Below, piece after piece: positions 1-53,646 of a DNA stretch of 53,646 nucleotides (positions are counted from its first letter, which is position 1; every line of letters starts with the position of its first letter). Below the pieces are notes generated by a model. That model did no database searches and had not been told where the DNA came from. It saw nothing but the letters and a program-made list of their open reading frames with translations. Origin of the DNA: Parcubacteria bacterium C7867-004. GTDB taxonomy: Bacteria > Patescibacteriota > Minisyncoccia > Phycocordibacterales > Phycocordibacteraceae. The position numbers and the translations under genes were made by a program. The stretch is taken from contig LFCN01000004.1 in NCBI GenBank assembly GCA_001189075.1, positions 1 to 53,646 on the forward strand, given 5' to 3'.

Positions 1-607
1 AACTCAAAGGAATAGACGGGGACTCGCACAAGCGGTGGATCATGTGGCTTAATTCGTCGATAAGCGAAGAACCTTACCAGGGCTAGAAACCAAGCTGCAT
101 CCCACCCGAAAGGGAGGGAGCCTTCGAGGGTGCTTGGCAGGTGATGCATGGTCGTCGTCAGTTCGTGGCTTGAGCTGTTCCCTTCAGTGGGGTAACGAAC
201 GCAACCCCCGTTGTCTGTTATATATTTCAGGCGAGACTGCCCCCTCACGGGGGAGGAAGGTGGGGATGACGCCAGATCAGCATGTCCCTTGATGCCCTGG
301 GCTGCACACGTGATACAATGGCCGGTACAGAAGGACGCAATACGGTAACGTGGAGCAAATCCCAAAAACCGGCCCCAGTACGGATCGAGGTCTGCAATCG
401 ACCTCGTGAAGCCGGAATCGCTAGTAATCGTGGGTCAGCAATACCACGGTGAATACGTTCTCGAGTCTTGTACTCACCGCCCGTCAACTCAAGGAAGCTG
501 GGGGTACCCGAAATCTTGCAGTTTGCAGGACTACGGTAAATTCAGTGACAGGGAGTAAGTCGTAACAAGGCACGGCTAGCGGAAGCTGGTCGTGGAACAT
601 ATCCAAT
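1..607 (+). rRNA. rrs: 16S rRNA gene, 3' ~600 nt (5' part outside window; starts at about E. coli position 907)
   Basis: Conserved 16S blocks occur in the correct order: AACTCAAAGGAAT.GACGGGG (1-22), GCATGGTCGTCGTCAG (~146), TTGTACTCACCGCCCGTCA (~468), AAGTCGTAACAAGG (~557) and the helix-45 GGAA loop (581-584). The sequence between blocks is highly divergent. The 3' end is placed by alignment to the canonical tail, +/-5 nt. Confidence 0.95.
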
Positions 608-649
608 CGGAACGAAGTTAGCCCGAAAGGCGCTTCTCCGGTCGATCTT

Positions 650-725
650 GGGGAGCTGCATGTTGGTCGTTAGTATCGAATAGGATTTATTCTATTCATC
701 GCTAGCGTCCAACATGCAGCTCCTC
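650..725 (+). other. Long imperfect hairpin in the 16S-tRNA spacer
   Basis: The 17-nt arms GGGGAGCTGCATGTTGG (650-666) and CCAACATGCAGCTCCTC (709-725) pair 16/17 plus one G-U. An inner GAATAG/CTATTC stem follows. Confidence 0.7.
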
Positions 726-887
726 ATAGGGGACATGGCATTTATCCCTAAATAATGCACGGACGCCGGAAAAACGTACCGGTGGAGACTTGGAAGCCAC
801 ATATGAGCTTCTAAGGCTTCGAATAGGCGGAACACAAGAGTGCGCATGTTAGAAACCGTTTTCATTTTTGAACTAGATGCCGCAAGA

Positions 888-938
888 GCGCAGTATGGAA
901 GGATCCTCCTCGGAGAATCCTTCCATACTGCGCTTTTT
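888..938 (+). terminator. Rho-independent terminator-like hairpin downstream of 16S
   Basis: Perfect 17-bp stem GCGCAGTATGGAAGGAT (888-904) / ATCCTTCCATACTGCGC (917-933), followed by TTTTT (934-938). Confidence 0.7.
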
Positions 939-994
939 GCGTAGTGGCTGGAAGGAATATACGAATTCTGGTACTATCCGTTGGTCCACCACAG

Positions 995-1070
995 GCAAGC
1001 GTAGCTCAGTTGGTAGAGCACCCGACTGATACTCGGGCGGTCGAAAGTTCGAATCTTTCCGCTTGCACCA
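995..1070 (+). tRNA. tRNA-Ile (anticodon GAT), CCA encoded
   Basis: Manual cloverleaf: acceptor GCAAGCG/CGCTTGC, D arm GCTC-AGTTGGTA-GAGC, anticodon arm CCCGA-CTGATAC-TCGGG, variable loop CGGTC, T arm GAAAG-TTCGAAT-CTTTC, discriminator A, then CCA. Confidence 0.93.
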
Positions 1071-1076
1071 GAGAAG

Positions 1077-1097
1077 AACCGGCTTCGGCCGGTTTTT
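1077..1097 (+). terminator. Rho-independent terminator after tRNA-Ile
   Basis: AACCGGC-TTCG-GCCGGTT stem-loop followed by a T run. Confidence 0.75.
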
Positions 1098-1136
1098 CTA
1101 TACCCAACATCGGTGCCGTGATTCGACGTGTGCATA

Positions 1137-1142
1137 TATACT
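1137..1142 (+). promoter_or_regulatory. -10-like hexamer TATACT, 6 nt upstream of ATG 1149 (leaderless-type arrangement)
   Basis: TATACT then GTAGGG then ATG. No SD motif. Confidence 0.45.
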
Positions 1143-1148
1143 GTAGGG

Positions 1149-1670
1149 ATGAGAGACATACTCGTCGTGCTCGGTGTCTGCCTTGCCGCAATAATCGTCG
1201 GTGCCTGCCTTTTCTTCTACGGACCGTCCCTGTTCCGGGAAAAGGTTACAAGCGAGGAGGCGGGATCACAAACGGAACCGGTAGATATCGCCATCAGGGT
1301 TCTCGATACCGGTACGAATGCGCTCGAAGCTCCTAAGCGGAAGAACTTCGCCGTGTATGACGCGGATGAGTTCAAGAAGCTATGGGAGAACGCGCATGAC
1401 AGCGATGGTACGCCGCTCCCGAAAATCGATTTCGATACCGAGTACGTCATCGGCGTGTTCGCAGGAACGAAGTCTTCCGGAGGCCATGCCATAACCATAG
1501 AGAAGATAACGGAGTCGGAAGGCGTACGAACGGTATACATCACAATGACGAAGCCTGCAGCCGGATGCGTCACCTCCCAGGCGCTTACGAGCCCGTACGA
1601 GATAGTCGCGGTACCTTTCAGTGGCGCATCACTCATGCCGAACGAGACGACGATTGAGACCCCCTGCTAA
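1149..1670 (+). CDS. Membrane-anchored PrcB-C-terminal-like domain protein
   Basis: ORF 1128-1670, start moved to ATG 1149. N-terminal TM helix (ILVVLGVCLAAIIVGACLFF). The segment DFDTEYVIGVFAGTKSSGGHAITIEKI resembles the PrcB_C family signature. Confidence 0.65.
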   Translation: MRDILVVLGVCLAAIIVGACLFFYGPSLFREKVTSEEAGSQTEPVDIAIRVLDTGTNALEAPKRKNFAVYDADEFKKLWENAHDSDGTPLPKIDFDTEYVIGVFAGTKSSGGHAITIEKITESEGVRTVYITMTKPAAGCVTSQALTSPYEIVAVPFSGASLMPNETTIETPC

Positions 1671-1707
1671 CTCGCCTCAAGGCAGGGGATACGCTACCAT
1701 GGCGTAG

Positions 1708-3030
1708 ATGGATGCACGCTCCCACTTCGAGGGTAAACGAATAACGATCATGGGACTCGGCCTGCTTGGCCGAGGGGTCGGCGACGCCGTGTACCTGGCG
1801 GAACAAGGAGCAGTGCTTACGATTACTGACCTCAAGTCCGCCGAGCAGCTCGCGCCTTCGCTTGCCCGTCTCAAGGAGTATCCGAACATCGAGTATGTCC
1901 TCGGCGAGCATCGACTCGAGGATTTCCGCGATCGCGATTTCATACTGAAGGCGGCGGGAGTCCCGGCAGATTCTCTCTACATAGAGGAAGCGAAAAAGAA
2001 CGGCATATCGGTGAAGATGAGCGCGTCGTGGTTCATGGAGCTGGCAGGCATTCCGGTTATCGGCATTACGGGCACAAGGGGGAAGTCGACCGTAACGCAC
2101 ATGCTCCATGGGATACTCGACAAGGCTGGTGCTCGGATCCTGCTCGGCGGCAACGTGCGAGGCATTTCGACGCTCGCGCTACTTGATGACGTTACTGCAG
2201 AACACACGGCGCTCTTCGAGCTCGACTCATGGCAGCTGCAGGGATTCGGGGATGCGCATCTCTCGCCACAGCTTTCGATATTCACGACTTTCTATCCCGA
2301 CCACCTCGCGTACTACGGAGGCGATATAGATGCGTATCTCGCCGACAAGGCGAACATATTCCTGTACCAGAAACCGGAGGACACCCTCATACTCGGCGAC
2401 CAGATGGCGCTCACCGTCATTGACAAGTACGAAGACGTCATCGCTTCGAAGATCCTGGTTGCAGGCGAGAAGATACTTCCTGAGGACCTCGATCTGCTCG
2501 TGCCGGGCGCGCATAACCGGTATGATGCGGCGCTCGCCTTAGCAGCCGCGCGGGTACTCGGTGTTCCTGACGAGGTATCGCGCGCGAGTCTCGAATCATT
2601 TATCGGGATACCGGGCAGGCTTGAGCTCGTCGCTCTTAAGGATGGCATCTCGTTCTACAACGATACGAACTCGACGACACCGGAAGCGACCGTAGTTGCG
2701 CTGCATGCACTCGCGAGCGAAGCGGGGAGGGGCATCGTCCTTATCATGGGCGGCTTCGATAAGGGGCTCGATATGAAGAATCTTGTCGAACTTATCGGCG
2801 AGACAACGAAGCACGTGACGCTGCTTGCCGGCACCGGCACCGACCGCATTAAGGATTCACTTCCTGATGCGAGCATATTCGACTCGCTTGAGAGTGCGCT
2901 CACGGACGCACGCACTGCAGCAGCTCCGGGAGATATCATTCTCTTCAGTCCTGCGTTCGCGTCGTTCGGTATGTTCACGAACGAGTACGACCGGGGCGAC
3001 CAGTTCAATGCACTCGTAAAAGACCTATGA
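1708..3030 (+). CDS. murD: UDP-N-acetylmuramoylalanine--D-glutamate ligase
   Basis: N-terminal Rossmann motif ITIMGLGLLGRG, Mur ligase P-loop GITGTRGKSTVTHML, and the C-terminal ILFSPAFASFGMF..YDRGDQF motif typical of MurD. Confidence 0.9.
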   Translation: MDARSHFEGKRITIMGLGLLGRGVGDAVYLAEQGAVLTITDLKSAEQLAPSLARLKEYPNIEYVLGEHRLEDFRDRDFILKAAGVPADSLYIEEAKKNGISVKMSASWFMELAGIPVIGITGTRGKSTVTHMLHGILDKAGARILLGGNVRGISTLALLDDVTAEHTALFELDSWQLQGFGDAHLSPQLSIFTTFYPDHLAYYGGDIDAYLADKANIFLYQKPEDTLILGDQMALTVIDKYEDVIASKILVAGEKILPEDLDLLVPGAHNRYDAALALAAARVLGVPDEVSRASLESFIGIPGRLELVALKDGISFYNDTNSTTPEATVVALHALASEAGRGIVLIMGGFDKGLDMKNLVELIGETTKHVTLLAGTGTDRIKDSLPDASIFDSLESALTDARTAAAPGDIILFSPAFASFGMFTNEYDRGDQFNALVKDL

Positions 3031-3536
3031 GTAACCTATTCCAATACGTAGGTGGGAATCCATTCCATATTTCTGTGGGCGCCGTATTGGTAAACAACGA
3101 GAGTAAGATCTGTGTGCATAAAATGTCGAAGGAGACTCTGGCTCCGGAAGTGCAGGCAATGATCGGGAATCTGGATGAGATATATATCCTGATGCGGGAG
3201 TCACTGGAAGAAGGCGAGACACTCGACCAAGCCGTGTTGAGAGGAATCAAGGAAGAGTTCGGTGCCGAAGGGATTGTGACTAAATATCTGGGATGCATTG
3301 AAGGTCCAGCGTTCAATCGAGGAGGTAACAAGCGTTTTGAGAAGGCAACGCTTTATTTCGAAGTGAAGCTGACTAATCTGGGTGACCGGCCAGCGGATGA
3401 TCCAGAATCAAACAGCACGATGCTGTGGCTGGATCCAGAAGATATCATCGAGAAAATGAGCCTGCAGAAGAATATATCCGTTCGTACCGACTTGAATGAA
3501 TCCAAGATTCTCGAAGCTTATGTCAAATATCGCTAA
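3027..3536 (+). CDS. Nudix-family hydrolase (degenerate Nudix box)
   Basis: ETLDQAVLRGIKEEFGA matches E-x7-R-x-U-x-EE-x-G-U of the Nudix box. ATGA overlap with the murD stop. Confidence 0.65.
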   Translation: MSNLFQYVGGNPFHISVGAVLVNNESKICVHKMSKETLAPEVQAMIGNLDEIYILMRESLEEGETLDQAVLRGIKEEFGAEGIVTKYLGCIEGPAFNRGGNKRFEKATLYFEVKLTNLGDRPADDPESNSTMLWLDPEDIIEKMSLQKNISVRTDLNESKILEAYVKYR

Positions 3537-4806
3537 TCTTAAGAAAGTTCATATGATCGGCATCGGCGGCATCGGTATGTCGGCGCTTGCGCAATACTTG
3601 CTTGATCAGGGTGCTCAGGTCACCGGCTCTGATCGCGAACCGAGTCCGGTTACGGAACTTCTGGAACAGAAAGGAATTCGCGTGTTGCTTGAACAGAAAG
3701 CCGAGAATGTGCCTGACGATACCGAGCTCGTTATCTATAGCGAGGCGGTCTGGGAAGATAATCCGGAACGTATGCGGGCGAAGGAGCTCGGCATCCGCGA
3801 GCAGTCCTACTTCGAGGCGCTTGGAGACATATCGGCGGGGAAGCGCACGGTTGCGGTAGCGGGTACGCACGGGAAGACCACAACGACCGGCATGCTTGCT
3901 CGTATTCTTCGGGATGCAGGAGCATCTCCGACGGCTATAGTCGGGAGCTTGGTCCGTGACTTCGGTTCTAACTATCTCGCCGGCGAGTCCGATTGGTTCG
4001 TGGTTGAAGCCTGCGAATATAAGGAAGATTTCCTTACACTCTCTCCCGAGGTACTCGTTATAACGAATCTCGAGTTCGATCACACCGACTACTATCGCGA
4101 TCTTGAGCACGTGCAGAGCGCGTTCAGAGCTCTAGCTGAAAAGGTTCCGGCAACGGGGACCATCGTTACGAATCCGGATGATCCGAACATCGCACCAGTT
4201 CTTGCAGGACTTCCGGCAACTATAATTGATTACACCAAGGAAGCAGGGTACCCAACTAAATTCCCGGGCGAATTCAATCTGATGAATGCACGCGCAGCTA
4301 CTGCAGCATCTCGAATCGTTGTACCCGGTATTTCCGAGGACGTACTTCGAGATTCCCTTACGGCATTCGAGGGTACTTGGCGCCGCTTTGAATACAAAGG
4401 AAAGACCGCCAAGGGAGCCGACGTCTATGACGATTACGCCCACCATCCGACCGCGATACGAAAGACGCTCACGGAGCTTCGCAAGAAGACGAGCGGGAAA
4501 GTGTTCGTGGCGTTCCATCCGCACCTGTATAGCCGAACGCGAGACTTGCTCCCAGAATTTGCAACCGCATTTACCGGAGTGGATGAGGTTATAATCGCGC
4601 CTATCTATGCAGCGCGCGAGATAGACGACGGCACCGTATCGAATGCGAGCCTTGCTGAACGGATTGGAAAAAGCGGCGTGCATGCACGCTTCGGGACGTT
4701 TGTTGAGATAGAAACTATCCTCAGAAGTGAGCCGGGGGAAGGCGATATCGTCATGACTATGGGAGCGGGCGACATTTACAAGGTAGCGGACCAGCTCGTC
4801 GCGTAG
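3520..4806 (+). CDS. murC: UDP-N-acetylmuramate--L-alanine ligase
   Basis: KKVHMIGIGGIGMSALAQYL at the N-terminus and the P-loop AVAGTHGKTTTTGML. The start is chosen at ATG 3520 (ORF track 3496; 3553 is also possible). Confidence 0.9.
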   Translation: MSNIANLKKVHMIGIGGIGMSALAQYLLDQGAQVTGSDREPSPVTELLEQKGIRVLLEQKAENVPDDTELVIYSEAVWEDNPERMRAKELGIREQSYFEALGDISAGKRTVAVAGTHGKTTTTGMLARILRDAGASPTAIVGSLVRDFGSNYLAGESDWFVVEACEYKEDFLTLSPEVLVITNLEFDHTDYYRDLEHVQSAFRALAEKVPATGTIVTNPDDPNIAPVLAGLPATIIDYTKEAGYPTKFPGEFNLMNARAATAASRIVVPGISEDVLRDSLTAFEGTWRRFEYKGKTAKGADVYDDYAHHPTAIRKTLTELRKKTSGKVFVAFHPHLYSRTRDLLPEFATAFTGVDEVIIAPIYAAREIDDGTVSNASLAERIGKSGVHARFGTFVEIETILRSEPGEGDIVMTMGAGDIYKVADQLVA

Positions 4807-4809
4807 TAT

Positions 4810-4838
4810 TTGCGAAAACTATTTTTATATTGTATAAA
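4810..4838 (+). promoter_or_regulatory. Sigma-70-like promoter: TTGCGA, 17-nt spacer, TATAAA
   Basis: TTGCGA (4810-4815), 17-nt AT-rich spacer ending in TG, TATAAA (4833-4838). It lies 40 nt upstream of the TTG start at 4879. Confidence 0.45.
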
Positions 4839-4878
4839 GTTCACACCCTCACCTACAACATAGAAAGGAGGTGTTCTT

Positions 4879-5628
4879 TTGACCGAGGCACTTCAAGACG
4901 CCTCATGGGGCGGAGACGCCTTTATTGCAGTCAGTGAGGCTCGCTTAAAGGCCATAGACGAGCGAGCGACCGGAAACCTGCTCTCATCGCATACGGTCAT
5001 CCTGTCCGGCTATATCACCGGCATGAACCAGATCAGAGCCGGCTACGGGCGCCTGTCTCGCTCCGAAAAGCTCAAGCAGCTTTTGATGTGGGGCGCTGCT
5101 GCGGAGTGGCACTCGTGGCACCTCAGGGCCAATCGCGAGCAGCTCGACCATAACCAGCTGAACGTGCTCGCAACCTGGTTGCTCGCGACTGCGAGCTTGC
5201 CTCGGTGCCGTTGGCGTGCGCCGCTTGCGCTCAGGTACGCTCGGCTGGGGCAAGCTGCAGCTAAAGGAGTGGATGTTCTTCCGCACCAACGGGCTCTCGC
5301 GTACCTCTTATCTGCGCGGGCAGTCATGCGCAGCAAGTACGGGGATAAGAGCGCTGTCCGGAGGCTGATGGGGAAAGCTCACAGTCTCGAGGCGGAGATC
5401 CGTGCGGAAGCGAATCAACCGTACGGGCTCCGCCAACTGGTCCGCATCTTCAAAGGAGAGGGCGAGCTCCATTTTGAGCTGGGCGACGTTGACCGGGCCT
5501 ACTACCTCTTCAAGCTCGCGCTCGCTGTGGCAGAAGGGGAAGCGGATACCAAGAGCCAAGCACGCCAGATCGAGCTTCTCCTGTTGTCGGACGCGTTCGT
5601 TGAGCATCGGAGAAAAGACGAGCGGTGA
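4879..5628 (+). CDS. Hypothetical all-helical protein (TPR-like C-terminus?), TTG start
   Basis: 249-aa ORF with GGAGG (4867-4871) 7 nt upstream of the TTG. It has its own promoter-like element and a terminator downstream. I recognise no family. Confidence 0.6.
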   Translation: MTEALQDASWGGDAFIAVSEARLKAIDERATGNLLSSHTVILSGYITGMNQIRAGYGRLSRSEKLKQLLMWGAAAEWHSWHLRANREQLDHNQLNVLATWLLATASLPRCRWRAPLALRYARLGQAAAKGVDVLPHQRALAYLLSARAVMRSKYGDKSAVRRLMGKAHSLEAEIRAEANQPYGLRQLVRIFKGEGELHFELGDVDRAYYLFKLALAVAEGEADTKSQARQIELLLLSDAFVEHRRKDER

Positions 5629-5638
5629 GCTACTGGGG

Positions 5639-5671
5639 CGGGAACTCGCAAGAGCTCCCGTCTTTTCTTTT
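5639..5671 (+). terminator. Rho-independent terminator
   Basis: CGGGAACTC-GCAA-GAGCTCCCG (one mismatch), followed by TCTTTTCTTTT. Confidence 0.55.
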
Positions 5672-5697
5672 ATACCCAGAACGAGTAGGGTACCTGT

Positions 5698-6384
5698 ATG
5701 GAAGGAACACTCTCCGTCGTCGCAACCCCTATCGGGAATCTCGGCGATATAACGCTCCGCGCTATCGAGACGCTGCGGCAGGCTGATGTCATCGCCTGCG
5801 AAGATACGCGCGTAACCGCGAAGCTGCTTCAGCGATTCGATATCGAGAAGCCGCTCCTTATATTTCATGCGCGCTCGGGCCGCCTCGCCACGTCCCGCAT
5901 CCTCGCACTGCTCGCCGAAGGGAAACGCGTCGCGCTCGTAACGGATGCCGGAACGCCGGGCATCTCCGATCCGGGAAGCGCACTGGTGCGTGAGGTCCGT
6001 AATACGCTCGGGGCGGACGCTCGCATAGAAGCTATCGCCGGGCCGTCCGCGGTTACGGCTGCACTCTCCATCGCGGGAGTCCAGACGGACGAGTTCGTGT
6101 TCCTCGGATTCCTCCCGCATAAGAAAGGTCGTCAGACGCTCTTCAAAGAGATCGCGGAGAGCGAGCGCACCATGGTGTTCTACGAGTCCCCGCATCGCAT
6201 CGAGAAGGCGCTCGCCGTGCTCGCCGAGTCCCTGGGAGACGACCGGAAGGTAATAGTCTGCCGCGAACTCACCAAACTCCACGAGTCGGTTATCGAGGGG
6301 ACGGCACAGGAGGTAATGGAGCACTACCAGGCGCGTCAGGATCAGGTGCGCGGGGAATTCGTGGTTATCGTCGCTCCCGCCTAG
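5698..6384 (+). CDS. rsmI: 16S rRNA (cytidine1402-2'-O)-methyltransferase
   Basis: LSVVATPIGNLGDITLRAIETLRQADVIACEDTR and TDAGTPGISDPG are typical RsmI / tetrapyrrole-methylase-fold motifs. Confidence 0.88.
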   Translation: MEGTLSVVATPIGNLGDITLRAIETLRQADVIACEDTRVTAKLLQRFDIEKPLLIFHARSGRLATSRILALLAEGKRVALVTDAGTPGISDPGSALVREVRNTLGADARIEAIAGPSAVTAALSIAGVQTDEFVFLGFLPHKKGRQTLFKEIAESERTMVFYESPHRIEKALAVLAESLGDDRKVIVCRELTKLHESVIEGTAQEVMEHYQARQDQVRGEFVVIVAPA

Positions 6385-6409
6385 TTTTTGAGACCGGACC
6401 TCTCGAGAG

Positions 6410-6415
6410 TATACT
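6410..6415 (+). promoter_or_regulatory. -10-like hexamer TATACT, 7 nt upstream of ATG 6423
   Basis: TATACT then GGTCCCT then ATG. No SD motif. Confidence 0.45.
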
Positions 6416-6422
6416 GGTCCCT

Positions 6423-6620
6423 ATGTCGCGCGTACGTCTGCTCATTATAATCGGCTCTCTGGTCGTTCTTTCTCCATTTATGGGCCTCCCGATGTCGCTG
6501 CTCTCGTTCCTGCTACCCGTCCTCGGTCTCGGCGTGATAGCGATAGGTATCTCGCAGAGGCCTCCGGCAGCACGTCCGACCGCTCCGACCTATGACCCAT
6601 CTGAAACACTCGCTTCGTAA
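6423..6620 (+). CDS. Small two-TM membrane protein (65 aa)
   Basis: Two hydrophobic helices (LLIIIGSLVVLSPFMG and LLPVLGLGVIAIGI). Leaderless-type -10 box placement. Confidence 0.5.
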   Translation: MSRVRLLIIIGSLVVLSPFMGLPMSLLSFLLPVLGLGVIAIGISQRPPAARPTAPTYDPSETLAS

Positions 6621-7665
6621 CCCGTTCGTCCTCATCTCGTTGGTCATACTGGGGCTTACGCTGCTTGGCACGGTCGTGATCCCGTACGCGCTCGCGACGA
6701 CCTACGACCGCACTCCTTCGAACGCGACCTCCACCGCGCTCTTCCAGAAGAAGAAGGAAGCACCGAAGTTTGATGCTGCGAAGTACGATGCGCGCATGAT
6801 CTCGATAGCGAACTACGCCTCGACTACCGCAACTACCACACCTCGTCTCTGGCCCGCGAAGACCGTCTATCCTAACTCGGGAGCCATTCTTCCCGACAAG
6901 CGCATCATCGCCTATTACGGCAATTTCTATTCCACGAAGATGGGCATCCTCGGCGAGTATGAGAAGCCGGTAGTGCTCCAAAAGATGAAGCAGGAGATCG
7001 CCCGCTGGGAGACGGCCGACCCGGGTGTGAAAGTCATGCCTGCTATCGAATACATTGCGGTGGTCGCGCAGGATAATCCGGGTAAGAGCGGCATGTATCG
7101 TGCGCGCATGCCGGACGACCAGACCGACATGGCGGTAGCAATGGCGAAAGAGATCGACGGGATCGTGATCCTCGATATCCAAGTCGGTCTCTCGACGGTG
7201 CAGTCGGAGATTCCTGCGCTCGACGCGTATCTCTCGATGCCGCAGGTGCACCTCGCGCTTGATCCGGAATTCTCCATGAAGGGTGGAGAGAAGCCGGGTA
7301 CGGTCATCGGCTCGCTCAACTCGAGTGATATCAATTACGCTATCCAGTATCTTTCCGATCTCGTGCGCGAGCATAATCTCCCGCCGAAGGTCCTCATCGT
7401 GCATCGCTTCACGCAGGCGATGGTGAAGAACGCCGAGCTCATCAAGCCGACGCCTGAGGTGCAGGTGGTCATGGTCATGGACGGATGGGGAAGCCCGGCC
7501 CGAAAGATCGGCACGTATAAGAGCTTCATCTATCCGGAGCCGGTGCAGTTCACCGGATTCAAGCTGTTCTATAAGAACGATCTCAAGCCACCGTCCGAGC
7601 GCTTGCTCACTCCCGCCGAGCTTTTGAAGCTGACACCGCAGCCGATGTTCGTGCAATATCAGTGA
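6592..7665 (+). CDS. Signal-anchored extracytoplasmic protein, possibly a TIM-barrel glycoside-hydrolase-like fold (uncertain)
   Basis: N-terminal TM helix (FVLISLVILGLTLLGTVVI). The body has an alternating beta/alpha pattern (ILDIQ, LALDPEF, LIVHRF, VMVMDGWG). The function is not recognised with confidence. Confidence 0.7.
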   Translation: MTHLKHSLRNPFVLISLVILGLTLLGTVVIPYALATTYDRTPSNATSTALFQKKKEAPKFDAAKYDARMISIANYASTTATTTPRLWPAKTVYPNSGAILPDKRIIAYYGNFYSTKMGILGEYEKPVVLQKMKQEIARWETADPGVKVMPAIEYIAVVAQDNPGKSGMYRARMPDDQTDMAVAMAKEIDGIVILDIQVGLSTVQSEIPALDAYLSMPQVHLALDPEFSMKGGEKPGTVIGSLNSSDINYAIQYLSDLVREHNLPPKVLIVHRFTQAMVKNAELIKPTPEVQVVMVMDGWGSPARKIGTYKSFIYPEPVQFTGFKLFYKNDLKPPSERLLTPAELLKLTPQPMFVQYQ

Positions 7666-7748
7666 GGCGGCTTGCGATAGACAATTGAAGTCAGGAGAGT
7701 ACGATATCGCACACAGGTGTAACCCTGGTGTTCATTAGGGAGTTGATC

Positions 7749-7913
7749 ATGCTGCAACCGATGAAGCCTGTGCCGCCGATCTTGCGGGATGACCACGAGT
7801 CGGGCTACCGCTCGAAAGTCCAGCCGCCGCCCCCTCCAGACCCACGCGGCGAGTCCCCGCTCGCGATCCCTGACAAGGATGGTCAGGACCCGGATTCTGG
7901 CGAGAGACCCTGA
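7749..7913 (+). CDS. Candidate small Pro-rich acidic protein (54 aa), or a small RNA unit
   Basis: GGGAG lies 6 nt upstream of the ATG. G/C-rich third codon positions look like neighbouring genes. A terminator hairpin follows the stop directly. No homology recognised. Confidence 0.35.
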   Translation: MLQPMKPVPPILRDDHESGYRSKVQPPPPPDPRGESPLAIPDKDGQDPDSGERP

Positions 7914-7919
7914 CCGACG

Positions 7920-7944
7920 CGTCCGCATCAGTTGCGGACGTTTT
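7920..7944 (+). terminator. Rho-independent terminator
   Basis: CGTCCGCA-TCAGT-TGCGGACG followed by TTTT. Confidence 0.65.
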
Positions 7945-7969
7945 CATATCCCTTCCTATAGGTGCGCGG

Positions 7970-7975
7970 TATAAT
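7970..7975 (+). promoter_or_regulatory. Consensus -10 box TATAAT, 7 nt upstream of ATG 7983
   Basis: TATAAT then CCTTTCT then ATG. Confidence 0.5.
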
Positions 7976-7982
7976 CCTTTCT

Positions 7983-9788
7983 ATGTACAACCCCGAGCGC
8001 GTAACCTATTTCGCTGCAACTGATGCGCGAGGGAAGCGCGTGCCCTTCGGCATCAAGGCGAAGGATCGCAGTCGCCACATGTACGTCATCGGGAAGACGG
8101 GTATGGGTAAGTCGACCATGCTCGAGAACATGGCGATCCAGGATATCCGGAACGGAGAAGGTATGGCCTTCATCGATCCGCACGGAAGCGCCGTTGAGAA
8201 GCTGCTCGATTTCATACCGCCCGAGCGCATAAAGGACGTCGTATATTTCGCGCCGTTCGATCTCGCACAGCCAATCGCGTTCAACGTGATGGAGGACGTC
8301 GGGTACGACAAGCGGCATCTCGTGGTGTCGGGACTCATGGCCACCTTCAAGAAGATCTGGGTGGATGCGTGGTCCGCCCGCATGGAATACATCCTCTCGA
8401 ACACGCTGCTCGCGCTCCTTGAGTATCCTGACTCGACCCTGCTCGGGGTGAACCGCATGTACACCGACAAGAACTACCGGAAGAAGGTGGTTGAGAACGT
8501 GAAGGATCCGGTGGTGAAGGATTTCTGGACGAAGGAGTTCGCGAATTACGGCGATCGGTATACGCAGGAAGCGACTCCGGCGATTCAGAACAAGATCGGG
8601 CAGTTCACGAGCAACCCGCTCATACGCAACATCATCGGCCAGCCGCACTCTACCTTCGACATCCGAGATCTGATGGATTCGCGCAAGATCCTGCTTGTGA
8701 ACCTCTCGAAGGGGCTGGTGGGCGATACCAATATGCAGCTCCTGGGGTCCATGATAACGACGCGCATCTTCCTCGGCGCGATGAGCCGCGCAAATCTTCC
8801 GGCACACGAGCTCGCAAAAGCACCGAGCTTCTATTTCTATGTCGACGAGTTCCAGAACTTCGCGAACGAGAGCTTCTCGGAAATTCTCTCCGAAGCCCGA
8901 AAGTATCAGCTGAACCTGATCATCGCGCACCAGTACGTTGCCCAAATGGAAGAGGAAGTACAGGCTGCCGTTTTTGGTAACGTCGGTACGACGGTCTCGT
9001 TCCGAGTCGGTCCGCTCGATGCCGAGCTTCTTGAGAAAGTCTTCATGCCGAAGTTCCTGCAGGAGGATCTCGTGAACCTGGGGTACACACAGATTTACCT
9101 TTCACTCATGATCGATGGAGTCGGTTCTCAGCCGTTCTCAGCGCTCACCATTCCGCCTATCGAGCAGCCCGCTCGTTCCTATCGCCAGGAGGTGATCGAG
9201 ATGTCGCGCCTGCAGTTCGCGCCGGCCGGACGCGAAGGTATCGAGGAATCGATCCTTACGGAACTCTCGCTCTCCGATGTCGAAGAGCAGGCTGCACGTG
9301 CACGGCAGTCAGAAGAGGATAAGAACAAGGCAGCACGTCCGATGACTTCCACACAGGCTCGGCCCGCTCCTCGTCGCGATGATCGTCCGGCTCCGCGAGA
9401 AGAGCGACCAGCTCCAAGAGAGGATAGGGGACCGGTTCGTCATGCTGAGCGTCCATCGTCTCGCCCTGCGCCGGCTCGGGAAGAACGCGCTCAACCGCAA
9501 GCAGCCACGAAGACCGCGGACGACCTTAAGGCAATTCTGCGTGCGACGATCGCAGGAGCTGCGAAGGAAACGCAGAAGAAGGAGCAGGGAAAGGAACAGA
9601 ACCTCAGGCATGCGCTCTCAGATGTGATCCGCAATACCGAGCCGGAACCTCGTCCAAGGATCCCGAAGCCGCAGGAGCCCCAGTCTCGAATGGAAGAGCG
9701 TCCGCACCCGCCCGCACCGCGCGAAGAGCCACGCCCCATATTTGAAGTGCCTGAGGAGACGCTGCGATCTTTGTTCAAGGACGTGTAA
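7983..9788 (+). CDS. Soluble VirD4/TraG/TraD-like (type IV coupling-protein-like) P-loop ATPase with a charged low-complexity tail
   Basis: Walker A VIGKTGMGKST, Walker B FYFYVDEFQNF, and RKYQLNLIIAHQY. There is no N-terminal TM helix. The last ~170 aa are Pro/Arg/Glu-rich with RPAPRE-type repeats. A GTG at 7962 is an alternative start. Confidence 0.82.
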   Translation: MYNPERVTYFAATDARGKRVPFGIKAKDRSRHMYVIGKTGMGKSTMLENMAIQDIRNGEGMAFIDPHGSAVEKLLDFIPPERIKDVVYFAPFDLAQPIAFNVMEDVGYDKRHLVVSGLMATFKKIWVDAWSARMEYILSNTLLALLEYPDSTLLGVNRMYTDKNYRKKVVENVKDPVVKDFWTKEFANYGDRYTQEATPAIQNKIGQFTSNPLIRNIIGQPHSTFDIRDLMDSRKILLVNLSKGLVGDTNMQLLGSMITTRIFLGAMSRANLPAHELAKAPSFYFYVDEFQNFANESFSEILSEARKYQLNLIIAHQYVAQMEEEVQAAVFGNVGTTVSFRVGPLDAELLEKVFMPKFLQEDLVNLGYTQIYLSLMIDGVGSQPFSALTIPPIEQPARSYRQEVIEMSRLQFAPAGREGIEESILTELSLSDVEEQAARARQSEEDKNKAARPMTSTQARPAPRRDDRPAPREERPAPREDRGPVRHAERPSSRPAPAREERAQPQAATKTADDLKAILRATIAGAAKETQKKEQGKEQNLRHALSDVIRNTEPEPRPRIPKPQEPQSRMEERPHPPAPREEPRPIFEVPEETLRSLFKDV

Positions 9789-9871
9789 CGTCCGGTCTGC
9801 GGTACGCGTTATATACGATGAACGACATTATCAGAACCGATACGGCATACCGGCATGATCCAAGCTTGATT

Positions 9872-9910
9872 GCCCAGCTCCAGTGCATAGAAACTGCACT
9901 GGAGCTGGGC
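9872..9910 (+). other. Perfect 16-bp hairpin without a U-tract (terminator variant or regulatory structure)
   Basis: GCCCAGCTCCAGTGCA-TAGAAAC-TGCACTGGAGCTGGGC. Confidence 0.55.
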
Positions 9911-9953
9911 GCATTGCGTCCCTTAGTCCTACCGCGTATCGTTCCCGTACTAC

Positions 9954-11399
9954 ATGTCTAAGACCATCCTTGTCACCGGCGGAGCCGGATTCATCGGCAG
10001 CAATCTCTGTAAGCGCCTTGTAAATGATGGGCATCGGGTAATCAGCCTCGACAATTATTTCGCGGGAAGCCAGAAGAATCACGTCCCGGGCGTCGAATAC
10101 CGCGAAGGCCATACCAAGGACATCGAGCAGCATGTCAGCGAGACTCCCGACGTGGTGTATCATCTGGGCGAATATTCCCGAGTCGAGCAGAGCGTTCTCG
10201 AGCCTGATGTCGTCTTTGACCTGAATACCGAAGGCACGAAGGGTGTCATCGCGTTCTGGAAGAAGCGACGGTGCAAGCTCGTGTATGCCGGCTCGTCCAC
10301 GAAATTCGCGGACGAGGGGTTGGACAAGGAGACGGTCCCGTATGTCGCGACGAAAGCCGCGAACACCGAACTCGTCAAAGCCGTTGGTGACTCGGAAGGA
10401 CTTTCGTACGCCATCACGTATTTCTATAACGTATACGGGCCGGGCGAGCGGGCCGGCGTCTACGGTACCGTCATAGAAGCGTTCAAGCAGATGTACCAGG
10501 AAGGCGTACCGTTCACCATCACGAGTCCCGGTACGCAAGCGCGGAACTTCACGCATGTCGATGATATTGTCGATGGTCTCGTACTCGTCGGCGAGCATGG
10601 GCAAGGAGACGAATACGGCCTCGGGAACGAACGGATCTTCACCATCCTCGAGGTAGCGAATCTGTTCGGGGGAGATGTTGTGATGCTGCCTGCACGCAGC
10701 GCTAACCGCACGCTATCTAAACTTGATACGTCGAAGTCACGCTCACTTGGCTGGAACCCGACACGCGAGCTCGATGCATACATCAGCGACTTTCGCGCTT
10801 CCTGTCCTCGTGGAGTCGCTCGCGAGAAGCGCGTCCTCGTATTCTCGACGACCTTCTATCCGATAATGGGACCGGCAGAGCAGGCGCTCGTCGAGCTCAT
10901 GCGGCAAATGCCTGACGTATCATTCGATATTGTGACTGCGGCATTCGCTCACGATGCGCACGCATCGGGGTCACCCGTTGCCAATGCGCAGGTGCATCGT
11001 GTTGGCTTTGGTCATCCCGTCGATAAGTACCTACTGCCAATTCTGGGTTCCCTGAAAGGCATGGCGCTCCAGCGTACACATCGCTATCTTTTCGCCTGGG
11101 CACTTATGGCGAGCTACGGCGCGCTCGCTGGTATTCTCGTGCGACGGCTGAAGCGACTTCCACTGCTTACCACCCTCGCCGATCAGCGTCTGGAAAACAT
11201 TTCCCCGATCGTACGATTGCTGCTGCGTCTCATCCTCTCGGAAACGGATCAGGTCTATGGCATCGACGCGACGCAGGAGGCACAGGTTCAGGGAGTCGCG
11301 CGTCGTGCTCTTGCTCGCACCTCGATAGGGGAAGGGGACGCATTCGCTAATCAGCTGCGTTATGCGTATGCGCAGACGCTCATCGCTCTGAAGTCATAA
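9954..11399 (+). CDS. NAD-dependent sugar-nucleotide epimerase/dehydratase (UDP-glucuronate-decarboxylase-like SDR) fused to an orphan GT4 N-terminal-half domain
   Basis: ILVTGGAGFIGSNL and the YxxxK-type motif PYVATKAANT in aa 1-~295. The C-terminal ~185 aa (RVLVFSTTFYPIMGPAEQA...HRVGFG...) parallel the N-terminus of the next GT4 gene. Confidence 0.8.
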   Translation: MSKTILVTGGAGFIGSNLCKRLVNDGHRVISLDNYFAGSQKNHVPGVEYREGHTKDIEQHVSETPDVVYHLGEYSRVEQSVLEPDVVFDLNTEGTKGVIAFWKKRRCKLVYAGSSTKFADEGLDKETVPYVATKAANTELVKAVGDSEGLSYAITYFYNVYGPGERAGVYGTVIEAFKQMYQEGVPFTITSPGTQARNFTHVDDIVDGLVLVGEHGQGDEYGLGNERIFTILEVANLFGGDVVMLPARSANRTLSKLDTSKSRSLGWNPTRELDAYISDFRASCPRGVAREKRVLVFSTTFYPIMGPAEQALVELMRQMPDVSFDIVTAAFAHDAHASGSPVANAQVHRVGFGHPVDKYLLPILGSLKGMALQRTHRYLFAWALMASYGALAGILVRRLKRLPLLTTLADQRLENISPIVRLLLRLILSETDQVYGIDATQEAQVQGVARRALARTSIGEGDAFANQLRYAYAQTLIALKS

Positions 11400-11410
11400 T
11401 CATTACCATC

Positions 11411-12619
11411 ATGAAGCGCATCCTCATATTCTCCCTCAACTACTATCCCCGTTTCATCGGCGGTGCTGAGGTGGCTATTAAGGAGATAACCGATCGCGTT
11501 TCTCCCGAGGAGATCGAGTTCCACATGGTTACGCTCCGGTTCGATTCCAATCTTCCGAAGAAGGAGCGCGTCGGGAACGTGATAGTGCACCGCATCGGTC
11601 CGACGGTGAAGGATCCGTCGATAGCGGACCTTAAGAAGTTCCCTCTGCATCTGAACAAGCATCTGTATCAGATACTCGCGGCAGACAAGGCGCTTTGGCT
11701 GCACCTCCAATATCGCTTCGACGGCATCTGGGCCATGATGGCACACTCGTGTGGCATCCCCGCAGCCATCTTTAAGATTTTCATGCCGAAAGTACCGTAC
11801 CTGCTTACGCTCCAGGAAGGGGATCCGCCTGAGCATATCGAGCGCCTCGCGCGTCCCGTATGGCCGCTCTTCAAGCGCGGATTCACGAGCGCGGATTATA
11901 TCCAGCCGATCTCGAACTTCCTATTCGCGTGGGGCATACGCATGGGCTTCAAAGGATACGGCGAGGTTATACCGAACGCGGTTGACGTCCCGAAGTTCGC
12001 GAAGGTGCAGCAGACGGCTGACATCGAACGCATGAAGGAGAAGCTCGGGAAGAAAGATGATGACGTGTTCATGGTCACAACCTCACGTCTCGTCCATAAG
12101 AATGCCGTCGACGATTGTATCCGCGCGCTCCCGCTTCTTCCAGAACACGTCTCGTTCCTTATCTACGGCATCGGTCCGGATGAGGAGAAATTACGTGCTC
12201 TCGCTGAGGAGCTCGGTGTAGCTGATCGCTCACGCTTCATGGGGCAGATCAGCCATGACGAGATGCCGCTCATGCTCCGCGCGTGCGATATATTCATTCG
12301 TCCGTCGCGATCGGAAGGTATGGGTAATTCCTTCGTTGAGGCCATGGCCGCCGGGCTTCCGGTTATTGCGACACAGGAGGGCGGTATTGCCGATTTCCTA
12401 TTCGATGAGAAAAAGAATCCCGACAAAGGGACTACGGGGTGGGCGGTAGCGAGTGATTCGCCAGAGGAGATCAGAGATGCGGTGAAGGATATACTCGCGC
12501 GCCCAGAGAAGGTTGCGAGTGTTACGAACACCGCGCGCGCTATGGTCGAAAAGACCTATGACTGGGATATCGTCGCGTCCTCAATGCGAAGCCTCTTCAC
12601 ACGCATGACGACGCGGTAG
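11411..12619 (+). CDS. Glycosyltransferase family 4
   Basis: RILIFSLNYYPRFIGGAEV at the N-terminus. C-terminal SEGMGNSFVEAMAAGLPVIATQEGG (E-x7-E region). Confidence 0.85.
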   Translation: MKRILIFSLNYYPRFIGGAEVAIKEITDRVSPEEIEFHMVTLRFDSNLPKKERVGNVIVHRIGPTVKDPSIADLKKFPLHLNKHLYQILAADKALWLHLQYRFDGIWAMMAHSCGIPAAIFKIFMPKVPYLLTLQEGDPPEHIERLARPVWPLFKRGFTSADYIQPISNFLFAWGIRMGFKGYGEVIPNAVDVPKFAKVQQTADIERMKEKLGKKDDDVFMVTTSRLVHKNAVDDCIRALPLLPEHVSFLIYGIGPDEEKLRALAEELGVADRSRFMGQISHDEMPLMLRACDIFIRPSRSEGMGNSFVEAMAAGLPVIATQEGGIADFLFDEKKNPDKGTTGWAVASDSPEEIRDAVKDILARPEKVASVTNTARAMVEKTYDWDIVASSMRSLFTRMTTR

Positions 12620-12631
12620 AATTGAATTCCT

Positions 12632-13729
12632 ATGCGGCTTCTTATTGCGACACCGCTGTATCCTCCTGAGCTCGGAGGGCCCGCGACCTACTCGAAGATC
12701 CTCGAGGAAGAATTACCGAAGCATGGCATCACGGTTGCGTTAGTTAAATTTACGGACGTGAAGCGGTATCCGAAAGGCATCCGCTCGCTGCTCTATTTCT
12801 TCACGCTCCTTCGAGCGGGAAAGGATGCCGACCTCATATTCGCGCTTGATCCAGTATCGACCGGACTCCCGTCGCTCATGGCGGCGAAACTCCTCCGTAA
12901 ACCATTAGTGCTCAAGATTGTCGGAGATTACGCATGGGAGCAGGGAAAACAGCGGTTCGGTATCTCCTCCTCGCTTGATATGTTCGTGCGTGAGCGCCAG
13001 CATTCTCCTCTGGTGCGCTTGTTCCAGCAAGTGCAGACCTACGTGGCAAAGGAGGCGAAGACGGTTATCGTGCCGAGCGAATATCTGAAAGGCATCATTG
13101 AGCACTGGGGAGTAGCGAATGATCGCATCACGGTGATCCACAATGCGGTTACGAAAGAGAATGCTGGTACGCTTCCGAAAGATCTTCCGCAGAAGCGTCC
13201 TCGCATCATCTCAGTCGGCAGGCTCGTGCCCTGGAAGGGAATGGGCGGGCTCATTGATGCGGTCGCAGATGCGCGCCAGAAGATTCCGGACGCAACGCTC
13301 ATCATCGCGGGGGAAGGTCCTGATCGCAATGACCTCGAGGCGTATGCGAAGGCACGCCTTAGGGACGGCTACCAATTCACGGGGAGTCTTGATAACGGTG
13401 AAGTGCATGCGCTGCTCGCGAGTGCGGATATGCTCGTACTCAACTCCTCATACGAAGGCCTCTCGCATCTCCTTATCGAGGCGATGATCGAAGGTACGCC
13501 CACCATCGCTACCGCAGTTGGTGGCAACGGTGAGGTTATCACCGACGGCGTAGACGGCATGCTCGTGCCCCATGGAGACCGTACGGCGCTTGCAGACGCA
13601 ATCGTTGCACTCGCTACCGAGGAGGGTCTTGCTGAGCGTCTTCACTTCGCAGCGAAGGAATCGAGCAAGCGCTTCAGCGTCAAGACCATGATCGAGCAGA
13701 CCTCGAAGATTCTCACCGAGAACGTATGA
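12632..13729 (+). CDS. Glycosyltransferase family 4
   Basis: MRLLIATPLYPPELGGPATY and YEGLSHLLIEAMIEGTPTIATAVGGNGEV. Confidence 0.85.
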   Translation: MRLLIATPLYPPELGGPATYSKILEEELPKHGITVALVKFTDVKRYPKGIRSLLYFFTLLRAGKDADLIFALDPVSTGLPSLMAAKLLRKPLVLKIVGDYAWEQGKQRFGISSSLDMFVRERQHSPLVRLFQQVQTYVAKEAKTVIVPSEYLKGIIEHWGVANDRITVIHNAVTKENAGTLPKDLPQKRPRIISVGRLVPWKGMGGLIDAVADARQKIPDATLIIAGEGPDRNDLEAYAKARLRDGYQFTGSLDNGEVHALLASADMLVLNSSYEGLSHLLIEAMIEGTPTIATAVGGNGEVITDGVDGMLVPHGDRTALADAIVALATEEGLAERLHFAAKESSKRFSVKTMIEQTSKILTENV

Positions 13730-14865
13730 CCAAGGTACTGTTCGTTTCGAACGATCCTGCGCTCTTTATAGAAGGAAGCGCGGTACGAACGCGCATGCAG
13801 CGCTACGCGCACGAGATCGGCGAACTCTTTATTGTCTCCCGTGCACCCGAGTCATGTGTGATCGAAGAGGGTCCGCTCATGATCAAGGGGGTCAAGACTA
13901 CGAAGCTCGGCGTCGTGAGTGCGCTCGCCCGTGCCGCCCGTTCAATCATTCTCGAGCGGGGTATCGAGATAGTGTCAGCTCAGGACCCCTTCGAGTACGG
14001 CTTGGCGGCGCTGAACGCAACAAAAGGAACAGCAGCGAAACTCCACATACAAGTGCATACCGATCTCTGGTCACCATGGTTCATACACGGCGGGAATGCG
14101 CTCTCCGCGCAGGTGCGTATGCCGCTCCTGAATCGTGTGCGCAGGATCATCGCGGACCGGGTGCTGCCTCACGCCGATGGAATCCGCACTGTATCGAACC
14201 GCGTGCGTGAATCCCTCATCGTGCGCTACGACAGCCGTATCCCGTCGCCGTCCGTTATTCCCATAGAGGTTGATAGCAAGCTACCTGATGCAGTCCCGCT
14301 TCCTCCACACGATTTCACGTTCGCGCTCATCACGGTAAGCCGTCTTGAGCCGGAGAAGCGGATCGAAGACCTCATTTTCGCGATCGCACGCGTGAGTATG
14401 CGCTACCCGTCCGTCGGGCTCTTCATCGTCGGTGAAGGAAGTATGCGCACTCGTCTCGAACGCATGGTACACAGACTCAATCTTGGAAACCGCGTGGTAT
14501 TCCTCGGCGCGCGAACTGATGCCCGCGGCCTGATGCGAAGCTGCCAGGCGTACATTCAGGCGAGCGGGTATGAGGGCTACGGACTCACGCTCGTCGAGGC
14601 AGCCCTCTCCCGTATCCCGATCATAACCACCGACGTCGGCATTGTTGGAGAGGTCTTTAAAGGCTTTGAAGAGGTGCTCGTAGCGCCTCCTGGAGACCCC
14701 GCAGCGCTCGCTACTCATATCATGGGACTGGTCGAGGATATGGACTGCAGGAGCCAGCTCATCATGTCCGCCGAACACGCAGCTAAGGAGCATTTGGCCC
14801 AGAACATGGACCAACCGAAGGCCATAGCCCTCGACCTTGCCCGGTTACTCGAAAAAAAGGGCTAA
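13726..14865 (+). CDS. Glycosyltransferase family 4
   Basis: SGYEGYGLTLVEAALSRIPIITTDVGIVGEV. ATGA overlap with the upstream gene. Confidence 0.8.
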   Translation: MTKVLFVSNDPALFIEGSAVRTRMQRYAHEIGELFIVSRAPESCVIEEGPLMIKGVKTTKLGVVSALARAARSIILERGIEIVSAQDPFEYGLAALNATKGTAAKLHIQVHTDLWSPWFIHGGNALSAQVRMPLLNRVRRIIADRVLPHADGIRTVSNRVRESLIVRYDSRIPSPSVIPIEVDSKLPDAVPLPPHDFTFALITVSRLEPEKRIEDLIFAIARVSMRYPSVGLFIVGEGSMRTRLERMVHRLNLGNRVVFLGARTDARGLMRSCQAYIQASGYEGYGLTLVEAALSRIPIITTDVGIVGEVFKGFEEVLVAPPGDPAALATHIMGLVEDMDCRSQLIMSAEHAAKEHLAQNMDQPKAIALDLARLLEKKG

Positions 14866-14898
14866 CCTGGGTACACTATCGGGAGTTATCACTCTGGC

Positions 14899-15864
14899 AT
14901 GAAGAACATAGTAACCATCGGCGGGGGGACCGGGACCTTCGTGGTCCTTTCCGGTCTGAGGCGCATTCCTGGCGTCGCTCTTTCGGCTATCGTCACCTCG
15001 GCTGACGATGGAGGCTCTACGGGGCACCTGCGGGACGCCTACGGGTTCCTGCCGGCCGGAGACGCCCGTCAGGCGCTTGTAGCGCTCGCTGAGGACGGGA
15101 ATGTACTGCGTGATCTCTTTGCCTACCGCTTCGAGAAGAGCGACGTCAAAGGGCATAACCTCGGGAATCTCTTCCTAACCGCCCTTACCGATCTGCTCGG
15201 ATCGGATGCAGCTGCGCTCGAAGAGGCGTCTCGGATCCTTCGGGTGTGCGGCACGGTTATCCCGGCGACCGAGGAGGCGACCACGCTCGTCGCGAAGCTT
15301 GCCGACGGCTCCGTACTCAAGAACGAACGGCTCATCGATGATCATGCGCAAGGACGCGCACGCATCGAAGAGCTGGCGCTCGAGAAGAACGCGGCGCTCT
15401 CTCCGGCAGCAAAAGACGCAATTGAGGAAGCCGACCTCATCGTACTTGGACCGGGTGACCTCTACACCTCGAGCATCGCCGCCTTGCTTCCGGACGGCAT
15501 GAAAGAAGCGGTGCAAGCATCGAGGGCGAGGCTCGTCTATGTCGGCAACCTGTTCACGAAAGCCGGACAGACCGAAGGATATACCGCGCGCGATCATGTG
15601 CGCGAGATAGCGCGCTATGCGGGACGCGAGCCGGATGTCATCATCCTGAACGACAACGGGCTCTCGAAGGAAGTGCTCGAGAAGTATGCCGCCGAAGGGG
15701 AGTATCCACCGGTTGATGACTTCCTTCCAACGGACGCCCGGGTGCGCAGGCTCCCGCTCGTGTCCGTGTATGTCGTTCCTGCAGTCGAGAACGATCCGCT
15801 TCCGCGCTCGCTCATCCGTCATGACCCGGCGAAGCTCGCCGCAGCGCTCAGCAAACTTCTCTAA
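14899..15864 (+). CDS. YvcK/CofD-like (UPF0052, gluconeogenesis factor family) protein
   Basis: IVTIGGGTGTFVVLSGLR and SAIVTSADDGGSTGHLRD are hallmark YvcK motifs. Confidence 0.85.
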   Translation: MKNIVTIGGGTGTFVVLSGLRRIPGVALSAIVTSADDGGSTGHLRDAYGFLPAGDARQALVALAEDGNVLRDLFAYRFEKSDVKGHNLGNLFLTALTDLLGSDAAALEEASRILRVCGTVIPATEEATTLVAKLADGSVLKNERLIDDHAQGRARIEELALEKNAALSPAAKDAIEEADLIVLGPGDLYTSSIAALLPDGMKEAVQASRARLVYVGNLFTKAGQTEGYTARDHVREIARYAGREPDVIILNDNGLSKEVLEKYAAEGEYPPVDDFLPTDARVRRLPLVSVYVVPAVENDPLPRSLIRHDPAKLAAALSKLL

Positions 15865-16736
15865 TGGACTCTCTCCGCATCGGCTTCATCGGGCAGGGAT
15901 GGATCGGCAAGAACTATGCCGACGATTTCGAGGCGCGCGGATACGACATCGTGCGCTACGGACTCGAGCCTGAGTACGCGGGCAATCGAGAGGCGATAGC
16001 CGAGTGCGATATCGTCTTCATTGCGGTACCGACGCCGACGACAGCCGCGGGATTCGACTCGTCCATCGTGCGCTCAACGCTCTCGCTCGTTGGGAAGGGG
16101 AAAATTGCGGTGCTTAAGTCGACCCTGCTCCCGGGAACAACCGAAGAGCTGCATGCCGCGTTCCCCGATATCATTCTCATGAACTCTCCGGAGTTCCTCA
16201 GGGAATCGAATGCGGCGCATGACGCTGCGCACCCGGAACGGAATCTCATCGGCATTCCCGAGGATACGGATAGCTACAAGAACGCTGCCGAGACTGTGCT
16301 ATCCGTACTGCCGAAGGCGCCCTATGCGCGAATCATGAGAGCGCGCGCTGCCGAACTCACGAAGTACGCTGGAAACGTATTCCTTACGCTCAAGGTCGTG
16401 TACGCCAACATGCTGTATGACCTCGCCGCTTCCATGGATATCCCGTACGAGGAAGTGAAGGACGCGCTTGCTGCCGATCCCCGCATAGGTCCGTCGCACC
16501 TGTCTCCGGTCTCGGCCTCCGGGCATACGGACAAAGCGGGCAGGGGAGCAGGCGGTCACTGCTTCATCAAAGACCTCGAGGCGTTCCGCAGACTCTATGC
16601 GGAGAAGGTTGGCGACGAAGAAGGAAAAGAGGTCCTTAGAGCTAACGTCCTGAAGAACAACGCGCTGCTCACGGCATCAGAAAAGGATCTCGATCTGCTT
16701 GAGGGCGTCTACGGTAAAGACGAAGATATCGCATGA
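15864..16736 (+). CDS. UDP-glucose/GDP-mannose dehydrogenase family protein, short form (no C-terminal UDP-binding domain)
   Basis: IGFIGQGWIGKN Rossmann motif, IVFIAVPTPT, and the catalytic-Cys motif GGHCFIKD. It is only 290 aa. TAATG overlap upstream. Confidence 0.7.
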   Translation: MDSLRIGFIGQGWIGKNYADDFEARGYDIVRYGLEPEYAGNREAIAECDIVFIAVPTPTTAAGFDSSIVRSTLSLVGKGKIAVLKSTLLPGTTEELHAAFPDIILMNSPEFLRESNAAHDAAHPERNLIGIPEDTDSYKNAAETVLSVLPKAPYARIMRARAAELTKYAGNVFLTLKVVYANMLYDLAASMDIPYEEVKDALAADPRIGPSHLSPVSASGHTDKAGRGAGGHCFIKDLEAFRRLYAEKVGDEEGKEVLRANVLKNNALLTASEKDLDLLEGVYGKDEDIA

Positions 16737-17242
16737 CCTATTACCTTGATTTCGATCGTACTATGTTCGACACCGAGGCCTTCAAGGAGTGGCTGTGGAA
16801 ACGCGAAGGCACTGAGGATCTTTCTCCGGAGGAACGGGTTCTCGATGCCTATCGAAAGGCTGACGACGGTACGCTCTCGTTCGCACCGGGAGAATTGTCC
16901 CGATTCCTCTACCAGGACGCCGCCGCGTTCCTCAGGGAGAAAGAGAATTCGGTTACGGTTATAACGTACGGCAACAAGGCGCTTCAGGAAGCGAAGACCA
17001 AGAGCGCATTTCACGGGATACCGCGCGTCTCGGTCATGCTTACGGGTGACGTGCGTAAGGGCGTGTTCTTGGCGCCCCATGCGCACCTGCATGCGGGCGC
17101 CGTGCTTGCCGACGACACGCCGCTCGAGCTTGAGATCATAAGCCGGGAATGTCCGGGCCTTGCGCTGTACGAGGTGCGGCGCGATGGGAAAGAAGAGGAC
17201 GGACGCTGGCCGGTCGTTCGATCGCTCTCGGAGCTTCCATGA
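16733..17242 (+). CDS. HAD-superfamily hydrolase-like protein
   Basis: Motif I YLDFDRTMFDT (DxDxT) and a C-terminal acidic motif LADDTP. ATGA overlaps at both ends. Confidence 0.6.
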   Translation: MTYYLDFDRTMFDTEAFKEWLWKREGTEDLSPEERVLDAYRKADDGTLSFAPGELSRFLYQDAAAFLREKENSVTVITYGNKALQEAKTKSAFHGIPRVSVMLTGDVRKGVFLAPHAHLHAGAVLADDTPLELEIISRECPGLALYEVRRDGKEEDGRWPVVRSLSELP

Positions 17243-18264
17243 GACTCCTCGTCGTAACGCAGGTAGTGGATTCTAAGGACTCCGTTCTTGGCGCCTACCA
17301 TGCGTGGCTCCGCGAGCTTGCGAAGCATTTCGAACACATTGAGGTAGTGTGTCTGTTCGAAGGGGAGCATGCGCTTCCCGAGAACGTGCAGGTACACTCG
17401 CTTGGCAAAGAGAAGGCGGTATCTCCTTCATACGTATACGCGTTTCGCTTCATGCGCTTCGCGTGGTCGCTCCGGAATCAGTATGACTCGGTGCTCGTAC
17501 ATATGAATCAGGAATACATCCTCCTTGCGGGGGTGCTCTGGAAGTTTCTCGGGAAGCCGATATATCTCTGGCGCAATCACTTTGCGGGATCCTGGCTCAC
17601 CGATGTTGCTGCCGCTTTCTGTACGAAGGTCTACTGCACTTCGAAGCATTCCTATACCGCCAAGTACCGGAAGACCGAACTCATGCCGGTAGGCGTTAAT
17701 CTTGAGCGGTTTACGCAGACAGCATCGGTACGGAGAGAGCCAAAGTCCATTCTCTTTCTTGCGCGCATTGCGCCGTCGAAGCGCCCCGACGTATTGATCG
17801 AGGCACTCGGCATCCTTCTCGCAAAAGGGGTGAGCTTCGTCGCCTCGGTATACGGGTCCGCGCTCCCTGCCGATGCTGCGTACCTCGAGAACCTCAAGTC
17901 CAGAGTCGAGATTCTCGGTCTCCATGACCGCGTGAGGTTCTATCCGAGCGTACCGAACGAAAAGACGCCCGAGGTATTCCAGGCGCACGAGCTATTCGTG
18001 AACTGCTCGCCGAGCGGCATGTTCGATAAGACGCTGTTCGAAGCGGCGGCTTCTGGGTGCCTCGTGCTTGCCGCAAGTGAGGACTGGCGTGATCACGCAG
18101 GGGAGGCGGCCTGGTTCGATGGAACGAGCGAAGGGCTTGCCGACCGGCTTTCAGAGGTCCTTACGACAAGCGAGGCGTTTGAAGCGGCTGAGGCTGAGTC
18201 GCACAGCCTCGCGTCTCTGGGCTCGGCACTCGCCGCATCGATTGGGGCCTCGGGGCAGTTATAG
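17239..18264 (+). CDS. Glycosyltransferase (GT4/GT1-like fold)
   Basis: Start moved to ATG 17239 (MRLLVVTQVV...), which overlaps the upstream stop as ATGA. The C-terminal half has ILFLARIAPSKRPDVLIEA and MFDKTLFEAAASGCLVLA. Confidence 0.75.
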   Translation: MRLLVVTQVVDSKDSVLGAYHAWLRELAKHFEHIEVVCLFEGEHALPENVQVHSLGKEKAVSPSYVYAFRFMRFAWSLRNQYDSVLVHMNQEYILLAGVLWKFLGKPIYLWRNHFAGSWLTDVAAAFCTKVYCTSKHSYTAKYRKTELMPVGVNLERFTQTASVRREPKSILFLARIAPSKRPDVLIEALGILLAKGVSFVASVYGSALPADAAYLENLKSRVEILGLHDRVRFYPSVPNEKTPEVFQAHELFVNCSPSGMFDKTLFEAAASGCLVLAASEDWRDHAGEAAWFDGTSEGLADRLSEVLTTSEAFEAAEAESHSLASLGSALAASIGASGQL

Positions 18265-18269
18265 AGCCT

Positions 18270-20348
18270 ATGGTACCCTCATCCGACATGACCTCACCAA
18301 AAATCGTCATAACCGGCGGGCTCGGTTTTATCTTCTCCTATGTCACCGAACACTTCGTAAAAAAGGGGTGGCAGGTGGTCGTCATCGACAATCTATCGGC
18401 CGGTTCAAATCCCGAGATAATCGACGGCTCCTTTGTGCATCACAACGTCCACACCAGCAATCCGGACATGGTCGATCTTATCGTGAAGGAGAATCCCGAC
18501 TATCTCATCCATGCGGCCGCCATAACCGACGTCGACTACTCGACACTCGAGCCGTACCGCACGATGACGAAGAATACGATCGGCATGCTCAATGCGTTCG
18601 AAGCGGCGCGCCGTCTCCCGAACCTGCAGAAGTTCATGTATGTCGCAACCGACGAGGTGTACGGGGAGTGCGAGCATCCGATGACGGAAGAGGACCTCAT
18701 CCAGCCGAAGAACCCGTACTCTGCCTCCAAAGCGGTCGGCTCGCTGGTACGCATTGCGTACGAGAACACGTTCCCAGAACTCAAAGGAAAGACGGTAGAG
18801 ACCCGCATGTGCAATATCTTCGGTGGGCGTCAGGACACACGCAAGATCATGCCGCAGATAAAGAAGAGCCTTGAAGAAGGGTATTCGATCCCGCTGCATC
18901 ATGACGGGGTGGGATATCGCGAGTATATGTACGTGAAGAATATTCCGTCGGCAGTAGAGCTCGCGCTGCGAGAGGGCACCGGCGTCTACAACATCTCGCT
19001 CGGAGATGGGCTTACGGTGCGTGAGCTCATCAAGCGGGCAGAACAGCTTACGGGGAAGAAGGTAACGACGCATGAGGCAGATCGTCCGGGTATGGACCGC
19101 AAGTACCAGGCGGATTCGACTCGCTTCAAGGAACTCGGCTGGAAGCCGCTCTATACTTTTGATGAGGGACTCAAGGAATACCTAACCGAGAACGAGCATG
19201 CCCACGAGAAGCGCTCTATCGTCATTGGGACCAACGACATGCTGATGGGCGGCGTGCAACGCCTCGTTATCGATCAGCTAAATGCGATCAATCAGAGCGT
19301 ATTTGATGTGCACCTCATCGTGCTCATGGAGTTCTCCGGGAAGGCGACCTTTGATGACCTTATCCCCGACGGCGTGCACGTGCACCGCATGCGCTTCAAC
19401 GGGTTCAAGGATATTTCCGCATGGCAGAAACTCTTCCGCACTCTGAAGCGCATTAATCCGAGCGTCGTTAAAACGGCAACCTTTTTCAGCAATACCGTAT
19501 TCCTCGCACTCAAGCCCTTCTTCAAGTACGAGGTTATCGCAGCCGAGCATAATACGGTGCGCATGAAGCCGTACAGCCAGCGTCTCGTTGATCAGCTCCT
19601 TCTTCCGCGCGCGTTCACAATAGCGGCAGACTCCAAGGCGGTGGCAGATTTCGTCGAAGAGACGGAACATATCGATCGAAAGCATTTCACGGTGCTCTAT
19701 AACGGTGTTGATCTCGACGCAATTGCGAGCGCCGAGCAGGAGTATGCCCCGAGGCGCACTTCGTTGCGAGCAGAGTACGGCATACCCGAAGACGCGTTCG
19801 TTATCCTGAGCGTTGGGAGGCTCGTGCATCAGAAGAACCCGCAATTGATGCTCGAGGGATTCGCGAAGTTCAGCGAACTTGAAGCAAACGCCTACCTAGT
19901 TGTAGCGGGGGATGGGAAGGAGCGGAAGGATCTCGAACGAATAGCAACCGAGAAGGGGATCCTCGATCGTGTCCGGTTCCTGGGCGAACACCGGGGCGTA
20001 CATGCGCTCTATGCGATGTCGGATGTATTCCTCCTCACGTCGAGGCACGAGGGCTTCTGTATTGCCGCCATGGAAGGGCTCGCATTCGGTCTGCCGCTCA
20101 TATCGACGCGGGTGGCCGGTGTCACCGAATACCTCGAAGAAGGAGTGAACGGTCTGTTCATTGAAGCTAGTCCAGATGACGTTGCTCGAGCACTCGAACA
20201 GATCCGGAAGCTTCCCGCATCCGAGCGCGAACGTTATGCGCTCGCAGGAAAGGAGACTGCGAGCGGGTACAGCATCAAGCGGTACTCTGAAGAGTTCATG
20301 GTGCTTGTGAAGCGTATCGTCGGCGGTATGGATTATGAGAACGAATAG
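18270..20348 (+). CDS. Fusion protein: dTDP-glucose-4,6-dehydratase-like SDR (N) plus GT4 glycosyltransferase (C)
   Basis: N-terminal half: IVITGGLGFIFSYV, YSASKAVG (YxxxK). C-terminal half: FVILSVGRLVHQKNP and SRHEGFCIAAMEGLAFGLPLISTRVAGVTEY. Confidence 0.8.
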   Translation: MVPSSDMTSPKIVITGGLGFIFSYVTEHFVKKGWQVVVIDNLSAGSNPEIIDGSFVHHNVHTSNPDMVDLIVKENPDYLIHAAAITDVDYSTLEPYRTMTKNTIGMLNAFEAARRLPNLQKFMYVATDEVYGECEHPMTEEDLIQPKNPYSASKAVGSLVRIAYENTFPELKGKTVETRMCNIFGGRQDTRKIMPQIKKSLEEGYSIPLHHDGVGYREYMYVKNIPSAVELALREGTGVYNISLGDGLTVRELIKRAEQLTGKKVTTHEADRPGMDRKYQADSTRFKELGWKPLYTFDEGLKEYLTENEHAHEKRSIVIGTNDMLMGGVQRLVIDQLNAINQSVFDVHLIVLMEFSGKATFDDLIPDGVHVHRMRFNGFKDISAWQKLFRTLKRINPSVVKTATFFSNTVFLALKPFFKYEVIAAEHNTVRMKPYSQRLVDQLLLPRAFTIAADSKAVADFVEETEHIDRKHFTVLYNGVDLDAIASAEQEYAPRRTSLRAEYGIPEDAFVILSVGRLVHQKNPQLMLEGFAKFSELEANAYLVVAGDGKERKDLERIATEKGILDRVRFLGEHRGVHALYAMSDVFLLTSRHEGFCIAAMEGLAFGLPLISTRVAGVTEYLEEGVNGLFIEASPDDVARALEQIRKLPASERERYALAGKETASGYSIKRYSEEFMVLVKRIVGGMDYENE

Positions 20349-21132
20349 CCGTCCAGTGCAGGATTTCGTCTGGTCCGTGCTTCATACGCTGGCGCGTATC
20401 GTTCCTCATCAACCGAGAATGACGGTACTCATGTATCACGCCATAACGGAGGCGGACGGATTCTTCGCAGTGTCTCCGAACGACTTTGATGCACAGATGA
20501 AGTATGTCCGTGCACATGCCGAGCCGGTTACGCTCGCGCAAGCCTTCGAGCATGCGCAGGGGAACCGGGTGAAGCGGGACAGCGTCGCGGTTACCTTTGA
20601 CGACGGATATCTTGATTTCAGTACGCACGCACTCGAGGTGCTCAAACGAGAAGGCATACCCGCTACCGTGTTCGTGCTCGGCGATGCTCCCGATCGGAAG
20701 GAGCTCGGCAATGACCTGGTGCTCATGAACGCTGATCAGGTACGATCGCTTTCTAAAGAACCGCTCGTCGCTATCGAGAGTCACGCGCTCTCGCATCGGA
20801 AACTGAAGCATCTTACTCCCGCAGAGCTCATGCATGAGCTTACGGAGTCTCGTCGACTCATTGAAGAGCGGACCGGTACGAAGCCAGTCTACATCGCGTA
20901 CCCGAAGGGAAGTTATAACGGACCAGTTATCGAGGCCGTGAAGAAGGCGGGATACGAAGGCGCCTGTTCGGTTATCGAACGTGGGGTGCGGCCTGGTGAT
21001 GAGGTGTTTGCGCTCCCACGTGTGCAAGTGGATCGTTCAACGACGCTTGCGCTATTCGCGGCGAAGCTGTCGCTTGCGGCTGATTGGTACTATGCGCTTT
21101 GGTTGTTCGCGAAGCGTCTACGAGGGAAATAA
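20335..21132 (+). CDS. Polysaccharide deacetylase (NodB homology domain)
   Basis: VLMYHAI, VAVTFDDGYLDF, IPATVFVLG, IESHALSH. Confidence 0.8.
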   Translation: MRTNSRPVQDFVWSVLHTLARIVPHQPRMTVLMYHAITEADGFFAVSPNDFDAQMKYVRAHAEPVTLAQAFEHAQGNRVKRDSVAVTFDDGYLDFSTHALEVLKREGIPATVFVLGDAPDRKELGNDLVLMNADQVRSLSKEPLVAIESHALSHRKLKHLTPAELMHELTESRRLIEERTGTKPVYIAYPKGSYNGPVIEAVKKAGYEGACSVIERGVRPGDEVFALPRVQVDRSTTLALFAAKLSLAADWYYALWLFAKRLRGK

Positions 21133-21146
21133 GCTACTATAGCCGT

Positions 21147-21797
21147 ATGTTTTTCACGCTTTGGAAGCTTGTTGCGCAGGGGAAGACGCCGCTCCGGGCG
21201 CTTATGAACCTTGCCCTCAGGGACCATACCCTTTCCCCGGGTATCACGGTTGATCTGGGAGGCGGGAATAATCCGAGCTATCTCGGGTACCTGAAGGGCG
21301 TCGAAGCTACGACATTCGTGAACCTCGATACGCAGTTTGGTGAGGGAGCAAACGCCGCCATCGATTTCGAGAAGGACGCGCTTCCGTATGAGGACGGGTC
21401 GGTCGATCAGGTGCTCATGCTCAACATCCTCGAGCATATCTACAATCACCGGTTCTTCGTCGGGGAATCCTTCCGCATCCTCAAGCCAGGGAAGACCGTT
21501 ATCGGATTCGTCCCGTTCCTCATCAACTATCATGCGGATCCGCATGATTACTTCCGCTATACGCATGAGGCTCTGGAGCGCATCTTCACCGATGCCGGCT
21601 TCAAGAGTGTCGACATCCGCACGCTTGGTGGCGGCCCGTTTCTCCTTAATTTCAATACCATAGCCTGCTTCGTGCCTCGACAGATCACAATGCTCTTGTG
21701 GCCCTTCTATTACGCCCTCGATGTTCTCGTACTACGCTTACGACCGGCGCTCCGCAAGCGGTTCCCGCTCGGGTACATATTCGTGCTCACCAAATAG
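21147..21797 (+). CDS. Class I SAM-dependent methyltransferase
   Basis: VDLGGGNNP (motif I-like) and PYEDGSVDQVLMLNILEHI...ILKPGKTVIGFVP. Start moved to ATG 21147, after the upstream stop. Confidence 0.75.
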   Translation: MFFTLWKLVAQGKTPLRALMNLALRDHTLSPGITVDLGGGNNPSYLGYLKGVEATTFVNLDTQFGEGANAAIDFEKDALPYEDGSVDQVLMLNILEHIYNHRFFVGESFRILKPGKTVIGFVPFLINYHADPHDYFRYTHEALERIFTDAGFKSVDIRTLGGGPFLLNFNTIACFVPRQITMLLWPFYYALDVLVLRLRPALRKRFPLGYIFVLTK

Positions 21798-21800
21798 TCT

Positions 21801-22640
21801 ATGGAGAAGATCCCGTGTTCGGTAGCGATGCTCACGTTCAATTCAGAGAAGACGCTCAGGCGCGCGCTCGAGAGCGTAAAGGACTTTGATGACATCGTAC
21901 TGTGCGATGGCGGCTCGACCGACGGGACGCACGCGATCGCACAAGAGTACGGTGCGCGCATCGTTCCGCAGGATGCGAAGTACTTGTATCCGGAGGGTGG
22001 ACTCGCCGATGGGGGAGGGGCACGCAATCAGATGATGCAGGCGACGAAGTACGATTGGTACCTTTGGATTGATTCCGATGAGAGTGTGTCGCCGGAACTA
22101 CGTGCTGATGTTGCGCGCATAGCGAGTACTCCCCTCAAGGAGGGTGACCCGCTCGCGTACCGCATCCCGATACGTATCCTCATCGACGATCGTCTCATCA
22201 AGTACTCGTCGAACTATCCGGGCTACCAGTTCCGTTTCTTCAACAAGACAAGCGGAGGGCATCTTGCGCGCCGGGCGCATAATCGCATCGAGTTCAATCC
22301 CGGCACGGTTATCGGTACGCTCGCCACTTCCTGGTACGTGTACGTGGACAGTCGCGACATCCATATCCTCGGCGGTCCCTGGAAACACTACCGCAGGGTT
22401 GAGATCGAGGAAGCCTGTAAGCGCACGTTCCCTGACTTCATGCGCTACATTGTCTGGTTCCATTTCCGTGCGTCCGCCGGCATGTTCCTACGGGCCCTGC
22501 GGAACTACCTGCTCCACGGATTCCGAGACACGATGCCCATTGAGGCTGAGCTTGCCCGTATCCTTTCGCCCCTCGTACTCATCGTTAACTCGAGCATATG
22601 CAAGGTGGGAAGGATATTTAGTCCGAAACGCGCCTTGTAA
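21801..22640 (+). CDS. Glycosyltransferase family 2
   Basis: SVAMLTFNSEKTLRRALESV, VLCDGGSTDGT, and WIDSDE (DxD-like). Confidence 0.8.
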   Translation: MEKIPCSVAMLTFNSEKTLRRALESVKDFDDIVLCDGGSTDGTHAIAQEYGARIVPQDAKYLYPEGGLADGGGARNQMMQATKYDWYLWIDSDESVSPELRADVARIASTPLKEGDPLAYRIPIRILIDDRLIKYSSNYPGYQFRFFNKTSGGHLARRAHNRIEFNPGTVIGTLATSWYVYVDSRDIHILGGPWKHYRRVEIEEACKRTFPDFMRYIVWFHFRASAGMFLRALRNYLLHGFRDTMPIEAELARILSPLVLIVNSSICKVGRIFSPKRAL

Positions 22641-22673
22641 CCTCATACCCAGCTTGCTACGTTATCTACATAT

Positions 22674-23735
22674 ATGGACCAACTCGACCCCCACGCTCGC
22701 TACGCTTCTGAGATAGAAGGAAAGACCATACTCATAACTGGTGGTACGGGCTCGTTCGGTACGGCCGTAACCGAGGCGCTCCTCAAGTACCAGCCCAAAA
22801 AGGTCATCGTGTTCAGTCGGGATGAGCAGAAGCAGTTCGATATGGGGAACCGCTTCGATGATCCCCGTCTCGCATTCGTGATCGGCGACGTACGCGACCG
22901 CCAGACGGTCGACTACGCTATGGAAGGCGTCGATTACGTATTCCATGCAGCCGCTCTAAAGCAGGTGGTGACCGGAGAATTCTTCCCGCACGAGCTCGTG
23001 AAGACGAATGTGCTCGGGAGCCATAACGTGATTCACAGCGCTATTGATCACAATGTTGCGCGCGTCGTCGTACTCTCAAGCGACAAAGCGAGCAATCCAA
23101 TTTGCGTGATGGGTATGACTAAGGCACTCATGGAGCGCACGATGATCGCTGCCGCCGCGAGTCGCGGAAAAGGAAAGACGGTGGTCTGCGCGACGCGCTA
23201 CGGGAATGTCCTCTATACACGGGGCTCCGTCGTTCCGCACCTCATTGGTCGAATCAAGCAAGGAAAATCACTCACCGTGACGGATCCAGCGATGACCCGT
23301 TTCTTCATGACCCTTACCGAGTCGCTCGATCTCGTACTGTTCGCACTTACGAGCGGCAAGCCGGGAGAGATCTATGTACGCAAAGCACCGGTTACCACTA
23401 TTGAGAACCTGGTTGCGGCAATTAGCGAGATATTCGAATATGACCAACCGATCGAGGAGATTGGTGTACGGCCCGGTGAAAAGGTGGAAGAGTATCTTAT
23501 CTCGCGCGAAGAGCGTCTGCGCGCCATCGATCACGGTGACTACTACAGCATCACCCCCGAGATACTCGGAGAAGAGTTCCCGGCATACTACTTCAAGGGA
23601 GAGGTCGAGACCCAGATCCCGCCGGAAGGATACAATTCGGCAAACGCAAAGCAGCTCACCAAGGATGAGGTGAAGGAGATGTTGCTCGCCCTGCCGGAAT
23701 TCGCAATCGAGCTCGCTGCCTATCGGAAGCAATGA
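22674..23735 (+). CDS. CapE/FnlA/WbjB-type UDP-N-acetylglucosamine 4,6-dehydratase/5-epimerase
   Basis: ILITGGTGSFGTAV, VFSRDEQKQ, DYVFHAAALKQV, GEFFP, KTNVLG, and MGMTK (MxxxK in place of YxxxK), all as I recall in S. aureus CapE. RYGNVLYTRGSV is also present. Confidence 0.82.
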   Translation: MDQLDPHARYASEIEGKTILITGGTGSFGTAVTEALLKYQPKKVIVFSRDEQKQFDMGNRFDDPRLAFVIGDVRDRQTVDYAMEGVDYVFHAAALKQVVTGEFFPHELVKTNVLGSHNVIHSAIDHNVARVVVLSSDKASNPICVMGMTKALMERTMIAAAASRGKGKTVVCATRYGNVLYTRGSVVPHLIGRIKQGKSLTVTDPAMTRFFMTLTESLDLVLFALTSGKPGEIYVRKAPVTTIENLVAAISEIFEYDQPIEEIGVRPGEKVEEYLISREERLRAIDHGDYYSITPEILGEEFPAYYFKGEVETQIPPEGYNSANAKQLTKDEVKEMLLALPEFAIELAAYRKQ

Positions 23736-24850
23736 ATCTCTGGTACATAGCCAACGTTCGTCTCCCGACGACACGTGCTCACGGCATACAGATACTGAAG
23801 ACCTGTGAGGCGTTCGCGCGCGCAGGAGTTGAGGTCACGCTCGTCGTTCCAGATAAGCGCAATCACACGGGAGAGACCAGTGATCCTTTCGCGTATTATG
23901 GCGTTCAGCCGGATTTCCGTATCATCCGCGTGCCGTCGCTCGACCTGCTCGGAACGAGCACCTCGTTCGGCGGTCTGTTCTTTATCCTTGATTTCGTTTC
24001 ATTTCTTATCTCGCTTACATTACGATGCCGGGTACCCGCTGACGCGATCATATATACTCGTGATCCCGTGCTGTTCCTGCCGTTCCTGGGTGCCAAGCGA
24101 CGTGCGGCGGAGATCCATGGTATCGCGAACAATGCGCTCTTCTTCCCGCTCCTGAAGACGGCAACCGATGTCTTCGCACTGACGAGTCTTCTCAAAGAGG
24201 ATCTCGCAGTGAACGGCATCCAGATAGAACGTATCTCCGTCGCGCCCGACGGTATCGACCTCGAGGAGTTTGCACACCCTGCGCCCGCAGAGAATGTACG
24301 AACGCGTCTCGGTATCGATGAAGACGCGAAGGTCGCGCTCTACATCGGACGTCTTGACGGTTGGAAGGGAGTCGATACGCTCCTCGCCGCCGCCCGGCTT
24401 TTGCCGGACTCGATACGGGTAGTGATAATCGGAGGACAGGAAGAAGAGGTCGCGCGGCTACAAAGTGAGAATCCGCGCGTTCTGTTTCTCGGCGGAAGGC
24501 CGTATCGTGAACTCGCTGATAATCAGCAAGCAGCGGATGTGCTCATCCTCCCGAACACCGCCAAGGAATCGGTCTCAGCGAGGCACACTTCTCCACTCAA
24601 ACTCTTCTCGTACATGACGTCAGGAAAACCAATCGTTGCGTCAGATCTTCCGTCACTGCGGGAAGTACTGTCGGACGTGGATGCGTACTTCGTCGCTCCC
24701 GACAATGCGCAGGCGCTGGCAAGCGGCATCGAAGAGGCGCTCAGCAATCCTGAAGAAGCGGGTGAACGTGCGGCATCCGCGCAGGCGAAGGTGCGAGCGT
24801 ACGCCTGGAGTCATCGAGCGAATACGATACTGGAGCGGCTCCGGTCCTAG
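23732..24850 (+). CDS. Glycosyltransferase family 4
   Basis: TRAHGIQILKTCEAFARAGVEVTLV at the N-terminus. C-terminal HTSPLKLFSYMTSGKPIVASDLPSLREV. Confidence 0.8.
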   Translation: MNLWYIANVRLPTTRAHGIQILKTCEAFARAGVEVTLVVPDKRNHTGETSDPFAYYGVQPDFRIIRVPSLDLLGTSTSFGGLFFILDFVSFLISLTLRCRVPADAIIYTRDPVLFLPFLGAKRRAAEIHGIANNALFFPLLKTATDVFALTSLLKEDLAVNGIQIERISVAPDGIDLEEFAHPAPAENVRTRLGIDEDAKVALYIGRLDGWKGVDTLLAAARLLPDSIRVVIIGGQEEEVARLQSENPRVLFLGGRPYRELADNQQAADVLILPNTAKESVSARHTSPLKLFSYMTSGKPIVASDLPSLREVLSDVDAYFVAPDNAQALASGIEEALSNPEEAGERAASAQAKVRAYAWSHRANTILERLRS

Positions 24851-24866
24851 TGGTATCCTTTGGCGC

Positions 24867-25562
24867 ATGAAGAACCTGTTTTATGTGGCGCTCGCGTCGA
24901 CAAAGACCATCGCGAAACTTGTGCTTAATCGCGGCGTCCTGCGTTCCTATGGCCACCAGGGAGAGGACGCGGTCCTCCAGGGAATGCTCAAGTGGGTGAA
25001 GAAGGGAACGTATGTAGATGTCGGTGCATATCATCCGGTGCTCTACTCCAACACCTATGCGTTCTATCAGAAAGGATGGCGTGGCATCGTCATCGACCCG
25101 AACATCGACATGAGGCCGCTCTATACCCTGATGCGACCTGCTGATCGATTCATTCATGCAGCGGTAGGGGAACGGGCAGAGGAACGTCCGTACTACATGT
25201 TCGATGACGGCGCCTATAACAGCTTCGACGAAGGACGTGCGCGCAGTTGGAAGGCGACTCGGGGTCTTGAGATACGCGAGACGCGCATGGTGGCATTCAA
25301 GCCACTCTCTCAGATACTTTCCGAGCAGGGTATCAAGAGCATCGATTTCCTTAACATCGACGTTGAAGGATTCGACTTCGAAGTGCTGAAGACGCATGAC
25401 TGGTCCATTCCTACTCGCGTCATCGCCATCGAAGACGAGACCTTCAATCCTGACCAGCCTCGGGAGAATGCGATCTACGCGTATCTCCATGAGAAGGGAT
25501 ACATTCTTGCCGGCCTCGCAGGTCTCACGCTTCTGTTCGAGAAGCCGAAAACAACCGCATGA
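24867..25562 (+). CDS. FkbM-family methyltransferase
   Basis: YVDVGAYHPVLYSNTYAFYQKGWRGIVIDPN and DFLNIDVEGFDFEVL. Start moved to ATG 24867, after the upstream stop. Confidence 0.78.
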   Translation: MKNLFYVALASTKTIAKLVLNRGVLRSYGHQGEDAVLQGMLKWVKKGTYVDVGAYHPVLYSNTYAFYQKGWRGIVIDPNIDMRPLYTLMRPADRFIHAAVGERAEERPYYMFDDGAYNSFDEGRARSWKATRGLEIRETRMVAFKPLSQILSEQGIKSIDFLNIDVEGFDFEVLKTHDWSIPTRVIAIEDETFNPDQPRENAIYAYLHEKGYILAGLAGLTLLFEKPKTTA

Positions 25563-26218
25563 GATCGAGAGACGAGATGATGGTGGCAGAGGTAGCGAAG
25601 CGTCCGCACGCGCGCATTCTCGATATCGGGTACGCGCAGTATCCGATTCCGGAGCTTATGGACCTGGGTGGGGAAGTATATGGCGTGGACCTGGTCGAAT
25701 GGCCGAGCCCGTACACCAAGACGTTCATCTGTGACCTTAATACCGATACACTCCCGTTCGAAGACGGAAGCATCGATGCGGTGACCATGGGCTGCACGCT
25801 CGCGCACCTCGCAAAGCCCCTCAAGCTCCTCGCGGACATACACCGCGTGCTCGCTCCCGGTGGTGTCCTGGTTCTTACGTCGCCGAATCCCCATTACTAC
25901 TGGGAGAACGTGTTGAATATTTTTTACAATCGTTTCAAGAAGCGCGTCTCGAAATCGAAGCACATAGAGCATTTCTTTGAGTTCACGCGCTATACGATGC
26001 GCACGAGCCTCGAGCGGACCGGGTTCACGCTCGTGAAGGAGCTTGGTTCGACGTTCCACCTGGTTAAGTTCGGTTGGAAGTTCGATGTCGAGAAGTATCC
26101 TGCGCTCGCGTTCGAGATTATCTATGTTGCCGAGAAAACAGGAGAACCTGACCCGTATACCATCATTGAGGACGCGAATGGCGATGCCATCAAGCTCACG
26201 ACCGATCTATTCAGCTGA
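25559..26218 (+). CDS. Class I SAM-dependent methyltransferase (type 11-like)
   Basis: ARILDIGYAQ and PFEDGSIDAVTMGCTLAHL...VLAPGGVLVLTSPN. Confidence 0.75.
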   Translation: MRSRDEMMVAEVAKRPHARILDIGYAQYPIPELMDLGGEVYGVDLVEWPSPYTKTFICDLNTDTLPFEDGSIDAVTMGCTLAHLAKPLKLLADIHRVLAPGGVLVLTSPNPHYYWENVLNIFYNRFKKRVSKSKHIEHFFEFTRYTMRTSLERTGFTLVKELGSTFHLVKFGWKFDVEKYPALAFEIIYVAEKTGEPDPYTIIEDANGDAIKLTTDLFS

Positions 26219-27502
26219 TGCCAGCATGCGGCTTTCTCTCCACCCGTAGGTGGTTACGAGTATCCCTGCGAGCACGAAGCTCCATGCGCGCCCCGTAATG
26301 CGGGCGATGACCGTACCGAGAAGGCCGAAGAGGCTCGTAAGGACAATGAGTGCGAGTATCTGGAATACCGGTGACAGGACGTTGAATATATAGAGCTCAC
26401 GCTTGGCCTTATGTGCTTGCAACAGAGTAACGGCGAGCGTATTGCCGGTTGGTATGAGTGCGAGTGCGAATATCTGGGAATAGAGAACTGCCTCCTGGTA
26501 TTGCGGGAACAGGATAGAGAACGCGAACGGAGCGATAATCGCGTAGGCAATCGCGACAATCGTAAGAAGCCCCGTGAATCCCCAGAAGCGGTACCAGAAG
26601 GTCTTTTGGATCTCTCGGAACGGACGCTCGACGAACTTCGGGAAGGCGAGCGTCGAGACGCTGCCGAATACGTTTTTCACCTGCTCGGGAAGCGCAGTCG
26701 CGAGTGCGTAGACGGCGAGCTGCACGGCGCCGAGATAATGGAAGACAACGATCTTGTCGACCTGCTGGGCGATGGTCGACAGCAGGTTCATTGCGCTGAA
26801 GTGCCAACCAAGATTCTTGTACTCAGGATCGGGCTCTCGGTTAGGTCGTTCTCGAACGAGTATAAATACCGAGATGAGGAGTCCGGTGAGTACGGTCGAG
26901 GCGAGATAACTGAAGAGGAGCGTCAGCGGTTCCTTGCTTACAAACATTGTCGCAAGCAGTGCGAGCGCGGGAACGATCGAGAAGACTATCCCGCAGAATG
27001 CGACCGACCTGAATTTCTTCTTTCCGTTGAAGTACGCGCTCCATAGGTACGCCGCCTGCATCAGGGGACCAAGCATCGCGATGATGAGTAATCCGTAGCC
27101 GAGCTCAACGTTGCCCTGGATGAAGTAATAGCCGCTCGTACCGAGCGCGAGAACGGAAAGGGGAAGCGCGAAACGGATGCTGTACCCGAACGAGGAGCGG
27201 AACGCTCCTTCTTTCCCACGCGCAACCGCGCGCGAAATCGCAGAAGGGAGGCCCGTCATCGTGAACGCGGTCAGTACCCAGAACAGGGCGAGGAGGAAGC
27301 GGTAGGTGCCGTAGACCTCTTTCGGAAGGAACTGCGCGAACGCTATCGAAAGGAGGAGGGCAGCGATAGCACCCACCGCTTCATCAAGGGTGAGCCAGAA
27401 GCCTCCTCGGGTCAGGTAGCTCATATCGGTCTTGGTATAGCGCTCAAGGGGGCGCAATAGGTCCTGGAGGCGCTCTCGGAAGGGTTGGCGCTTGGGAGGC
27501 AT
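26207..27502 (-). CDS. Oligosaccharide/polysaccharide flippase (MOP superfamily, Wzx-like)
   Basis: About 12 or more hydrophobic helices with a basic N-terminus. Start moved to ATG 27502 (MPPKRQPF...). Confidence 0.75.
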   Translation of the reverse strand: MPPKRQPFRERLQDLLRPLERYTKTDMSYLTRGGFWLTLDEAVGAIAALLLSIAFAQFLPKEVYGTYRFLLALFWVLTAFTMTGLPSAISRAVARGKEGAFRSSFGYSIRFALPLSVLALGTSGYYFIQGNVELGYGLLIIAMLGPLMQAAYLWSAYFNGKKKFRSVAFCGIVFSIVPALALLATMFVSKEPLTLLFSYLASTVLTGLLISVFILVRERPNREPDPEYKNLGWHFSAMNLLSTIAQQVDKIVVFHYLGAVQLAVYALATALPEQVKNVFGSVSTLAFPKFVERPFREIQKTFWYRFWGFTGLLTIVAIAYAIIAPFAFSILFPQYQEAVLYSQIFALALIPTGNTLAVTLLQAHKAKRELYIFNVLSPVFQILALIVLTSLFGLLGTVIARITGRAWSFVLAGILVTTYGWRESRMLASAE

Positions 27503-27531
27503 AGGTAGGCGTATGGTACCATTCCGGCACG

Positions 27532-28314
27532 ATGGCTTATACCGAGGCAACTTCAAGGGCGTACGTGGAGGAGCGCTTTCCACGTGCCTCAAAGGGGGAA
27601 CGCGAAAAGATAATTCAGGATTGGCTTACGAAACCGAAGCAGTCCATTGGTATCGCGAATGACTTTGAGTCCCGCATCAAGCCGGTTGCGGGACTTCGGA
27701 TACTCGACGCAGGCTCAGGTAATGGCGGCATTGGCATTGCGTTCGCCGCGAAGGGCGCAATAGTCGAGGGTGTCGACATAGAGGAGGAGCTCGTGCAGAT
27801 TGCCAAAGACGAAGCCGCCGCGATTGGATCATCTGCGTCTTTCCGGTACTACGAAGGAACGACGCTTCCGTTTCCCGACGAATCCTTCGACGCAGCACTT
27901 TCCGTAAGCGTGATCGAGCATGTCACCGATCCGGTGCGCTATTTCTCCGAGATACTGCGTGTCACAAAGACGGGAGGCGTCCTCTACCTCGCGTTCCCGA
28001 ATCGTCTTTCGCTACAAGAGACGCATACCGGACTCTGGGGATTGACGTATCTTCCACTTCCGCTCGCGCGTATCTATGCGCGTGTCGCACGCCATAACCC
28101 TATCGAGGATAACAATCTTCATTTCTATACGTACTGGAATATGCGTCGACTGCTTGGTGCCGCTCGCGCAGGGAATCGTACCTGGAGCATCCGGGAAGAG
28201 AAAGGAAGGAGCACTAATCCGCTCATGAAAGGAGCCAAGAAGGCGCTCGCAATGTTTGGTATTCCGCATCAGGCGCTCCTGCCGCACGTGATGCTCGTGG
28301 TTGAAGCGGATTAA
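27532..28314 (+). CDS. Class I SAM-dependent methyltransferase
   Basis: LRILDAGSGNGGIGIAFA, VEGVDIEEELV, and PFPDESFDAALSVSVIEHV. Confidence 0.78.
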   Translation: MAYTEATSRAYVEERFPRASKGEREKIIQDWLTKPKQSIGIANDFESRIKPVAGLRILDAGSGNGGIGIAFAAKGAIVEGVDIEEELVQIAKDEAAAIGSSASFRYYEGTTLPFPDESFDAALSVSVIEHVTDPVRYFSEILRVTKTGGVLYLAFPNRLSLQETHTGLWGLTYLPLPLARIYARVARHNPIEDNNLHFYTYWNMRRLLGAARAGNRTWSIREEKGRSTNPLMKGAKKALAMFGIPHQALLPHVMLVVEAD

Positions 28315-29705
28315 GAGCCGGTCGCCAACAGCTTCCTCCCGTTCTTCTTGTTTTCCCAGAACAGATTGAGCGTTGCCGCAGCGCCGATGAGGATCAGCGG
28401 CTCGATCGGCATTCTATAGCGGGCATGCGCTATGGGGCCGGTAACGAGCGCAAAGTAGAGCATGATGGAGAAGAACATCCAGGCGAGACGGCGATTCTTT
28501 GAGTACCAGAGACCAAGAAGTACGAGCAGCGTAGTGAACGCCCAGAATGCGTTTTCGACCAGTGTCCATCCGTGGTTCTTAAGCACAATCAGAAGCGTGG
28601 GGAAGGAGAACGGATGAAGCGCTTTGAGCAATGAGGGTTCCGGTGCCGGGTCGAACTCCGGAAGCATGAGATAGACGAAACGATCGTAGTTGCCTGCGCC
28701 GCTCGCGGTGAAGAACGGAATGAACGTACTCAGATGAAAGAGCGTGTAGCTGAATGGGTGCTCGAGGATAACCTCCACCGCGACTTTTTTGAGGACTTCC
28801 GAGTACTTGGGATCGAGCGGTACCGGGCCGTGCGGGATGCCCGCCCTATCTTGAAGTGCATAGCGCGCCTCGATATTCGGGATACCGTTATACGCTTCAT
28901 AGAATTGCGTCGCGTTATGACGGAAGAGCTGGAACGCGCTCGTTGATGCAAACTGCAAGGAGCCGAGCACGTGGTTGTTACGTAGGCACCAGGGAGCGAG
29001 TACTGCGGCGAACGTAAGCACCATAAGCACCGCAGCAATAGCGTATTTCCGTGAGAACTCTTTCCACGGAAGAAATACCAGGAAGTAGGCCGGGATGAAG
29101 AAAGGAAGGATGTAGAGAGCAGCAGGCTTGATATAGGCGGCGGCTCCGAGGATGGCCCCGGTGAGTACCCATCGAGCGTAGATATTCTTCATCGACGAGA
29201 AGAAAAATACGTACAGTGCGCTGACGAACACAAACATGAACAGCGTTTCGTTCATGATCGTCGCTACCGAAAGGAGTGTGGTGGGAAGCACTATATAGAG
29301 AACAGTCGTTGCGAGCGCCCAGGATTCAGGAATGACGCGCTTTGCCATCCGGAAGATGAGGACCGCCGTGAGGAAGAGCAGCAGAAGCTGTGCGATGAGT
29401 ACGGGGTAGAAATCCCCGAATAGTGCATAGAATGGAGCGAGGAATGCCGGATACCCGGGCGTGCGCCACATATCGGGCGTGAGCGTTGAGGTGGTGCTCA
29501 TCGAGAATACCTGGTGATCGATCAGGTTCACCGTAAGTGTGGCGAACTCGCCCGACATCGTGCCGCTCTGTGTAGGGTACTCACGGGCCATTCTCGTGTC
29601 CGAAGTCTCCGCTACGTGCGTGAGGTACGCGATGCTTGCGCCTCCGGCGATGACGGTGATGATGAAGAGAATCGCGTACGGACGGTATCGGCGCTGCATA
29701 GGCAT
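28311..29705 (-). CDS. GT-C fold membrane glycosyltransferase (ArnT / GT39 / GT83-like)
   Basis: Polytopic membrane protein with WRTPGYPAFLAPFYALFG near the first periplasmic loop. The start is chosen at 29705, where ATG overlaps the upstream stop as TAATG (ORF track start 29738). Confidence 0.75.
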   Translation of the reverse strand: MPMQRRYRPYAILFIITVIAGGASIAYLTHVAETSDTRMAREYPTQSGTMSGEFATLTVNLIDHQVFSMSTTSTLTPDMWRTPGYPAFLAPFYALFGDFYPVLIAQLLLLFLTAVLIFRMAKRVIPESWALATTVLYIVLPTTLLSVATIMNETLFMFVFVSALYVFFFSSMKNIYARWVLTGAILGAAAYIKPAALYILPFFIPAYFLVFLPWKEFSRKYAIAAVLMVLTFAAVLAPWCLRNNHVLGSLQFASTSAFQLFRHNATQFYEAYNGIPNIEARYALQDRAGIPHGPVPLDPKYSEVLKKVAVEVILEHPFSYTLFHLSTFIPFFTASGAGNYDRFVYLMLPEFDPAPEPSLLKALHPFSFPTLLIVLKNHGWTLVENAFWAFTTLLVLLGLWYSKNRRLAWMFFSIMLYFALVTGPIAHARYRMPIEPLILIGAAATLNLFWENKKNGRKLLATGS

Positions 29706-30391
29706 TAATCGGTGAAGCGATACTTTATAACGGTCCACAGTATCTTGAACCCATCCCGCCAGTTTATCTTCTTCCCGGCTGCGTAGTCGCGCGGATAGTA
29801 GCGTATGGGGATATGCGTCACGCGGTATCCGTTCTTAAGGAGCTTGCAGACCAGCTCGTGCTCATACGCGAAGTCATGGGTACGTACTGGGGTAGCCGCG
29901 ACTGCCTCCTTTGTGAACACTTTATAGCCGCCGGTATATTCTGGAGCTTTGCCGCCGTGAAGCACGTTCGTCGCGATAGTTATGGCGGCGTTTCCAAGAA
30001 GATAGGGAATGCTCCAGAGGTATTTCCCGTTCCCGGTGGGTCGACGCACGCCGACGAGCGCATCTGCCGTACCCTCGATGAACGGCTGGAGAAGAAGGGG
30101 ATAGTCTTTTGGGTCGTACTCGAGATCCGCGTCCTGGATCAAGAGGATATCGCCTGTAGCCTCTCTGAATCCCGTACGCACCGCGGCACCCTTACCGGGT
30201 CGGGATTCTTGCAGTACCCGTACGCCGTCTATGCTGTTCGCAATGGAAAACGTCGCATCGGTCGAATTGTTATCGACCACGATGATCTCTACCTCTTGCG
30301 GCGAGAGGTCGACTGCCTGCACCTTTCGGACTATCTCGGCGAGCGTGGACTCCTCGTTGTAGGCGGGGATGACGATGGATACTTTCTTCAT
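29705..30391 (-). CDS. GT2 polyprenyl-phosphate sugar synthase (DPM1/ArnC/CsbB-like)
   Basis: [46 protein letters not shown]. Confidence 0.85.
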
Positions 30392-30407
30392 GGAATGTCA
30401 GCGAAAA

Positions 30408-30436
30408 TTGACTTTGTGTAGGATATATTCTTTAAT
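30408..30436 (+). promoter_or_regulatory. Sigma-70-like promoter: TTGACT, 17-nt spacer, TTTAAT
   Basis: TTGACT (30408-30413), 17-nt spacer, TTTAAT (30431-30436), in the divergent intergenic region. Confidence 0.5.
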
Positions 30437-30484
30437 GAATGCCGCTGTTCCCATTCAACATAGGTATGAGAAAGGAAGGACTCC

Positions 30485-31021
30485 TTGAAAGGTAGCATCA
30501 TATTTGCGCTGCACAAAAGCCCGTATCCGAAAAGGAAGGGGCCCTCGCACTGGGCTGACTGGTATCGAGGGTGCTTGAAGGCCGTCGATATCCAGCGCGT
30601 GCTCGACGCGAGCGGCGTTACGTCGGAAATGCTCGTTCTCACCGACGCGCAGTACAAGGGCGGTCTCCACGAGGTCGACTATTATACTGCCGCATTCGAT
30701 GAGCTCGGTGCGCACAACGTTCGTGTCATCCGCAAGTGCTACGAGACGGTGCGGCAGATCGAGATGGCCTTGCAGATCTCGCAGAACGAAGACAAGGACC
30801 TTATCGTCATTTCGACGTGGGTCCACTATCTCCGCGTGTGCTGGCTGCTTCGTGGATCAGGTGCCACGCACCGCATCGCCTTCGGCATCCCGAATCTCCA
30901 GTACGCTATTGCCGACGTCATCCTGACGTTTGCGTTCCCGGTGATCGACCTGGTCCCCGGTGGCCGCGAACGGTTCGTGGCGTATGCCGAGGACAAGAGG
31001 TTCAAAGGCGAGTACCAGTAA
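30485..31021 (+). CDS. Hypothetical protein, possibly DUF218/YdcF-like
   Basis: TTG start with GAAAGGAAGGA upstream. The DLIVISTWVHYLRVCWLL segment resembles the DUF218 core. Low certainty. Confidence 0.45.
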   Translation: MKGSIIFALHKSPYPKRKGPSHWADWYRGCLKAVDIQRVLDASGVTSEMLVLTDAQYKGGLHEVDYYTAAFDELGAHNVRVIRKCYETVRQIEMALQISQNEDKDLIVISTWVHYLRVCWLLRGSGATHRIAFGIPNLQYAIADVILTFAFPVIDLVPGGRERFVAYAEDKRFKGEYQ

Positions 31022-31063
31022 ACAAGGGACCTGGCGCCTTCGAGCGGCACCGGGTCTTTCTTT

Positions 31064-31720
31064 TTGTACATGAATTTTGCGTTATACTTGCCCCTAATGC
31101 AGTCCATCTTCAAGCAAGCAATCGATGCCGAGACCATTCGATCGATAAATGAGGCCGTGGATGCGGCGAGCGACGGCGAGAGCTTCGAGATGCTCATTCC
31201 GCCTAAGACGACAGCGTTTCTCGCTCCGTTCAAGACCACCCTGAACCAGCAGTGCAACGCTATCAATTGGGATGCGGATTCCTTTGTGGTCACACGCACC
31301 ACAACCGAGAAGGGGAACCGCGCGGCCCAGTGCTTCCATTTTGATAATTTCCGTAAGACGACCCTCATCGTGCTGAAGTCAGGCGACGCTGCGCTGAATG
31401 GCGATATCCTGATACGGAACGGTCTGCGGAAGTCACCGAAGTCGCTCTGGCCGACCATGGTCACTAAAATCTTCTGGACAAACCCGGTAACCTGGGCGTT
31501 TCTGCGCATACCGTTCATACGGGATCGATTCTTTACGCGCGTCCCGCTCGTTGCGGGCGACGTCATGGTGTTCGACGGCAGCACGACGTATCACGGCAAT
31601 CTACCGCTCTCTGCCGGCGTGCGCCGCAGCATCCTGATTCACGAGGATCCGCTTTTCAAGGATGCCTTTATCACGAAGCTGTTCCATCGTCTCTGTACGA
31701 TGATCTTCTATAAGACGTAG
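31064..31720 (+). CDS. Hypothetical protein, possibly a Fe(II)/2-oxoglutarate dioxygenase fold
   Basis: HFD (HxD), a later TYHGN histidine and RRS arginine occur in the order expected for the 2OG-oxygenase facial triad. The start is uncertain. Confidence 0.4.
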   Translation: MYMNFALYLPLMQSIFKQAIDAETIRSINEAVDAASDGESFEMLIPPKTTAFLAPFKTTLNQQCNAINWDADSFVVTRTTTEKGNRAAQCFHFDNFRKTTLIVLKSGDAALNGDILIRNGLRKSPKSLWPTMVTKIFWTNPVTWAFLRIPFIRDRFFTRVPLVAGDVMVFDGSTTYHGNLPLSAGVRRSILIHEDPLFKDAFITKLFHRLCTMIFYKT

Positions 31721-31735
31721 GATGCGTTTCCTGTC

Positions 31736-32443
31736 ATGATTGATTTCACCTACGAAGGCCGTGACCTCGAAGCGATGTCGTTCGCCCAGAAGTATCACGA
31801 GTGGATACTTAGCCTGTTCCGTCCCTTTCTTGGAAAACGAATAGCGGAAGTGGGAGCCGGTTCGGGAAGTTTTACTGAGCTTCTTCTGAACGAAGGCGTC
31901 GAGGAACTGGTGGCTGTCGAGCCATCGAAGGAGATGTACCCGCTTCTCGTAAGACGCATGCAGGGGGATGCTCGCGTCATGTGCCGAAATGGATTCTTTG
32001 GAGACGAGAGTGTCGCATATCCCGAGCACTTCGACTCGATCGTGTACGTCAACGTTCTTGAACACGTCGAAGACGATGCGGGAGAGCTCCGTCATGTGTA
32101 TGCGGCGCTCGCTCCCGGAGGAACGGTGTGCATCTTCGTTCCGGCTCTCTCCTGGCTCTATAGCGAATACGATGCATCGATCGGTCATCATCGCCGATAT
32201 GGAAAGAAGCAGTTATCAAAGCTCGTGCGGGATGCCGGATTCGAGGTCGCAACTCTCGGGTACTTCGATATGGTCGGCGTGCTCGCGTGGCTACTTATCG
32301 TGAAGCTCCTGAAGAAAAGCCCGAGCGCAGGTAGCGTGGGTATCTATGACAACGTAATCGTTCCGGTCGAACGCATCATCGAATCAATGGTGCGAGCGCC
32401 ACTTGGAAAGAATCTTTTTATAGTTGGACGGAAGCCTGCTTGA
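31736..32443 (+). CDS. Class I SAM-dependent methyltransferase
   Basis: IAEVGAGSGSFTELL, VAVEPSKEM, NVLEHVEDD, LAPGGTVCIFVP. Confidence 0.78.
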   Translation: MIDFTYEGRDLEAMSFAQKYHEWILSLFRPFLGKRIAEVGAGSGSFTELLLNEGVEELVAVEPSKEMYPLLVRRMQGDARVMCRNGFFGDESVAYPEHFDSIVYVNVLEHVEDDAGELRHVYAALAPGGTVCIFVPALSWLYSEYDASIGHHRRYGKKQLSKLVRDAGFEVATLGYFDMVGVLAWLLIVKLLKKSPSAGSVGIYDNVIVPVERIIESMVRAPLGKNLFIVGRKPA

Positions 32444-32831
32444 AGACCACGCCGTGGTACGCGACATAGCCGGTGACAGCGATCACGACTCCGCCCGCGA
32501 TTTGCGCGAATAGATACCAGAGGCCGAGTATGTCCACCAAGACATATACGACCACGGTGTTGACGCACAGGTTGATGAGGCCGACTAGTGCGTAGCCTGC
32601 GAATTGCACGTGCACGCCTGAAGCGACCGTATGGTCCCTGAAGGTCCAGTATTTCTGAAGCGTAAAGCCGAGAGTCATCGAGCCGAGAACTGCGAGGATC
32701 GAGGCGAGGAGGTAGTGGAAGCCGAAGAAGTGAACGAGCACGAATAGGATGAGCAGGTTACCGAGTGCAGCGGTGGTCCCGGAGAAGAGATAGCGCAGGA
32801 GTTTACGTATCTTGGGCGTGAGCATGCTCAT
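32418..32831 (-). CDS. GtrA-family membrane protein
   Basis: Four TM helices. LLRYLFSGTTAALGNLLILFVLV and QKYWTFRD are typical of the GtrA family. Confidence 0.82.
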   Translation of the reverse strand: MSMLTPKIRKLLRYLFSGTTAALGNLLILFVLVHFFGFHYLLASILAVLGSMTLGFTLQKYWTFRDHTVASGVHVQFAGYALVGLINLCVNTVVVYVLVDILGLWYLFAQIAGGVVIAVTGYVAYHGVVFKQASVQL

Positions 32832-32886
32832 CAGTCTAGCGCAGAGGCACGCTTGAAGCGATGCTGGCGGACCTGGAAGGCTGTAC

Positions 32887-32892
32887 TATACT
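32887..32892 (+). promoter_or_regulatory. -10-like hexamer TATACT, 9 nt upstream of ATG 32902
   Basis: TATACT then ACTCGCATT then ATG. No SD motif. Confidence 0.4.
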
Positions 32893-32901
32893 ACTCGCAT
32901 T

Positions 32902-35082
32902 ATGATACAGACCATTGCGCGGTGGGGGGTTATTTCGACGTTATTCCTCATAACCCTTATCCCGATGTATATGTCGGGACAGCTGTTCTTTCCTTTCATA
33001 ACGGGGAAGGCGTTCGCATTCCGTATCCTTGTCGAGATAGCGCTCGCGTCCTACCTGCTCCTCGTTTTGGTAGATCGGAAGTACCGGCCCCGCTTCTCCT
33101 GGACGCTCGTGATCTTCGGAGTGTTCACCGCCTGGGTGGCGGTCGCTGACGCATTCGGCGTCTTGCCGGTAAAAGCATTCTGGAGCAACTTTGAGCGCAT
33201 GGACGGCTGGGTGACGCTCATCCACGTCTTCGCGCTCTTCCTCATCACCGGAGCGGTCTTCTCGGTTGAGAAGCTGTGGCGGAAATGGTGGCTCGCGGTT
33301 ATCGCGGTATCGGTCATCGTCTGTCTTCATGGTGTGATGCAGATCCTACATGTGCCGGGTTTCGCCATACACCAGGGCGGTGTGCGTGCTGATGCGAATT
33401 TTGGCAACGCTATCTACCTCGCCGTCTATCTCATGTTCACGCTCTTCGTGACCGCCTGGCAGGCGATTGTGTCTCGCGGCTGGCTGCGTAATCTGCTCCT
33501 ATGTCTCATACCGATCCAACTCCTCGTGCTCGTGGCGGCTTCTTCGCGCGGCGCGCTGATCGGCCTTGTCGCAGGCGTCGTACTCTCCGCGGCGCTCTTC
33601 CTGTTCGAATCGAGGAAGCAGTGGAAAGATTCTCTGGCAGCGAAGATCGCACTCGGCGTCCTTATCGCGCTCACACTCAGTGCAGGCGCCTTCTTCCTTG
33701 CGCGTGACACGGCGTTCGTGAAGAGCGACCCGTCGCTCTCGCGCATGGCGACGGTCTTCTCGCTCGGACAGGAGCTTTCCGTTCGCTCGACCCTGTGGAG
33801 TATCGCGCTCGAGGGCGCCAAGGATCGTCCCATCGTTGGTTGGGGTCAGGAGGGATTCAGTCAGGTCTTCAATACCTACTATCACCCTTCGCTCTATGAG
33901 CAGGAATCGTGGTTCGATCGGGCGCATAACACGTATCTCGATTGGCTCGTCGCCGGCGGCGTGCCCGCGCTCGTCCTCTTCATCCTTCTGCTCGGCTTCG
34001 CGTTCGTAGCGCTCTTTCGTGCGAAGGGTATGGAGCCAGCAGAACGCATCCTCCTGATCGGCGCGCTCGGCGCGTATGCCGTGCAGGCGATCGCCATATT
34101 CGATAACCTGTGGAGCTATATCCCGCTGGCGGTGATACTCGCGATGGCGCACGCGTCCTCATCTCGGGAAATCCCTGCGCTCGCGAAGCTTCCGGAAGCC
34201 CGCTCTACAAATGCGACCGGCGCCGCTGTAGCCGCCATTGCGGTGATCGCAGTAGCGCTCATGTGGAGCGTGAACGTCCCGAACATCCGCGCGGCGAGCC
34301 ATCTCGTATACGCGATCTCTCCGATCGCGACCGATCTCAAGGTTAATTATGGTCTCTTCGAGAAGGCACTTGCTGACCATTCGTTTGGCGATCAGGAAAT
34401 CAGGGAGCAGCTCGTTCAGTACACGACCCGTGTGCTCCAGAGCAAGAAGGTTCCCGATGAGCTCAAGCTTTCGTTCGTAGCGCTCGCGAATAAGGAGATG
34501 GAAGCGCAGATTGCGCAGTCTCCGAATGATGCGCGCCTGCGCGTTCTTGCCGCCACAATGTTCGACGCGACCGGTGAATTCGACCGTGCGCTCGAGCAGA
34601 TAGATGCCGCAATACTGCTCTCCCCGAAGAAGCAGACGCTTCACCTCAAGCGCGCGTACGAGCTCTGGAGCCTTAATCGCGACGACGAGGCTCTCGAAGC
34701 CGCGAAATACGCACGCGATCTCGATCCGTCATTCCCGTCGATAGCGGTGTCCGCGGCCTACGGTATGATCCTCAATGGCGATCTCGCAGAAGGGAAGGCG
34801 CTCCTCACCGAAGCGGTTGGAACGACGACGCTCGACGATGATCAGCTCTTCTACGCGTACTACCAGGCAAAGGCGTACCCTGATCTGATACTCGTCGCTG
34901 CAGAGCGCGTCACGGTTACCAAGGGAGATCCGGAAGCGCGCTATCGCCTCGCGCAAGCATATGCAGCTGCAGGTCAGTTCGAGAACGCCAGGCGCGAGAT
35001 CGTCTTCACAATCGCGGAGCACCCCGAGGCGAAAGCCGCCGGCGAAGCGCTCATGAAGGAGATCTTCGTCCCTGCCCGATGA
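32902..35082 (+). CDS. O-antigen-ligase/polymerase-like (Wzy_C) polytopic membrane protein with a C-terminal TPR domain
   Basis: About 12 TM helices. SSRGALIGLVAGVVL and DRAHNTYLDWLVAGGVP are Wzy_C-type motifs. The C-terminal ~270 aa are helical repeats (TPR-like). Confidence 0.8.
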   Translation: MIQTIARWGVISTLFLITLIPMYMSGQLFFPFITGKAFAFRILVEIALASYLLLVLVDRKYRPRFSWTLVIFGVFTAWVAVADAFGVLPVKAFWSNFERMDGWVTLIHVFALFLITGAVFSVEKLWRKWWLAVIAVSVIVCLHGVMQILHVPGFAIHQGGVRADANFGNAIYLAVYLMFTLFVTAWQAIVSRGWLRNLLLCLIPIQLLVLVAASSRGALIGLVAGVVLSAALFLFESRKQWKDSLAAKIALGVLIALTLSAGAFFLARDTAFVKSDPSLSRMATVFSLGQELSVRSTLWSIALEGAKDRPIVGWGQEGFSQVFNTYYHPSLYEQESWFDRAHNTYLDWLVAGGVPALVLFILLLGFAFVALFRAKGMEPAERILLIGALGAYAVQAIAIFDNLWSYIPLAVILAMAHASSSREIPALAKLPEARSTNATGAAVAAIAVIAVALMWSVNVPNIRAASHLVYAISPIATDLKVNYGLFEKALADHSFGDQEIREQLVQYTTRVLQSKKVPDELKLSFVALANKEMEAQIAQSPNDARLRVLAATMFDATGEFDRALEQIDAAILLSPKKQTLHLKRAYELWSLNRDDEALEAAKYARDLDPSFPSIAVSAAYGMILNGDLAEGKALLTEAVGTTTLDDDQLFYAYYQAKAYPDLILVAAERVTVTKGDPEARYRLAQAYAAAGQFENARREIVFTIAEHPEAKAAGEALMKEIFVPAR

Positions 35083-36095
35083 TCCACGGGGAGAACATCC
35101 CGCTCGCGCGCTTGACGACGCTCAAGGTGGGCGGACCCGCGCTGCACGTCATCGAGTGCGCTTCGGTAGACGATGTGCGGGAAGCGGTGGCGTTCGCGCG
35201 GGAGCAGCACCTCCCCCTCCTGCCGCTCGGGGAAGGGAGTAACGTGCTCGCGAGCGACGAGGGGTTTCCGGGCGTCGTGCTTCGTATGACTATACCGGGC
35301 ATTGTGGCTGAGGAATCGGATGATTCCGTCACGCTCGTCTGCGGAGCGGGCGTTCCGTGGGATAGCGTCGTGCGTGAAGCGGCTAACCGCGCACTCTGGG
35401 GTATCGAGAATCTTGCGGGAATCCCCGGTACGACAGGAGCGGCACCAGTGCAGAACATTGGCGCGTACGGTATGGAGCTCAAGCAGACGCTCGCCTGGGT
35501 TGATGCGTTCGATACACATACGGGAGAGATCACTCGTATCGAGAATTCCGAATGTGATTTCGGTTACCGCGACAGTCGCTTTAAGCATGAGACGAATCTC
35601 ATCATCATATCGGTGGCGTTAACGCTTTCGCGTCATGGTAGTCCGCAGACCGGATACTCTGACCTGGCGCGCCTCGCATCGGAGGGGAATGATCTCTCGA
35701 CCCCGGCCCTGATAGGAGAAGCGGTCCGTGCGGTCCGTGCGCTCAAGTTTCCCGATCTCACCGTTGTCGGTACTGCAGGCTCGTTTTTCAAGAATCCGAT
35801 ACTGACAGGAGATCAGCATCTTCATCTTGCGGCGAAGTACGGCGCGGTGCCGAGCTTCCCGGTCGAAGGCGGCGTAAAGATTCCGCTCGCGTTCGTGCTT
35901 GATCGCGTGCTTAATCTCAAGGGACACGAGCAGGGCAACGTATCGCTGTTCGGCAATCAGCCGCTGGTGCTCGTTGCGCAAAGCGGAGCGACGGCGTCGG
36001 AGGTAGATGCGTTCGCAGATATGATCGCAGTGCGCGTTAAGGAAGCGACGGGCATCAGCATCAATCGTGAAGTGCGGCACTTTCCTGAGCGCTAG
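35079..36095 (+). CDS. murB: UDP-N-acetylenolpyruvoylglucosamine reductase
   Basis: LARLTTLKVGGPA and GEGSNVL FAD-binding motifs, GIPGTTGAAPVQNIGAYG, FGYRDS. ATGA overlap with the upstream gene. Confidence 0.9.
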   Translation: MIHGENIPLARLTTLKVGGPALHVIECASVDDVREAVAFAREQHLPLLPLGEGSNVLASDEGFPGVVLRMTIPGIVAEESDDSVTLVCGAGVPWDSVVREAANRALWGIENLAGIPGTTGAAPVQNIGAYGMELKQTLAWVDAFDTHTGEITRIENSECDFGYRDSRFKHETNLIIISVALTLSRHGSPQTGYSDLARLASEGNDLSTPALIGEAVRAVRALKFPDLTVVGTAGSFFKNPILTGDQHLHLAAKYGAVPSFPVEGGVKIPLAFVLDRVLNLKGHEQGNVSLFGNQPLVLVAQSGATASEVDAFADMIAVRVKEATGISINREVRHFPER

Positions 36096-36115
36096 CAAAA
36101 CTTTTTTGTACGAAG

Positions 36116-36153
36116 AAAATAATTTCGGCACAATGGTTGCCGAAATTATTTTT
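36116..36153 (+). terminator. Rho-independent terminator after murB
   Basis: Perfect 13-bp stem AATAATTTCGGCA / TGCCGAAATTATT with loop CAATGGT, then a T run. Confidence 0.8.
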
Positions 36154-36303
36154 AAAACTTATCCACACATTTTATTTTTTCATCTACAAATTGTTTGTAC
36201 ATGCGCAATACTTATCTGTAGCGCACATCAACAAAGATTTTTTTATAAAAACTTTTGTTGGGTGGGTCGACAATATCAGTCATAGAAATTCAACTTGAGA
36301 CCT

Positions 36304-36465
36304 ATGGCAGCAAAAAAAAGGAAGGTAGCTAAGAAGGCAGTCAAGAAGGCAGCTCCGAAGAGGAAGCCTGCAAAGAAGGCCGCTAAGAAAGCTGCTCCAA
36401 AGAAGAAGACCGTTAAGAAGGCAGCGAAGAAGACGACCAAGCGCAAGGCAGCAAAGCGCAAGTAG
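36304..36465 (+). CDS. Lys/Ala-rich histone-H1-like basic protein, 53 aa (absent from the ORF track)
   Basis: My translation: MAAKKRKVAKKAVKKAAPKRKPAKKAAKKAAPKKKTVKKAAKKTTKRKAAKRK. An AT-rich upstream region and a terminator immediately downstream flank it. The listed minus-strand ORF 36276-36461 is its antisense shadow. Confidence 0.7.
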   Translation: MAAKKRKVAKKAVKKAAPKRKPAKKAAKKAAPKKKTVKKAAKKTTKRKAAKRK

Positions 36466-36486
36466 TTTTCGGAACTGTTCTCTAAG

Positions 36487-36512
36487 AAAGCCTCCCTTTA
36501 GTGGGAGGTTTT
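36487..36512 (+). terminator. Rho-independent terminator
   Basis: CCTCCC-TTTAGT-GGGAGG followed by TTTT. Confidence 0.7.
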
Positions 36513-36630
36513 CTGTATGTGCCCGGTATGTTCGTCAATCGCACGAAGACATATCCGAGACTGCGTCGACGTTCAGATAAAACCGTGCGAATAGGCCGAT
36601 TTTCAGGTATAGTGGCCGTACTTCTTCCTA

Positions 36631-36636
36631 TATAAG
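36631..36636 (+). promoter_or_regulatory. -10-like hexamer TATAAG, 6 nt upstream of the secA ATG
   Basis: TATAAG then GTATAT then ATG (36643). Confidence 0.4.
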
Positions 36637-36642
36637 GTATAT

Positions 36643-39171
36643 ATGGCCAATATCCTCAGTAAACTCTTTGCCCAGAACCAATCGGGCTCTTTCATAAAGA
36701 CAGCACAGCCTATTGTCACGCTTGCGGCGGGATTGTCAGACGAGCTCGAGAAACTCTCGGATGAGGCTCTCAAGGGTCGAGTGGAAAGCGTGCGGACGAG
36801 GGCGGGGGGGACTCCGACCGTAGATGCGGACATTGCTGAAGTGTTCGCGCTCGTGCGCGAGGCCTCGAGACGCACGCTCAAGGAGCGACACTACGATGTG
36901 CAGATAATCGGTGGTCTCGCGCTCGCGCGCGGCAAGATCGCTGAGATGCGCACCGGAGAAGGAAAGACGCTCGTCGCCACACTTCCGGTAACGCTACATG
37001 CGCTTTCCGGTAACGGTGTTCATGTCGTTACGGTCAATGATTACCTCGCACGTCGCGACGGCGCATGGATGGGTCAGATATACGGAGCGCTCGGACTCAG
37101 CGTCGGCATCGTCACCTCGTCTGGCTCGTATCTGTACGATCCCGCGCATACCACGCCTGAAGAAGATGCTGCACGCGACACCGAGGGCTCGTACAAGGTC
37201 TTCTATAATTACCTGCGACCGGCGTCGAAGAAAGAAGCATATGCGGCAGATATAACCTACGCGACGAATAACGAGCTCGGATTCGATTACCTGCGCGACA
37301 ATACCGCGTACGACGCATCCCAGCTCGTTCAGCGCGGTCACCACTTCGCGGTTGTCGACGAGATCGACTCGATCCTTATCGATGAGGCGCGTACGCCGCT
37401 CATTATCTCGGGCCCTGCCGGAGACGCAGAAGGGCTCTACGAGCGCTTTGCAGGAATCGTCCGTACCTTCAAACAGGAAGAGGATTACACGGTAGACGAG
37501 AAGCAGCGCGCCATACAGATAACAGATGAGGGCATGCGGAAGGCGGAAAGCGCTCTCAATATCGAGAACCTCTACGCAGAGGGCGGCATGAAGTATGCTC
37601 ATCATCTCGATACCGCCGTACGAGCCAAAGCGCTCTTCCATGCTGATAAGGAATACGTCGTGCGTGAGGGCGAGATCGTCATCGTTGACGAGTTCACGGG
37701 AAGACTCCAGCCAGGTCGCCGCTGGAGCGAGGGCCTGCACCAGGCAATTGAAGCAAAAGAAGGGATGCCGATACAGAAAGAGACCCGCACCTACGCGAGT
37801 GTCACGTTCCAGAACTTCTTCCGCATGTATACGGGGGTCTGCGGCATGACTGGTACCGGTATCTCTTCCGAAGAGGAGTTCTATACCGTATACGGCCTCG
37901 AGGTTGTCCGGATACCGACCCATCGGCCGATACAGCGTCATGACTATGACGATCTCATCTTCCAGTCTACTGCCGGGAAATATCGTGCGCTTGCCCAGCA
38001 CATCAAAGGTATTCACGAGAAGGGACAGCCAGTACTCGTAGGAACGGTATCCATCGAGGATAACGAAGTGGTGAGCGCGCATCTTGCCGAAGCCGGCGTT
38101 CCGCACGAAGTCCTGAACGCGAAGAATCATGAGCGCGAGGGAGAGATCATCGCCCAGGCAGGACGTCTCGGAGGCGTTACGGTCGCTACGAACCTCGCTG
38201 GCCGCGGCGTCGACATCAAGCTTGGTGGGGCGGTCGCCTCTGAAGAAGAGCGTGAGGTTGTGCGGGGACTCGGCGGGCTCGCGGTAATCGGTACCGAGCG
38301 ACATGAAGCGAGGCGCATCGATGACCAGCTCCGCGGTAGAAGCGGTCGCCAGGGAGATCCCGGCGAGACCCGTTTCTATGTCTCACTTGAGGACAAGCTC
38401 ATGCGCGTATTCGCGTCCGACATGGTCAAGAACGTCATGGGAACCTTCAAGATTCCCGAGGATGAGCCTATACAGAGCTCGCTTATCACGCGCGCGCTCG
38501 AGACCGCGCAGAAGCGCATCGAGGGATTCAACTTCGATTCCCGGAAACAGGTCCTCTCCTACGACGATGTCCTGAACACGCAGCGCCTTTCCATATATCG
38601 AGAGCGCATGACGGCTCTCACTGGTTCGGATGAGGAGATCGAATTACTCGTACGAGAGCTCATCAGTGGCGATCAGAACGCGGTAGCGGCGTTCGAAGCT
38701 AAACGGGAGGAGTTCACTGCGCCCGTTCTGCTCGCGCTCATGCGTCGGTTGGTGCTTCAGATTACCGATAGCTTCTGGCTCGAGCACCTCGAGAGCATGG
38801 ATTACCTTCGACGTTCCGTGTCGCTCCGAGCATACGGTCAGCGCGATCCGCTTATCGAGTACCGTCGCGAAGGACTTACACAGTTCAAGTCTCTGCAGGG
38901 GAATATCGCTCGCTCCATCGCTGAGGCTATCCCGCGCATCGTGCCTGCTGACGATTCCCGCATCCGTGCAGAGGAAGAGAAGATGCGCGCGAAGCTCGTT
39001 GCCGCATCAGAGGGCGGGGAAGCTCCTACGGAAGGCACGACTCCTATCGTTAAGGGTGACGAGCCAGGACGCAACGACCTCGTTACTATCCGCAGTGGAT
39101 CGGAGACCCGACAGATGAAGTACAAGAAAGCCGAGCCATTCATTAAGGAAGGCTGGGAACTCATCACCTAA
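36643..39171 (+). CDS. secA: Preprotein translocase ATPase SecA
   Basis: EMRTGEGKTLVATLP Walker A, VVTVNDYLA, DEIDSILIDEARTPLIISG, TNLAGRGVDIKLGG. Confidence 0.95.
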   Translation: MANILSKLFAQNQSGSFIKTAQPIVTLAAGLSDELEKLSDEALKGRVESVRTRAGGTPTVDADIAEVFALVREASRRTLKERHYDVQIIGGLALARGKIAEMRTGEGKTLVATLPVTLHALSGNGVHVVTVNDYLARRDGAWMGQIYGALGLSVGIVTSSGSYLYDPAHTTPEEDAARDTEGSYKVFYNYLRPASKKEAYAADITYATNNELGFDYLRDNTAYDASQLVQRGHHFAVVDEIDSILIDEARTPLIISGPAGDAEGLYERFAGIVRTFKQEEDYTVDEKQRAIQITDEGMRKAESALNIENLYAEGGMKYAHHLDTAVRAKALFHADKEYVVREGEIVIVDEFTGRLQPGRRWSEGLHQAIEAKEGMPIQKETRTYASVTFQNFFRMYTGVCGMTGTGISSEEEFYTVYGLEVVRIPTHRPIQRHDYDDLIFQSTAGKYRALAQHIKGIHEKGQPVLVGTVSIEDNEVVSAHLAEAGVPHEVLNAKNHEREGEIIAQAGRLGGVTVATNLAGRGVDIKLGGAVASEEEREVVRGLGGLAVIGTERHEARRIDDQLRGRSGRQGDPGETRFYVSLEDKLMRVFASDMVKNVMGTFKIPEDEPIQSSLITRALETAQKRIEGFNFDSRKQVLSYDDVLNTQRLSIYRERMTALTGSDEEIELLVRELISGDQNAVAAFEAKREEFTAPVLLALMRRLVLQITDSFWLEHLESMDYLRRSVSLRAYGQRDPLIEYRREGLTQFKSLQGNIARSIAEAIPRIVPADDSRIRAEEEKMRAKLVAASEGGEAPTEGTTPIVKGDEPGRNDLVTIRSGSETRQMKYKKAEPFIKEGWELIT

Positions 39172-39174
39172 TAT

Positions 39175-40149
39175 ATGGCATTCGTTGATGAGATAACCGT
39201 ACGCGCAGCTTCCGGACATGGTGGTCCGGGTGTTGTCCGTTGGCTGCATATCAAAGGAAACGAGAAAGCGGGACCGGGAGGAGGCGACGGCGGTCGTGGC
39301 GGCGACGTCATACTCGAGGGCGTCCGAGACCTCGCGGCACTCGCGAATTACCGCTACACAAAAGTTGCGCGGGGTGCTGATGGGGAAGCCGGAGGAAGCA
39401 ACGAGATGCACGGGGCTGATGGCGAACCGTACATTCTAAAAGTACCGGTCGGTACGGTTGCCCGCATGGAGTCTACGGGCGAGACCTTCGAGATACTTTC
39501 AGAGGGCCAGCAGATACTCCTCCTTCGGGGTGGAAACGGAGGGCTCGGGAACCCGCATTTTAAGGGGCCGTCGAACCAGAATCCGAAGACCGCAACTCCC
39601 GGGAAGCCGGGCAAAGAGAGCGTAATCCACATCAGTCTCAAGCTCATCGCTGACGCGGGACTGATCGGCTTTCCGAATGCCGGAAAGTCGTCACTGCTGA
39701 ACGAGCTCACCCGGGCTCGCTCCAAGGTCGGCGCCTACCCGTTCACTACGCTCGATCCGCATCTTGGCGACTTCTACGGCTTCATACTCGCCGATATACC
39801 GGGTCTTATCGAGGGCGCCTCGGAGGGACGAGGTCTCGGTTCCCGCTTCCTCAAGCACATAGAACGCACTAGATTCCTTGTGCATCTCGTCTCGTCTGAA
39901 CAAGAAGACGTCGTCGCGGCTTATAGGTCCATACGGGACGAGCTTGCCGCGTTCGGACACGGTCTCGACGAGAAACCAGAGCTCGTAGTCCTCTCAAAGG
40001 CCGACATGCTGTCTGTTGAAGAGCGGAAAGAGCGCGTTCAGGCACTCGAGGCGGTAGCGGGGAAGGGGGTGCTCGAGCTTTCCATACTCGACGACGATCT
40101 CATGAAGTCGTTCTCAGACAACCTCACGCGTCGGCTCGGAACCCGCTAG
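39175..40149 (+). CDS. obg: GTPase Obg/CgtA
   Basis: Gly-rich Obg fold FVDE...GGPG...GGGDGGRGGDV. G-domain motifs GFPNAGKSSL, DIPGLIEGA, SKAD. Confidence 0.92.
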   Translation: MAFVDEITVRAASGHGGPGVVRWLHIKGNEKAGPGGGDGGRGGDVILEGVRDLAALANYRYTKVARGADGEAGGSNEMHGADGEPYILKVPVGTVARMESTGETFEILSEGQQILLLRGGNGGLGNPHFKGPSNQNPKTATPGKPGKESVIHISLKLIADAGLIGFPNAGKSSLLNELTRARSKVGAYPFTTLDPHLGDFYGFILADIPGLIEGASEGRGLGSRFLKHIERTRFLVHLVSSEQEDVVAAYRSIRDELAAFGHGLDEKPELVVLSKADMLSVEERKERVQALEAVAGKGVLELSILDDDLMKSFSDNLTRRLGTR

Positions 40150-40204
40150 AGAAGGCGTCCCGGAGTTGTCTCCGGGCCCGGTTCCCAGTAAGCTCTCTAT
40201 ATCC

Positions 40205-41623
40205 ATGTCCTACCGAACCACCATCGGACTCGAAGTGCACGCAGAGCTCTCGACGCGCACGAAGATGTTCTGCACCTCGAAGAATGAGCCGCTCGCGGCG
40301 GAGCCGAACACGAACATCTGTCCGGTCTGTCTTGCACATCCCGGTACGCTGCCGACCATCAACAAGGAAGCGGTACGCCACGTGCTTCGTGTCGGTACCG
40401 CGATCGGCGGCACGCTCGCCGACTTCGCCGAGTTCGATCGCAAGAGCTATTTCTATCCGGACATCCCGAAGGGGTATCAAATCAGTCAGTACGAGTATCC
40501 GCTCGTGTCAGGAGGCGAGCTCGCAGGCGTCGCGATAACGCGCGTACACCTCGAAGAGGATACGGCGCGTTCTTCGCACGGAGCGGGCGTATCGCTCGTC
40601 GACTACAATCGCGCAGGAGTTCCGCTCATGGAGCTGGTTACCGAACCGGTCATTCACGACGCAGAGACCGCAGGAAGATTCGCGCGCGAGTTGCAGCTCC
40701 TGCTGCGCACCATTGGCGCATCACATGCGAATCTCGAGAAAGGTGAGATGCGCGTCGAGGCGAATATTTCGATATCCAAGACTGATGCGTTTGGCACGAA
40801 AGTCGAGGTTAAGAATCTCAACTCGTTCCGTTCGGTAGAGCGTGCCATCGCGTACGAAGTCGCGCGTCAGGCAGCAGTACTCGATGAAGGAGGAACCGTC
40901 GTCCAAGAGACGCGAGGCTGGGATGAGAACTCGCAGAAGACCTTCTCTCAGCGCGCGAAGGAGGGAAGTGCCGACTATCGCTATTTCCCGGAGCCTGACC
41001 TACCGAAGCTACTTCTCTCGGAAGTTCCTGAGTTCTCTTCAGAAGCCCTCACCGCATCGCTCCCCGAGCTACCGTGGGATAAGCGAGCGCGTTATGCCGC
41101 GCTCGGATTGAAAGAAGAAGACGCTGCGTTTCTCGGGAGCGACATCATGCGTGCGGCATTTTTTGATCGTGTGCTCGCTGCGTGTGCGAATGACGCGAAG
41201 CTCGTATCGCTTGCTGCTAACTATGTCGTCTCTGACATCGCTGGTTGGTACGCAAAGCAGGAGAGTGCGGATGAAGAATATGGTGGTATCGATGCGGAAG
41301 AATTTGCTGAATTAATTCGCATGATCGCATCGGGAGAGCTCTCTTCGCGCGGAGCCAAGGACATACTGCTGCGCATGCTTGAGGAGGGAGGCTCGCCTCG
41401 AGCGCTCGCTGAGGCGCACGGCCTGCTTCAGGTCAGTGACACTAATGCTCTCCGCGAAGCGGTAAAGGCCGTCCTGCTCGAACACTCGGCAGCAGCGGAT
41501 GAGTATCGCGCAGGCAAAGAAGCCTCGCTCCAGTTCCTGGTCGGCCAAGGCATGAAAGCTACTCGTGGTGCCGGCAACCCGGCTGTACTCAAAGAACTTC
41601 TCATCGAGGAATTGAGTCGATAG
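40205..41623 (+). CDS. gatB: Asp/Glu-tRNA amidotransferase subunit B
   Basis: TIGLEVHAEL, CPVCLAHPGTLP, YFYPDIPKGYQISQ, NRAGVPLMELVTEP. Start moved to ATG 40205. Confidence 0.92.
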   Translation: MSYRTTIGLEVHAELSTRTKMFCTSKNEPLAAEPNTNICPVCLAHPGTLPTINKEAVRHVLRVGTAIGGTLADFAEFDRKSYFYPDIPKGYQISQYEYPLVSGGELAGVAITRVHLEEDTARSSHGAGVSLVDYNRAGVPLMELVTEPVIHDAETAGRFARELQLLLRTIGASHANLEKGEMRVEANISISKTDAFGTKVEVKNLNSFRSVERAIAYEVARQAAVLDEGGTVVQETRGWDENSQKTFSQRAKEGSADYRYFPEPDLPKLLLSEVPEFSSEALTASLPELPWDKRARYAALGLKEEDAAFLGSDIMRAAFFDRVLAACANDAKLVSLAANYVVSDIAGWYAKQESADEEYGGIDAEEFAELIRMIASGELSSRGAKDILLRMLEEGGSPRALAEAHGLLQVSDTNALREAVKAVLLEHSAAADEYRAGKEASLQFLVGQGMKATRGAGNPAVLKELLIEELSR

Positions 41624-41644
41624 GCTGGTGGCCGAAACCAAGAG

Positions 41645-41680
41645 AAAAGATCGCGTACCCTGCGGTACGCGATCTTTTCT
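41645..41680. terminator. Bidirectional-looking rho-independent terminator
   Basis: AAAA-GATCGCGTACC-CTGC-GGTACGCGATC-TTTT. Confidence 0.75.
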
Positions 41681-41742
41681 CTATGTTCGAGTGGGTTTAC
41701 GTTGGGTGTTCATAACATAGTGTAAGCGAGACGAGAAAGCCT

Positions 41743-41748
41743 TATAAT
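41743..41748 (+). promoter_or_regulatory. Consensus -10 box TATAAT, 6 nt upstream of ATG 41755
   Basis: TATAAT then CTAAGG then ATG. Confidence 0.5.
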
Positions 41749-41754
41749 CTAAGG

Positions 41755-42630
41755 ATGGATGAGATAACTATTGGAGACAAGACGTACATATCGTCAAAGC
41801 AAGCTGCAAAGATTACTGGATACGCAAAGGACTATATCGGTCAGTTGTGCAGGGAAGGGCGAGTTGAGGCAAGGTTGGTTGGTAGAAATTGGTATGTGCT
41901 CGATTCCAGCATCCGAGAGCATCGTTTCGGGGTAGAAAACGAGGAAAAGACCCCTGCAAAGGCTCAGCCGGTATCTTCGGTCGAGGCATCATCGAGAGTC
42001 ACATCAGAATGGGAGCGTCCGCAGTACAAGGCTGAAGTACCATCTATGGTCCCCACGTTCGTGCCTAAACCTGCTCCGACGGTCGCTCCTGCTGAAATGC
42101 AGTCCGCATGGCGCCAATGGTTCGAGAATAAGCCTCAAGATACCCTTCCTGATGGAAGCGACGACTTCACCGAGGAGTATCTTCCGGCTGTGGTGCCTGA
42201 AGAGAAGCCTGTAGAACCTGTCGAAGAAACATATAGCGTCCCAGTGGTGCGCGTTACAGAACCAGAACAGCCGGTATACCGTGAAGAAATCCTTCAAGAC
42301 GAGCGTGTAGAGCTTCACAAGTCCTATGCAAGCCGTGAGACGGGGGAAGTCGTACCAGAAGCAAGCAGCATGGTCGTTGATCTCACGCACACTGAGCCTA
42401 ACCAAAAAGCGCGTGTTCGTAAGGCAAAGAGCCCAAAGCCTCCTCGAAATCAATCGAATCTTGTCGCAAACGCGATCCTGTTGGTAGTTACCCTAGTTGC
42501 AGTACTTACGGCAATAGTTGGAACAGGTTACGCCGAGAAGCTACTTTCAGGGACAAGTGTGGATTTCGGAGCACAAAAAGGAATCATTGATTTTCTGGGT
42601 GGAGAGAGCACGTATAAAAAAGCTAATTAA
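41755..42630 (+). CDS. Membrane-tethered Xis/MerR-type HTH protein (HTH, ~185-aa Pro/Glu-rich linker, one TM helix, ~25-aa ectotail)
   Basis: YISSKQAAKITGYAKDYIGQLCREGRVEARLVGRNWYVLDSSI fits the excisionase-type HTH pattern. TM helix LVANAILLVVTLVAVLTAIVGTG lies near the C-terminus. Confidence 0.75.
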   Translation: MDEITIGDKTYISSKQAAKITGYAKDYIGQLCREGRVEARLVGRNWYVLDSSIREHRFGVENEEKTPAKAQPVSSVEASSRVTSEWERPQYKAEVPSMVPTFVPKPAPTVAPAEMQSAWRQWFENKPQDTLPDGSDDFTEEYLPAVVPEEKPVEPVEETYSVPVVRVTEPEQPVYREEILQDERVELHKSYASRETGEVVPEASSMVVDLTHTEPNQKARVRKAKSPKPPRNQSNLVANAILLVVTLVAVLTAIVGTGYAEKLLSGTSVDFGAQKGIIDFLGGESTYKKAN

Positions 42631-42686
42631 TATAAAGGTATCTCGTCTCGGATAGACAAGTTATCAATAGAATCTATCTCAAATGG

Positions 42687-42722
42687 AAAAAGGACTCGCC
42701 GTTGCAACGGCGAGTCCTTTTT
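42687..42722. terminator. Rho-independent terminator (A-tract, stem, T-tract)
   Basis: AAAAA-GGACTCGCCGTT-GC-AACGGCGAGTCC-TTTTT. Confidence 0.8.
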
Positions 42723-42777
42723 AATATGACCACCTTTGTATTTTAGGCCTTGTAATAGATGCATATGTATTTACTGC

Positions 42778-42807
42778 GCTCATATACCTATATATAGGTA
42801 TATGAGC
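42778..42807. promoter_or_regulatory. Perfect 30-bp palindrome, candidate operator
   Basis: GCTCATATACCTATA|TATAGGTATATGAGC. Its 13-mer TATATATAGGTAT recurs at 43021-43033, and CTCATATA recurs at 42977-42984. Confidence 0.45.
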
Positions 42808-43316
42808 TACACAGCAGTGTTCAATCTTAATAGGTAAGGTTGGATCTCAAGAGGTAGCAAAAACTCGTGCCAATACTTAACTGGTAAAAAATAGTAATAG
42901 AACTGTTTAGTGATTCACGTAAAAGGCAAATGAGTGCATCTTCCGTACGCTTTCTCCTTTGTTTTAGCCGATATTACTCATATATAATAGGTTTTTCGCG
43001 TTACCGACATGCTCGAAACGTATATATAGGTATTAAAAAGTTTTATTATCGATTACCGATCATTTTGAAGTGAATCGTAAGTTTCTTTGAATTTTTGGAC
43101 GCGTTAGGAGGTATTTCGTTCGAAGTCCTGATCGTTATTTGAGAATTTTGATGTCTTTCGTCCATAATCGGAGAAGGTAAAAATAATTTTTGTAAGTATA
43201 GTTCCGTATGAATTTTTTTCATGAATCATTACTGAAGATTATCCCCATGCTTGAATGCAATGAATGCCGAAAAGCCAGTTAAACTATAACTAATTCGGAT
43301 ATCCGACTTCTGTACC

Positions 43317-46300
43317 TTGAATCCACTCCTCGCAAATAATCTCATCTCTACAAAAGAGGCTTCGGAGTCTTCTGGGTACCATGCAGATTATCTCGCGCGC
43401 CTCTGCCGCGAGAAAAAAATTGAAGGAACTCAGATCGGGCGCGCATGGTTCGTGTCTCGCGATTCGCTTGAGGCATTCGTCGTAGCGCAAGCTGCACGAA
43501 AGCGAGAGCTATCCGAAGCCCTCTCTCGCGAACGAGAGCTTGAATATCATTCTGTTCGGTCGACTTCGTCCGGTATGCGCGCAAATGTTGCGCAGGTCAT
43601 AAGCGGGAATACTGAACGTGTTCGAGCAGTAGGTGCTCTGCTCAGGAGTGTGCAACGGAATTCCGGCATTAATAGGTACGCGAGTCAGCTGAGCGCAAGC
43701 GCGCTTACGCTCCTGCTCGTCGCTACCGGCGCGTATGTCGCATTCAGCGGGATGGGAGCGCGCCTTGCTGAAGGAGCTCTGACGAATGCGTACGGACTGC
43801 GAGAGCAGGTGATTGGATCACTCGCTCTCGTCGATGAGTTCTCTGCAGGCGAACGTGCACGCATTGCATCAGGTCTTGAGAATTCGCGCGACATGCGAAT
43901 CGCGAGTGCAGGACGCAGCATTGATGAGAATCTGTCGCGAAGCATCGCGCGTGTACCATCGCTCATAGAAGATGCACACACGCCAATCGCATTCGTGCCT
44001 CCGTCCGCGCCTGCAACTGTCCGCGAGGACGCGCTCGCACGAATCGAATCAATGCACTTGTTCGTGCAATCGCTTGCACACCCAGAGACGATTCTCTCCG
44101 GAATCGCGCGCGGGTATGTAGCATTCGGAGATTTTGTATATGCCACAACCGATCACATGCTCCACGCATACATCGCGAGCATAAAGGACACTGGCAATGC
44201 TCTGCTTTCATTCGGCACATTCTCCCGCGATATCGCGACCGATGTGCCTTACCAGATCGTCATCACGGAGATCGCGCTCGGAAATGCGATAAACGAGGCA
44301 TCGGTACTCTCGTTCGCAGAACTCGATGCCCTTGGCTCTCTAATCGCTAACAGTACGGCGCTTGCAATACAGTCTGCACCGTCCCTGTATGACCAGGGCA
44401 TTCTTGCATTCGTTGAGACTGCACCGCATGTCGCGTCAGGCATCGTTGATGGCGAAATCGCGGTCGGTACCGTCGCACAAGAAAGCGTTACTGGCATGCT
44501 TTCAGTACAGGACTCTCTTGTTCGCGGCTCCGTGAATGGAACGCGCATGGCGGCAGGAATGATGGCTGATGGTTCCATTGCCCTGGCATCGGCAGTGTCT
44601 GCTTCGCCGGCTGCAGTAGTCGATCTTGCGCTCGGGGTGGCAGGGCAATCGGCACGTATGCTTGAGCAGGGTTCTCTGCCTGAAGCCAAGCTTACGGCAA
44701 ATACGGATCAGGCGAGCGATCTGGTTGCGAATCCGCTCATGTCGCTCGATATCGACCTACTTCCCGCGTCGCTTCGCGCGGAGTTTGCCCGTATCGCGCG
44801 CGCGACCGCAAGCATGATCGACGGCATGTTCGCGCCGCTCGCGCGCTTCGCTGGCTCTCCCGGGACGACATTGCTCACCGTCATAACCGAGGGTGATGTT
44901 ACGAACGTGCGACCGGGCTTGGAATATCCGGCTGACACCGATGCTGGTACGGCGAACGGAAACACGTACGTCACGAATCTGTATCCGCAAGCGGGAGCGA
45001 ACGAGAGCTACATCGATGCACGTATCGAGGAACTACGCTCGCTCTTCTACCGGAATATCTCAGCGGTGGAGAAGCGACGCAGTCGATCGAGTAGCGGCGG
45101 CTCGACGACCGTCGTAAATAATTACGGCGCCGCGACCGAGTCCCCATCGTTCTCTGCATTCGACTTCCTTGCGGTCGGCCGTAACTCGACGACGACAATC
45201 GTCGGCGATAACGGAACCTCGACCTTCTCCGGCGGTATCCTTGCCACTGACATCGAAGCGACCGGATCGATCGCAGGGCCGTACGTGCTCGCGACGTCGC
45301 CGACCGCGACGTCCGTATTCTCCGGAAGCGTTACGGTCGGGAACGACGTGACGCTCGGTAGCAACGCGAGCGATACGCTCACGGTGAATAGCCGCATCTC
45401 TTCAGACCTCATCCCGTCGGCAACCAACACCTACGATCTCGGTTCGACCACGAGCGCATGGCGCGCCGGGTACTTCACGGGTGCCGTGAATGCCGGAAGC
45501 TTCGTGTCTGCCGCGGCAAGTGACGGCTGCGCCTCATGGGCGAGCGGCGTATTAACGAGTATCGGCGTCCCGTGTGGTTCGGGTTCCGGCGGCCTCACGT
45601 CGCTCAACGGCCAGACCGGGGCAGTACAGACCTTCGCCACTTCTTCCGCAAACGGCGGCTGGGGCTTCGCATCTGCAGGTGACGTGCATACGCTCAACAT
45701 CCCGGTTGCGAGCGCGAGCAACGCACTCGGCTTGCTCTCGAATACCGATTGGTCGACATTCAACGCGAAGCAGGCGGCGCTCTCGTTCGTGTATCCACTT
45801 GTTAATACCGCGAACAGCATTTCACTCGCGTTTGGTACGACGACCAACAACATCTGGGCAGGAACCCAGACGTTCGCTGATCTGCTTGCGACGAATGCAA
45901 CTACTACGTCGTTCGGCATCAATAGCGAGACGTTCCTCGATCTCACCGGGTCGGGTCTCACGAACGTAGGTGGCGTTCTCACGCTCGACCGCACGGGCGA
46001 CTGGACGGGAACGTTCGACGGTCAGGAAGGAACGTACTATCTCAATCGCGCTAATCACACGGGTACCCAGCTCGCGTCCACCATCAGTGACTTTGATACG
46101 GCAGTGAATACGTTCGTCGCTGCATCGACTACAATCGCAAAGACCTATCAGCCGAACACCTGGACGGGTCTCCAGACGTTCGGGAACGGCATCGCTGTTA
46201 CGGGTGAAGTAGCAGCTGATTATTTCACTGCGGCATCGGTTACCGCTACCTCTACCTTCCCGCTCGCGAACATCACCAGCGCACTCCGGTTCGGATCCGA

Positions 46301-49300
46301 TTACCTGACGGATCTCACCGGCTCCGGTCTGTCGATCGTCGGCAATGCGCTTACAATAGGCACGGTCGGACAAGCCAACGGCGGTACCGGATTCACGACC
46401 TACGCAGCGGGGGATCTCTTGTACGCTGATCTGACCGGAACGCTCGCGAAGCTTCCAGTAGGTACCGCAGGCCAGGTGCTGAAAGTTGCCGGTGGTGTCC
46501 CGAGTTGGGGTGCTGATCTTACGACCGGAGGTGGGGGAGGTGCGGGAGCATGGGCAACCACTACCGACAGTCTCGCGATCTACCCAGCCGATACGTCAGA
46601 TGTCGTTATCATCGGAAGCAGCGCGACGACAACTGCCAACAGCATCTTCGAAGTATTTGGCACGTCGTACTTCTCGAATACGCTCGGCATCGCAACTACC
46701 GCGCCGGGGTCACTACTCTCGATCGGAGGTGTCGCAAATTTCACTACCGCCACTTCGACGTTTTACGGAACCGGCGGTATCAATCTCGCAAGTGGCTGCT
46801 TCGCAGTCGGCGGCAACTGCCTCTCGCTCTCTTCGCTGACCGGTACGCTCAGCGTCGCGCGAGGCGGAACCGGTTCGACCACGCTCACCGGTATCCTTAA
46901 AGGTAATGGCACTGGCTCGATATTGACCGCGGTCGCCGGCACCGACTATCAGGCGCCGCTTTCGTTCCTGTATCCGCTCGTAAACACCGCCAACAGCATT
47001 TCGCTGGCGTTCGGCACCACTACCGCGAACGCCTGGAGTGCCCTCCAGACATTCAACGGCGGCGTAACCATAGGCACGTTGAATGGCCCGCTTCAAGCGA
47101 ATAACGGTGTCGTCTCAGCAACGACAAGCATCGGGGCGCTCTACGGTGGTACCGGCTCGACCACACTCTCGGGCATTCTGGTAGGTAATGGTACTTCTGC
47201 CGTAAACTCCCTGGTGCTCCCATCGTTCCTTACACTCTCAGGCAATACGCTCTCGCTCGGTACGCTCGGCATTGCTAACGGCGGCACCGCCACCACCACC
47301 TTCTACAACGGCGGCGTAGTCTTCAGCGACGGCACTAAACTCACGCAGTCTTCCGCTCCAGCTAACTTCTTTTGGAATGAGACGAACAAATTCCTCGGAC
47401 TTGGCACTTCGTCTCCGTGGGCGCAGCTATCCATCAATCCGGACAACATTGCAGGCCCTGCGCTCGCTATAGGCTCGTCAACGGGTACGAGCTTTATGGT
47501 TACGAACGGTGGAAATGTAGGTATCGGCACCTCGACAGTCGGATCCAAACTCACGCTTGCTGGCGGAAACTTTACGCAGCTTGCGAGTGGTAATCCGACT
47601 CAAAAGGGTGTTTACAACACGACGGGTAACGCAGGGACATCAGTCATCGTCGGCAAATACGCGTACGTCGCGGATGATACTGCCGGTCTTCAGATTATCG
47701 ATGTCTCGAACCCGGCATTGCCGACGCTCGTCAGTACGCTCGACACGTCAGGCTTCGCGACCGATATCGCGGTTGCCGGAAAGTATGCCTACATCTCCGA
47801 TTATGCTGGCGGCCTCAAGGTGATCGATATATCGAATCCTATATCGCCGATCCTTGTTGGCACCTACTCGACCGGCGCCTTCGCCTACTTCAGCCTCGCG
47901 GTCTCCGGAAAGTACGCGTACGTCGTCGATATCACAGGAGCAACGATGATCGTCATCGATATCTCGAACCCGGCGGCACCGGTCGGCGTCGCATCGCTTT
48001 CCGGTCTCTCATCGCCTCAGGACATTCAGGTTGTGGGTAAGTACGCGTACATTGCCGACAACTTCAGCGGTCTGCGTATCGTCGATATCTCAAACCCTCT
48101 GGCGCCGAGACTCATCAGCACGACCGATACTCCGTGGCTCGCCTATGGCGTATATGTCTCGGGCAAGTACGCGTACATCGGTGACGGCGACACACCCGCT
48201 GGCGGAATTAAGATCATCGATATCTCGAACGCAGCATCGCCGTCCGTCGTCGGAGCTCTCGACACGACGGGCAACGCGAAGGGAATCTACGTATCCGGCC
48301 GCTACGCATATGTCGCGGACGGCTCCTCCGGTATCCAGGTCATCGACGTGGCAAGCTCCACCGCGCCTTCGCTTGTGGGGACCTATAATACTTCGGGCTC
48401 AGCCTATGGCGTGACTGTGGTCGGCAAGTACGCCTACGTCGCTGACCTCAGTGCTGGTCTTCAGATCATTGATATCAACGGCACCGAAGTTCCGGCACTC
48501 TATGCAGGCAATATTGCGACGAATATTCTCAACGCATCAGAAGGCATTACTTCTGGGGGCGACATTTCTGCTTGGGGAAGCCTGTTTGCGGGTAACGGCC
48601 TGAACGTAAATGGATTCTCGAACTTCAGCGCATCGACAACGAAGTCCCAGAACGTCTCGATACTCTCGGTCTCCAATGCGACGAGCACGCAGCCTTTGTT
48701 CACTGCGCTCTATAACGGGAACATCGGTATCGGCACCTCCTCGCCGTTCGCGAAGCTTTCGCTTCATGCGTTCGATGGGGAGACCAACAGGACGCTGTTC
48801 ACGATCGGCTCGTCGACCGCCGCTGCGACCTCCACACTCTTCTCGATCGGCAATGACGGCGTCATAACCTCAGCAGCAGCAGCAACCTCGACCTTCACGA
48901 ACGGCTTAGCGGTAACCGGCGGCTGCGTATCGGTAGGCGGTGTCTGCCTTACGTCGAGTACTGGTTCCGTCACCTCGGTTAACGCGTCGGGAGGAACCAC
49001 CGGTCTCACGTTCTCGGGTGGCCCGGTTACCTCATCCGGCACGCTCACGCTCGCCGGAACGCTTGGGGTCGCCAACGGCGGTACCGGAGCGGTAACGCTC
49101 ACGGGTCTCTTGAAGGGAAATGGCACGAGCCCGTTCACGGCAGCAGTTGCCGGTACCGACTACCAGGCGCCGCTTTCCTTCGTCTATCCGCTCGTGAACA
49201 CCGCCAACAGCATCTCGCTCGCGTTCGGCACGACTACTGCCAATCAGTGGAGCGCACTCCAGGAATTCAATGGAGGAGCCTCAACCACGCAGCTCACGGT

Positions 49301-52079
49301 TACCGGGAATACGTATTTCCCTGGCTCGGGAATCTGGAGCAGTACGGGAAGCGTCGGTATCGGCACGACAACCCCTTTGCGCTTACTGCATATCGTGAGC
49401 AATACGGCGACCACCGACAGCACGGACTACCTCACACGCCTTACGCGTAATACGAGCGGCACCGCTGCAGTTGGACTTGGTGTCGGAGAGGAGTTCGAGC
49501 TCGAGAATGACGGTGGCGCGCTCGCAACCGCGGGCACCGTCGAGTTCATCTGGTCGAACGCCGCAGCCGGAACAGAGACTTCGGACTTCATCGTCTCCTC
49601 GCGCCGCGCGGGCGTCGCAACCACTTCGTTCCGTGCGGTGAACGGTGCGATCCGCTCGAACGCGGTACAGAACGATGCATCAGTACCTGCATTCTCCTTC
49701 GAGAATGACACGAACTCGGGTCTCACGAGCATCAGCAATGACGTGATCGGACTCGGTGTCGGTGGCAACACTATCGCGCGCATTTCTGCGAACGGTCTCT
49801 ATACGGGAGGAAGCACGGCCCTTAATGCTCGCAACAGCCTCTCCTCTTCCGGTATCGTCGCATCGAACGCGGCGGTGGGACTCTTCGGCGGTACCACCAA
49901 CACGATGATCGCCGCGCTCGGCAACGCGCAGGCGCTTACGATCTCCGCGAGCGATGTCTACACCGGCGTCCTCATCCCGGCAGGCACCATCAGCGGCTCG
50001 GGCACCACTAACTACCAGCTCCTCGCGCAGATGGCGATAAAGCCGTTCGTGTTCACGCCGGGAAGCGCCACTGTGGTGAACTCAGCCAGCCTCTACATCG
50101 AGGACGCAGCTGCGGCAGGCTCAACCGCAGGGGACTATGCGCTGTGGGTTGATAACGGTACGAGCCGTTTCGATGGTTCGGTCGGTATCGGCACTTCGAC
50201 CCCAGGCTCACTCCTCTCCATCGGAGGCGTCGCCAACTTCGGTACCGCAACCTCCACCTTCTACTCCAGCGGGGGACTCAACCTCACCGGTGGCGGTTGC
50301 TACGCCGTGAACGGTACGTGTGTTACGAACTTCAGCAACACCCTCGCCAACGGCGGCACCGCCACCACCACCTTCTACAACGGCGGCGTAGTTTTCTCTG
50401 ATGGTACGAAGCTCACACAGTCTTCAAGCCCAAGCAATTTCTTCTGGAGCGAATCGAACGCGCGTCTTGGACTCGGTTCTTCGACGCCGTGGGCGCAGCT
50501 GTCCATCGCATTGCTCCACTCATTGGGTATCACAGAACAGCTTCGCCTTGGATATAACACGAGCAACTATACCTCATTCACTACTGCATCTAATGGCGCC
50601 TTCACGATTGCGCCAGTAGGAGCGGCCGGAGGCGTCTCATTATATGCAGGAAATGGCATTGCAAGTAACGGTTGGGCAATTGGCGGAACAGATATACGAG
50701 GCCTCCTCACGCTTCAAAAGTCGGATACTTCTACATACTCCGTAAATGCTGATATGGGTGACGCGGGTCGAACATTCGTGATGGAAAACACTAATACGGG
50801 AAATAATGCTAATCAATTTGCGAATATTACACTTCAAATAAACCCTAACGGAAATATTGGCAGTGGGCGAGTCCTCGGTGATTTCCGTTTAATACGTGAG
50901 ACTGCAAACTCTACAAATTCATTCTTCCTATTCTCGGCATTTCGTCAGGATGGGACATATAAGGATTTTGCTCGTATTGGATTCGACACCAGTTATTTCG
51001 TAGGGAACCTCGGTATCGGTAGCACCACGCCATGGGCGCAGCTCTCAGTAAATCCAGACGGCATCACGGGCCCTGCGTTTGCTATCGGATCAACGACTTC
51101 CACGAGCTTTGTGGTTACGAACGGCGGAAATGTTGGTGTCGGCACCACGACGCCCGGCGCAACGCTTTCGGTACAGGCAGGATCCACGATCAAGCCGCTC
51201 CTAGTTTCCAGTAGCGCAGGCTCAACGCTTCTGAGCATTGATGGCTCCGGCAATGCTGCGATTGGGGGAGCATATACTGGTACGGGAATTAGTACGTTCA
51301 GTACGTCTGCAACAGCCGCAGTCGTTCAGTTTCAGCATACCGCAAACTCCGGAAGCGATATTTATGGCGCAAACGTCCTATCGACAAATACGGCAGCCAC
51401 GGGTGGTTCAATAGGTCTACGTTCAGTTTCTATACGCCAAGGTGCTGGAACAGCTACAAGTCATTATGGCGTATACGGACTGGCACAATATGCTGGTGCG
51501 AGTACTCAGGCCACTACCTCAGGCATCTACGGACTCGCACAAAATACTGGGGCAGGAAGCATCACTGATGCATTCAGTATCTATGGCGATCTCCCGACCG
51601 CTTCGGCAGGTTCCATAACGCGCGCCTGGGCCGGAGGTTTCAATGGAAATGTCTGGATAGGTGGAAGCGTTGGTATCGCAACCACCTCCCCAGGCTCACT
51701 CCTCTCCATCGGAGGCGTCGCCAACTTCGGTACCGCAACCTCCACCTTCTACTCCAGCGGGGGACTCAATCTTACGGGCGGCGGTTGCTACGCCGTGAAC
51801 GGTACGTGTGTTACGAACTTCAGCAACACGCTTGCAAACGGCGGCACCGCCACCACCACCTTCTACAACGGCGGCGTAGTCTTCAGCGACGGCACTAAGC
51901 TCACACAGTCTTCAAGCCCAAGCAATTTCTTCTGGAGCGAATCGAACGCGCGTCTTGGACTCGGTTCTTCGACGCCGTGGGCGCAGCTGTCCATCTTCCA
52001 CGAGCTTTGTGGTTACGAACGCGGGGCGCGTGGGTATCGGTACCTCAACTCCTGGTTCAACACTTGCAGTGGGAGGTAG
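43317..52079 (+). CDS. Giant cell-surface fibre/adhesin-like protein, frame-0 part (2,920 codons): HTH, TM helix, stalk, then tail-fibre-like modules and an LVIVD propeller
   Basis: TTG start. LISTKEASESSGYHADYLARLCREKKIEGTQIGRAWFVSRDSL is the HTH. TM helix at aa ~124-145. There are repeated xVGIGTxxP and ANGGT motifs and seven KYAYVAD blades. The frame ends 84 nt after a repeat-boundary frame break. Confidence 0.85.
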   Translation: MNPLLANNLISTKEASESSGYHADYLARLCREKKIEGTQIGRAWFVSRDSLEAFVVAQAARKRELSEALSRERELEYHSVRSTSSGMRANVAQVISGNTERVRAVGALLRSVQRNSGINRYASQLSASALTLLLVATGAYVAFSGMGARLAEGALTNAYGLREQVIGSLALVDEFSAGERARIASGLENSRDMRIASAGRSIDENLSRSIARVPSLIEDAHTPIAFVPPSAPATVREDALARIESMHLFVQSLAHPETILSGIARGYVAFGDFVYATTDHMLHAYIASIKDTGNALLSFGTFSRDIATDVPYQIVITEIALGNAINEASVLSFAELDALGSLIANSTALAIQSAPSLYDQGILAFVETAPHVASGIVDGEIAVGTVAQESVTGMLSVQDSLVRGSVNGTRMAAGMMADGSIALASAVSASPAAVVDLALGVAGQSARMLEQGSLPEAKLTANTDQASDLVANPLMSLDIDLLPASLRAEFARIARATASMIDGMFAPLARFAGSPGTTLLTVITEGDVTNVRPGLEYPADTDAGTANGNTYVTNLYPQAGANESYIDARIEELRSLFYRNISAVEKRRSRSSSGGSTTVVNNYGAATESPSFSAFDFLAVGRNSTTTIVGDNGTSTFSGGILATDIEATGSIAGPYVLATSPTATSVFSGSVTVGNDVTLGSNASDTLTVNSRISSDLIPSATNTYDLGSTTSAWRAGYFTGAVNAGSFVSAAASDGCASWASGVLTSIGVPCGSGSGGLTSLNGQTGAVQTFATSSANGGWGFASAGDVHTLNIPVASASNALGLLSNTDWSTFNAKQAALSFVYPLVNTANSISLAFGTTTNNIWAGTQTFADLLATNATTTSFGINSETFLDLTGSGLTNVGGVLTLDRTGDWTGTFDGQEGTYYLNRANHTGTQLASTISDFDTAVNTFVAASTTIAKTYQPNTWTGLQTFGNGIAVTGEVAADYFTAASVTATSTFPLANITSALRFGSDYLTDLTGSGLSIVGNALTIGTVGQANGGTGFTTYAAGDLLYADLTGTLAKLPVGTAGQVLKVAGGVPSWGADLTTGGGGGAGAWATTTDSLAIYPADTSDVVIIGSSATTTANSIFEVFGTSYFSNTLGIATTAPGSLLSIGGVANFTTATSTFYGTGGINLASGCFAVGGNCLSLSSLTGTLSVARGGTGSTTLTGILKGNGTGSILTAVAGTDYQAPLSFLYPLVNTANSISLAFGTTTANAWSALQTFNGGVTIGTLNGPLQANNGVVSATTSIGALYGGTGSTTLSGILVGNGTSAVNSLVLPSFLTLSGNTLSLGTLGIANGGTATTTFYNGGVVFSDGTKLTQSSAPANFFWNETNKFLGLGTSSPWAQLSINPDNIAGPALAIGSSTGTSFMVTNGGNVGIGTSTVGSKLTLAGGNFTQLASGNPTQKGVYNTTGNAGTSVIVGKYAYVADDTAGLQIIDVSNPALPTLVSTLDTSGFATDIAVAGKYAYISDYAGGLKVIDISNPISPILVGTYSTGAFAYFSLAVSGKYAYVVDITGATMIVIDISNPAAPVGVASLSGLSSPQDIQVVGKYAYIADNFSGLRIVDISNPLAPRLISTTDTPWLAYGVYVSGKYAYIGDGDTPAGGIKIIDISNAASPSVVGALDTTGNAKGIYVSGRYAYVADGSSGIQVIDVASSTAPSLVGTYNTSGSAYGVTVVGKYAYVADLSAGLQIIDINGTEVPALYAGNIATNILNASEGITSGGDISAWGSLFAGNGLNVNGFSNFSASTTKSQNVSILSVSNATSTQPLFTALYNGNIGIGTSSPFAKLSLHAFDGETNRTLFTIGSSTAAATSTLFSIGNDGVITSAAAATSTFTNGLAVTGGCVSVGGVCLTSSTGSVTSVNASGGTTGLTFSGGPVTSSGTLTLAGTLGVANGGTGAVTLTGLLKGNGTSPFTAAVAGTDYQAPLSFVYPLVNTANSISLAFGTTTANQWSALQEFNGGASTTQLTVTGNTYFPGSGIWSSTGSVGIGTTTPLRLLHIVSNTATTDSTDYLTRLTRNTSGTAAVGLGVGEEFELENDGGALATAGTVEFIWSNAAAGTETSDFIVSSRRAGVATTSFRAVNGAIRSNAVQNDASVPAFSFENDTNSGLTSISNDVIGLGVGGNTIARISANGLYTGGSTALNARNSLSSSGIVASNAAVGLFGGTTNTMIAALGNAQALTISASDVYTGVLIPAGTISGSGTTNYQLLAQMAIKPFVFTPGSATVVNSASLYIEDAAAAGSTAGDYALWVDNGTSRFDGSVGIGTSTPGSLLSIGGVANFGTATSTFYSSGGLNLTGGGCYAVNGTCVTNFSNTLANGGTATTTFYNGGVVFSDGTKLTQSSSPSNFFWSESNARLGLGSSTPWAQLSIALLHSLGITEQLRLGYNTSNYTSFTTASNGAFTIAPVGAAGGVSLYAGNGIASNGWAIGGTDIRGLLTLQKSDTSTYSVNADMGDAGRTFVMENTNTGNNANQFANITLQINPNGNIGSGRVLGDFRLIRETANSTNSFFLFSAFRQDGTYKDFARIGFDTSYFVGNLGIGSTTPWAQLSVNPDGITGPAFAIGSTTSTSFVVTNGGNVGVGTTTPGATLSVQAGSTIKPLLVSSSAGSTLLSIDGSGNAAIGGAYTGTGISTFSTSATAAVVQFQHTANSGSDIYGANVLSTNTAATGGSIGLRSVSIRQGAGTATSHYGVYGLAQYAGASTQATTSGIYGLAQNTGAGSITDAFSIYGDLPTASAGSITRAWAGGFNGNVWIGGSVGIATTSPGSLLSIGGVANFGTATSTFYSSGGLNLTGGGCYAVNGTCVTNFSNTLANGGTATTTFYNGGVVFSDGTKLTQSSSPSNFFWSESNARLGLGSSTPWAQLSIFHELCGYERGARGYRYLNSWFNTCSGR
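46848..47063 (+). repeat. 216-bp in-frame module (copy 2 of 3): GGTG..LTG.LKGNGT...AVAGTDYQAPLSF.YPLVNTANSISLAFGTTT
   Basis: Same length and near-identical peptide at 49062-49277. A partial copy lies at 45777-45875. Confidence 0.85.
47607..48482 (+). repeat. Seven tandem ~43-aa LVIVD-type repeats (predicted beta-propeller)
   Basis: The pattern G[KR]YAY[VI][AGSV]D...GL.[IV][IV]D[IV]S[NA]...P recurs seven times. Confidence 0.8.
49062..49277 (+). repeat. 216-bp in-frame module (copy 3 of 3)
   Basis: LGVANGGTGAVTLTGLLKGNGTSPFTAAVAGTDYQAPLSFVYPLVNTANSISLAFGTTTANQWSALQEFNGG. Confidence 0.85.
50200..50507 (+). repeat. ~308-bp direct repeat, copy 1 (PGSLLSIGGVANFGTATSTFY...ANGGTATTTFYNGGVVFSDGTKLTQSS...PWAQLSI)
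   Basis: Aligns base-for-base with 51688-51995 at offset 1488. Blocks 50203-50281 (79 nt) and 50411-50507 (97 nt) are identical. Confidence 0.95.
51688..51995 (+). repeat. ~308-bp direct repeat, copy 2
   Basis: See copy 1. It ends exactly at the frame break. Confidence 0.95.
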
Positions 52080-53646
52080 CGCATATGTTTCAGGTCTTAT
52101 AAGTACTCTAGGTATCAGTGTCAAAAATACCTCGGGTACTCTTTCCTTCCTACCGTCTACAACCGCACTGCTTGTGAACGCTGATCCTGCGCAAGTAAAT
52201 CGAGCTGCGCGTTTCACCAGCTCTCCTTATACTATCGATATTGCTGATGTTAGCAGCGGTTTTGGGCTTAGTTCTTCAGATGGAACTAACATTGCATTTC
52301 TCAGTGATACTCCTACCGGAGCGGGCATAAACGTGACCGGAGGTACGTATGGTGTATATGCACCTTCAGCAACAAATAAGAATTACTTTGGAGGTTCGGT
52401 CGGTATCGGCACCACCACACCTGGTTCGCTTCTCTCTATCCAGGGCGTCGCTAACTTCGGTACCGCAACCTCCACCTTCTACTCCAGCGGAGGACTCAAT
52501 CTTACGGGCGGCGGTTGCTACGCCATAAACGGAACCTGCATCGGCGGTTTCACTAACACCCTCGCCAACGGCGGCACCGCCACCACCACCTTCTATAACG
52601 GCGGCGTAGTTTTCTCTGATGGTACGAAGCTTACGCAGTCTTCGAGTCTCGCCAACTTCTTCTGGAGCGAATCGAACGCGCGTCTCGGACTCGGTTCTTC
52701 GACGCCGTGGGCGCAGCTGTCCGTCAATCCGAACGGAATTACGGGTCCTGCATTCGCAATTGGGTCTTCGACCGCGACGAGCTTCATGGTTACGAACGGG
52801 GGACGGGTAGGTATCGGCACTTCTTCCCCATACGCTGTCCTCTCGCTAACTGGCCCCGCGACTGCTGATGGTCAGGCTGCAACTCCGTTCCTTGGCCTCT
52901 TTGGATCTGCGGGAGGCATAACGGCCGGTGGCAATGGAGGTGCAGGGGCACGGGGCATTATTAAAGCTGGAGAGGGAGGATCTACCGATACTGATTTCAC
53001 CGATGGCGGTGCTGGTGGACTACTAACCTTCTCTGCTGGAAAGGGAGGATATTCTGGCGGATTCTTGGGTAACGGCGGTACTGGTGGCGCACTAAATCTC
53101 TTTGGAGGAAATGGGGGAGATGCAGTGGATGGTTTCAGCTCGTATGGAGGAGGTGGCGCTGTGAATATAACCGCCGGTGCGGCCGGAACGACCGGAATCG
53201 TCGGCGGCCCTGGAGGAAATGTAGTGATAAATGGAGGCGATGCTCCAACCAATACGCTCGATGGCAACGTCCTTCTCGCGAATCTGCGCGGAAAGGTGGC
53301 CGTCGGTTCGACCTCGCCATACGCCAAGCTCTCAATCCATGCCGCTGACGGCGCGACCGATGGTGCACTCTTTGCTATCGGCTCCTCGACTGCTGCCGCA
53401 ACCACGACACTCTTTACTATCGGCAACACCGGTATACTCACTTCGACCGCTTCAGCAACCTCGACCTTCTCGAGCGGCCTTTCGGTAGCGGCGCTCAGCA
53501 TCACCGGCTCCGCTACCTCGACTGCAGCTAACGGATTCAACATCACCGGAGGCTGCTACGCCATCAACGGCACGTGCGTCGGCGCCGGCTCCTTCTCAAA
53601 TACCCTCGGCGCAGGAGGTACCGGCACCACCACCTTCTACAACGGC
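51997..53646 (+). CDS. Continuation of the giant protein in the +1 frame, open to the window edge (partial; about 550 codons without a stop)
   Basis: I translated this frame codon by codon and found no stop from 51997 to 53646. It encodes the same module motifs (VGIGTTTPGSLLSIQGVANFGTATSTFY, ANGGTATTTFYNGGVVFSDGTKLTQSS, PWAQLSVNPNGITGPAFAIGS). Repeat copy 3 sits at offset 730 (= 1 mod 3) from copy 2. Confidence 0.75.
52420..52725 (+). repeat. ~306-bp direct repeat, copy 3 (more diverged, +1 frame relative to copies 1-2)
   Basis: Same peptide module. A further partial copy starts at ~53500 and is cut by the window end. Confidence 0.9.

Follow-up and report, generated by a model that had tools for sequence, protein, structure and literature searches.

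The window analysed here is a 53,646-nucleotide stretch of contig LFCN01000004.1 from Parcubacteria bacterium C7867-004, and the contig begins within a 16S rRNA gene. Positions 1-607 (+ strand) hold the 3′ part of this single gene, where cmscan aligns model positions 898-1533 of RF00177 with a score of 542.1 bits against a threshold of 50, identifying it as bacterial SSU rRNA. The 5′ part of the gene (model 1-381, 306.6 bits by cmscan) forms the end of another contig, C3, and therefore the genome (778,726 bp on 6 contigs, with completeness rated at 100%) has one rrs copy that was split by the assembly. A profile search of the same genome returned no RF00177 match, whereas cmscan finds both gene pieces; the missing genome-level match is probably a side effect of the gene being cut across contigs. 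Downstream of the 16S unit, a terminator-like hairpin (888-933, followed by TTTTT up to 938, + strand) was read from the sequence, and a tRNA-Ile (GAT) gene follows at 995-1070 (+ strand; found by ARAGORN, 75.5 bits with the Rfam tRNA model).

Helix 45 is intact at 571-594 (+ strand), where cmscan aligns CACGGCTAGC-GGAA-GCTGGTCGTG with the GGAA loop in place; the helix has 10 pairs, and 100% of its cells are paired over 94 distinct relatives. The 3′ tail at 594-607 (+ strand) is aligned to RF00177 as GGAACAUAUCCAAU, where the consensus is GGAUCACCUCCUUU, and its letters as read directly are GGAACATATCCAAT. In particular, the consensus CCUCC falls on UAUCC at 600-604, leaving the gene without the CCUCC core, which is a consensus feature of RF00177 and is not needed for its score. 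The alignment of 1-607 extends to the final position of the model, free of insertions and with full posterior probability. A preliminary description of the sequence had reported a normal helix 45 followed by a change from CACCUCC to CAUAUCC, and had proposed alignment to RF00177 as a check; the alignment agrees with it on both points. The 16S tail of C7867-004 is truly without the CCUCC anti-Shine-Dalgarno (anti-SD) core. Six RNA runs each contained a small share of the sequence words of the query, and four of them yielded short contigs from other organisms, mostly 85-95% alike and confined to conserved 16S sequence, none of which extends past position ~623; the trailer is unconserved.

Start codons, Shine-Dalgarno motifs and -10 boxes

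Genes were called as ORFs of at least 100 aa by our own script with a first-ATG rule, yielding 726 genes that cover 89% of the genome; because the caller and its rule are crude, some start codons are wrong. An SD core was defined as GGAG, GAGG or AGGA at -20 to -4, and internal in-frame ATGs served as the control. Across the whole genome, a scope that the preliminary description had recommended, there is no SD enrichment upstream of starts: an SD core precedes 88 of 714 first ATGs (12%) vs. 479 of 2861 internal ATGs (17%). On 50 kb of E. coli K-12, the same script found an SD core before 27 of 55 starts (49%) vs. 10 of 162 internal ATGs (6%). When any candidate start is allowed, a strong SD is found at 8-15% in every set, and these are mostly chance matches inside ORFs.

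Within the window, the same core lies at -20 to -4 in 3 of the 38 ORFs of at least 100 aa. The preliminary description had counted three SD-like sites in about 45 genes; the sites themselves exist, but the crude call gives 38 such ORFs. At one of them, AAAGGAGGTG is located 5 nt upstream of a TTG start at 4879, which opens a 249-aa ORF (4864-5628 with its upstream motif, + strand). Another, GGGAG at 7738, is upstream of merely an internal ATG in a 61-aa ORF, and the third, at 30469-30479, is upstream of a TTG in a 178-aa ORF that overlaps minus-strand ORFs. The 249-aa ORF (4879-5628) has no Pfam family and a weak NCBIfam match only, and stands as the odd one out: a textbook SD in a genome without an anti-SD.

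A -10 box aligns with many start codons. The motif TATA[AC]T starts at -15 to -12 in 60 of 714 genes vs. 2 of 2861 internal ATGs, and the looser TAnnnT is present at -15 to -11 in 202 of 718 genes (28%) vs. 73 of 2861 controls (2.6%), with a sharp peak at -12. Among box-aligned genes, TG is found two bases upstream in 84 of 207 vs. 86 of 2434 controls, as in an extended -10 box, and a -35-like hexamer with 16-18 nt spacing is found in 24 of 207 vs. 69 of 2434 controls. The box ends 6-9 nt upstream of the ATG, a spacing that is usual between a -10 box and the transcription start. Examples read from the sequence, all on the + strand, are TATACT followed after 6 nt by the ATG of a 173-aa ORF (1137-1151), TATAAT followed after 7 nt by the ATG of a 601-aa ORF (7970-7985), and TATAAT followed after 6 nt by the ATG of a 291-aa ORF (41743-41757). 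With so short a distance between box and ATG, transcripts should have their 5′ ends at or beside the start codon. An extended -10 box in this position would be the signature of leaderless mRNAs, and many mRNAs of C7867-004 appear to be leaderless.

The start codon lacks a -10 box in about 70% of genes, whose mode of initiation we can only infer. The box-less genes show no purine-rich motif, and their mean folding energy at the start is -6.0 kcal/mol vs. -8.4 kcal/mol at internal ATGs; over the gene sets, mean folding energies near starts range from -5.1 to -6.0 kcal/mol. Moreover, the 245 close same-strand junctions include 28 with a 4-nt overlap, 8 with a 1-nt overlap and 36 with a gap of 2-3 nt, and such tight junctions suggest translational coupling or re-initiation.

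The TAnnnT element at -12 could also be read as a translational signal within the mRNA, such as an AU-rich site bound by S1, in which case the mRNAs would have leaders; the C7867-004 genome does encode an S1-domain protein of 377 aa. Against this reading, the TG dinucleotides and -35-like hexamers counted above are features of sigma-70 promoters, and the spacing to the ATG is the one expected between a -10 box and a transcription start, making a translational signal unlikely. A second possibility is that the pairing was re-tuned, with the tail AUAUCC binding a new mRNA motif (GGAUAU or similar) by an SD-like mechanism in other letters. The tail is conserved within the genus (ACAUAUCC-like), which could mean selection, but other families of the order have AUAUUUCAA-like or UUAAUUCAA-like tails. 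Further, GGATAT, the complement of the genome's own tail, is not enriched at -20 to -4 (1 of 714 starts vs. 12 of 2861 controls), its 5-mers occur there before 34 of 714 starts vs. 109 of 2861 controls, and the k-mers enriched upstream of starts are promoter-like or stop-codon-containing words only; a re-tuned pairing is thus highly improbable. Overall, the lack of SD enrichment, the lack of a tail-complementary motif and the strong promoter signature at the start codon support SD-independent initiation genome-wide, as the preliminary description had expected from the loss of the anti-SD.

Reach of the missing CCUCC core

Other rrs copies and relatives were consulted, as had also been proposed. 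The gene has a single copy, and CCUCC is present in 0 of the 27 readable tails among 29 loci fetched from relatives of the same genus and order. A scan for the helix-45 variant of the lineage, with one genome per species, returned at least 119 stretches, and among the matches listed CCTCC is present in 0 of 118 readable tails. The titles of the matches listed name the Parcubacteria group, Paceibacterota/Paceibacteria, and Kaiser-, Nomura-, Taylor-, Zambryski-, Adler- and Lloydbacteria. C7867-004 is placed in Parcubacteria/Paceibacteria, which belong to the candidate phyla radiation (CPR), by an exact helix-45 variant and a tail that are common to records so titled, and its genome is small (0.78 Mb). 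Many of the helix-45-variant records are labelled 'uncultured Candidatus Saccharibacteria', all of them from one submitter.

In a sample of 301 genomes from the class, the 16S 3′ marker is found in 177, and the marker with CCTCC at the canonical distance in 71, one of which (G024) is probably a match to a contaminant contig; about 106 of the 177 marker-bearing class genomes are without the canonical tail. When non-canonical class tails were read directly, 32 of 32 had no CCUCC at that place. In a sample of 401 genomes from the phylum, 213 have the marker with CCTCC at the canonical distance, and these include 0 of the 7 genomes of the focal family and order. The anti-SD loss is shared by a large Parcubacteria/Paceibacteria subgroup and is not peculiar to C7867-004.

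An assembly error, or an insertion with the tail farther downstream, had been named beforehand as what would overturn the observation. In the case of an artefact, the contig start would be chimeric or misassembled, or the gene a decaying rRNA pseudogene, while the working 16S would have a normal tail. The cut of the gene across contig ends, the empty profile search of the genome and the extra contig of the relative G024, which bears a canonical tail, all point that way. Against it, 27 of 27 independently assembled relatives and all 118 readable tails among the helix-45-variant matches listed agree with C7867-004, and helix 45 and the remaining gene score as normal SSU rRNA. In G024, a large contig of its own carries the lineage-type tail (locus L006), and the canonical copy looks like contamination, lying on another contig and having a helix 45 that differs. 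An artefact is therefore hardly credible. Nor is there any real likelihood that an insertion parts helix 45 from a true CCUCC tail: CPR rRNA genes often hold insertions, several relatives have ~1 kb of extra sequence inside this gene part (seen as split matches), and one (L098) has TGGATCACCTCCC ~380 nt past helix 45, but the RF00177 alignment runs to its last position without insertion, CCTCC of any kind occurs within 500 nt downstream in just 25 of 143 loci and at scattered positions, CACCTCCT occurs in 3 of 143 loci, and the trailer of the window holds no CCUCC tail before the leader-trailer helix at 821-838.

The core observation is already known at the level of the lineage, as it was published by Tsurumaki et al. 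(2022, RNA 28:1041, PMC9297842), who found the anti-SD motif CCTCCT in only 48% of Parcubacteria 16S genes. In the passages available, Parcubacteria lineages without the anti-SD overlap with the group that lacks uL1, the meaning of this is called unclear, and the ribosomal protein losses of CPR bacteria are said to resemble mitochondrial ones (PMC9297842). In our searches, uL1 (PF00687) had no match in the C7867-004 genome, rated 100% complete, and matched in 14 of 14 control genomes. The Parcubacteria subgroup described in those passages and C7867-004 are thus alike, being of the same lineage and having neither CCTCCT nor uL1. Unlike the present analysis, the same passages hold no account of translation start, of rpsU or of a trailer hairpin. 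Within the literature searched, no paper connects the Parcubacteria group with leaderless mRNAs or with an SD before rpsU. What was not found in print is the apparently leaderless, SD-blind character of the class, the putative loss of the anti-SD together with the rpsU SD, the absence of Era, and the candidate co-varying precursor hairpin.

The class was compared using 20 kb from each of 20 CCUCC-keeping and 20 CCUCC-less genomes. In the CCUCC-keeping genomes, SD cores precede 38 of 354 starts vs. 225 of 1315 internal ATGs, and the -10 box precedes 91 of 354 starts vs. 90 of 1315 internal ATGs. The CCUCC-less genomes have SD cores before 38 of 315 starts vs. 164 of 1418 internal ATGs, and the -10 box before 101 of 315 starts vs. 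73 of 1418 internal ATGs. Because the CCUCC-keeping members show no SD enrichment, SD-blindness would be older than the loss of the anti-SD. SD use is evident in 6 of 20 genomes from the phylum's other classes (38-59% of starts) but not in the others; the pipeline can therefore detect SD use where it is present, and SD-blindness is widespread in the phylum.

rpsU, Era and the pre-16S trailer

ORFs resembling bS21 are present in 230 of the 301 class genomes, and the upstream region was read in 70 of them. In CCUCC-keeping genomes (12 families), an SD core precedes rpsU in 23 of 27, mostly AAAGGAGGTG-like and 5-10 nt from the start. In CCUCC-less genomes, of whose 30 tails 22 were read and verified, an SD core precedes rpsU in 3 of 30. 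Genomes whose tail is unknown have one in 5 of 13, and 4 of these 5 belong to families that otherwise keep CCUCC. The exceptions are thus 4 of 27 CCUCC-keepers without the rpsU SD core and 3 of 30 CCUCC-less genomes with one. Since relatives are not independent, the contrast rests on ~12 vs. ~19 families rather than on 57 cases; uncorrected for kinship, it is large. In C7867-004, the bS21-like ORF has 86 aa and is a weak match (21 bits, below the cut-off), with a box-like element instead of an SD upstream.

In other bacteria, the Era GTPase binds GAUCACCUCC. Era scores over the cut-off in 1 of the 301 class genomes, with none over the cut-off in the C7867-004 genome, in which YbeY is present. 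Era was considered as the reason for CCUCC retention within the class and was rejected, being missing in nearly all class genomes; as the CCUCC-keepers also have no Era, its loss can only be permissive. In the part of the account available for F. johnsoniae, genes are generally without an SD, rpsU has a strong SD and needs the anti-SD for its translation, and the Flavobacterium anti-SD is also needed for 16S maturation, possibly via Era (NAR 2026, PMC13000453).

A small putative hairpin, UCC-AAUC-GGA, spans the 16S tail and the trailer at 602-611 (+ strand), with the former anti-SD place as its 5′ arm, the first trailer bases as its 3′ arm, and co-variation of the arms in the class as its evidence. 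In CCUCC-keeping genomes, the tail continues CACCUCCUUUCUA(A/G)GGAG, giving the same hairpin as CCUCC...GGAG; the Firmicutes spacer has a similar beginning. Base pairs between the anti-SD stretch (CUCC or UCCUU) and the start of the trailer are predicted by RNAfold for 13 of 20 class genomes and for 19 of 20 genomes from other classes; in the twentieth, CACCU pairs with AGGUG. In CCUCC-less genomes, the arms have changed jointly, and the pairs seen include UUCA/UGAA, CUCA/UGAG, GUCA/UGAC, UCCA/UGGA, AUCC/GGAU, AUUUCU/AGAAAU and CUCUUUU/AAAAGAG. A covariance model alignment (100 of 142 loci) has 4 of 4 pairs changed on both sides and 94.6% of cells paired, figures to be read with the leaning of a model-fitted hairpin alignment towards structure; the covariance model was used for the pair counts instead of a MAFFT alignment of the 142 tails, in which the loops are gap-free. 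A stem of at least 4 bp forms with the tail's own 3′ arm in 128 of 197 tails (65%) vs. 1573 of 3940 combinations with foreign arms of other tail types (40%), a modest contrast, and dealing the 3′ parts among all tails gives a result barely different from the real data, with most tails sharing the same arms. Support for the hairpin is moderate, because in C7867-004 the stem has 3 bp only (602-604 with 609-611).

The trailer continues to the 3′ strand of a pre-16S leader-trailer helix at 821-838 (+ strand), the exact complement of the leader sequence CTTGTGTTCCGCCTATTC, which lies on C3 ahead of the 16S 5′ end; for this reason the hairpin is read as belonging to the precursor. In 22 of 45 relatives, an exact-complement search found leader and trailer to be exactly complementary over at least 10 nt, with compensating changes; this search was used instead of full-length leader/trailer folding, where a meaningless end-to-end duplex resulted. 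A pairing of the tail GGAAC with a conserved leader motif was also considered and rejected, as that motif pairs with the trailer at 821-838.

Interpretation and comparison with known systems

Taken together, it is very likely that CCUCC is truly lost and not needed in C7867-004, that initiation is leaderless or coupled, and that the tail decayed once it had no client while its pairing in the precursor stayed. Many mRNAs would be leaderless, their transcription start being set at or beside the start codon by a -10 box that often has the extended TGn form; within operons, where most genes abut or overlap the stop codon before them, translation would proceed by re-initiation; and the remaining starts would lie in weakly structured RNA. 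Leaderless, SD-blind initiation would be common to the whole class, including the CCUCC-keepers, in which a strong SD was found on a single gene, rpsU (bS21), as in Bacteroidia; the Era GTPase is missing from nearly the whole class. Because the rpsU SD is also gone in the focal lineage, the tail may have been left without a sequence-specific client and so have drifted. The pairing of the former anti-SD place with the first trailer bases would have been retained in the 16S precursor, probably for 3′ end maturation. This functional reading as a whole is drawn from DNA.

We lean slightly towards a more specific history, in which Paceibacteria would be a second SD-blind lineage, independent of Bacteroidia, with rpsU as the sole client of the anti-SD; the focal order would have lost both, with Era already absent, and drift would have exposed an older precursor hairpin that serves 16S 3′ maturation and not mRNA binding. 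The order of events suggested is that general SD use and Era were lost first, that the anti-SD then survived only alongside the rpsU SD, and that the two then vanished together. Such an order would support, from an unrelated phylum, the Bacteroidia model in which rpsU autoregulation keeps the anti-SD alive.

The contact between SD and anti-SD is the textbook means of finding the start codon, and the anti-SD ranks with the most conserved stretches of RNA. Its absence from a large, abundant and uncultured lineage is a natural experiment on the other constraints that act on the 16S tail. Further, gene finders that use SD motifs will misplace start codons in Paceibacteria, where a -10 box at the start could be used to anchor them, and primers or probes on the 16S 3′ end will miss the group.

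As far as the account of F. johnsoniae extends, Bacteroidia resemble the CCUCC-keeping class members in having generally SD-less genes together with a strong rpsU SD (23 of 27 in the class). In the same account, the anti-SD persists in Bacteroidia, where bS21, bS18 and bS6 sequester it, whereas the focal lineage has lost both the anti-SD and the rpsU SD; the Bacteroidia-type combination of a kept anti-SD and a strong rpsU SD is accordingly absent from C7867-004. Bacteroidia also have Era, as found in a control genome, in contrast to the focal class (1 of 301).

Among bacteria rich in leaderless mRNAs, for which Cortes 2013 is reportedly the reference, Actinobacteria and Deinococcus have a -10 box at a short and constant spacing from the start codon, as in C7867-004. 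Actinobacteria and Deinococcus keep the canonical anti-SD and use an SD on many genes; C7867-004 differs from them in having neither SD use nor an anti-SD. The pre-16S leader-trailer helix of bacteria, the topic of a 2023 paper in NAR (PMC10250234), is represented in the window by its 3′ strand (821-838), with compensating changes in relatives; compared with known leader-trailer systems, the 16S unit here stands alone: a terminator-like hairpin comes next, then tRNA-Ile as a separate gene, and the window holds no 23S downstream. The mammalian mitochondrial small-subunit rRNA is without an anti-SD, and the mRNAs it serves are leaderless or nearly so. Mammalian mitochondrial ribosomes are thus like those of C7867-004 in having no anti-SD, and are of a different evolutionary origin.

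Organization of the 16S transcription unit

Between the 16S trailer and the tRNA-Ile gene, the forward strand of the window carries a hairpin (positions 888-938, including the T run) whose long stem is perfectly paired and which runs directly into TTTTT. No 23S rRNA gene was found downstream of the 16S gene within the window and, because none follows there, the 16S gene of this genome seems to form its own transcription unit; 23S-like pieces are located at the heads of two other contigs of the same assembly, C1 and C3. In this six-contig assembly, the first 80 bases of contigs C4 and C5 are identical, as are the last 80 bases of contigs C1 and C5, and these common ends suggest either a repeated element or a branch that the assembly left unresolved.

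Individual reading frames

On the forward strand at window positions 4864-5628, an ORF of 249 aa that opens with TTG is preceded by AAAGGAGGTG, located 5 nt before the start codon. The motif occurs in a genome whose 16S rRNA has no anti-SD. No Pfam family was found for this ORF, and its NCBIfam match was only a weak, NsdA-like one; the ORF and its upstream motif may reflect chance, a recent import, or no gene at all. A second TTG-initiated ORF, very long at about 2,920 aa, begins at position 43317 on the forward strand and occupies the last fifth of the window. On the reverse strand of contig C1, the stretch 343685-344417 shows a bS21-like ORF immediately upstream of ybeY, the gene for the 16S 3′ end maturation nuclease.

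16S 3′ ends and insertions in relatives

In one relative with a degenerate tail (locus L098), TGGATCACCTCCC is present in the spacer, about 380 nt past helix 45; it may be a relic, because so long a match to the canonical tail is improbable by chance. A genome of the same genus (G024) has a second contig, C6, on which the 16S end is canonical and helix 45 differs; this contig is probably a contaminant of that bin. In the 1.1 Mb genome G422, from the same phylum, which includes 23,294 withheld bases, the pattern for the 16S 3′ end matches at 33 places, 11 on the forward and 22 on the reverse strand, a copy number far above expectation. Finally, split BLAST matches in several relatives delineate approximately 0.8-1.5 kb of additional sequence within the 3′ third of the 16S gene, with 16S spans of 2.2-4.2 kb; this additional sequence is the insertion, resembling an intron, that has been described for rRNA genes of the CPR.

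Follow-up and report, generated by a model that had tools for sequence, protein, structure and literature searches.

A variable sugar-chain assembly locus at a fixed site amid the cell-wall genes of a groundwater Parcubacteria genome

The window, i.e. the whole stretch of DNA analysed (53,646 nucleotides of Parcubacteria bacterium C7867-004, LFCN01000004.1), carries a variable sugar-chain assembly locus of about 23 kb at a fixed site amid the cell-wall genes of this groundwater Parcubacteria (Paceibacteria) genome. Scans with Pfam and NCBIfam models gave 25 consecutive genes at 9954-35082, followed by murB, and thus confirmed the glycan-assembly gene cluster proposed in an earlier sequence-only reading. 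Composition and GC content were uniform over the window, and the names given by the sources to homologues agreed with CPR/Parcubacteria. The features are as follows; L numbers, here and below, designate loci in relatives.

1708-3030, plus strand: murD (Pfam Mur_ligase domains); the left conserved neighbourhood spans 1708-4806
3027-3536, plus strand: NUDIX gene between murD and murC
3496-4806, plus strand: murC (Pfam Mur_ligase domains)
7962-9788, plus strand: TrwB/VirD4-like P-loop ATPase (Pfam TrwB_AAD_bind), left anchor of the variable locus
9954-11399, plus strand: SDR epimerase/dehydratase, aa 1-243 (Epimerase, E=5.5e-41), with a C-terminal extension of ~240 aa
11411-12619, 12632-13729 and 13726-14865, plus strand: three tandem GT4 glycosyltransferases (Glycos_transf_1, E=1e-29 to 1e-38)
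14899-15864, plus strand: YvcK/CofD-family UDP-GlcNAc-binding protein (TIGR01826, 278.8 bits vs cut-off 196)
15864-16736, plus strand: short nucleotide-sugar dehydrogenase (UGDH), 290 aa (UDPG_MGDP_dh_N and central domain only)
16733-17242, plus strand: HAD-like small protein (DFDRT motif by eye)
17239-18264, plus strand: GT4 (Glycos_transf_1, E=3.4e-13)
18270-20348, plus strand: fusion of a dTDP-glucose 4,6-dehydratase-like SDR (GDP_Man_Dehyd, aa 14-303) with a GT4 (Glycos_transf_1, aa 497-661)
20335-21132, plus strand: NodB/CE4 polysaccharide deacetylase (Polysacc_deac_1, E=3.9e-29)
21084-21797, plus strand: SAM methyltransferase (Methyltransf_11, E=1.2e-6)
21801-22640, plus strand: GT2 (Glycos_transf_2, E=2.7e-18)
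22674-23735, plus strand: UDP-GlcNAc 4,6-dehydratase of FnlA/PseB/CapD type, an SDR (Polysacc_synt_2, E=7.6e-92)
23732-24850, plus strand: GT4 (Pfam scan; JGI gene calls)
24867-25562, plus strand: FkbM methyltransferase (Pfam scan; JGI gene calls)
25559-26218, plus strand: SAM methyltransferase (Pfam scan; JGI gene calls)
26207-27502, minus strand: Wzx-type (MOP family) flippase (Polysacc_synt, E=3e-16; ~10 TM segments)
27532-28314, plus strand: SAM methyltransferase (Methyltransf_11, E=2.1e-20)
28311-29705, minus strand: GT-C (PMT_2) transferase (PMT_2, 33.6 bits vs cut-off 26.1)
29705-30391, minus strand: GT2, polyprenyl-phosphate sugar synthase-like (Glycos_transf_2, E=4.3e-32)
30485-31021 and 31097-31720, plus strand: two proteins without family assignment, conserved in L052 (57% and 72%)
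31736-32443, plus strand: SAM methyltransferase (Methyltransf_23, E=1.7e-17)
32418-32831, minus strand: GtrA-family small membrane protein (GtrA_DPMS_TM, 70.6 bits vs cut-off 26.1)
32902-35082, plus strand: Wzy_C (WaaL-like) transferase with C-terminal TPR, hereafter Wzy_C-TPR (Wzy_C, 71.7 bits vs cut-off 31.7), right anchor
35079-36095, plus strand: murB (FAD_binding_4 and MurB_C)
43317-52079, plus strand: giant Ser/Thr-rich membrane-anchored surface protein (LVIVD repeats), candidate acceptor

The scans bore out the nine glycosyltransferases counted earlier, namely six GT4 (11411, 12632, 13726, 17239, 23732 and the C-terminal half of 18270-20348), two GT2 and one GT-C, as well as five SAM methyltransferases (21084, 24867 of FkbM type, 25559, 27532 and 31736), three Pfam-supported sugar-nucleotide SDRs (9954, the SDR-GT4 fusion 18270, and 22674) and the NodB, YvcK, Wzx and Wzy_C-TPR genes. 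The former gene list was incomplete, having overlooked the GtrA gene. The UGDH, which had been called truncated, is indeed a short form, but not a fresh truncation, since the same length of 290 aa occurs in the relative L089 and its stop overlaps the start of the next gene as ATGA; the GGHCxxKD Cys motif could be read from its translation. For the HAD-like ORF the motif stood, but no Pfam or NCBIfam model matched; its homologues in L086-L089 are 43-74% identical, and its stop codon is overlapped by the ATG of the GT4 at 17239. Similarly, motifs of a 2OG oxygenase can be seen by eye in 31097-31720, but neither this ORF nor 30485-31021 had a Pfam or NCBIfam match. For this pair, comparison with DUF218 was negative.

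No Pfam model matched the C-terminal extension of the SDR at 9954; counterparts of this SDR measure 467-470 aa in L088 and L089 and, unfused, 281-283 aa in L086 and L090. The SDR-GT4 fusion recurs in L086 (686 aa, 73% identity), and the SDR at 22674 scored 352 bits with the FnlA and 314 bits with the PseB model, both below the equivalog cut-offs. Gene content is compatible with the product envisaged earlier, a methylated heteroglycan made on a lipid carrier and flipped outward; its partial de-N-acetylation is suggested by a single NodB-family gene, in whose product sequence inspection revealed no N-terminal signal peptide or TM segment.

As had been claimed, LPS, tag/tar and Wza/Wzc genes were missing from the main ORFs of the 53.6-kb window in the Pfam/NCBIfam scans, and so were LCP and priming phosphoglycosyltransferase domains; TagO/TagA/TagF-type and glycerol/ribitol-phosphate genes, a Wzz/PCP regulator and a second polymerase candidate were likewise not found within the window. 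Bac_transf or Glycos_transf_4 domains (WbaP/WecA type) were found neither in the window nor in annotated related contexts, and the carrier chemistry is therefore an assumption.

The position of the island between murD/murC and murB held as to gene order, but the island is not contiguous with murC, being separated from it by ~5.1 kb with four genes of unrelated kind (hypothetical, rsmI, membrane protein and the TrwB/VirD4-like ATPase). Nor is it one unit, as formerly described, but a region of variable cassettes flanked on either side by a conserved anchor, with Wzy_C-TPR belonging to the conserved core and not to the cassette. On the right side, murB is the next gene 3' of Wzy_C-TPR in 67 of 68 loci; an overlap between them occurs in 34/65 and a distance of 30 bp or less in 52/65, and here the murB start overlaps the Wzy_C-TPR stop codon (ATGA). 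On the left side, the order murD-murC-rsmI-TrwB-like ATPase recurs upstream in L017 and L086-L090, with the ATPase (homologues 66-86% identical) directly before the glycan genes. The association with mur genes was thus upheld in relatives, the murD-murC left flank being present in 7/7 contigs examined there.

Between the anchors, the content varies strongly. Six contigs with both anchors harbour inserts of 2.8, 12.2, 12.4, 20.2, 22.9 and 23.1 kb that differ in Pfam content, the minimal locus (L017, 2.8 kb) consisting of one GT4 and Wzx. Its sole glycosyltransferase resembles the GT4 at 13726 (55%), the most widely kept member of the three GT4 genes at 11411-14865, which form a semi-conserved left module with orthologues (44-75% identity) in L086 and L088-L090. 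The YvcK gene is 92% identical in L089 and 62% in L086, and the genes of 23732-26218 are 59-91% identical in L052. The nearest relatives by core genes (SecA 77-80%) have GT25, GT-D or RmlD-type genes instead, whereas a more distant genome (SecA 72%, Wzy_C-TPR 45%) possesses a collinear copy of the island at 49-91% identity, overlapping the flank identities of 45-74%; this sharing can reflect either transfer or differential loss. It should be added that the best relative found was only 61% (Wzy_C-TPR) and 86% (TrwB) identical. The families predominating in 143 ORFs encoded upstream in 15 loci were those of GT4, methyltransferases, epimerases, Wzx, NeuB, CMP-sugar synthetases and ABC exporters; a Wzx homologue was located upstream of Wzy_C-TPR in 30 loci and an ABC half-transporter directly upstream in 4. 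The locus therefore combines conserved flanks on both sides with differing content among relatives, as do loci of the rfb/cps type.

The coupling-protein domain of TrwB/VirD4 type at the left edge, together with the occurrence of part of the island in a more distant genome, could point at a recently acquired mobile island linked to this ATPase and lacking any specific relation to mur genes. However, the TrwB-like gene is a syntenic core gene, the borders were devoid of integrase, flanking repeats and tRNA, GC content is uniform, and glycan genes fill the same site in all relatives examined, so that we consider this explanation highly improbable.

Wzy_C-TPR represents a conserved family of ~720 aa, with 1889 clusters and an occurrence in at least 565 species genomes; the protein remains 35-61% identical over the full length despite complete replacement of the donor-building genes. 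Its Wzy_C domain occupies aa 206-361 and scores above the gathering threshold; TPR Pfam matches lie at aa 556-700, within helical repeats at aa 459-721 of the AF2 model (pLDDT 88.4), and the TPR domain as a whole spans aa ~459-726 (~270 aa). Hydropathy predicts 13 TM segments (TM1-9, a loop at aa 268-343, TM10-12 and an extra TM13), consistent with a multi-pass core having a long outer-face loop after TM9, and the TPR domain is predicted to lie outside the membrane, the orientation having been deduced from analogy as well as from the positive charge of the loop at aa 421-434. The family profile (A4) matched the WaaL structure 7TPG_B with E=3.9e-8, and R216, R295 and H342, invariant in 31 sequences, align with R191, R265 and H313 of 7TPG, which we take, after Ashraf et al. 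2022, to form the Und-PP-binding and catalytic site of WaaL. Pyrophosphate-binding arginines and a catalytic histidine are reported to be common to WaaL and O-linking transferases (PMC12800693). Domain score, Arg/Arg/His residues and topology hence place Wzy_C-TPR, by sequence, in the Wzy_C/O-antigen ligase (WaaL-like) superfamily. PglL_A and Wzy_C_2, the Pfam models specific to PglL, were not among its matches at E<=0.01, and LPS core genes for the lipid A-core acceptor of WaaL proper were not found within the 53.6-kb window. A full-text literature search found no paper tying CPR or Patescibacteria to an O-antigen-ligase-type enzyme.

Alternatively, Wzy_C-TPR could serve as the polymerase, Wzy, in a Wzx/Wzy pathway of the classical kind; its product would be a long polymer, capsule-like or EPS, which an unlinked enzyme would release or attach. 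Pfam Wzy_C takes in some polymerases besides ligases, the protein is paired with Wzx, often divergently adjacent, and no other Wzy_C-family protein occurs in the locus. Yet Wzy polymerases are normally repeat-unit-specific and highly variable, whereas Wzy_C-TPR is conserved over its full length while the donor-building genes are replaced. Moreover, its identity tracks that of SecA (Spearman 0.82, n=61), and Wzx identity does not track that of Wzy_C-TPR (Spearman 0.09, n=30). Of the hallmarks of the pathway, the window holds a MOP-family Wzx, but no separate polymerase with Wzz/PCP co-polymerase, initiating phosphoglycosyltransferase or export genes, and in some relatives an ABC exporter, typical where the chain is finished in the cytoplasm, replaces Wzx. 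Since its divergence follows SecA, that of Wzx does not, and neither Wzz nor a second polymerase is present in the window, we favour a ligase and regard the polymerase explanation as quite unlikely, although Wzy_C-TPR could still polymerise via a conserved reducing-end sugar. Because the window encodes neither an additional polymerase nor a regulator of chain length, we judge en bloc transfer of an oligosaccharide to be no less probable than synthesis of a long polymer.

The GtrA gene at 32418-32831 completes a three-part GtrA/GT2/GT-C module, presumably for sugar addition outside the membrane, all three parts being encoded within 28311-32831 (4.5 kb). The GT2 at 29705-30391 matched the AglJ (E=4.6e-36) and PpgS (E=5e-13) models over its full length, both below the equivalog cut-offs. 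The same clustering of GT2, GtrA and GT-C is found in Shigella Gtr, CsbB/GtcA/YfhO, the streptococcal GacI/J/L and the mycobacterial PpgS/Rv3632/Rv3779 systems; like PpgS or DPM1, the present GT2 is short (228 aa) and without TM segments. Unlike in those systems, the module is here interspersed with a methyltransferase and two genes of unassigned family, and only some relatives possess it.

Taken together, these data suggest, with about an even chance in our estimation, a variable surface-glycan locus, O-antigen- or capsule-like, whose glycan, once flipped, is passed as a whole to a surface protein by a conserved ligase. In the cytoplasm, the FnlA/PseB-like 4,6-dehydratase, two further SDRs and the short UGDH would tailor UDP-sugars, from which six GT4 and one GT2 would build an oligosaccharide on a polyprenyl-diphosphate carrier, the priming enzyme presumably being encoded at another site of the genome. 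The chain may be modified by as many as five methyltransferases and by the NodB-type deacetylase before Wzx, or a PglK/MsbA-type ABC half-transporter in some relatives, would flip it to the outer face. There, Wzy_C-TPR, with an active site that aligns with that of WaaL and a TPR domain predicted to face outward, would act as a ligase with relaxed donor specificity and not as a repeat-unit polymerase, handing over the whole glycan to a conserved acceptor, and the GtrA/GT2/GT-C module may add a side-branch sugar from a polyprenyl-monophosphate donor. Through co-translation with murB, the transferase would be expressed in step with wall synthesis.

The acceptor is most likely a surface protein, O-glycosylated as by WsfB/PglL-type enzymes, the main rival being peptidoglycan or a lipid anchor. 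We favour a protein because WsfB, an O-transferase of S-layers, and PglL are reported to combine Wzy_C with a C-terminal TPR (PMC2943079), and because a giant Ser/Thr-rich protein is encoded in synteny downstream. Pili or this giant protein are the candidates. The latter, whose richness in Ser and Thr was substantiated (23.6% vs 11.3% in other proteins), has one TM segment near aa 125-148 and lies 7 kb from the locus, not adjacent to it; in 23/31 relatives, its position is taken by a long ORF that extends beyond the end of the locus.

In view of the murB coupling and the position among mur genes, a role directed at the wall would be no less natural than protein glycosylation. With assembly and flipping unchanged, Wzy_C-TPR would then ligate the glycan to peptidoglycan/lipid II or a membrane glycolipid anchor, acting as a wall-polymer ligase of WaaL type and not of LCP type, and the product would be a secondary wall polymer or lipoglycan. 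The overlap with murB is of the translational-coupling type and conserved across the clade, the locus stands between murD/murC and murB wherever both sides were seen, YvcK, of a UDP-GlcNAc-binding regulator family, is encoded inside the island, and the window holds no LCP ligase. In addition, periplasmic TPR proteins often scaffold wall enzymes, and Foldseek with a TM-only model returned as nearest membrane folds the lipid II polymerases RodA and FtsW, in weak matches only (all E > 0.02). On the other hand, operon packing and not function may explain gene order in reduced CPR genomes, MurB is cytoplasmic and has no direct link to an outer-face reaction, and LCP genes could reside elsewhere in the genome. 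In monoderm bacteria, LCP enzymes attach glycans to peptidoglycan, and we know of no Wzy_C-family enzyme that does so. We therefore hold this alternative to be possible but doubtful, and its narrower form, in which Wzy_C-TPR, co-translated with MurB, would use peptidoglycan or lipid II of Paceibacteria as the direct acceptor of O-antigen-like glycans that vary between strains, to be unlikely. If true, such attachment would provide an LCP-independent route to decorate a monoderm wall and a serotype-like surface diversity for episymbionts, selected by hosts and phages.

What is new here is the comparative result, a conserved Wzy_C-TPR-murB anchor beside variable glycan genes. To our knowledge, the CPR cell envelope is almost unknown. 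CPR bacteria spend their lives fixed to other microbes and are preyed on by phages; both adhesion and susceptibility to phage are thus probably governed by the sugars of their surface. The fixed chromosomal address allows surface-glycan typing of Paceibacteria MAGs from metagenomes, and glyco-engineering strains of E. coli could serve to test Wzy_C-TPR, one conserved enzyme of many species. Glycoconjugate engineers would also be interested in a ligase that possibly tolerates differing donors and comes with its own domain for acceptor binding.

Among known systems, Gram-negative rfb/cps loci (Wzx/Wzy/WaaL) share with the present one the conserved flanks around hypervariable glycosyltransferase and sugar-nucleotide genes, a Wzx that travels with the cassette, an initiating transferase that is presumably encoded elsewhere, as WecA is in E. 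coli, and an Arg/Arg/His enzyme of WaaL type that stands apart from the cassette and would tolerate differing donors. Unlike them, it has no lipid A-core genes, Wzy polymerase, Wzz or outer-membrane export genes within the window, CPR bacteria being regarded as devoid of LPS; it is anchored by mur genes and by the TrwB-like ATPase, and its putative ligase, co-translated with murB, bears a TPR domain predicted to be external. With LCP-dependent wall polymers and teichoic acids it has in common a putative lipid-linked cytoplasmic precursor, Wzx/ABC export and the proximity to wall-synthesis genes, but the LCP, TagO/TagA/TagF and glycerol/ribitol-phosphate genes of those systems are missing from the window, where the sole ligase candidate is of WaaL type. 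Finally, we compared the Wzy_C-family protein O-oligosaccharyltransferases WsfB (Paenibacillus alvei S-layer), WsaB/WsaA (Geobacillus), PglL (Neisseria), PilO/TfpO and PglS. In Geobacillus, the TPR protein WsaA is separate and stands beside WsaB (PMC2943079). The present protein differs from these enzymes in having neither a PglL_A or Wzy_C_2 match nor an adjacent S-layer or pilin gene, and a murB link is not a feature of their systems. It shares with them a Wzy_C catalytic domain, the C-terminal TPR reported for WsfB and PglL and a donor from a variable glycan cluster, methylated glycans being found in S-layer glycoproteins, and probably also en bloc transfer from Und-PP-linked glycans with relaxed donor specificity.

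ORF listing together with Pfam and NCBIfam scans revealed 25 glycan-related genes in one run (9954-35082), followed by murB (35079-36095). The same scans recovered all six GT4-type glycosyltransferases listed in the sequence-only reading, one of them as an SDR fusion, and agreed with its counts of two GT2 enzymes, one GT-C (PMT_2), five SAM methyltransferases, including one of the FkbM type, and three sugar-nucleotide SDRs. The deacetylase was confirmed as NodB/CE4 and is without signal peptide, the YvcK-like protein matched TIGR01826 above cut-off, and both the Wzx and the Wzy_C/TPR protein (Wzy_C-TPR, 726 aa) were identified as proposed. LPS, teichoic-acid and Wza/Wzc genes, which had been described as missing, were indeed not detected among the main ORFs of the window, and neither were LCP or priming phosphoglycosyltransferase domains. 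A GtrA-family gene (32418-32831, minus strand) had been overlooked; together with the 228-aa GT2, with AglJ, PpgS and dolichyl-phosphate hexose transferase models as its best matches, and the GT-C gene, it makes up a GtrA/GtrB/GtrC-type module. The HAD-like and 2OG-like assignments remain those of motifs recognised by eye. Two further impressions gained by eye, a DUF218-like 30485 ORF and a resemblance of the 9954 SDR's C-terminal extension to the N-terminal half of a GT-B enzyme, were unsupported by BLASTP, with permissive Pfam scans returning nothing.

The UGDH had been called truncated, and at 290 aa it does miss the C-terminal domain; it nevertheless retains the catalytic Cys motif, and its stop overlaps the start of the next gene as ATGA. 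A frameshifted pseudogene was considered and dropped: the next ORF is a HAD-like gene in its own right, and the relative L089 has the same 290-aa form. Such 4-base ATGA overlaps, located at 13726 (GT4/GT4, from coordinates), 16733 (UGDH/HAD-like), 17239 (HAD-like/GT4) and 35079 (Wzy_C-TPR/murB), probably indicate tightly coupled operon translation at several junctions of the island. A mobile-element reading was rejected, since GC content was even over the island region and neither repeats nor tRNA were found at its borders. The sequence derives from a groundwater metagenome, and matching runs were exclusively groundwater metagenome DNA.

The island had been placed as a wedge between murD/murC and murB, which is correct for the murB side; on the murC side about 5.1 kb intervenes, occupied according to Pfam by a hypothetical gene, rsmI, a membrane protein and a TrwB/VirD4-like ATPase. 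In the minimal locus L017 and in five further related loci (L086-L090) the left flank follows the order PrcB-murD-(NUDIX)-murC-rsmI-small ORF-membrane protein-(DAO)-TrwB-like ATPase, then glycan genes. The TrwB-like ATPase (window 7962-9788) showed 66-86% identity among relatives. It should be added that this coupling-protein ATPase is a syntenic core gene of Paceibacteria beside mur genes (L086-L090), and that no other conjugation genes were found near it. The membrane-anchored 357-aa protein (window 6592-7665) has no Pfam match; the L090 gene at its position matches DUF4015, a family of putative glycoside hydrolases. Between its counterpart and TrwB, L087-L089 carry a DAO-family oxidoreductase, absent in the window. 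Furthermore, L086 (8870-10288) and L090 (11916-13031) encode a secreted PKD-domain protein between the ATPase and the first glycan gene, with LTD and HHH_3, correspondingly, as partner domain.

Between the ATPase and Wzy_C-TPR, the interval differed in both size and content.

Interval between the TrwB-like ATPase and Wzy_C-TPR in loci with both genes on one contig
CAZQGQ010000002.1: 2.8 kb, one GT4 (55% to GT4_13726, the third GT4 of the island, 13726-14865) and Wzx
CAVXAH010000001.1: 12.2 kb
Ga0467075_0000033: 12.4 kb
JALHOO010000001.1: 20.2 kb
CAZUBJ010000004.1: 22.9 kb
Window: 23.1 kb

In the relatives nearest to the window in their core genes (SecA 77-80%, Wzy_C-TPR 52-58%), the interval holds GT25, GT-D, Caps_synth, RmlD and DUF218 and none of the right-hand genes of the window. 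Nearly the whole island is nonetheless collinear, at 49-91% identity, in the more distant CAZUBJ010000004.1 (SecA 72%, Wzy_C-TPR 45%). On the left side, the nearest relative (TrwB 86%, YvcK 92%) has SDR-GT4-GT4-GT4-YvcK-UGDH-HAD in common with the window and diverges beyond. With the same anchors enclosing intervals of differing size and content, the locus amounts to a cassette region that varies while its anchors stay fixed; it has a semi-conserved left module and a flippase adjoining Wzy_C-TPR. These comparisons suggest gene turnover at the locus; we do not claim horizontal transfer to or from the genome of L052, a relative matching the right-hand genes, since island and flank identities overlap in that comparison.

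In a Pfam census of 143 ORFs in the 10 kb upstream of Wzy_C-TPR from 15 diverse loci, the predominant families were GT4, methyltransferase, epimerase/dehydratase, Wzx, GT2, RmlD, NeuB, CMP-sugar synthetase, GtrA and ABC exporters. Five of these ORFs encode NeuB and six a CMP-sugar synthetase, which points to probable nonulosonic acids in some Paceibacteria glycans. In four of these 15 loci (L009, L029, L041 and L050, at about 8100-9950 in each) a fused ABC_membrane+ABC_tran half-transporter of 587-614 aa, PglK/MsbA-like, lies directly upstream of Wzy_C-TPR in place of Wzx, suggesting an exchangeable flippase type. L024 (8265-9956) and L053 (8229-9887) have, in the directly upstream position, an ORF of about 555 aa that no Pfam model matched and that could be another membrane transferase or exporter.

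Wzy_C-TPR (32902-35082), judged by its sequence relatives, is not a cassette gene and defines a full-length family of its own. Members are 710-730 aa long, and identity ranges from 46 to 61% in the best 120 hits; 1889 clusters were retrieved at E<1e-5, with Paceibacterota, Parcubacteria or Patescibacteria as source labels. When each species was represented by one genome, at least 565 genomes encoded a relative, including Kaiserbacteria and Campbellbacteria. The complete Paceibacteria genomes CP011215.1 and OY969413.1 also have a member. The proposed check of synteny across Parcubacteria relatives, run by tblastn of all window proteins against the 80 best loci, showed that the link to mur genes is kept: murB lies directly 3' of Wzy_C-TPR in 67 of the 68 loci reaching far enough, followed in most loci by SecA, Obg and GatB. 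The distance between the two genes was ≤30 bp in 52 of 65 loci, and in 34 of the 65 the Wzy_C-TPR stop overlaps the murB start, 29 times in the same 4-base form as in the window. A small ORF (53-59 aa) between murB and secA (window 36095-36643; L001, a related locus, 13403-13564) has the same position in the gene calls for the window's own contig and for three relatives.

Across loci, Wzy_C-TPR identity follows that of core genes (Spearman 0.82 with SecA, n=61; 0.80 with Obg), and Wzx identity tracks neither Wzy_C-TPR (0.09, n=30) nor SecA (0.15). Because the enzyme stays constant as the donor-building genes are replaced, and no Wzz partner is present, we infer the behaviour of a ligase that tolerates different donors, not that of a repeat-unit polymerase.

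The AlphaFold model of Wzy_C-TPR was confident (pLDDT 88.4, pTM 0.84) and, combined with hydropathy, predicted thirteen TM helices: nine precede a loop of 75 residues (aa 268-343), three follow it, and the last comes after a positively charged loop and leads into TPR-like helical repeats of about 270 residues. Given the WaaL orientation, the 268-343 loop and the TPR domain would face outward. The family profile matched the solved WaaL structure 7TPG at E=1.5e-7 (TM-only profile, E=3.9e-8); the match was lost with a profile of 8 close TM sequences and regained with a more diverse set of 14. Invariant R216, R295 and H342 aligned to 7TPG R191, R265 and H313, which we take to be the pyrophosphate-binding and catalytic residues. 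The same arginine/histidine arrangement is described as common to WaaL and the O-linking transferase PglS (PMC12800693). Comparison of the family profile with E. coli K-12 WaaL in hhalign gave no signal, Foldseek with the full-length AF2 model returned TPR proteins only, and with a TM-only model (8 sequences, mediocre pLDDT of 67) weak RodA/FtsW matches and no WaaL. Its domain score and the pattern of its active site place the protein in the Wzy_C/WaaL-like superfamily; it does not match PglL-specific Pfam models, and it is not WaaL proper, since LPS genes are absent from the window.

To our knowledge, characterised monoderm Wzy_C-family enzymes are S-layer O-transferases, and TPR domains are protein-binding. 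Both WsfB and PglL were reported with C-terminal TPR (PMC2943079). Downstream of the island, two consecutive membrane proteins (41755-42630, 291 aa; 43317-52079, 2920 aa) each begin with an HTH_17-like cytoplasmic domain and then have one TM helix, the second being a syntenic, Ser/Thr-rich giant with 7 LVIVD repeats and 23.6% Ser+Thr; in 23 of 31 relatives a long ORF at its position extends past the end of the locus, and one relative has a 4097-aa gene there. On these four grounds we favour surface proteins as the likelier acceptor. The main rival, ligation of the glycan to peptidoglycan or a lipid anchor, is supported by the coupling to murB, which is conserved, and by the place of the locus among mur genes.

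Alongside the observed gene families, operon-like packing, conserved anchors, variable content and active-site residue alignment, and with surface proteins as the favoured acceptor, we infer a route from sugar supply through transfer and side-sugar addition. The FnlA/PseB-like dehydratase and other SDRs would turn UDP-GlcNAc into 6-deoxy-HexNAc-type sugars, and seven cytoplasmic glycosyltransferases would assemble an oligosaccharide on polyprenyl diphosphate, the carrier presumably being primed by an enzyme encoded elsewhere. The chain, modified by the methyltransferases and the NodB enzyme, would be flipped by Wzx and transferred en bloc by Wzy_C-TPR to an acceptor held in the TPR domain, and the GtrA/GT2/GT-C module may attach a side sugar outside the membrane.

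Patescibacteriota phages are reported to carry sugar-nucleotide genes of O-antigen type (PMC12911398), which fits a surface glycan under phage pressure. In its logic the locus is similar to O-antigen/capsule loci and to Gram-positive S-layer glycosylation clusters. Full-text literature searches found no description of the combination that appears to be new here: a ligase found across the clade that bears a fused TPR domain, predicted to be external, is putatively co-translated with murB and serves as an anchor for a hypervariable glycan region within the mur neighbourhood of a CPR lineage.

What the first reader, a model, noticed from the sequence alone, without database searches (positions are those of the whole stretch)
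41755..43490. Two adjacent proteins share an N-terminal Xis/MerR-type HTH followed by a single TM helix: possible membrane-tethered DNA-binding pair
The 291-aa protein and the giant protein begin with clearly homologous ~45-aa segments:
- YISSKQAAKITGYAKDYIGQLCREGRVEARLVGRNWYVLDSSI
- LISTKEASESSGYHADYLARLCREKKIEGTQIGRAWFVSRDSL

Both fit the excisionase/MerR-type HTH pattern (x-S-x-K-E-A-A..G.s...i..L.r.G.i....iGR.W.i....l). Each then has a low-complexity linker and exactly one TM helix, so the HTH should be cytoplasmic and the rest outside.

The short paralogue has almost no ectodomain (~25 aa), while the long one has more than 3,200 aa. This resembles ToxR/CadC-type one-component membrane regulators, but with a different HTH class.

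Hypothesis: the pair couples surface or host contact to DNA binding or nucleoid tethering. The short protein could act as a partner or competitor at the same DNA sites.
Basis: partly seen in the sequence, partly recalled or inferred. Interest (0 to 1): 0.75.

Follow-up and report, generated by a model that had tools for sequence, protein, structure and literature searches.

The report
Membrane-anchored DNA-binding-type domains on a giant surface protein pair
In a tiny uncultured (Patescibacteria/Kaiserbacteria-type) bacterium, a small membrane protein and the neighbouring giant surface protein each begin with the same excisionase-like DNA-binding-type domain on the inside of the membrane. The pair and several DNA motifs at their promoters are conserved in hundreds of species, which suggests an undescribed link between a cell-surface fibre and the chromosome.

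Summary
ORF A (41755-42630, 291 aa) and giant ORF B (43317 onward, at least 3,444 aa) share an N-terminal HTH_17/Xis-type winged helix (43% identity, E=2e-10). AlphaFold models it at pLDDT 90-98. The closest solved folds are Pukovnik Xis, BldC, RacA and TraN. Each protein has one TM helix, and the positive-inside rule puts the HTH in the cytoplasm.

The module Obg-GatB-A-(~600 bp AT-rich spacer)-giant B recurs in at least 224 species-level genomes. A's HTH is more conserved (81%) than GatB (69%), whereas the rest of A is 27% identical.

Both promoters carry near-invariant motifs:
- CGAGACGAGA in A's promoter, with its inverted copy right after A's stop codon.
- A DnaA-box-like TTATCC[A/C]CA upstream of B.
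- The palindrome TAATTCGGATATCCGAC between B's -10 box and its start codon.

Best reading (about 0.42): these are membrane-tethered, sequence-specific DNA binders that autoregulate the giant-fibre locus. DNA binding itself is untested. Rivals are a RodZ/CbpM-like protein adaptor, a non-specific nucleoid tether, and an inert anchor. No annotation or literature was found. I rate it a new variant of membrane-anchored HTH proteins.

The parts
41727..41736 (+). E1: CGAGACGAGA (two tandem CGAGA) in the promoter of gene A, just upstream of the -10 box
   Evidence: Exact match. It is conserved as C[G/A]AG-N-C[G/A]AGA at the same place in most related loci.
41743..41748 (+). -10-like TATAAT of gene A, 6 nt before the ATG (leaderless or near-leaderless mRNA inferred)
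   Evidence: Read from the sequence. TATACT or TATAAT sits at the same distance from the ATG in the related loci.
41755..42630 (+). Gene A: 291-aa HTH - linker - TM - short tail protein
   Evidence: ORF. A full-length family of 1,452 database proteins, all 'hypothetical'. Relatives found in 224 species-level genomes.
41755..41928 (+). A residues 1-58: winged HTH (beta-beta-alpha-alpha-beta-beta-alpha), nearly invariant
   Evidence: pLDDT 89-95. Foldseek: Pukovnik Xis TM 0.69-0.70, rmsd 1.6 A; BldC TM 0.72-0.77. Median 81% identity to the window, against 69% for GatB.
42010..42126 (+). A residues 86-124: two conserved cytoplasmic linker motifs (W..P.Y..E....VP, and the amphipathic helix MQxAWxxWF)
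   Evidence: Invariant or nearly invariant columns in 110 sequences. Helix 111-124 in the model.
42460..42528 (+). A residues 236-258: single TM helix, preceded by a K/R-rich stretch
   Evidence: Kyte-Doolittle maximum 2.72. One TM in 75 of 75 orthologues. K+R count 3.96 on the N-side against 0.88 on the C-side.
42529..42627 (+). A residues 259-291: 33-aa conserved extracytoplasmic tail (DFGxQKxIxDFLGGxSxY)
   Evidence: Alignments A1 and A2.
42640..42662 (+). E1': imperfect inverted repeat ATCTCGTCTCG-GATA-GACAAGTT, 10 nt after A's stop codon. Its left arm TCTCGTCTCG (42641-42650) is the reverse complement of E1.
   Evidence: 71.5% of cells paired against 27-45% when slid, with little covariation. 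TCTCGTCTCG is exact in 46 of 75 loci, 6-35 nt (45 of 46 within 19 nt) after the stop.
42687..42722 (+). Intrinsic-terminator-like hairpin after gene A
   Evidence: 18-nt perfect arms flanked by A- and T-runs.
42778..42807 (.). 30-bp perfect palindrome GCTCATATACCTATA/TATAGGTATATGAGC. A partial second copy lies at 43018-43033.
   Evidence: The core CTATATATAG is in 13 of 75 spacers but occurs only 3 times in 770 kb outside them, and the outer arms covary.
43239..43247 (+). E2: TTATCCCCA, a DnaA-box-like element at a fixed distance upstream of the giant gene
   Evidence: TTATCCNCA (up to 1 mismatch) is present in 71 of 75 loci, in 5-nt bins about 90-105 nt upstream of B's HTH (the scanned stretch ended 21 nt before the HTH). 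Background is 0.074 per 100 nt. It occurs once per spacer.
43280..43285 (+). -10-like TAAACT of the giant gene (TATTAT, TAGAAT or TAAAAT in relatives)
   Evidence: Positional conservation in the aligned upstream regions. This is inferred; it was not picked up by the consensus scan.
43291..43307 (.). E3: TAATTCGGATATCCGAC, containing the 12-bp palindrome TCGGATATCCGA, between the -10 box and B's start codon
   Evidence: Unique in the window. The 17-mer is identical in 24 of 75 loci and within 1 mismatch in 49 of 75. CGGATATCCG occurs almost only at this position in the fetched loci.
43317..52079 (+). Gene B: giant protein, 2,920 aa in frame from TTG 43317
   Evidence: Orthologues are 4,097-7,275 aa.
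43341..43484 (+). B residues 9-56: winged HTH
   Evidence: pLDDT 97-98. Foldseek: Pukovnik Xis TM 0.69-0.71, RacA-DNA complex 0.60, TraN at 30-31% identity. HTH_17 at 26.5 bits.
43458..43643 (+). B residues 48-109: long charged helix continuing from the HTH, with the conserved Q..RK.....L...RE.EY motif
43674..43760 (+). B residues 120-148: single TM helix (signal anchor)
   Evidence: Present in 70 of 75 orthologues within the first 260 aa.
47625..48551 (+). B residues about 1437-1745: seven LVIVD beta-propeller repeats in the ectodomain
   Evidence: PF08309, 54.5 and 162.7 bits. Repeat starts listed.
51994..53646 (+). Continuation of the giant ORF in another frame, running off the window
   Evidence: The break lies inside a repeated unit, so it is either an assembly collapse or a real frameshift.

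Best explanation
Genes A and B encode two paralogous membrane proteins, each with a cytoplasmic excisionase/BldC/TraN-type winged helix-turn-helix at the N-terminus.

A is essentially a tail-anchored HTH. It has the HTH, about 175 aa of flexible cytoplasmic linker with two conserved motifs, one TM helix and a 33-aa outside tail. B is a type-II anchored giant surface fibre. It has the HTH, a long helix, one TM helix and more than 3,300 aa outside, including an LVIVD propeller; orthologues also carry Ig-like and tail-fibre-type S74 chaperone domains.

My best reading is that these HTHs bind DNA sequence-specifically at their own locus. The candidate sites are the CGAGACGAGA repeats in A's promoter and just behind A, and the palindrome TAATTCGGATATCCGAC that lies over the likely transcription start of B. 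Together they would form a membrane-tethered autoregulatory circuit for the giant gene. A would be the dedicated regulator. B's own HTH would give feedback, and possibly tether its very long gene to the membrane while the protein is being made and exported.

Shown here: the architecture, fold class, topology signals, conservation of the pair and conservation of the DNA motifs.
Inferred: that the HTHs bind DNA, which motif each binds, and the regulatory outcome.
For: 1. Fold and family. Both N-termini are HTH_17-type. They model at pLDDT 90-98 as beta-alpha-alpha-beta-beta-alpha. Their best structural and sequence matches are nearly all DNA binders: Pukovnik Xis, RdfS, Tn916 Xis, BldC-DNA, RacA-DNA and TraN.
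2. Charge. A's HTH carries a net charge of about +4.5 and B's about +1.9. B's HTH is followed by a linker of about +3.2.
3. Topology. The K/R bias at both TM helices points to a cytoplasmic N-terminus. It is N-side rich in 95% of A orthologues. For B it is 60% N-side rich against 13% C-side rich.
4. Selection. A's HTH is 81% identical across genomes in which GatB is 69%, Obg 65% and the rest of A 27%. B's HTH is 60% against 28% for the region after it.
5. Matching cis-elements. The spacer is otherwise unalignable, yet both promoters hold near-invariant repeat or palindromic motifs in operator-like positions. These motifs are specific to this locus in the window and in about 0.8 Mb of flanks.
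6. Co-occurrence. E3 is missing where the downstream gene is not a typical giant or its HTH is divergent (L031, L067, L080). E1' is absent behind A in L085 and E1 is absent from the promoter region in L087; in both lineages A's HTH is not the invariant type.
7. Tandem copies. Family members with 2-3 tandem HTH copies before the TM recall TraN and BldC, which bind repeated DNA sites.
8. Context. The neighbourhood is housekeeping (Wzy_C/TPR-MurB-SecA-Obg-GatB) with no integrase called among the neighbouring genes. These are therefore not prophage excisionases.
Against: - No experiment or computation here links the HTHs to any DNA.
- The window's own sequences fall just below Pfam's HTH_17 cut-off.
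- Foldseek E-values are not significant because the domain is small.
- The conserved motifs could be bound by other factors. E2 is a textbook DnaA box.
- B's HTH varies (57% pairwise identity) while E3 stays invariant. I found no correlation between E3 half-site variants and B's recognition helix, so B's HTH may not read E3.
- HTH-fold domains are known to serve as protein-binding modules: CbpM is among the fold hits, and RodZ is known from the literature.
- Conservation higher than housekeeping enzymes is unusual for a local transcription factor.
Confidence: 0.42

Rival explanations
1. Protein adaptor (works like RodZ or CbpM). The cytoplasmic HTH-fold domains bind a highly conserved cytoplasmic protein, for example a cytoskeletal, divisome or secretion component, rather than DNA. 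This would position or organise the giant surface fibre. A would be a scaffold that uses its linker motifs and outside tail to bridge partners.
For: - A's HTH is more conserved than GatB or Obg. That pattern is typical of interfaces with an essential, conserved protein.
- A's linker carries two conserved short motifs, and its outside tail is also conserved, as in scaffold proteins.
- CbpM, a MerR-like fold that binds the CbpA J-domain, is among the fold hits.
- RodZ (HTH-TM, binds MreB) is a precedent from the literature.
- Synteny with SecA is conserved.
Against: - All close structural and sequence relatives except CbpM are DNA binders.
- The domain is basic.
- This reading does not explain the locus-specific, near-invariant DNA motifs at both promoters.
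- No RodZ-type domains (HTH_25, DUF4115) were detected.
Confidence: 0.22
2. Nucleoid-membrane tether (works like RacA or Noc, or transertion). The HTHs bind DNA with low or broad specificity. They hold the chromosome, or the 10-20 kb giant gene while it is transcribed, translated and exported, against the membrane at the site of the fibre. They have no real regulatory role.
For: - B's model matches the RacA-DNA complex (TM 0.60, probability 0.99), and like RacA its HTH is followed by a long helix.
- Variants with 2-3 tandem HTHs would increase avidity for DNA.
- Orthologues carry tail-fibre S74 chaperone domains. From what is known of that domain, this suggests a trimeric fibre and so three HTHs per fibre.
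- The encoded proteins are 3,400-7,275 aa, so the N-terminus would be made long before synthesis of the protein ends (inference).
Against: - Near-invariance of A's recognition helix and of specific motifs argues for sequence-specific recognition.
- A separate short paralogue is not needed for simple tethering.
- Only one or two sites per locus were found, not arrays like the RacA ram sites.
Confidence: 0.18
3. Topogenic plug or inert anchor. The small folded N-terminal domain only fixes the N-in orientation and keeps the N-terminus from being exported during Sec-dependent export of a huge ectodomain. The HTH fold is a historical accident.
For: The module sits at the extreme N-terminus of thousands of CPR proteins of very different length (2,815 clusters). 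It is always followed by charged sequence and one TM helix.
Against: - An inert plug would not be held at 81% identity while the rest of the protein drifts to 27%.
- It would not need 2-3 tandem copies.
- It would not explain a dedicated short paralogue with almost no ectodomain, conserved next to the giant gene in the 75 loci where both genes could be read.
Confidence: 0.06

Closest known systems
TraN (ORF14/AM32) of Enterococcus plasmid pIP501, PDB 4p0y/4p0z/6g1t
   Same: It is the best PDB match by sequence profile (E=8.4e-5) and a high-probability fold match (30-31% identity to B's HTH). It has the same excisionase/MerR-like winged HTH. TraN carries two tandem copies, as some members of this family do. 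It binds double-stranded DNA.
   Different: TraN is a soluble cytoplasmic protein of a conjugation system. It has no TM helix and no extracellular part, and it is plasmid-borne rather than in a housekeeping chromosomal locus.
Excisionase/BldC-type HTH_17 proteins (mycobacteriophage Pukovnik Xis 4j2n, RdfS 8dgl, Tn916 Xis 1y6u, Streptomyces BldC 6ama)
   Same: Same small fold (TM 0.63-0.77 normalised to the target, rmsd 1.6-2.3 A for most) and the same Pfam family. They act as monomers that assemble on repeated DNA sites.
   Different: These are stand-alone proteins of about 55-70 aa, mostly on mobile elements and with a partner integrase. Here the domain is fused to a TM anchor, sits in a housekeeping neighbourhood and has no integrase among the neighbouring genes.
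ToxR/TcpP/CadC-type membrane-bound one-component regulators
   Same: Same topology: an N-terminal cytoplasmic DNA-binding domain and a single TM helix, with regulator and target genes adjacent. They show that a membrane-tethered protein can regulate promoters directly.
   Different: Their DNA-binding domain is the OmpR/PhoB-type winged helix (Trans_reg_C), which was not detected here. They have a periplasmic sensor domain. A has only 33 aa outside, and B has a structural fibre of more than 3,300 aa.
RodZ
   Same: Cytoplasmic N-terminal HTH, then a basic juxtamembrane region, then one TM helix. It shows that such an HTH can bind a protein (MreB) instead of DNA.
   Different: RodZ has an XRE-type five-helix HTH and a C-terminal DUF4115 domain. 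Neither was detected here. RodZ is not paired with a giant paralogue.
RacA (Bacillus subtilis chromosome anchor; PDB 5i44) and Noc
   Same: RacA is a MerR-like winged HTH followed by a long helix, and it fastens specific chromosomal sites to the cell envelope. B's model matches the RacA-DNA complex (TM 0.60). Noc brings DNA to the membrane.
   Different: RacA reaches the membrane indirectly through DivIVA, and Noc uses an amphipathic helix. Neither has a TM helix or an ectodomain. Sequence identity to RacA is only 7%.

Membership tests
Pfam HTH_17 (PF12728) / excisionase-MerR superfamily winged HTH | Significant match to the family profile | tested here: inconclusive
   The window's own sequences score 19.7 bits (A) and 26.5 bits (B) against a cut-off of 27. 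TIGR01764 gives 21.3 bits against 28.8. Across the family, 34 of 35 orthologous segments match at E<=0.01, best 3.4e-10.
Pfam HTH_17 (PF12728) / excisionase-MerR superfamily winged HTH | Fold: strand, helix-turn-helix, two-stranded wing, C-terminal helix | tested here: met
   AlphaFold pLDDT is 90-98 with exactly this order of elements. Foldseek TM scores are 0.6-0.77 to Xis, BldC, RdfS, RacA and TraN.
Pfam HTH_17 (PF12728) / excisionase-MerR superfamily winged HTH | Binds double-stranded DNA | not testable with these tools
   Only indirect support: a basic domain and conserved operator-like motifs next to both genes.
ToxR/CadC-type membrane one-component regulators | OmpR/PhoB-type (Trans_reg_C) cytoplasmic DNA-binding domain | tested here: not met
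   The Pfam scan of A and of B's first 500 aa at E<=1 shows only HTH_17 as a DNA-binding domain.
ToxR/CadC-type membrane one-component regulators | Single TM helix with the N-terminus in the cytoplasm | tested here: met
   One hydrophobic segment in each protein. K/R bias on the N-side: 3.96 against 0.88 in A and 2.03 against 1.03 in B. This is a prediction only.
ToxR/CadC-type membrane one-component regulators | Periplasmic or extracellular sensor domain | tested here: not met
   A has a 33-aa tail. B's ectodomain is a repeat-rich fibre with LVIVD repeats, and orthologues add Ig-like and S74 domains. No sensor domain was detected.
RodZ | XRE-type HTH (HTH_25) plus a C-terminal DUF4115 domain | tested here: not met
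   No such Pfam hits. The fold is a winged HTH_17, not a five-helix XRE domain.
RodZ | HTH binds MreB | not testable with these tools
   No interaction data. Whether MreB is present in this genome was not examined.
MerR-family transcription factors | Winged HTH followed by a long dimerisation helix and a C-terminal effector-binding region; binds between the -35 and -10 boxes | tested here: inconclusive
   B has a long helix directly after the HTH and a weak fold match to MtaN. There is no MerR or MerR_1 Pfam hit and no effector domain. E1 lies just upstream of A's -10 box, which is suggestive only.
Phage or ICE excisionase (recombination directionality factor) | Encoded with an integrase on a mobile element | tested here: not met
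   The neighbours are Wzy_C/TPR, MurB, SecA, Obg and GatB in the window and in relatives. The synteny is kept across at least 224 species.

The most novel reading that the evidence does not exclude
A whole lineage of ultra-small bacteria wires its largest surface structure directly to its chromosome. The giant fibre's first 60 residues would be a sequence-specific DNA-binding domain that, as soon as it is translated, binds the palindrome over its own gene's transcription start. This would shut off further initiation and pin the 10-20 kb gene to the membrane for co-transcriptional, co-translational export. The invariant short paralogue A would set the threshold or compete at the same sites. That would be a cis-acting, co-translational autoregulation and transertion device with no described equivalent.
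Probability: 0.15. Interest if true: 0.88.

Novelty: new variant of a known kind. Interest (0 to 1): 0.68.

Why it matters
Patescibacteria (CPR) make up a large share of bacterial diversity. They live attached to other cells, and almost nothing is known about how they control or build their attachment structures.

This analysis defines a conserved two-gene module (at least 224 species; 2,815 protein clusters share the N-terminal module). In it, a 3,400-7,275-aa surface protein and a small partner both carry a cytoplasmic DNA-binding-type domain, next to unusually conserved promoter motifs.

If the domains bind those motifs, this would be:
- a new class of membrane-tethered regulators (HTH_17 instead of OmpR-type);
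- the first case, to my knowledge, of a giant surface protein that carries its own DNA-binding domain;
- a directly testable handle (defined protein domains plus defined 10-17 bp sites) on gene regulation in uncultured CPR bacteria.

If instead the domains bind a protein, the module identifies a conserved cytoplasmic organiser of the surface fibre.

There is also a practical point. Public gene calls often start B downstream of the HTH, at non-ATG starts or at Met87, so the architecture is hidden in databases.

Tried and rejected
- **Word-indexed homologue searches with B's N-terminus.** They gave nothing (1-600) or only 2 hits (1-170). The exhaustive representative search was needed.
- **Replication origin in the AT-rich spacer.** Rejected. 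There is about one DnaA-box-like site per spacer. The GC-skew turn at about 43 kb coincides with the start of the compositionally odd giant gene.
- **Long-range RNA pairing between E1 and E1'.** Rejected. The promoter copy and the post-stop copy vary independently. For example, CGAGGCAAGA lies upstream while TCTCGTCTCG lies downstream in L001 and L006-L008.
- **E1' as a structured RNA hairpin.** Weak. 71.5% of cells are paired, but 29 sequences have a C-A mismatch and there is little covariation. The left arm's sequence is what is conserved.
- **E3 as a 5' RNA hairpin.** Unlikely. The left half varies without compensating changes while the right half ATCCGAC stays fixed.
- **Known RNA families or small ORFs in the spacer.** None credible.
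- **Prophage excisionase remnant.** Rejected by the housekeeping synteny and the absence of an integrase among the neighbouring genes.
- **Correlation between E3 half-site variants and B's recognition helix.** None seen.
- **Literature searches** for HTH-anchored CPR giant proteins or for HTH_17 with a TM helix found nothing relevant.
- **Source annotations** for the sampled homologues that carry a name are 'hypothetical', apart from one fragment labelled 'excisionase family DNA binding protein'.

Full report
**1. What is at the coordinates**

ORF A (41755-42630, +, 291 aa) and ORF B (TTG 43317 onward, +) are the only long ORFs here, and they lie on the same strand. A 686-bp spacer with no credible ORF or known RNA separates them. 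The 2-kb composition window around the spacer (42001-44000) has GC 0.47, against 0.52-0.60 for the other windows.

They align at 17/40 identities, BLASTP E=2e-10. Both hit Pfam HTH_17 just under the curated cut-off: 19.7 and 26.5 bits against 27. B also hits TIGR01764 'excisionase family'.

A Kyte-Doolittle scan gives one strong hydrophobic segment in each protein: A 236-258 and B 125-148.

B's in-frame ORF is 2,920 aa. At about 51994, inside a repeated unit, the reading frame changes and the ORF then runs off the window. Reading through gives at least 3,444 aa.

**2. Is the HTH real?**

AlphaFold2 was run on A with 110 homologues. It models residues 1-58 at pLDDT 89-95 as strand-strand-helix-helix-strand-strand-helix. 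The linker is mostly disordered apart from a helix at 111-124, and there is a TM helix at 235-257.

B(1-170) models at pLDDT 97-98 for residues 9-80. The HTH continues into a long helix (48-109), and a TM helix follows at 120-144.

Foldseek against the PDB returns these matches (TM scores normalised to the target):
- Mycobacteriophage Pukovnik Xis: 0.69-0.71, rmsd 1.6 A
- BldC-DNA: 0.72-0.77
- RdfS
- Tn916 Xis
- RacA-DNA: 0.60
- TraN: 30-31% identity
- CbpM

The E-values are not significant because the domain has only about 50 residues.

A sequence profile of 35 A- and B-type HTHs finds TraN of pIP501 as the best solved relative (E=8.4e-5). Of those 35 segments, 34 hit PF12728.

**3. Topology**

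In 75 orthologous pairs, A always has exactly one hydrophobic segment. The 15 residues before it hold 3.96 K+R on average, against 0.88 after it. The N-side is richer in 95% of loci.

B has 2.03 against 1.03. The N-side is richer in 60% of loci and poorer in 13%. A strongly charged segment precedes the TM.

By the positive-inside rule, the HTHs are cytoplasmic. This is a prediction, not a measurement.

**4. The pair is a conserved module**

A belongs to a full-length family of 1,452 database proteins, all 'hypothetical' and all from Patescibacteria, Paceibacterota or Kaiserbacteria-type assemblies. A scan of one genome per species found relatives in 224 genomes.

The local gene order (Wzy_C/TPR-MurB-)SecA-Obg-GatB-A-spacer-giant is kept in the window and in relatives. 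It also holds in more distant lineages where A has two tandem HTHs.

An HMM of the HTH was run on six-frame translations of 84 fetched loci. In 75 distinct loci, A is followed by a second HTH that opens a very long ORF; the spacers between them have a median length of 605 bp, most 400-770 bp. Complete orthologues are 4,097-7,275 aa. They carry LVIVD, bacterial Ig-like and tail-fibre-type Peptidase_S74 domains. The window's copy shows seven LVIVD repeats.

Gene callers often start B downstream of the HTH. The public call for this very gene starts at Met87.

**5. Strength of selection**

In the same set of genomes, median identity to the window is as follows:

| Segment | Median identity to the window |
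|---|---|
| A's HTH | 81% |
| GatB | 69% |
| Obg | 65% |
| Rest of A | 27% |
| B's HTH | 60% |
| B residues 59-330 | 28% |

A's linker is not mere low complexity. W86, P89, Y91, E94, V99-P100 and M115-Q116-x-A118-W119-x-x-W122-F123 are invariant or nearly so. So are G256-T-G258 in the TM and the tail motif DFGxQKxIxDFLGGxSxY. B has a conserved helix motif Q..RK.....L...RE.EY right after its HTH.

**6. The wider family**

An exhaustive search with B(1-170) finds 2,815 clusters (at 50% identity) with E<=0.001. Many of these proteins are 2,000-7,275 aa with the HTH at residue 1. Some members have two or three tandem HTH copies before the single TM helix. The ten sampled are unnamed or 'hypothetical'. 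I found no paper describing this architecture.

**7. Conserved non-coding DNA**

The spacers are AT-rich (median GC 0.39 against 0.53 for the loci) and cannot be aligned in general. A few short blocks are nevertheless almost invariant.

- **(a) Upstream of A.** The arrangement is ...TTCATAAC...A-CGAGACGAGA-AAGCC-TATAAT/TATACT-N6-7-ATG. In the window the motif is at 41727-41736 and the -10 box at 41743-41748.
- **(b) After A's stop codon (6-35 nt, nearly always within 19).** TATCTCGTCTCG-(gata)-GACGAGAT lies at window 42640-62. Its left arm is the reverse complement of (a) and is exact in 46 of 75 loci. Pairing is 71.5% with little covariation. The promoter copy and the downstream copy vary independently. 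Sequence, not an RNA helix, therefore seems to be what is conserved.
- **(c) Upstream of B.** A DnaA-box-like TTATCC[A/C]CA lies at window 43239-47 and is present in 71 of 75 loci at a fixed distance. A -10-like hexamer follows (43280-85). Then comes TAATTCGGATATCCGAC (43291-43307), which contains the palindrome TCGGATATCCGA. In most lineages it directly abuts the ATG; in the window's clade it lies 9 nt before the TTG start.

The 17-mer in (c) is identical in 24 of 75 loci and within one mismatch in 49 of 75. It is unique in the 53.6-kb window and almost unique in the fetched flanks. It is absent where the downstream gene is not a typical giant or has a divergent HTH (L031, L067, L080).

Its core CTATATATAG occurs in only 13 of 75 spacers (and 3 times in 770 kb outside them). 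Its outer arms covary, so it behaves as a hairpin. In L014 it forms the stem of a terminator-like hairpin 83 nt after A's stop.

**8. Interpretation**

The points above are what one expects of sequence-specific DNA-binding proteins that regulate their own locus:
- the fold class;
- the basic charge;
- the cytoplasmic location;
- the extreme conservation of A's recognition surface;
- equally conserved repeat or palindromic motifs placed over the core promoters of exactly these two genes.

Membrane tethering is not an obstacle in principle. ToxR, TcpP and CadC regulate promoters from the membrane (established knowledge). In ultra-small cells, a 175-aa flexible linker would reach much of the cytoplasm (inference).

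I therefore rank 'membrane-tethered autoregulators of the giant-fibre locus' first, at about 0.42. In this reading A is the dedicated regulator, and B's own HTH provides feedback and possibly cis-tethering.

The link between HTH and motif is inferred, not shown. E2 is a textbook DnaA box and may be read by DnaA. B's variable HTH does not track E3.

The rivals are:
- a RodZ/CbpM-like protein adaptor (0.22);
- a RacA/Noc-like nucleoid tether without regulatory specificity (0.18);
- an inert topogenic plug (0.06).

**9. Comparison with known systems**

The system works like ToxR/CadC in topology, but it fails two of that family's defining features: the OmpR-type DNA-binding domain and the sensor ectodomain. 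Its domain belongs to the HTH_17/excisionase-MerR superfamily, with TraN, Xis and BldC as the closest relatives. Unlike all of those, it is TM-anchored and chromosomal. It is not RodZ, because it has no XRE-type HTH and no DUF4115.

I class it as a new variant of a known kind (membrane-anchored HTH proteins). The unusual twist is that one carrier is a giant surface fibre.

**10. Verdict**

Interest is 0.68. The architecture and the cis-elements are solid, widespread, unannotated and directly testable, but the key functional claim of DNA binding remains untested.

Noticed in passing
window 51994-52079 (and on to 53646): The giant ORF changes reading frame inside a repeated unit ('...WAQLSI | SSTSFVVTN...'). 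This is either a collapsed repeat in the assembly or a real frameshift. Read through, the protein has at least 3,444 aa and still runs off the window.
   Followed up: partly
window 43317-43577: The public gene call for this giant protein (P0121, 2,834 aa) starts at Met87 and so lacks the HTH. Calls in related loci (L002-L004) are also truncated at the 5' end. The real start is TTG here and ATG in most lineages, so the architecture is hidden in databases.
   Followed up: yes
window 43239-43247; same relative position in 71 of 75 related loci: A perfect or near-perfect DnaA-box sequence, TTATCC[A/C]CA, sits at a fixed distance upstream of the giant gene's -10 box. It occurs once per spacer, so this is not an origin. 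It might mean DnaA-dependent (cell-cycle) control of the giant gene.
   Followed up: partly
window 42778-42807 and 43018-43033: There is a 30-bp perfect palindrome with a TATATA core, plus a second partial copy. The core recurs in 13 of 75 spacers but almost never outside them. The outer arms covary, which keeps the hairpin. In L014 it forms the stem of a terminator-like hairpin 83 nt after gene A's stop. Its function is unknown.
   Followed up: partly
window 41727-41736 (+), 42641-42650 (-), 39885-39894 (-): Gene A is bracketed by inverted copies of CGAGACGAGA, one in its promoter and one just after its stop codon. A third exact copy lies inside obg; about 0.1 exact copies of a 10-mer are expected by chance in the window (my estimate).
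   Followed up: partly
window, upstream of 26 gene starts (e.g. 32902, 36643, 41755): Almost no gene in the window has a Shine-Dalgarno sequence. Several have -10-like TATA boxes a few nucleotides before the start codon, which suggests widespread leaderless or short-leader mRNAs in this organism.
   Followed up: no
window 1-607, 995-1070, 1128 onward: The 3' end of the 16S rRNA and a tRNA-Ile(GAT) are followed directly by protein-coding ORFs, with no 23S rRNA. The rRNA genes appear to be unlinked.
   Followed up: no
proteins P0124, P0134, P0163, P0180, P0193, P0232, P0155, P0177, P0240; locus L090 6001-27645: Other members of the family carry two or three tandem copies of the HTH before the single TM helix. 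One is a 7,214-aa giant with two copies.
   Followed up: partly
L087 7366-7629 (-): In a distant lineage, a small soluble MerR/HTH_17 protein (87 aa) is encoded divergently, right next to the A-like gene. It is a possible additional regulator of the same locus.
   Followed up: no
window about 42000-46000: Cumulative GC skew peaks at about 43 kb and falls through the giant gene, although all genes stay on the + strand. This probably reflects the Thr/Ser/Gly/Ala-rich composition of the giant protein rather than a replication landmark.
   Followed up: no
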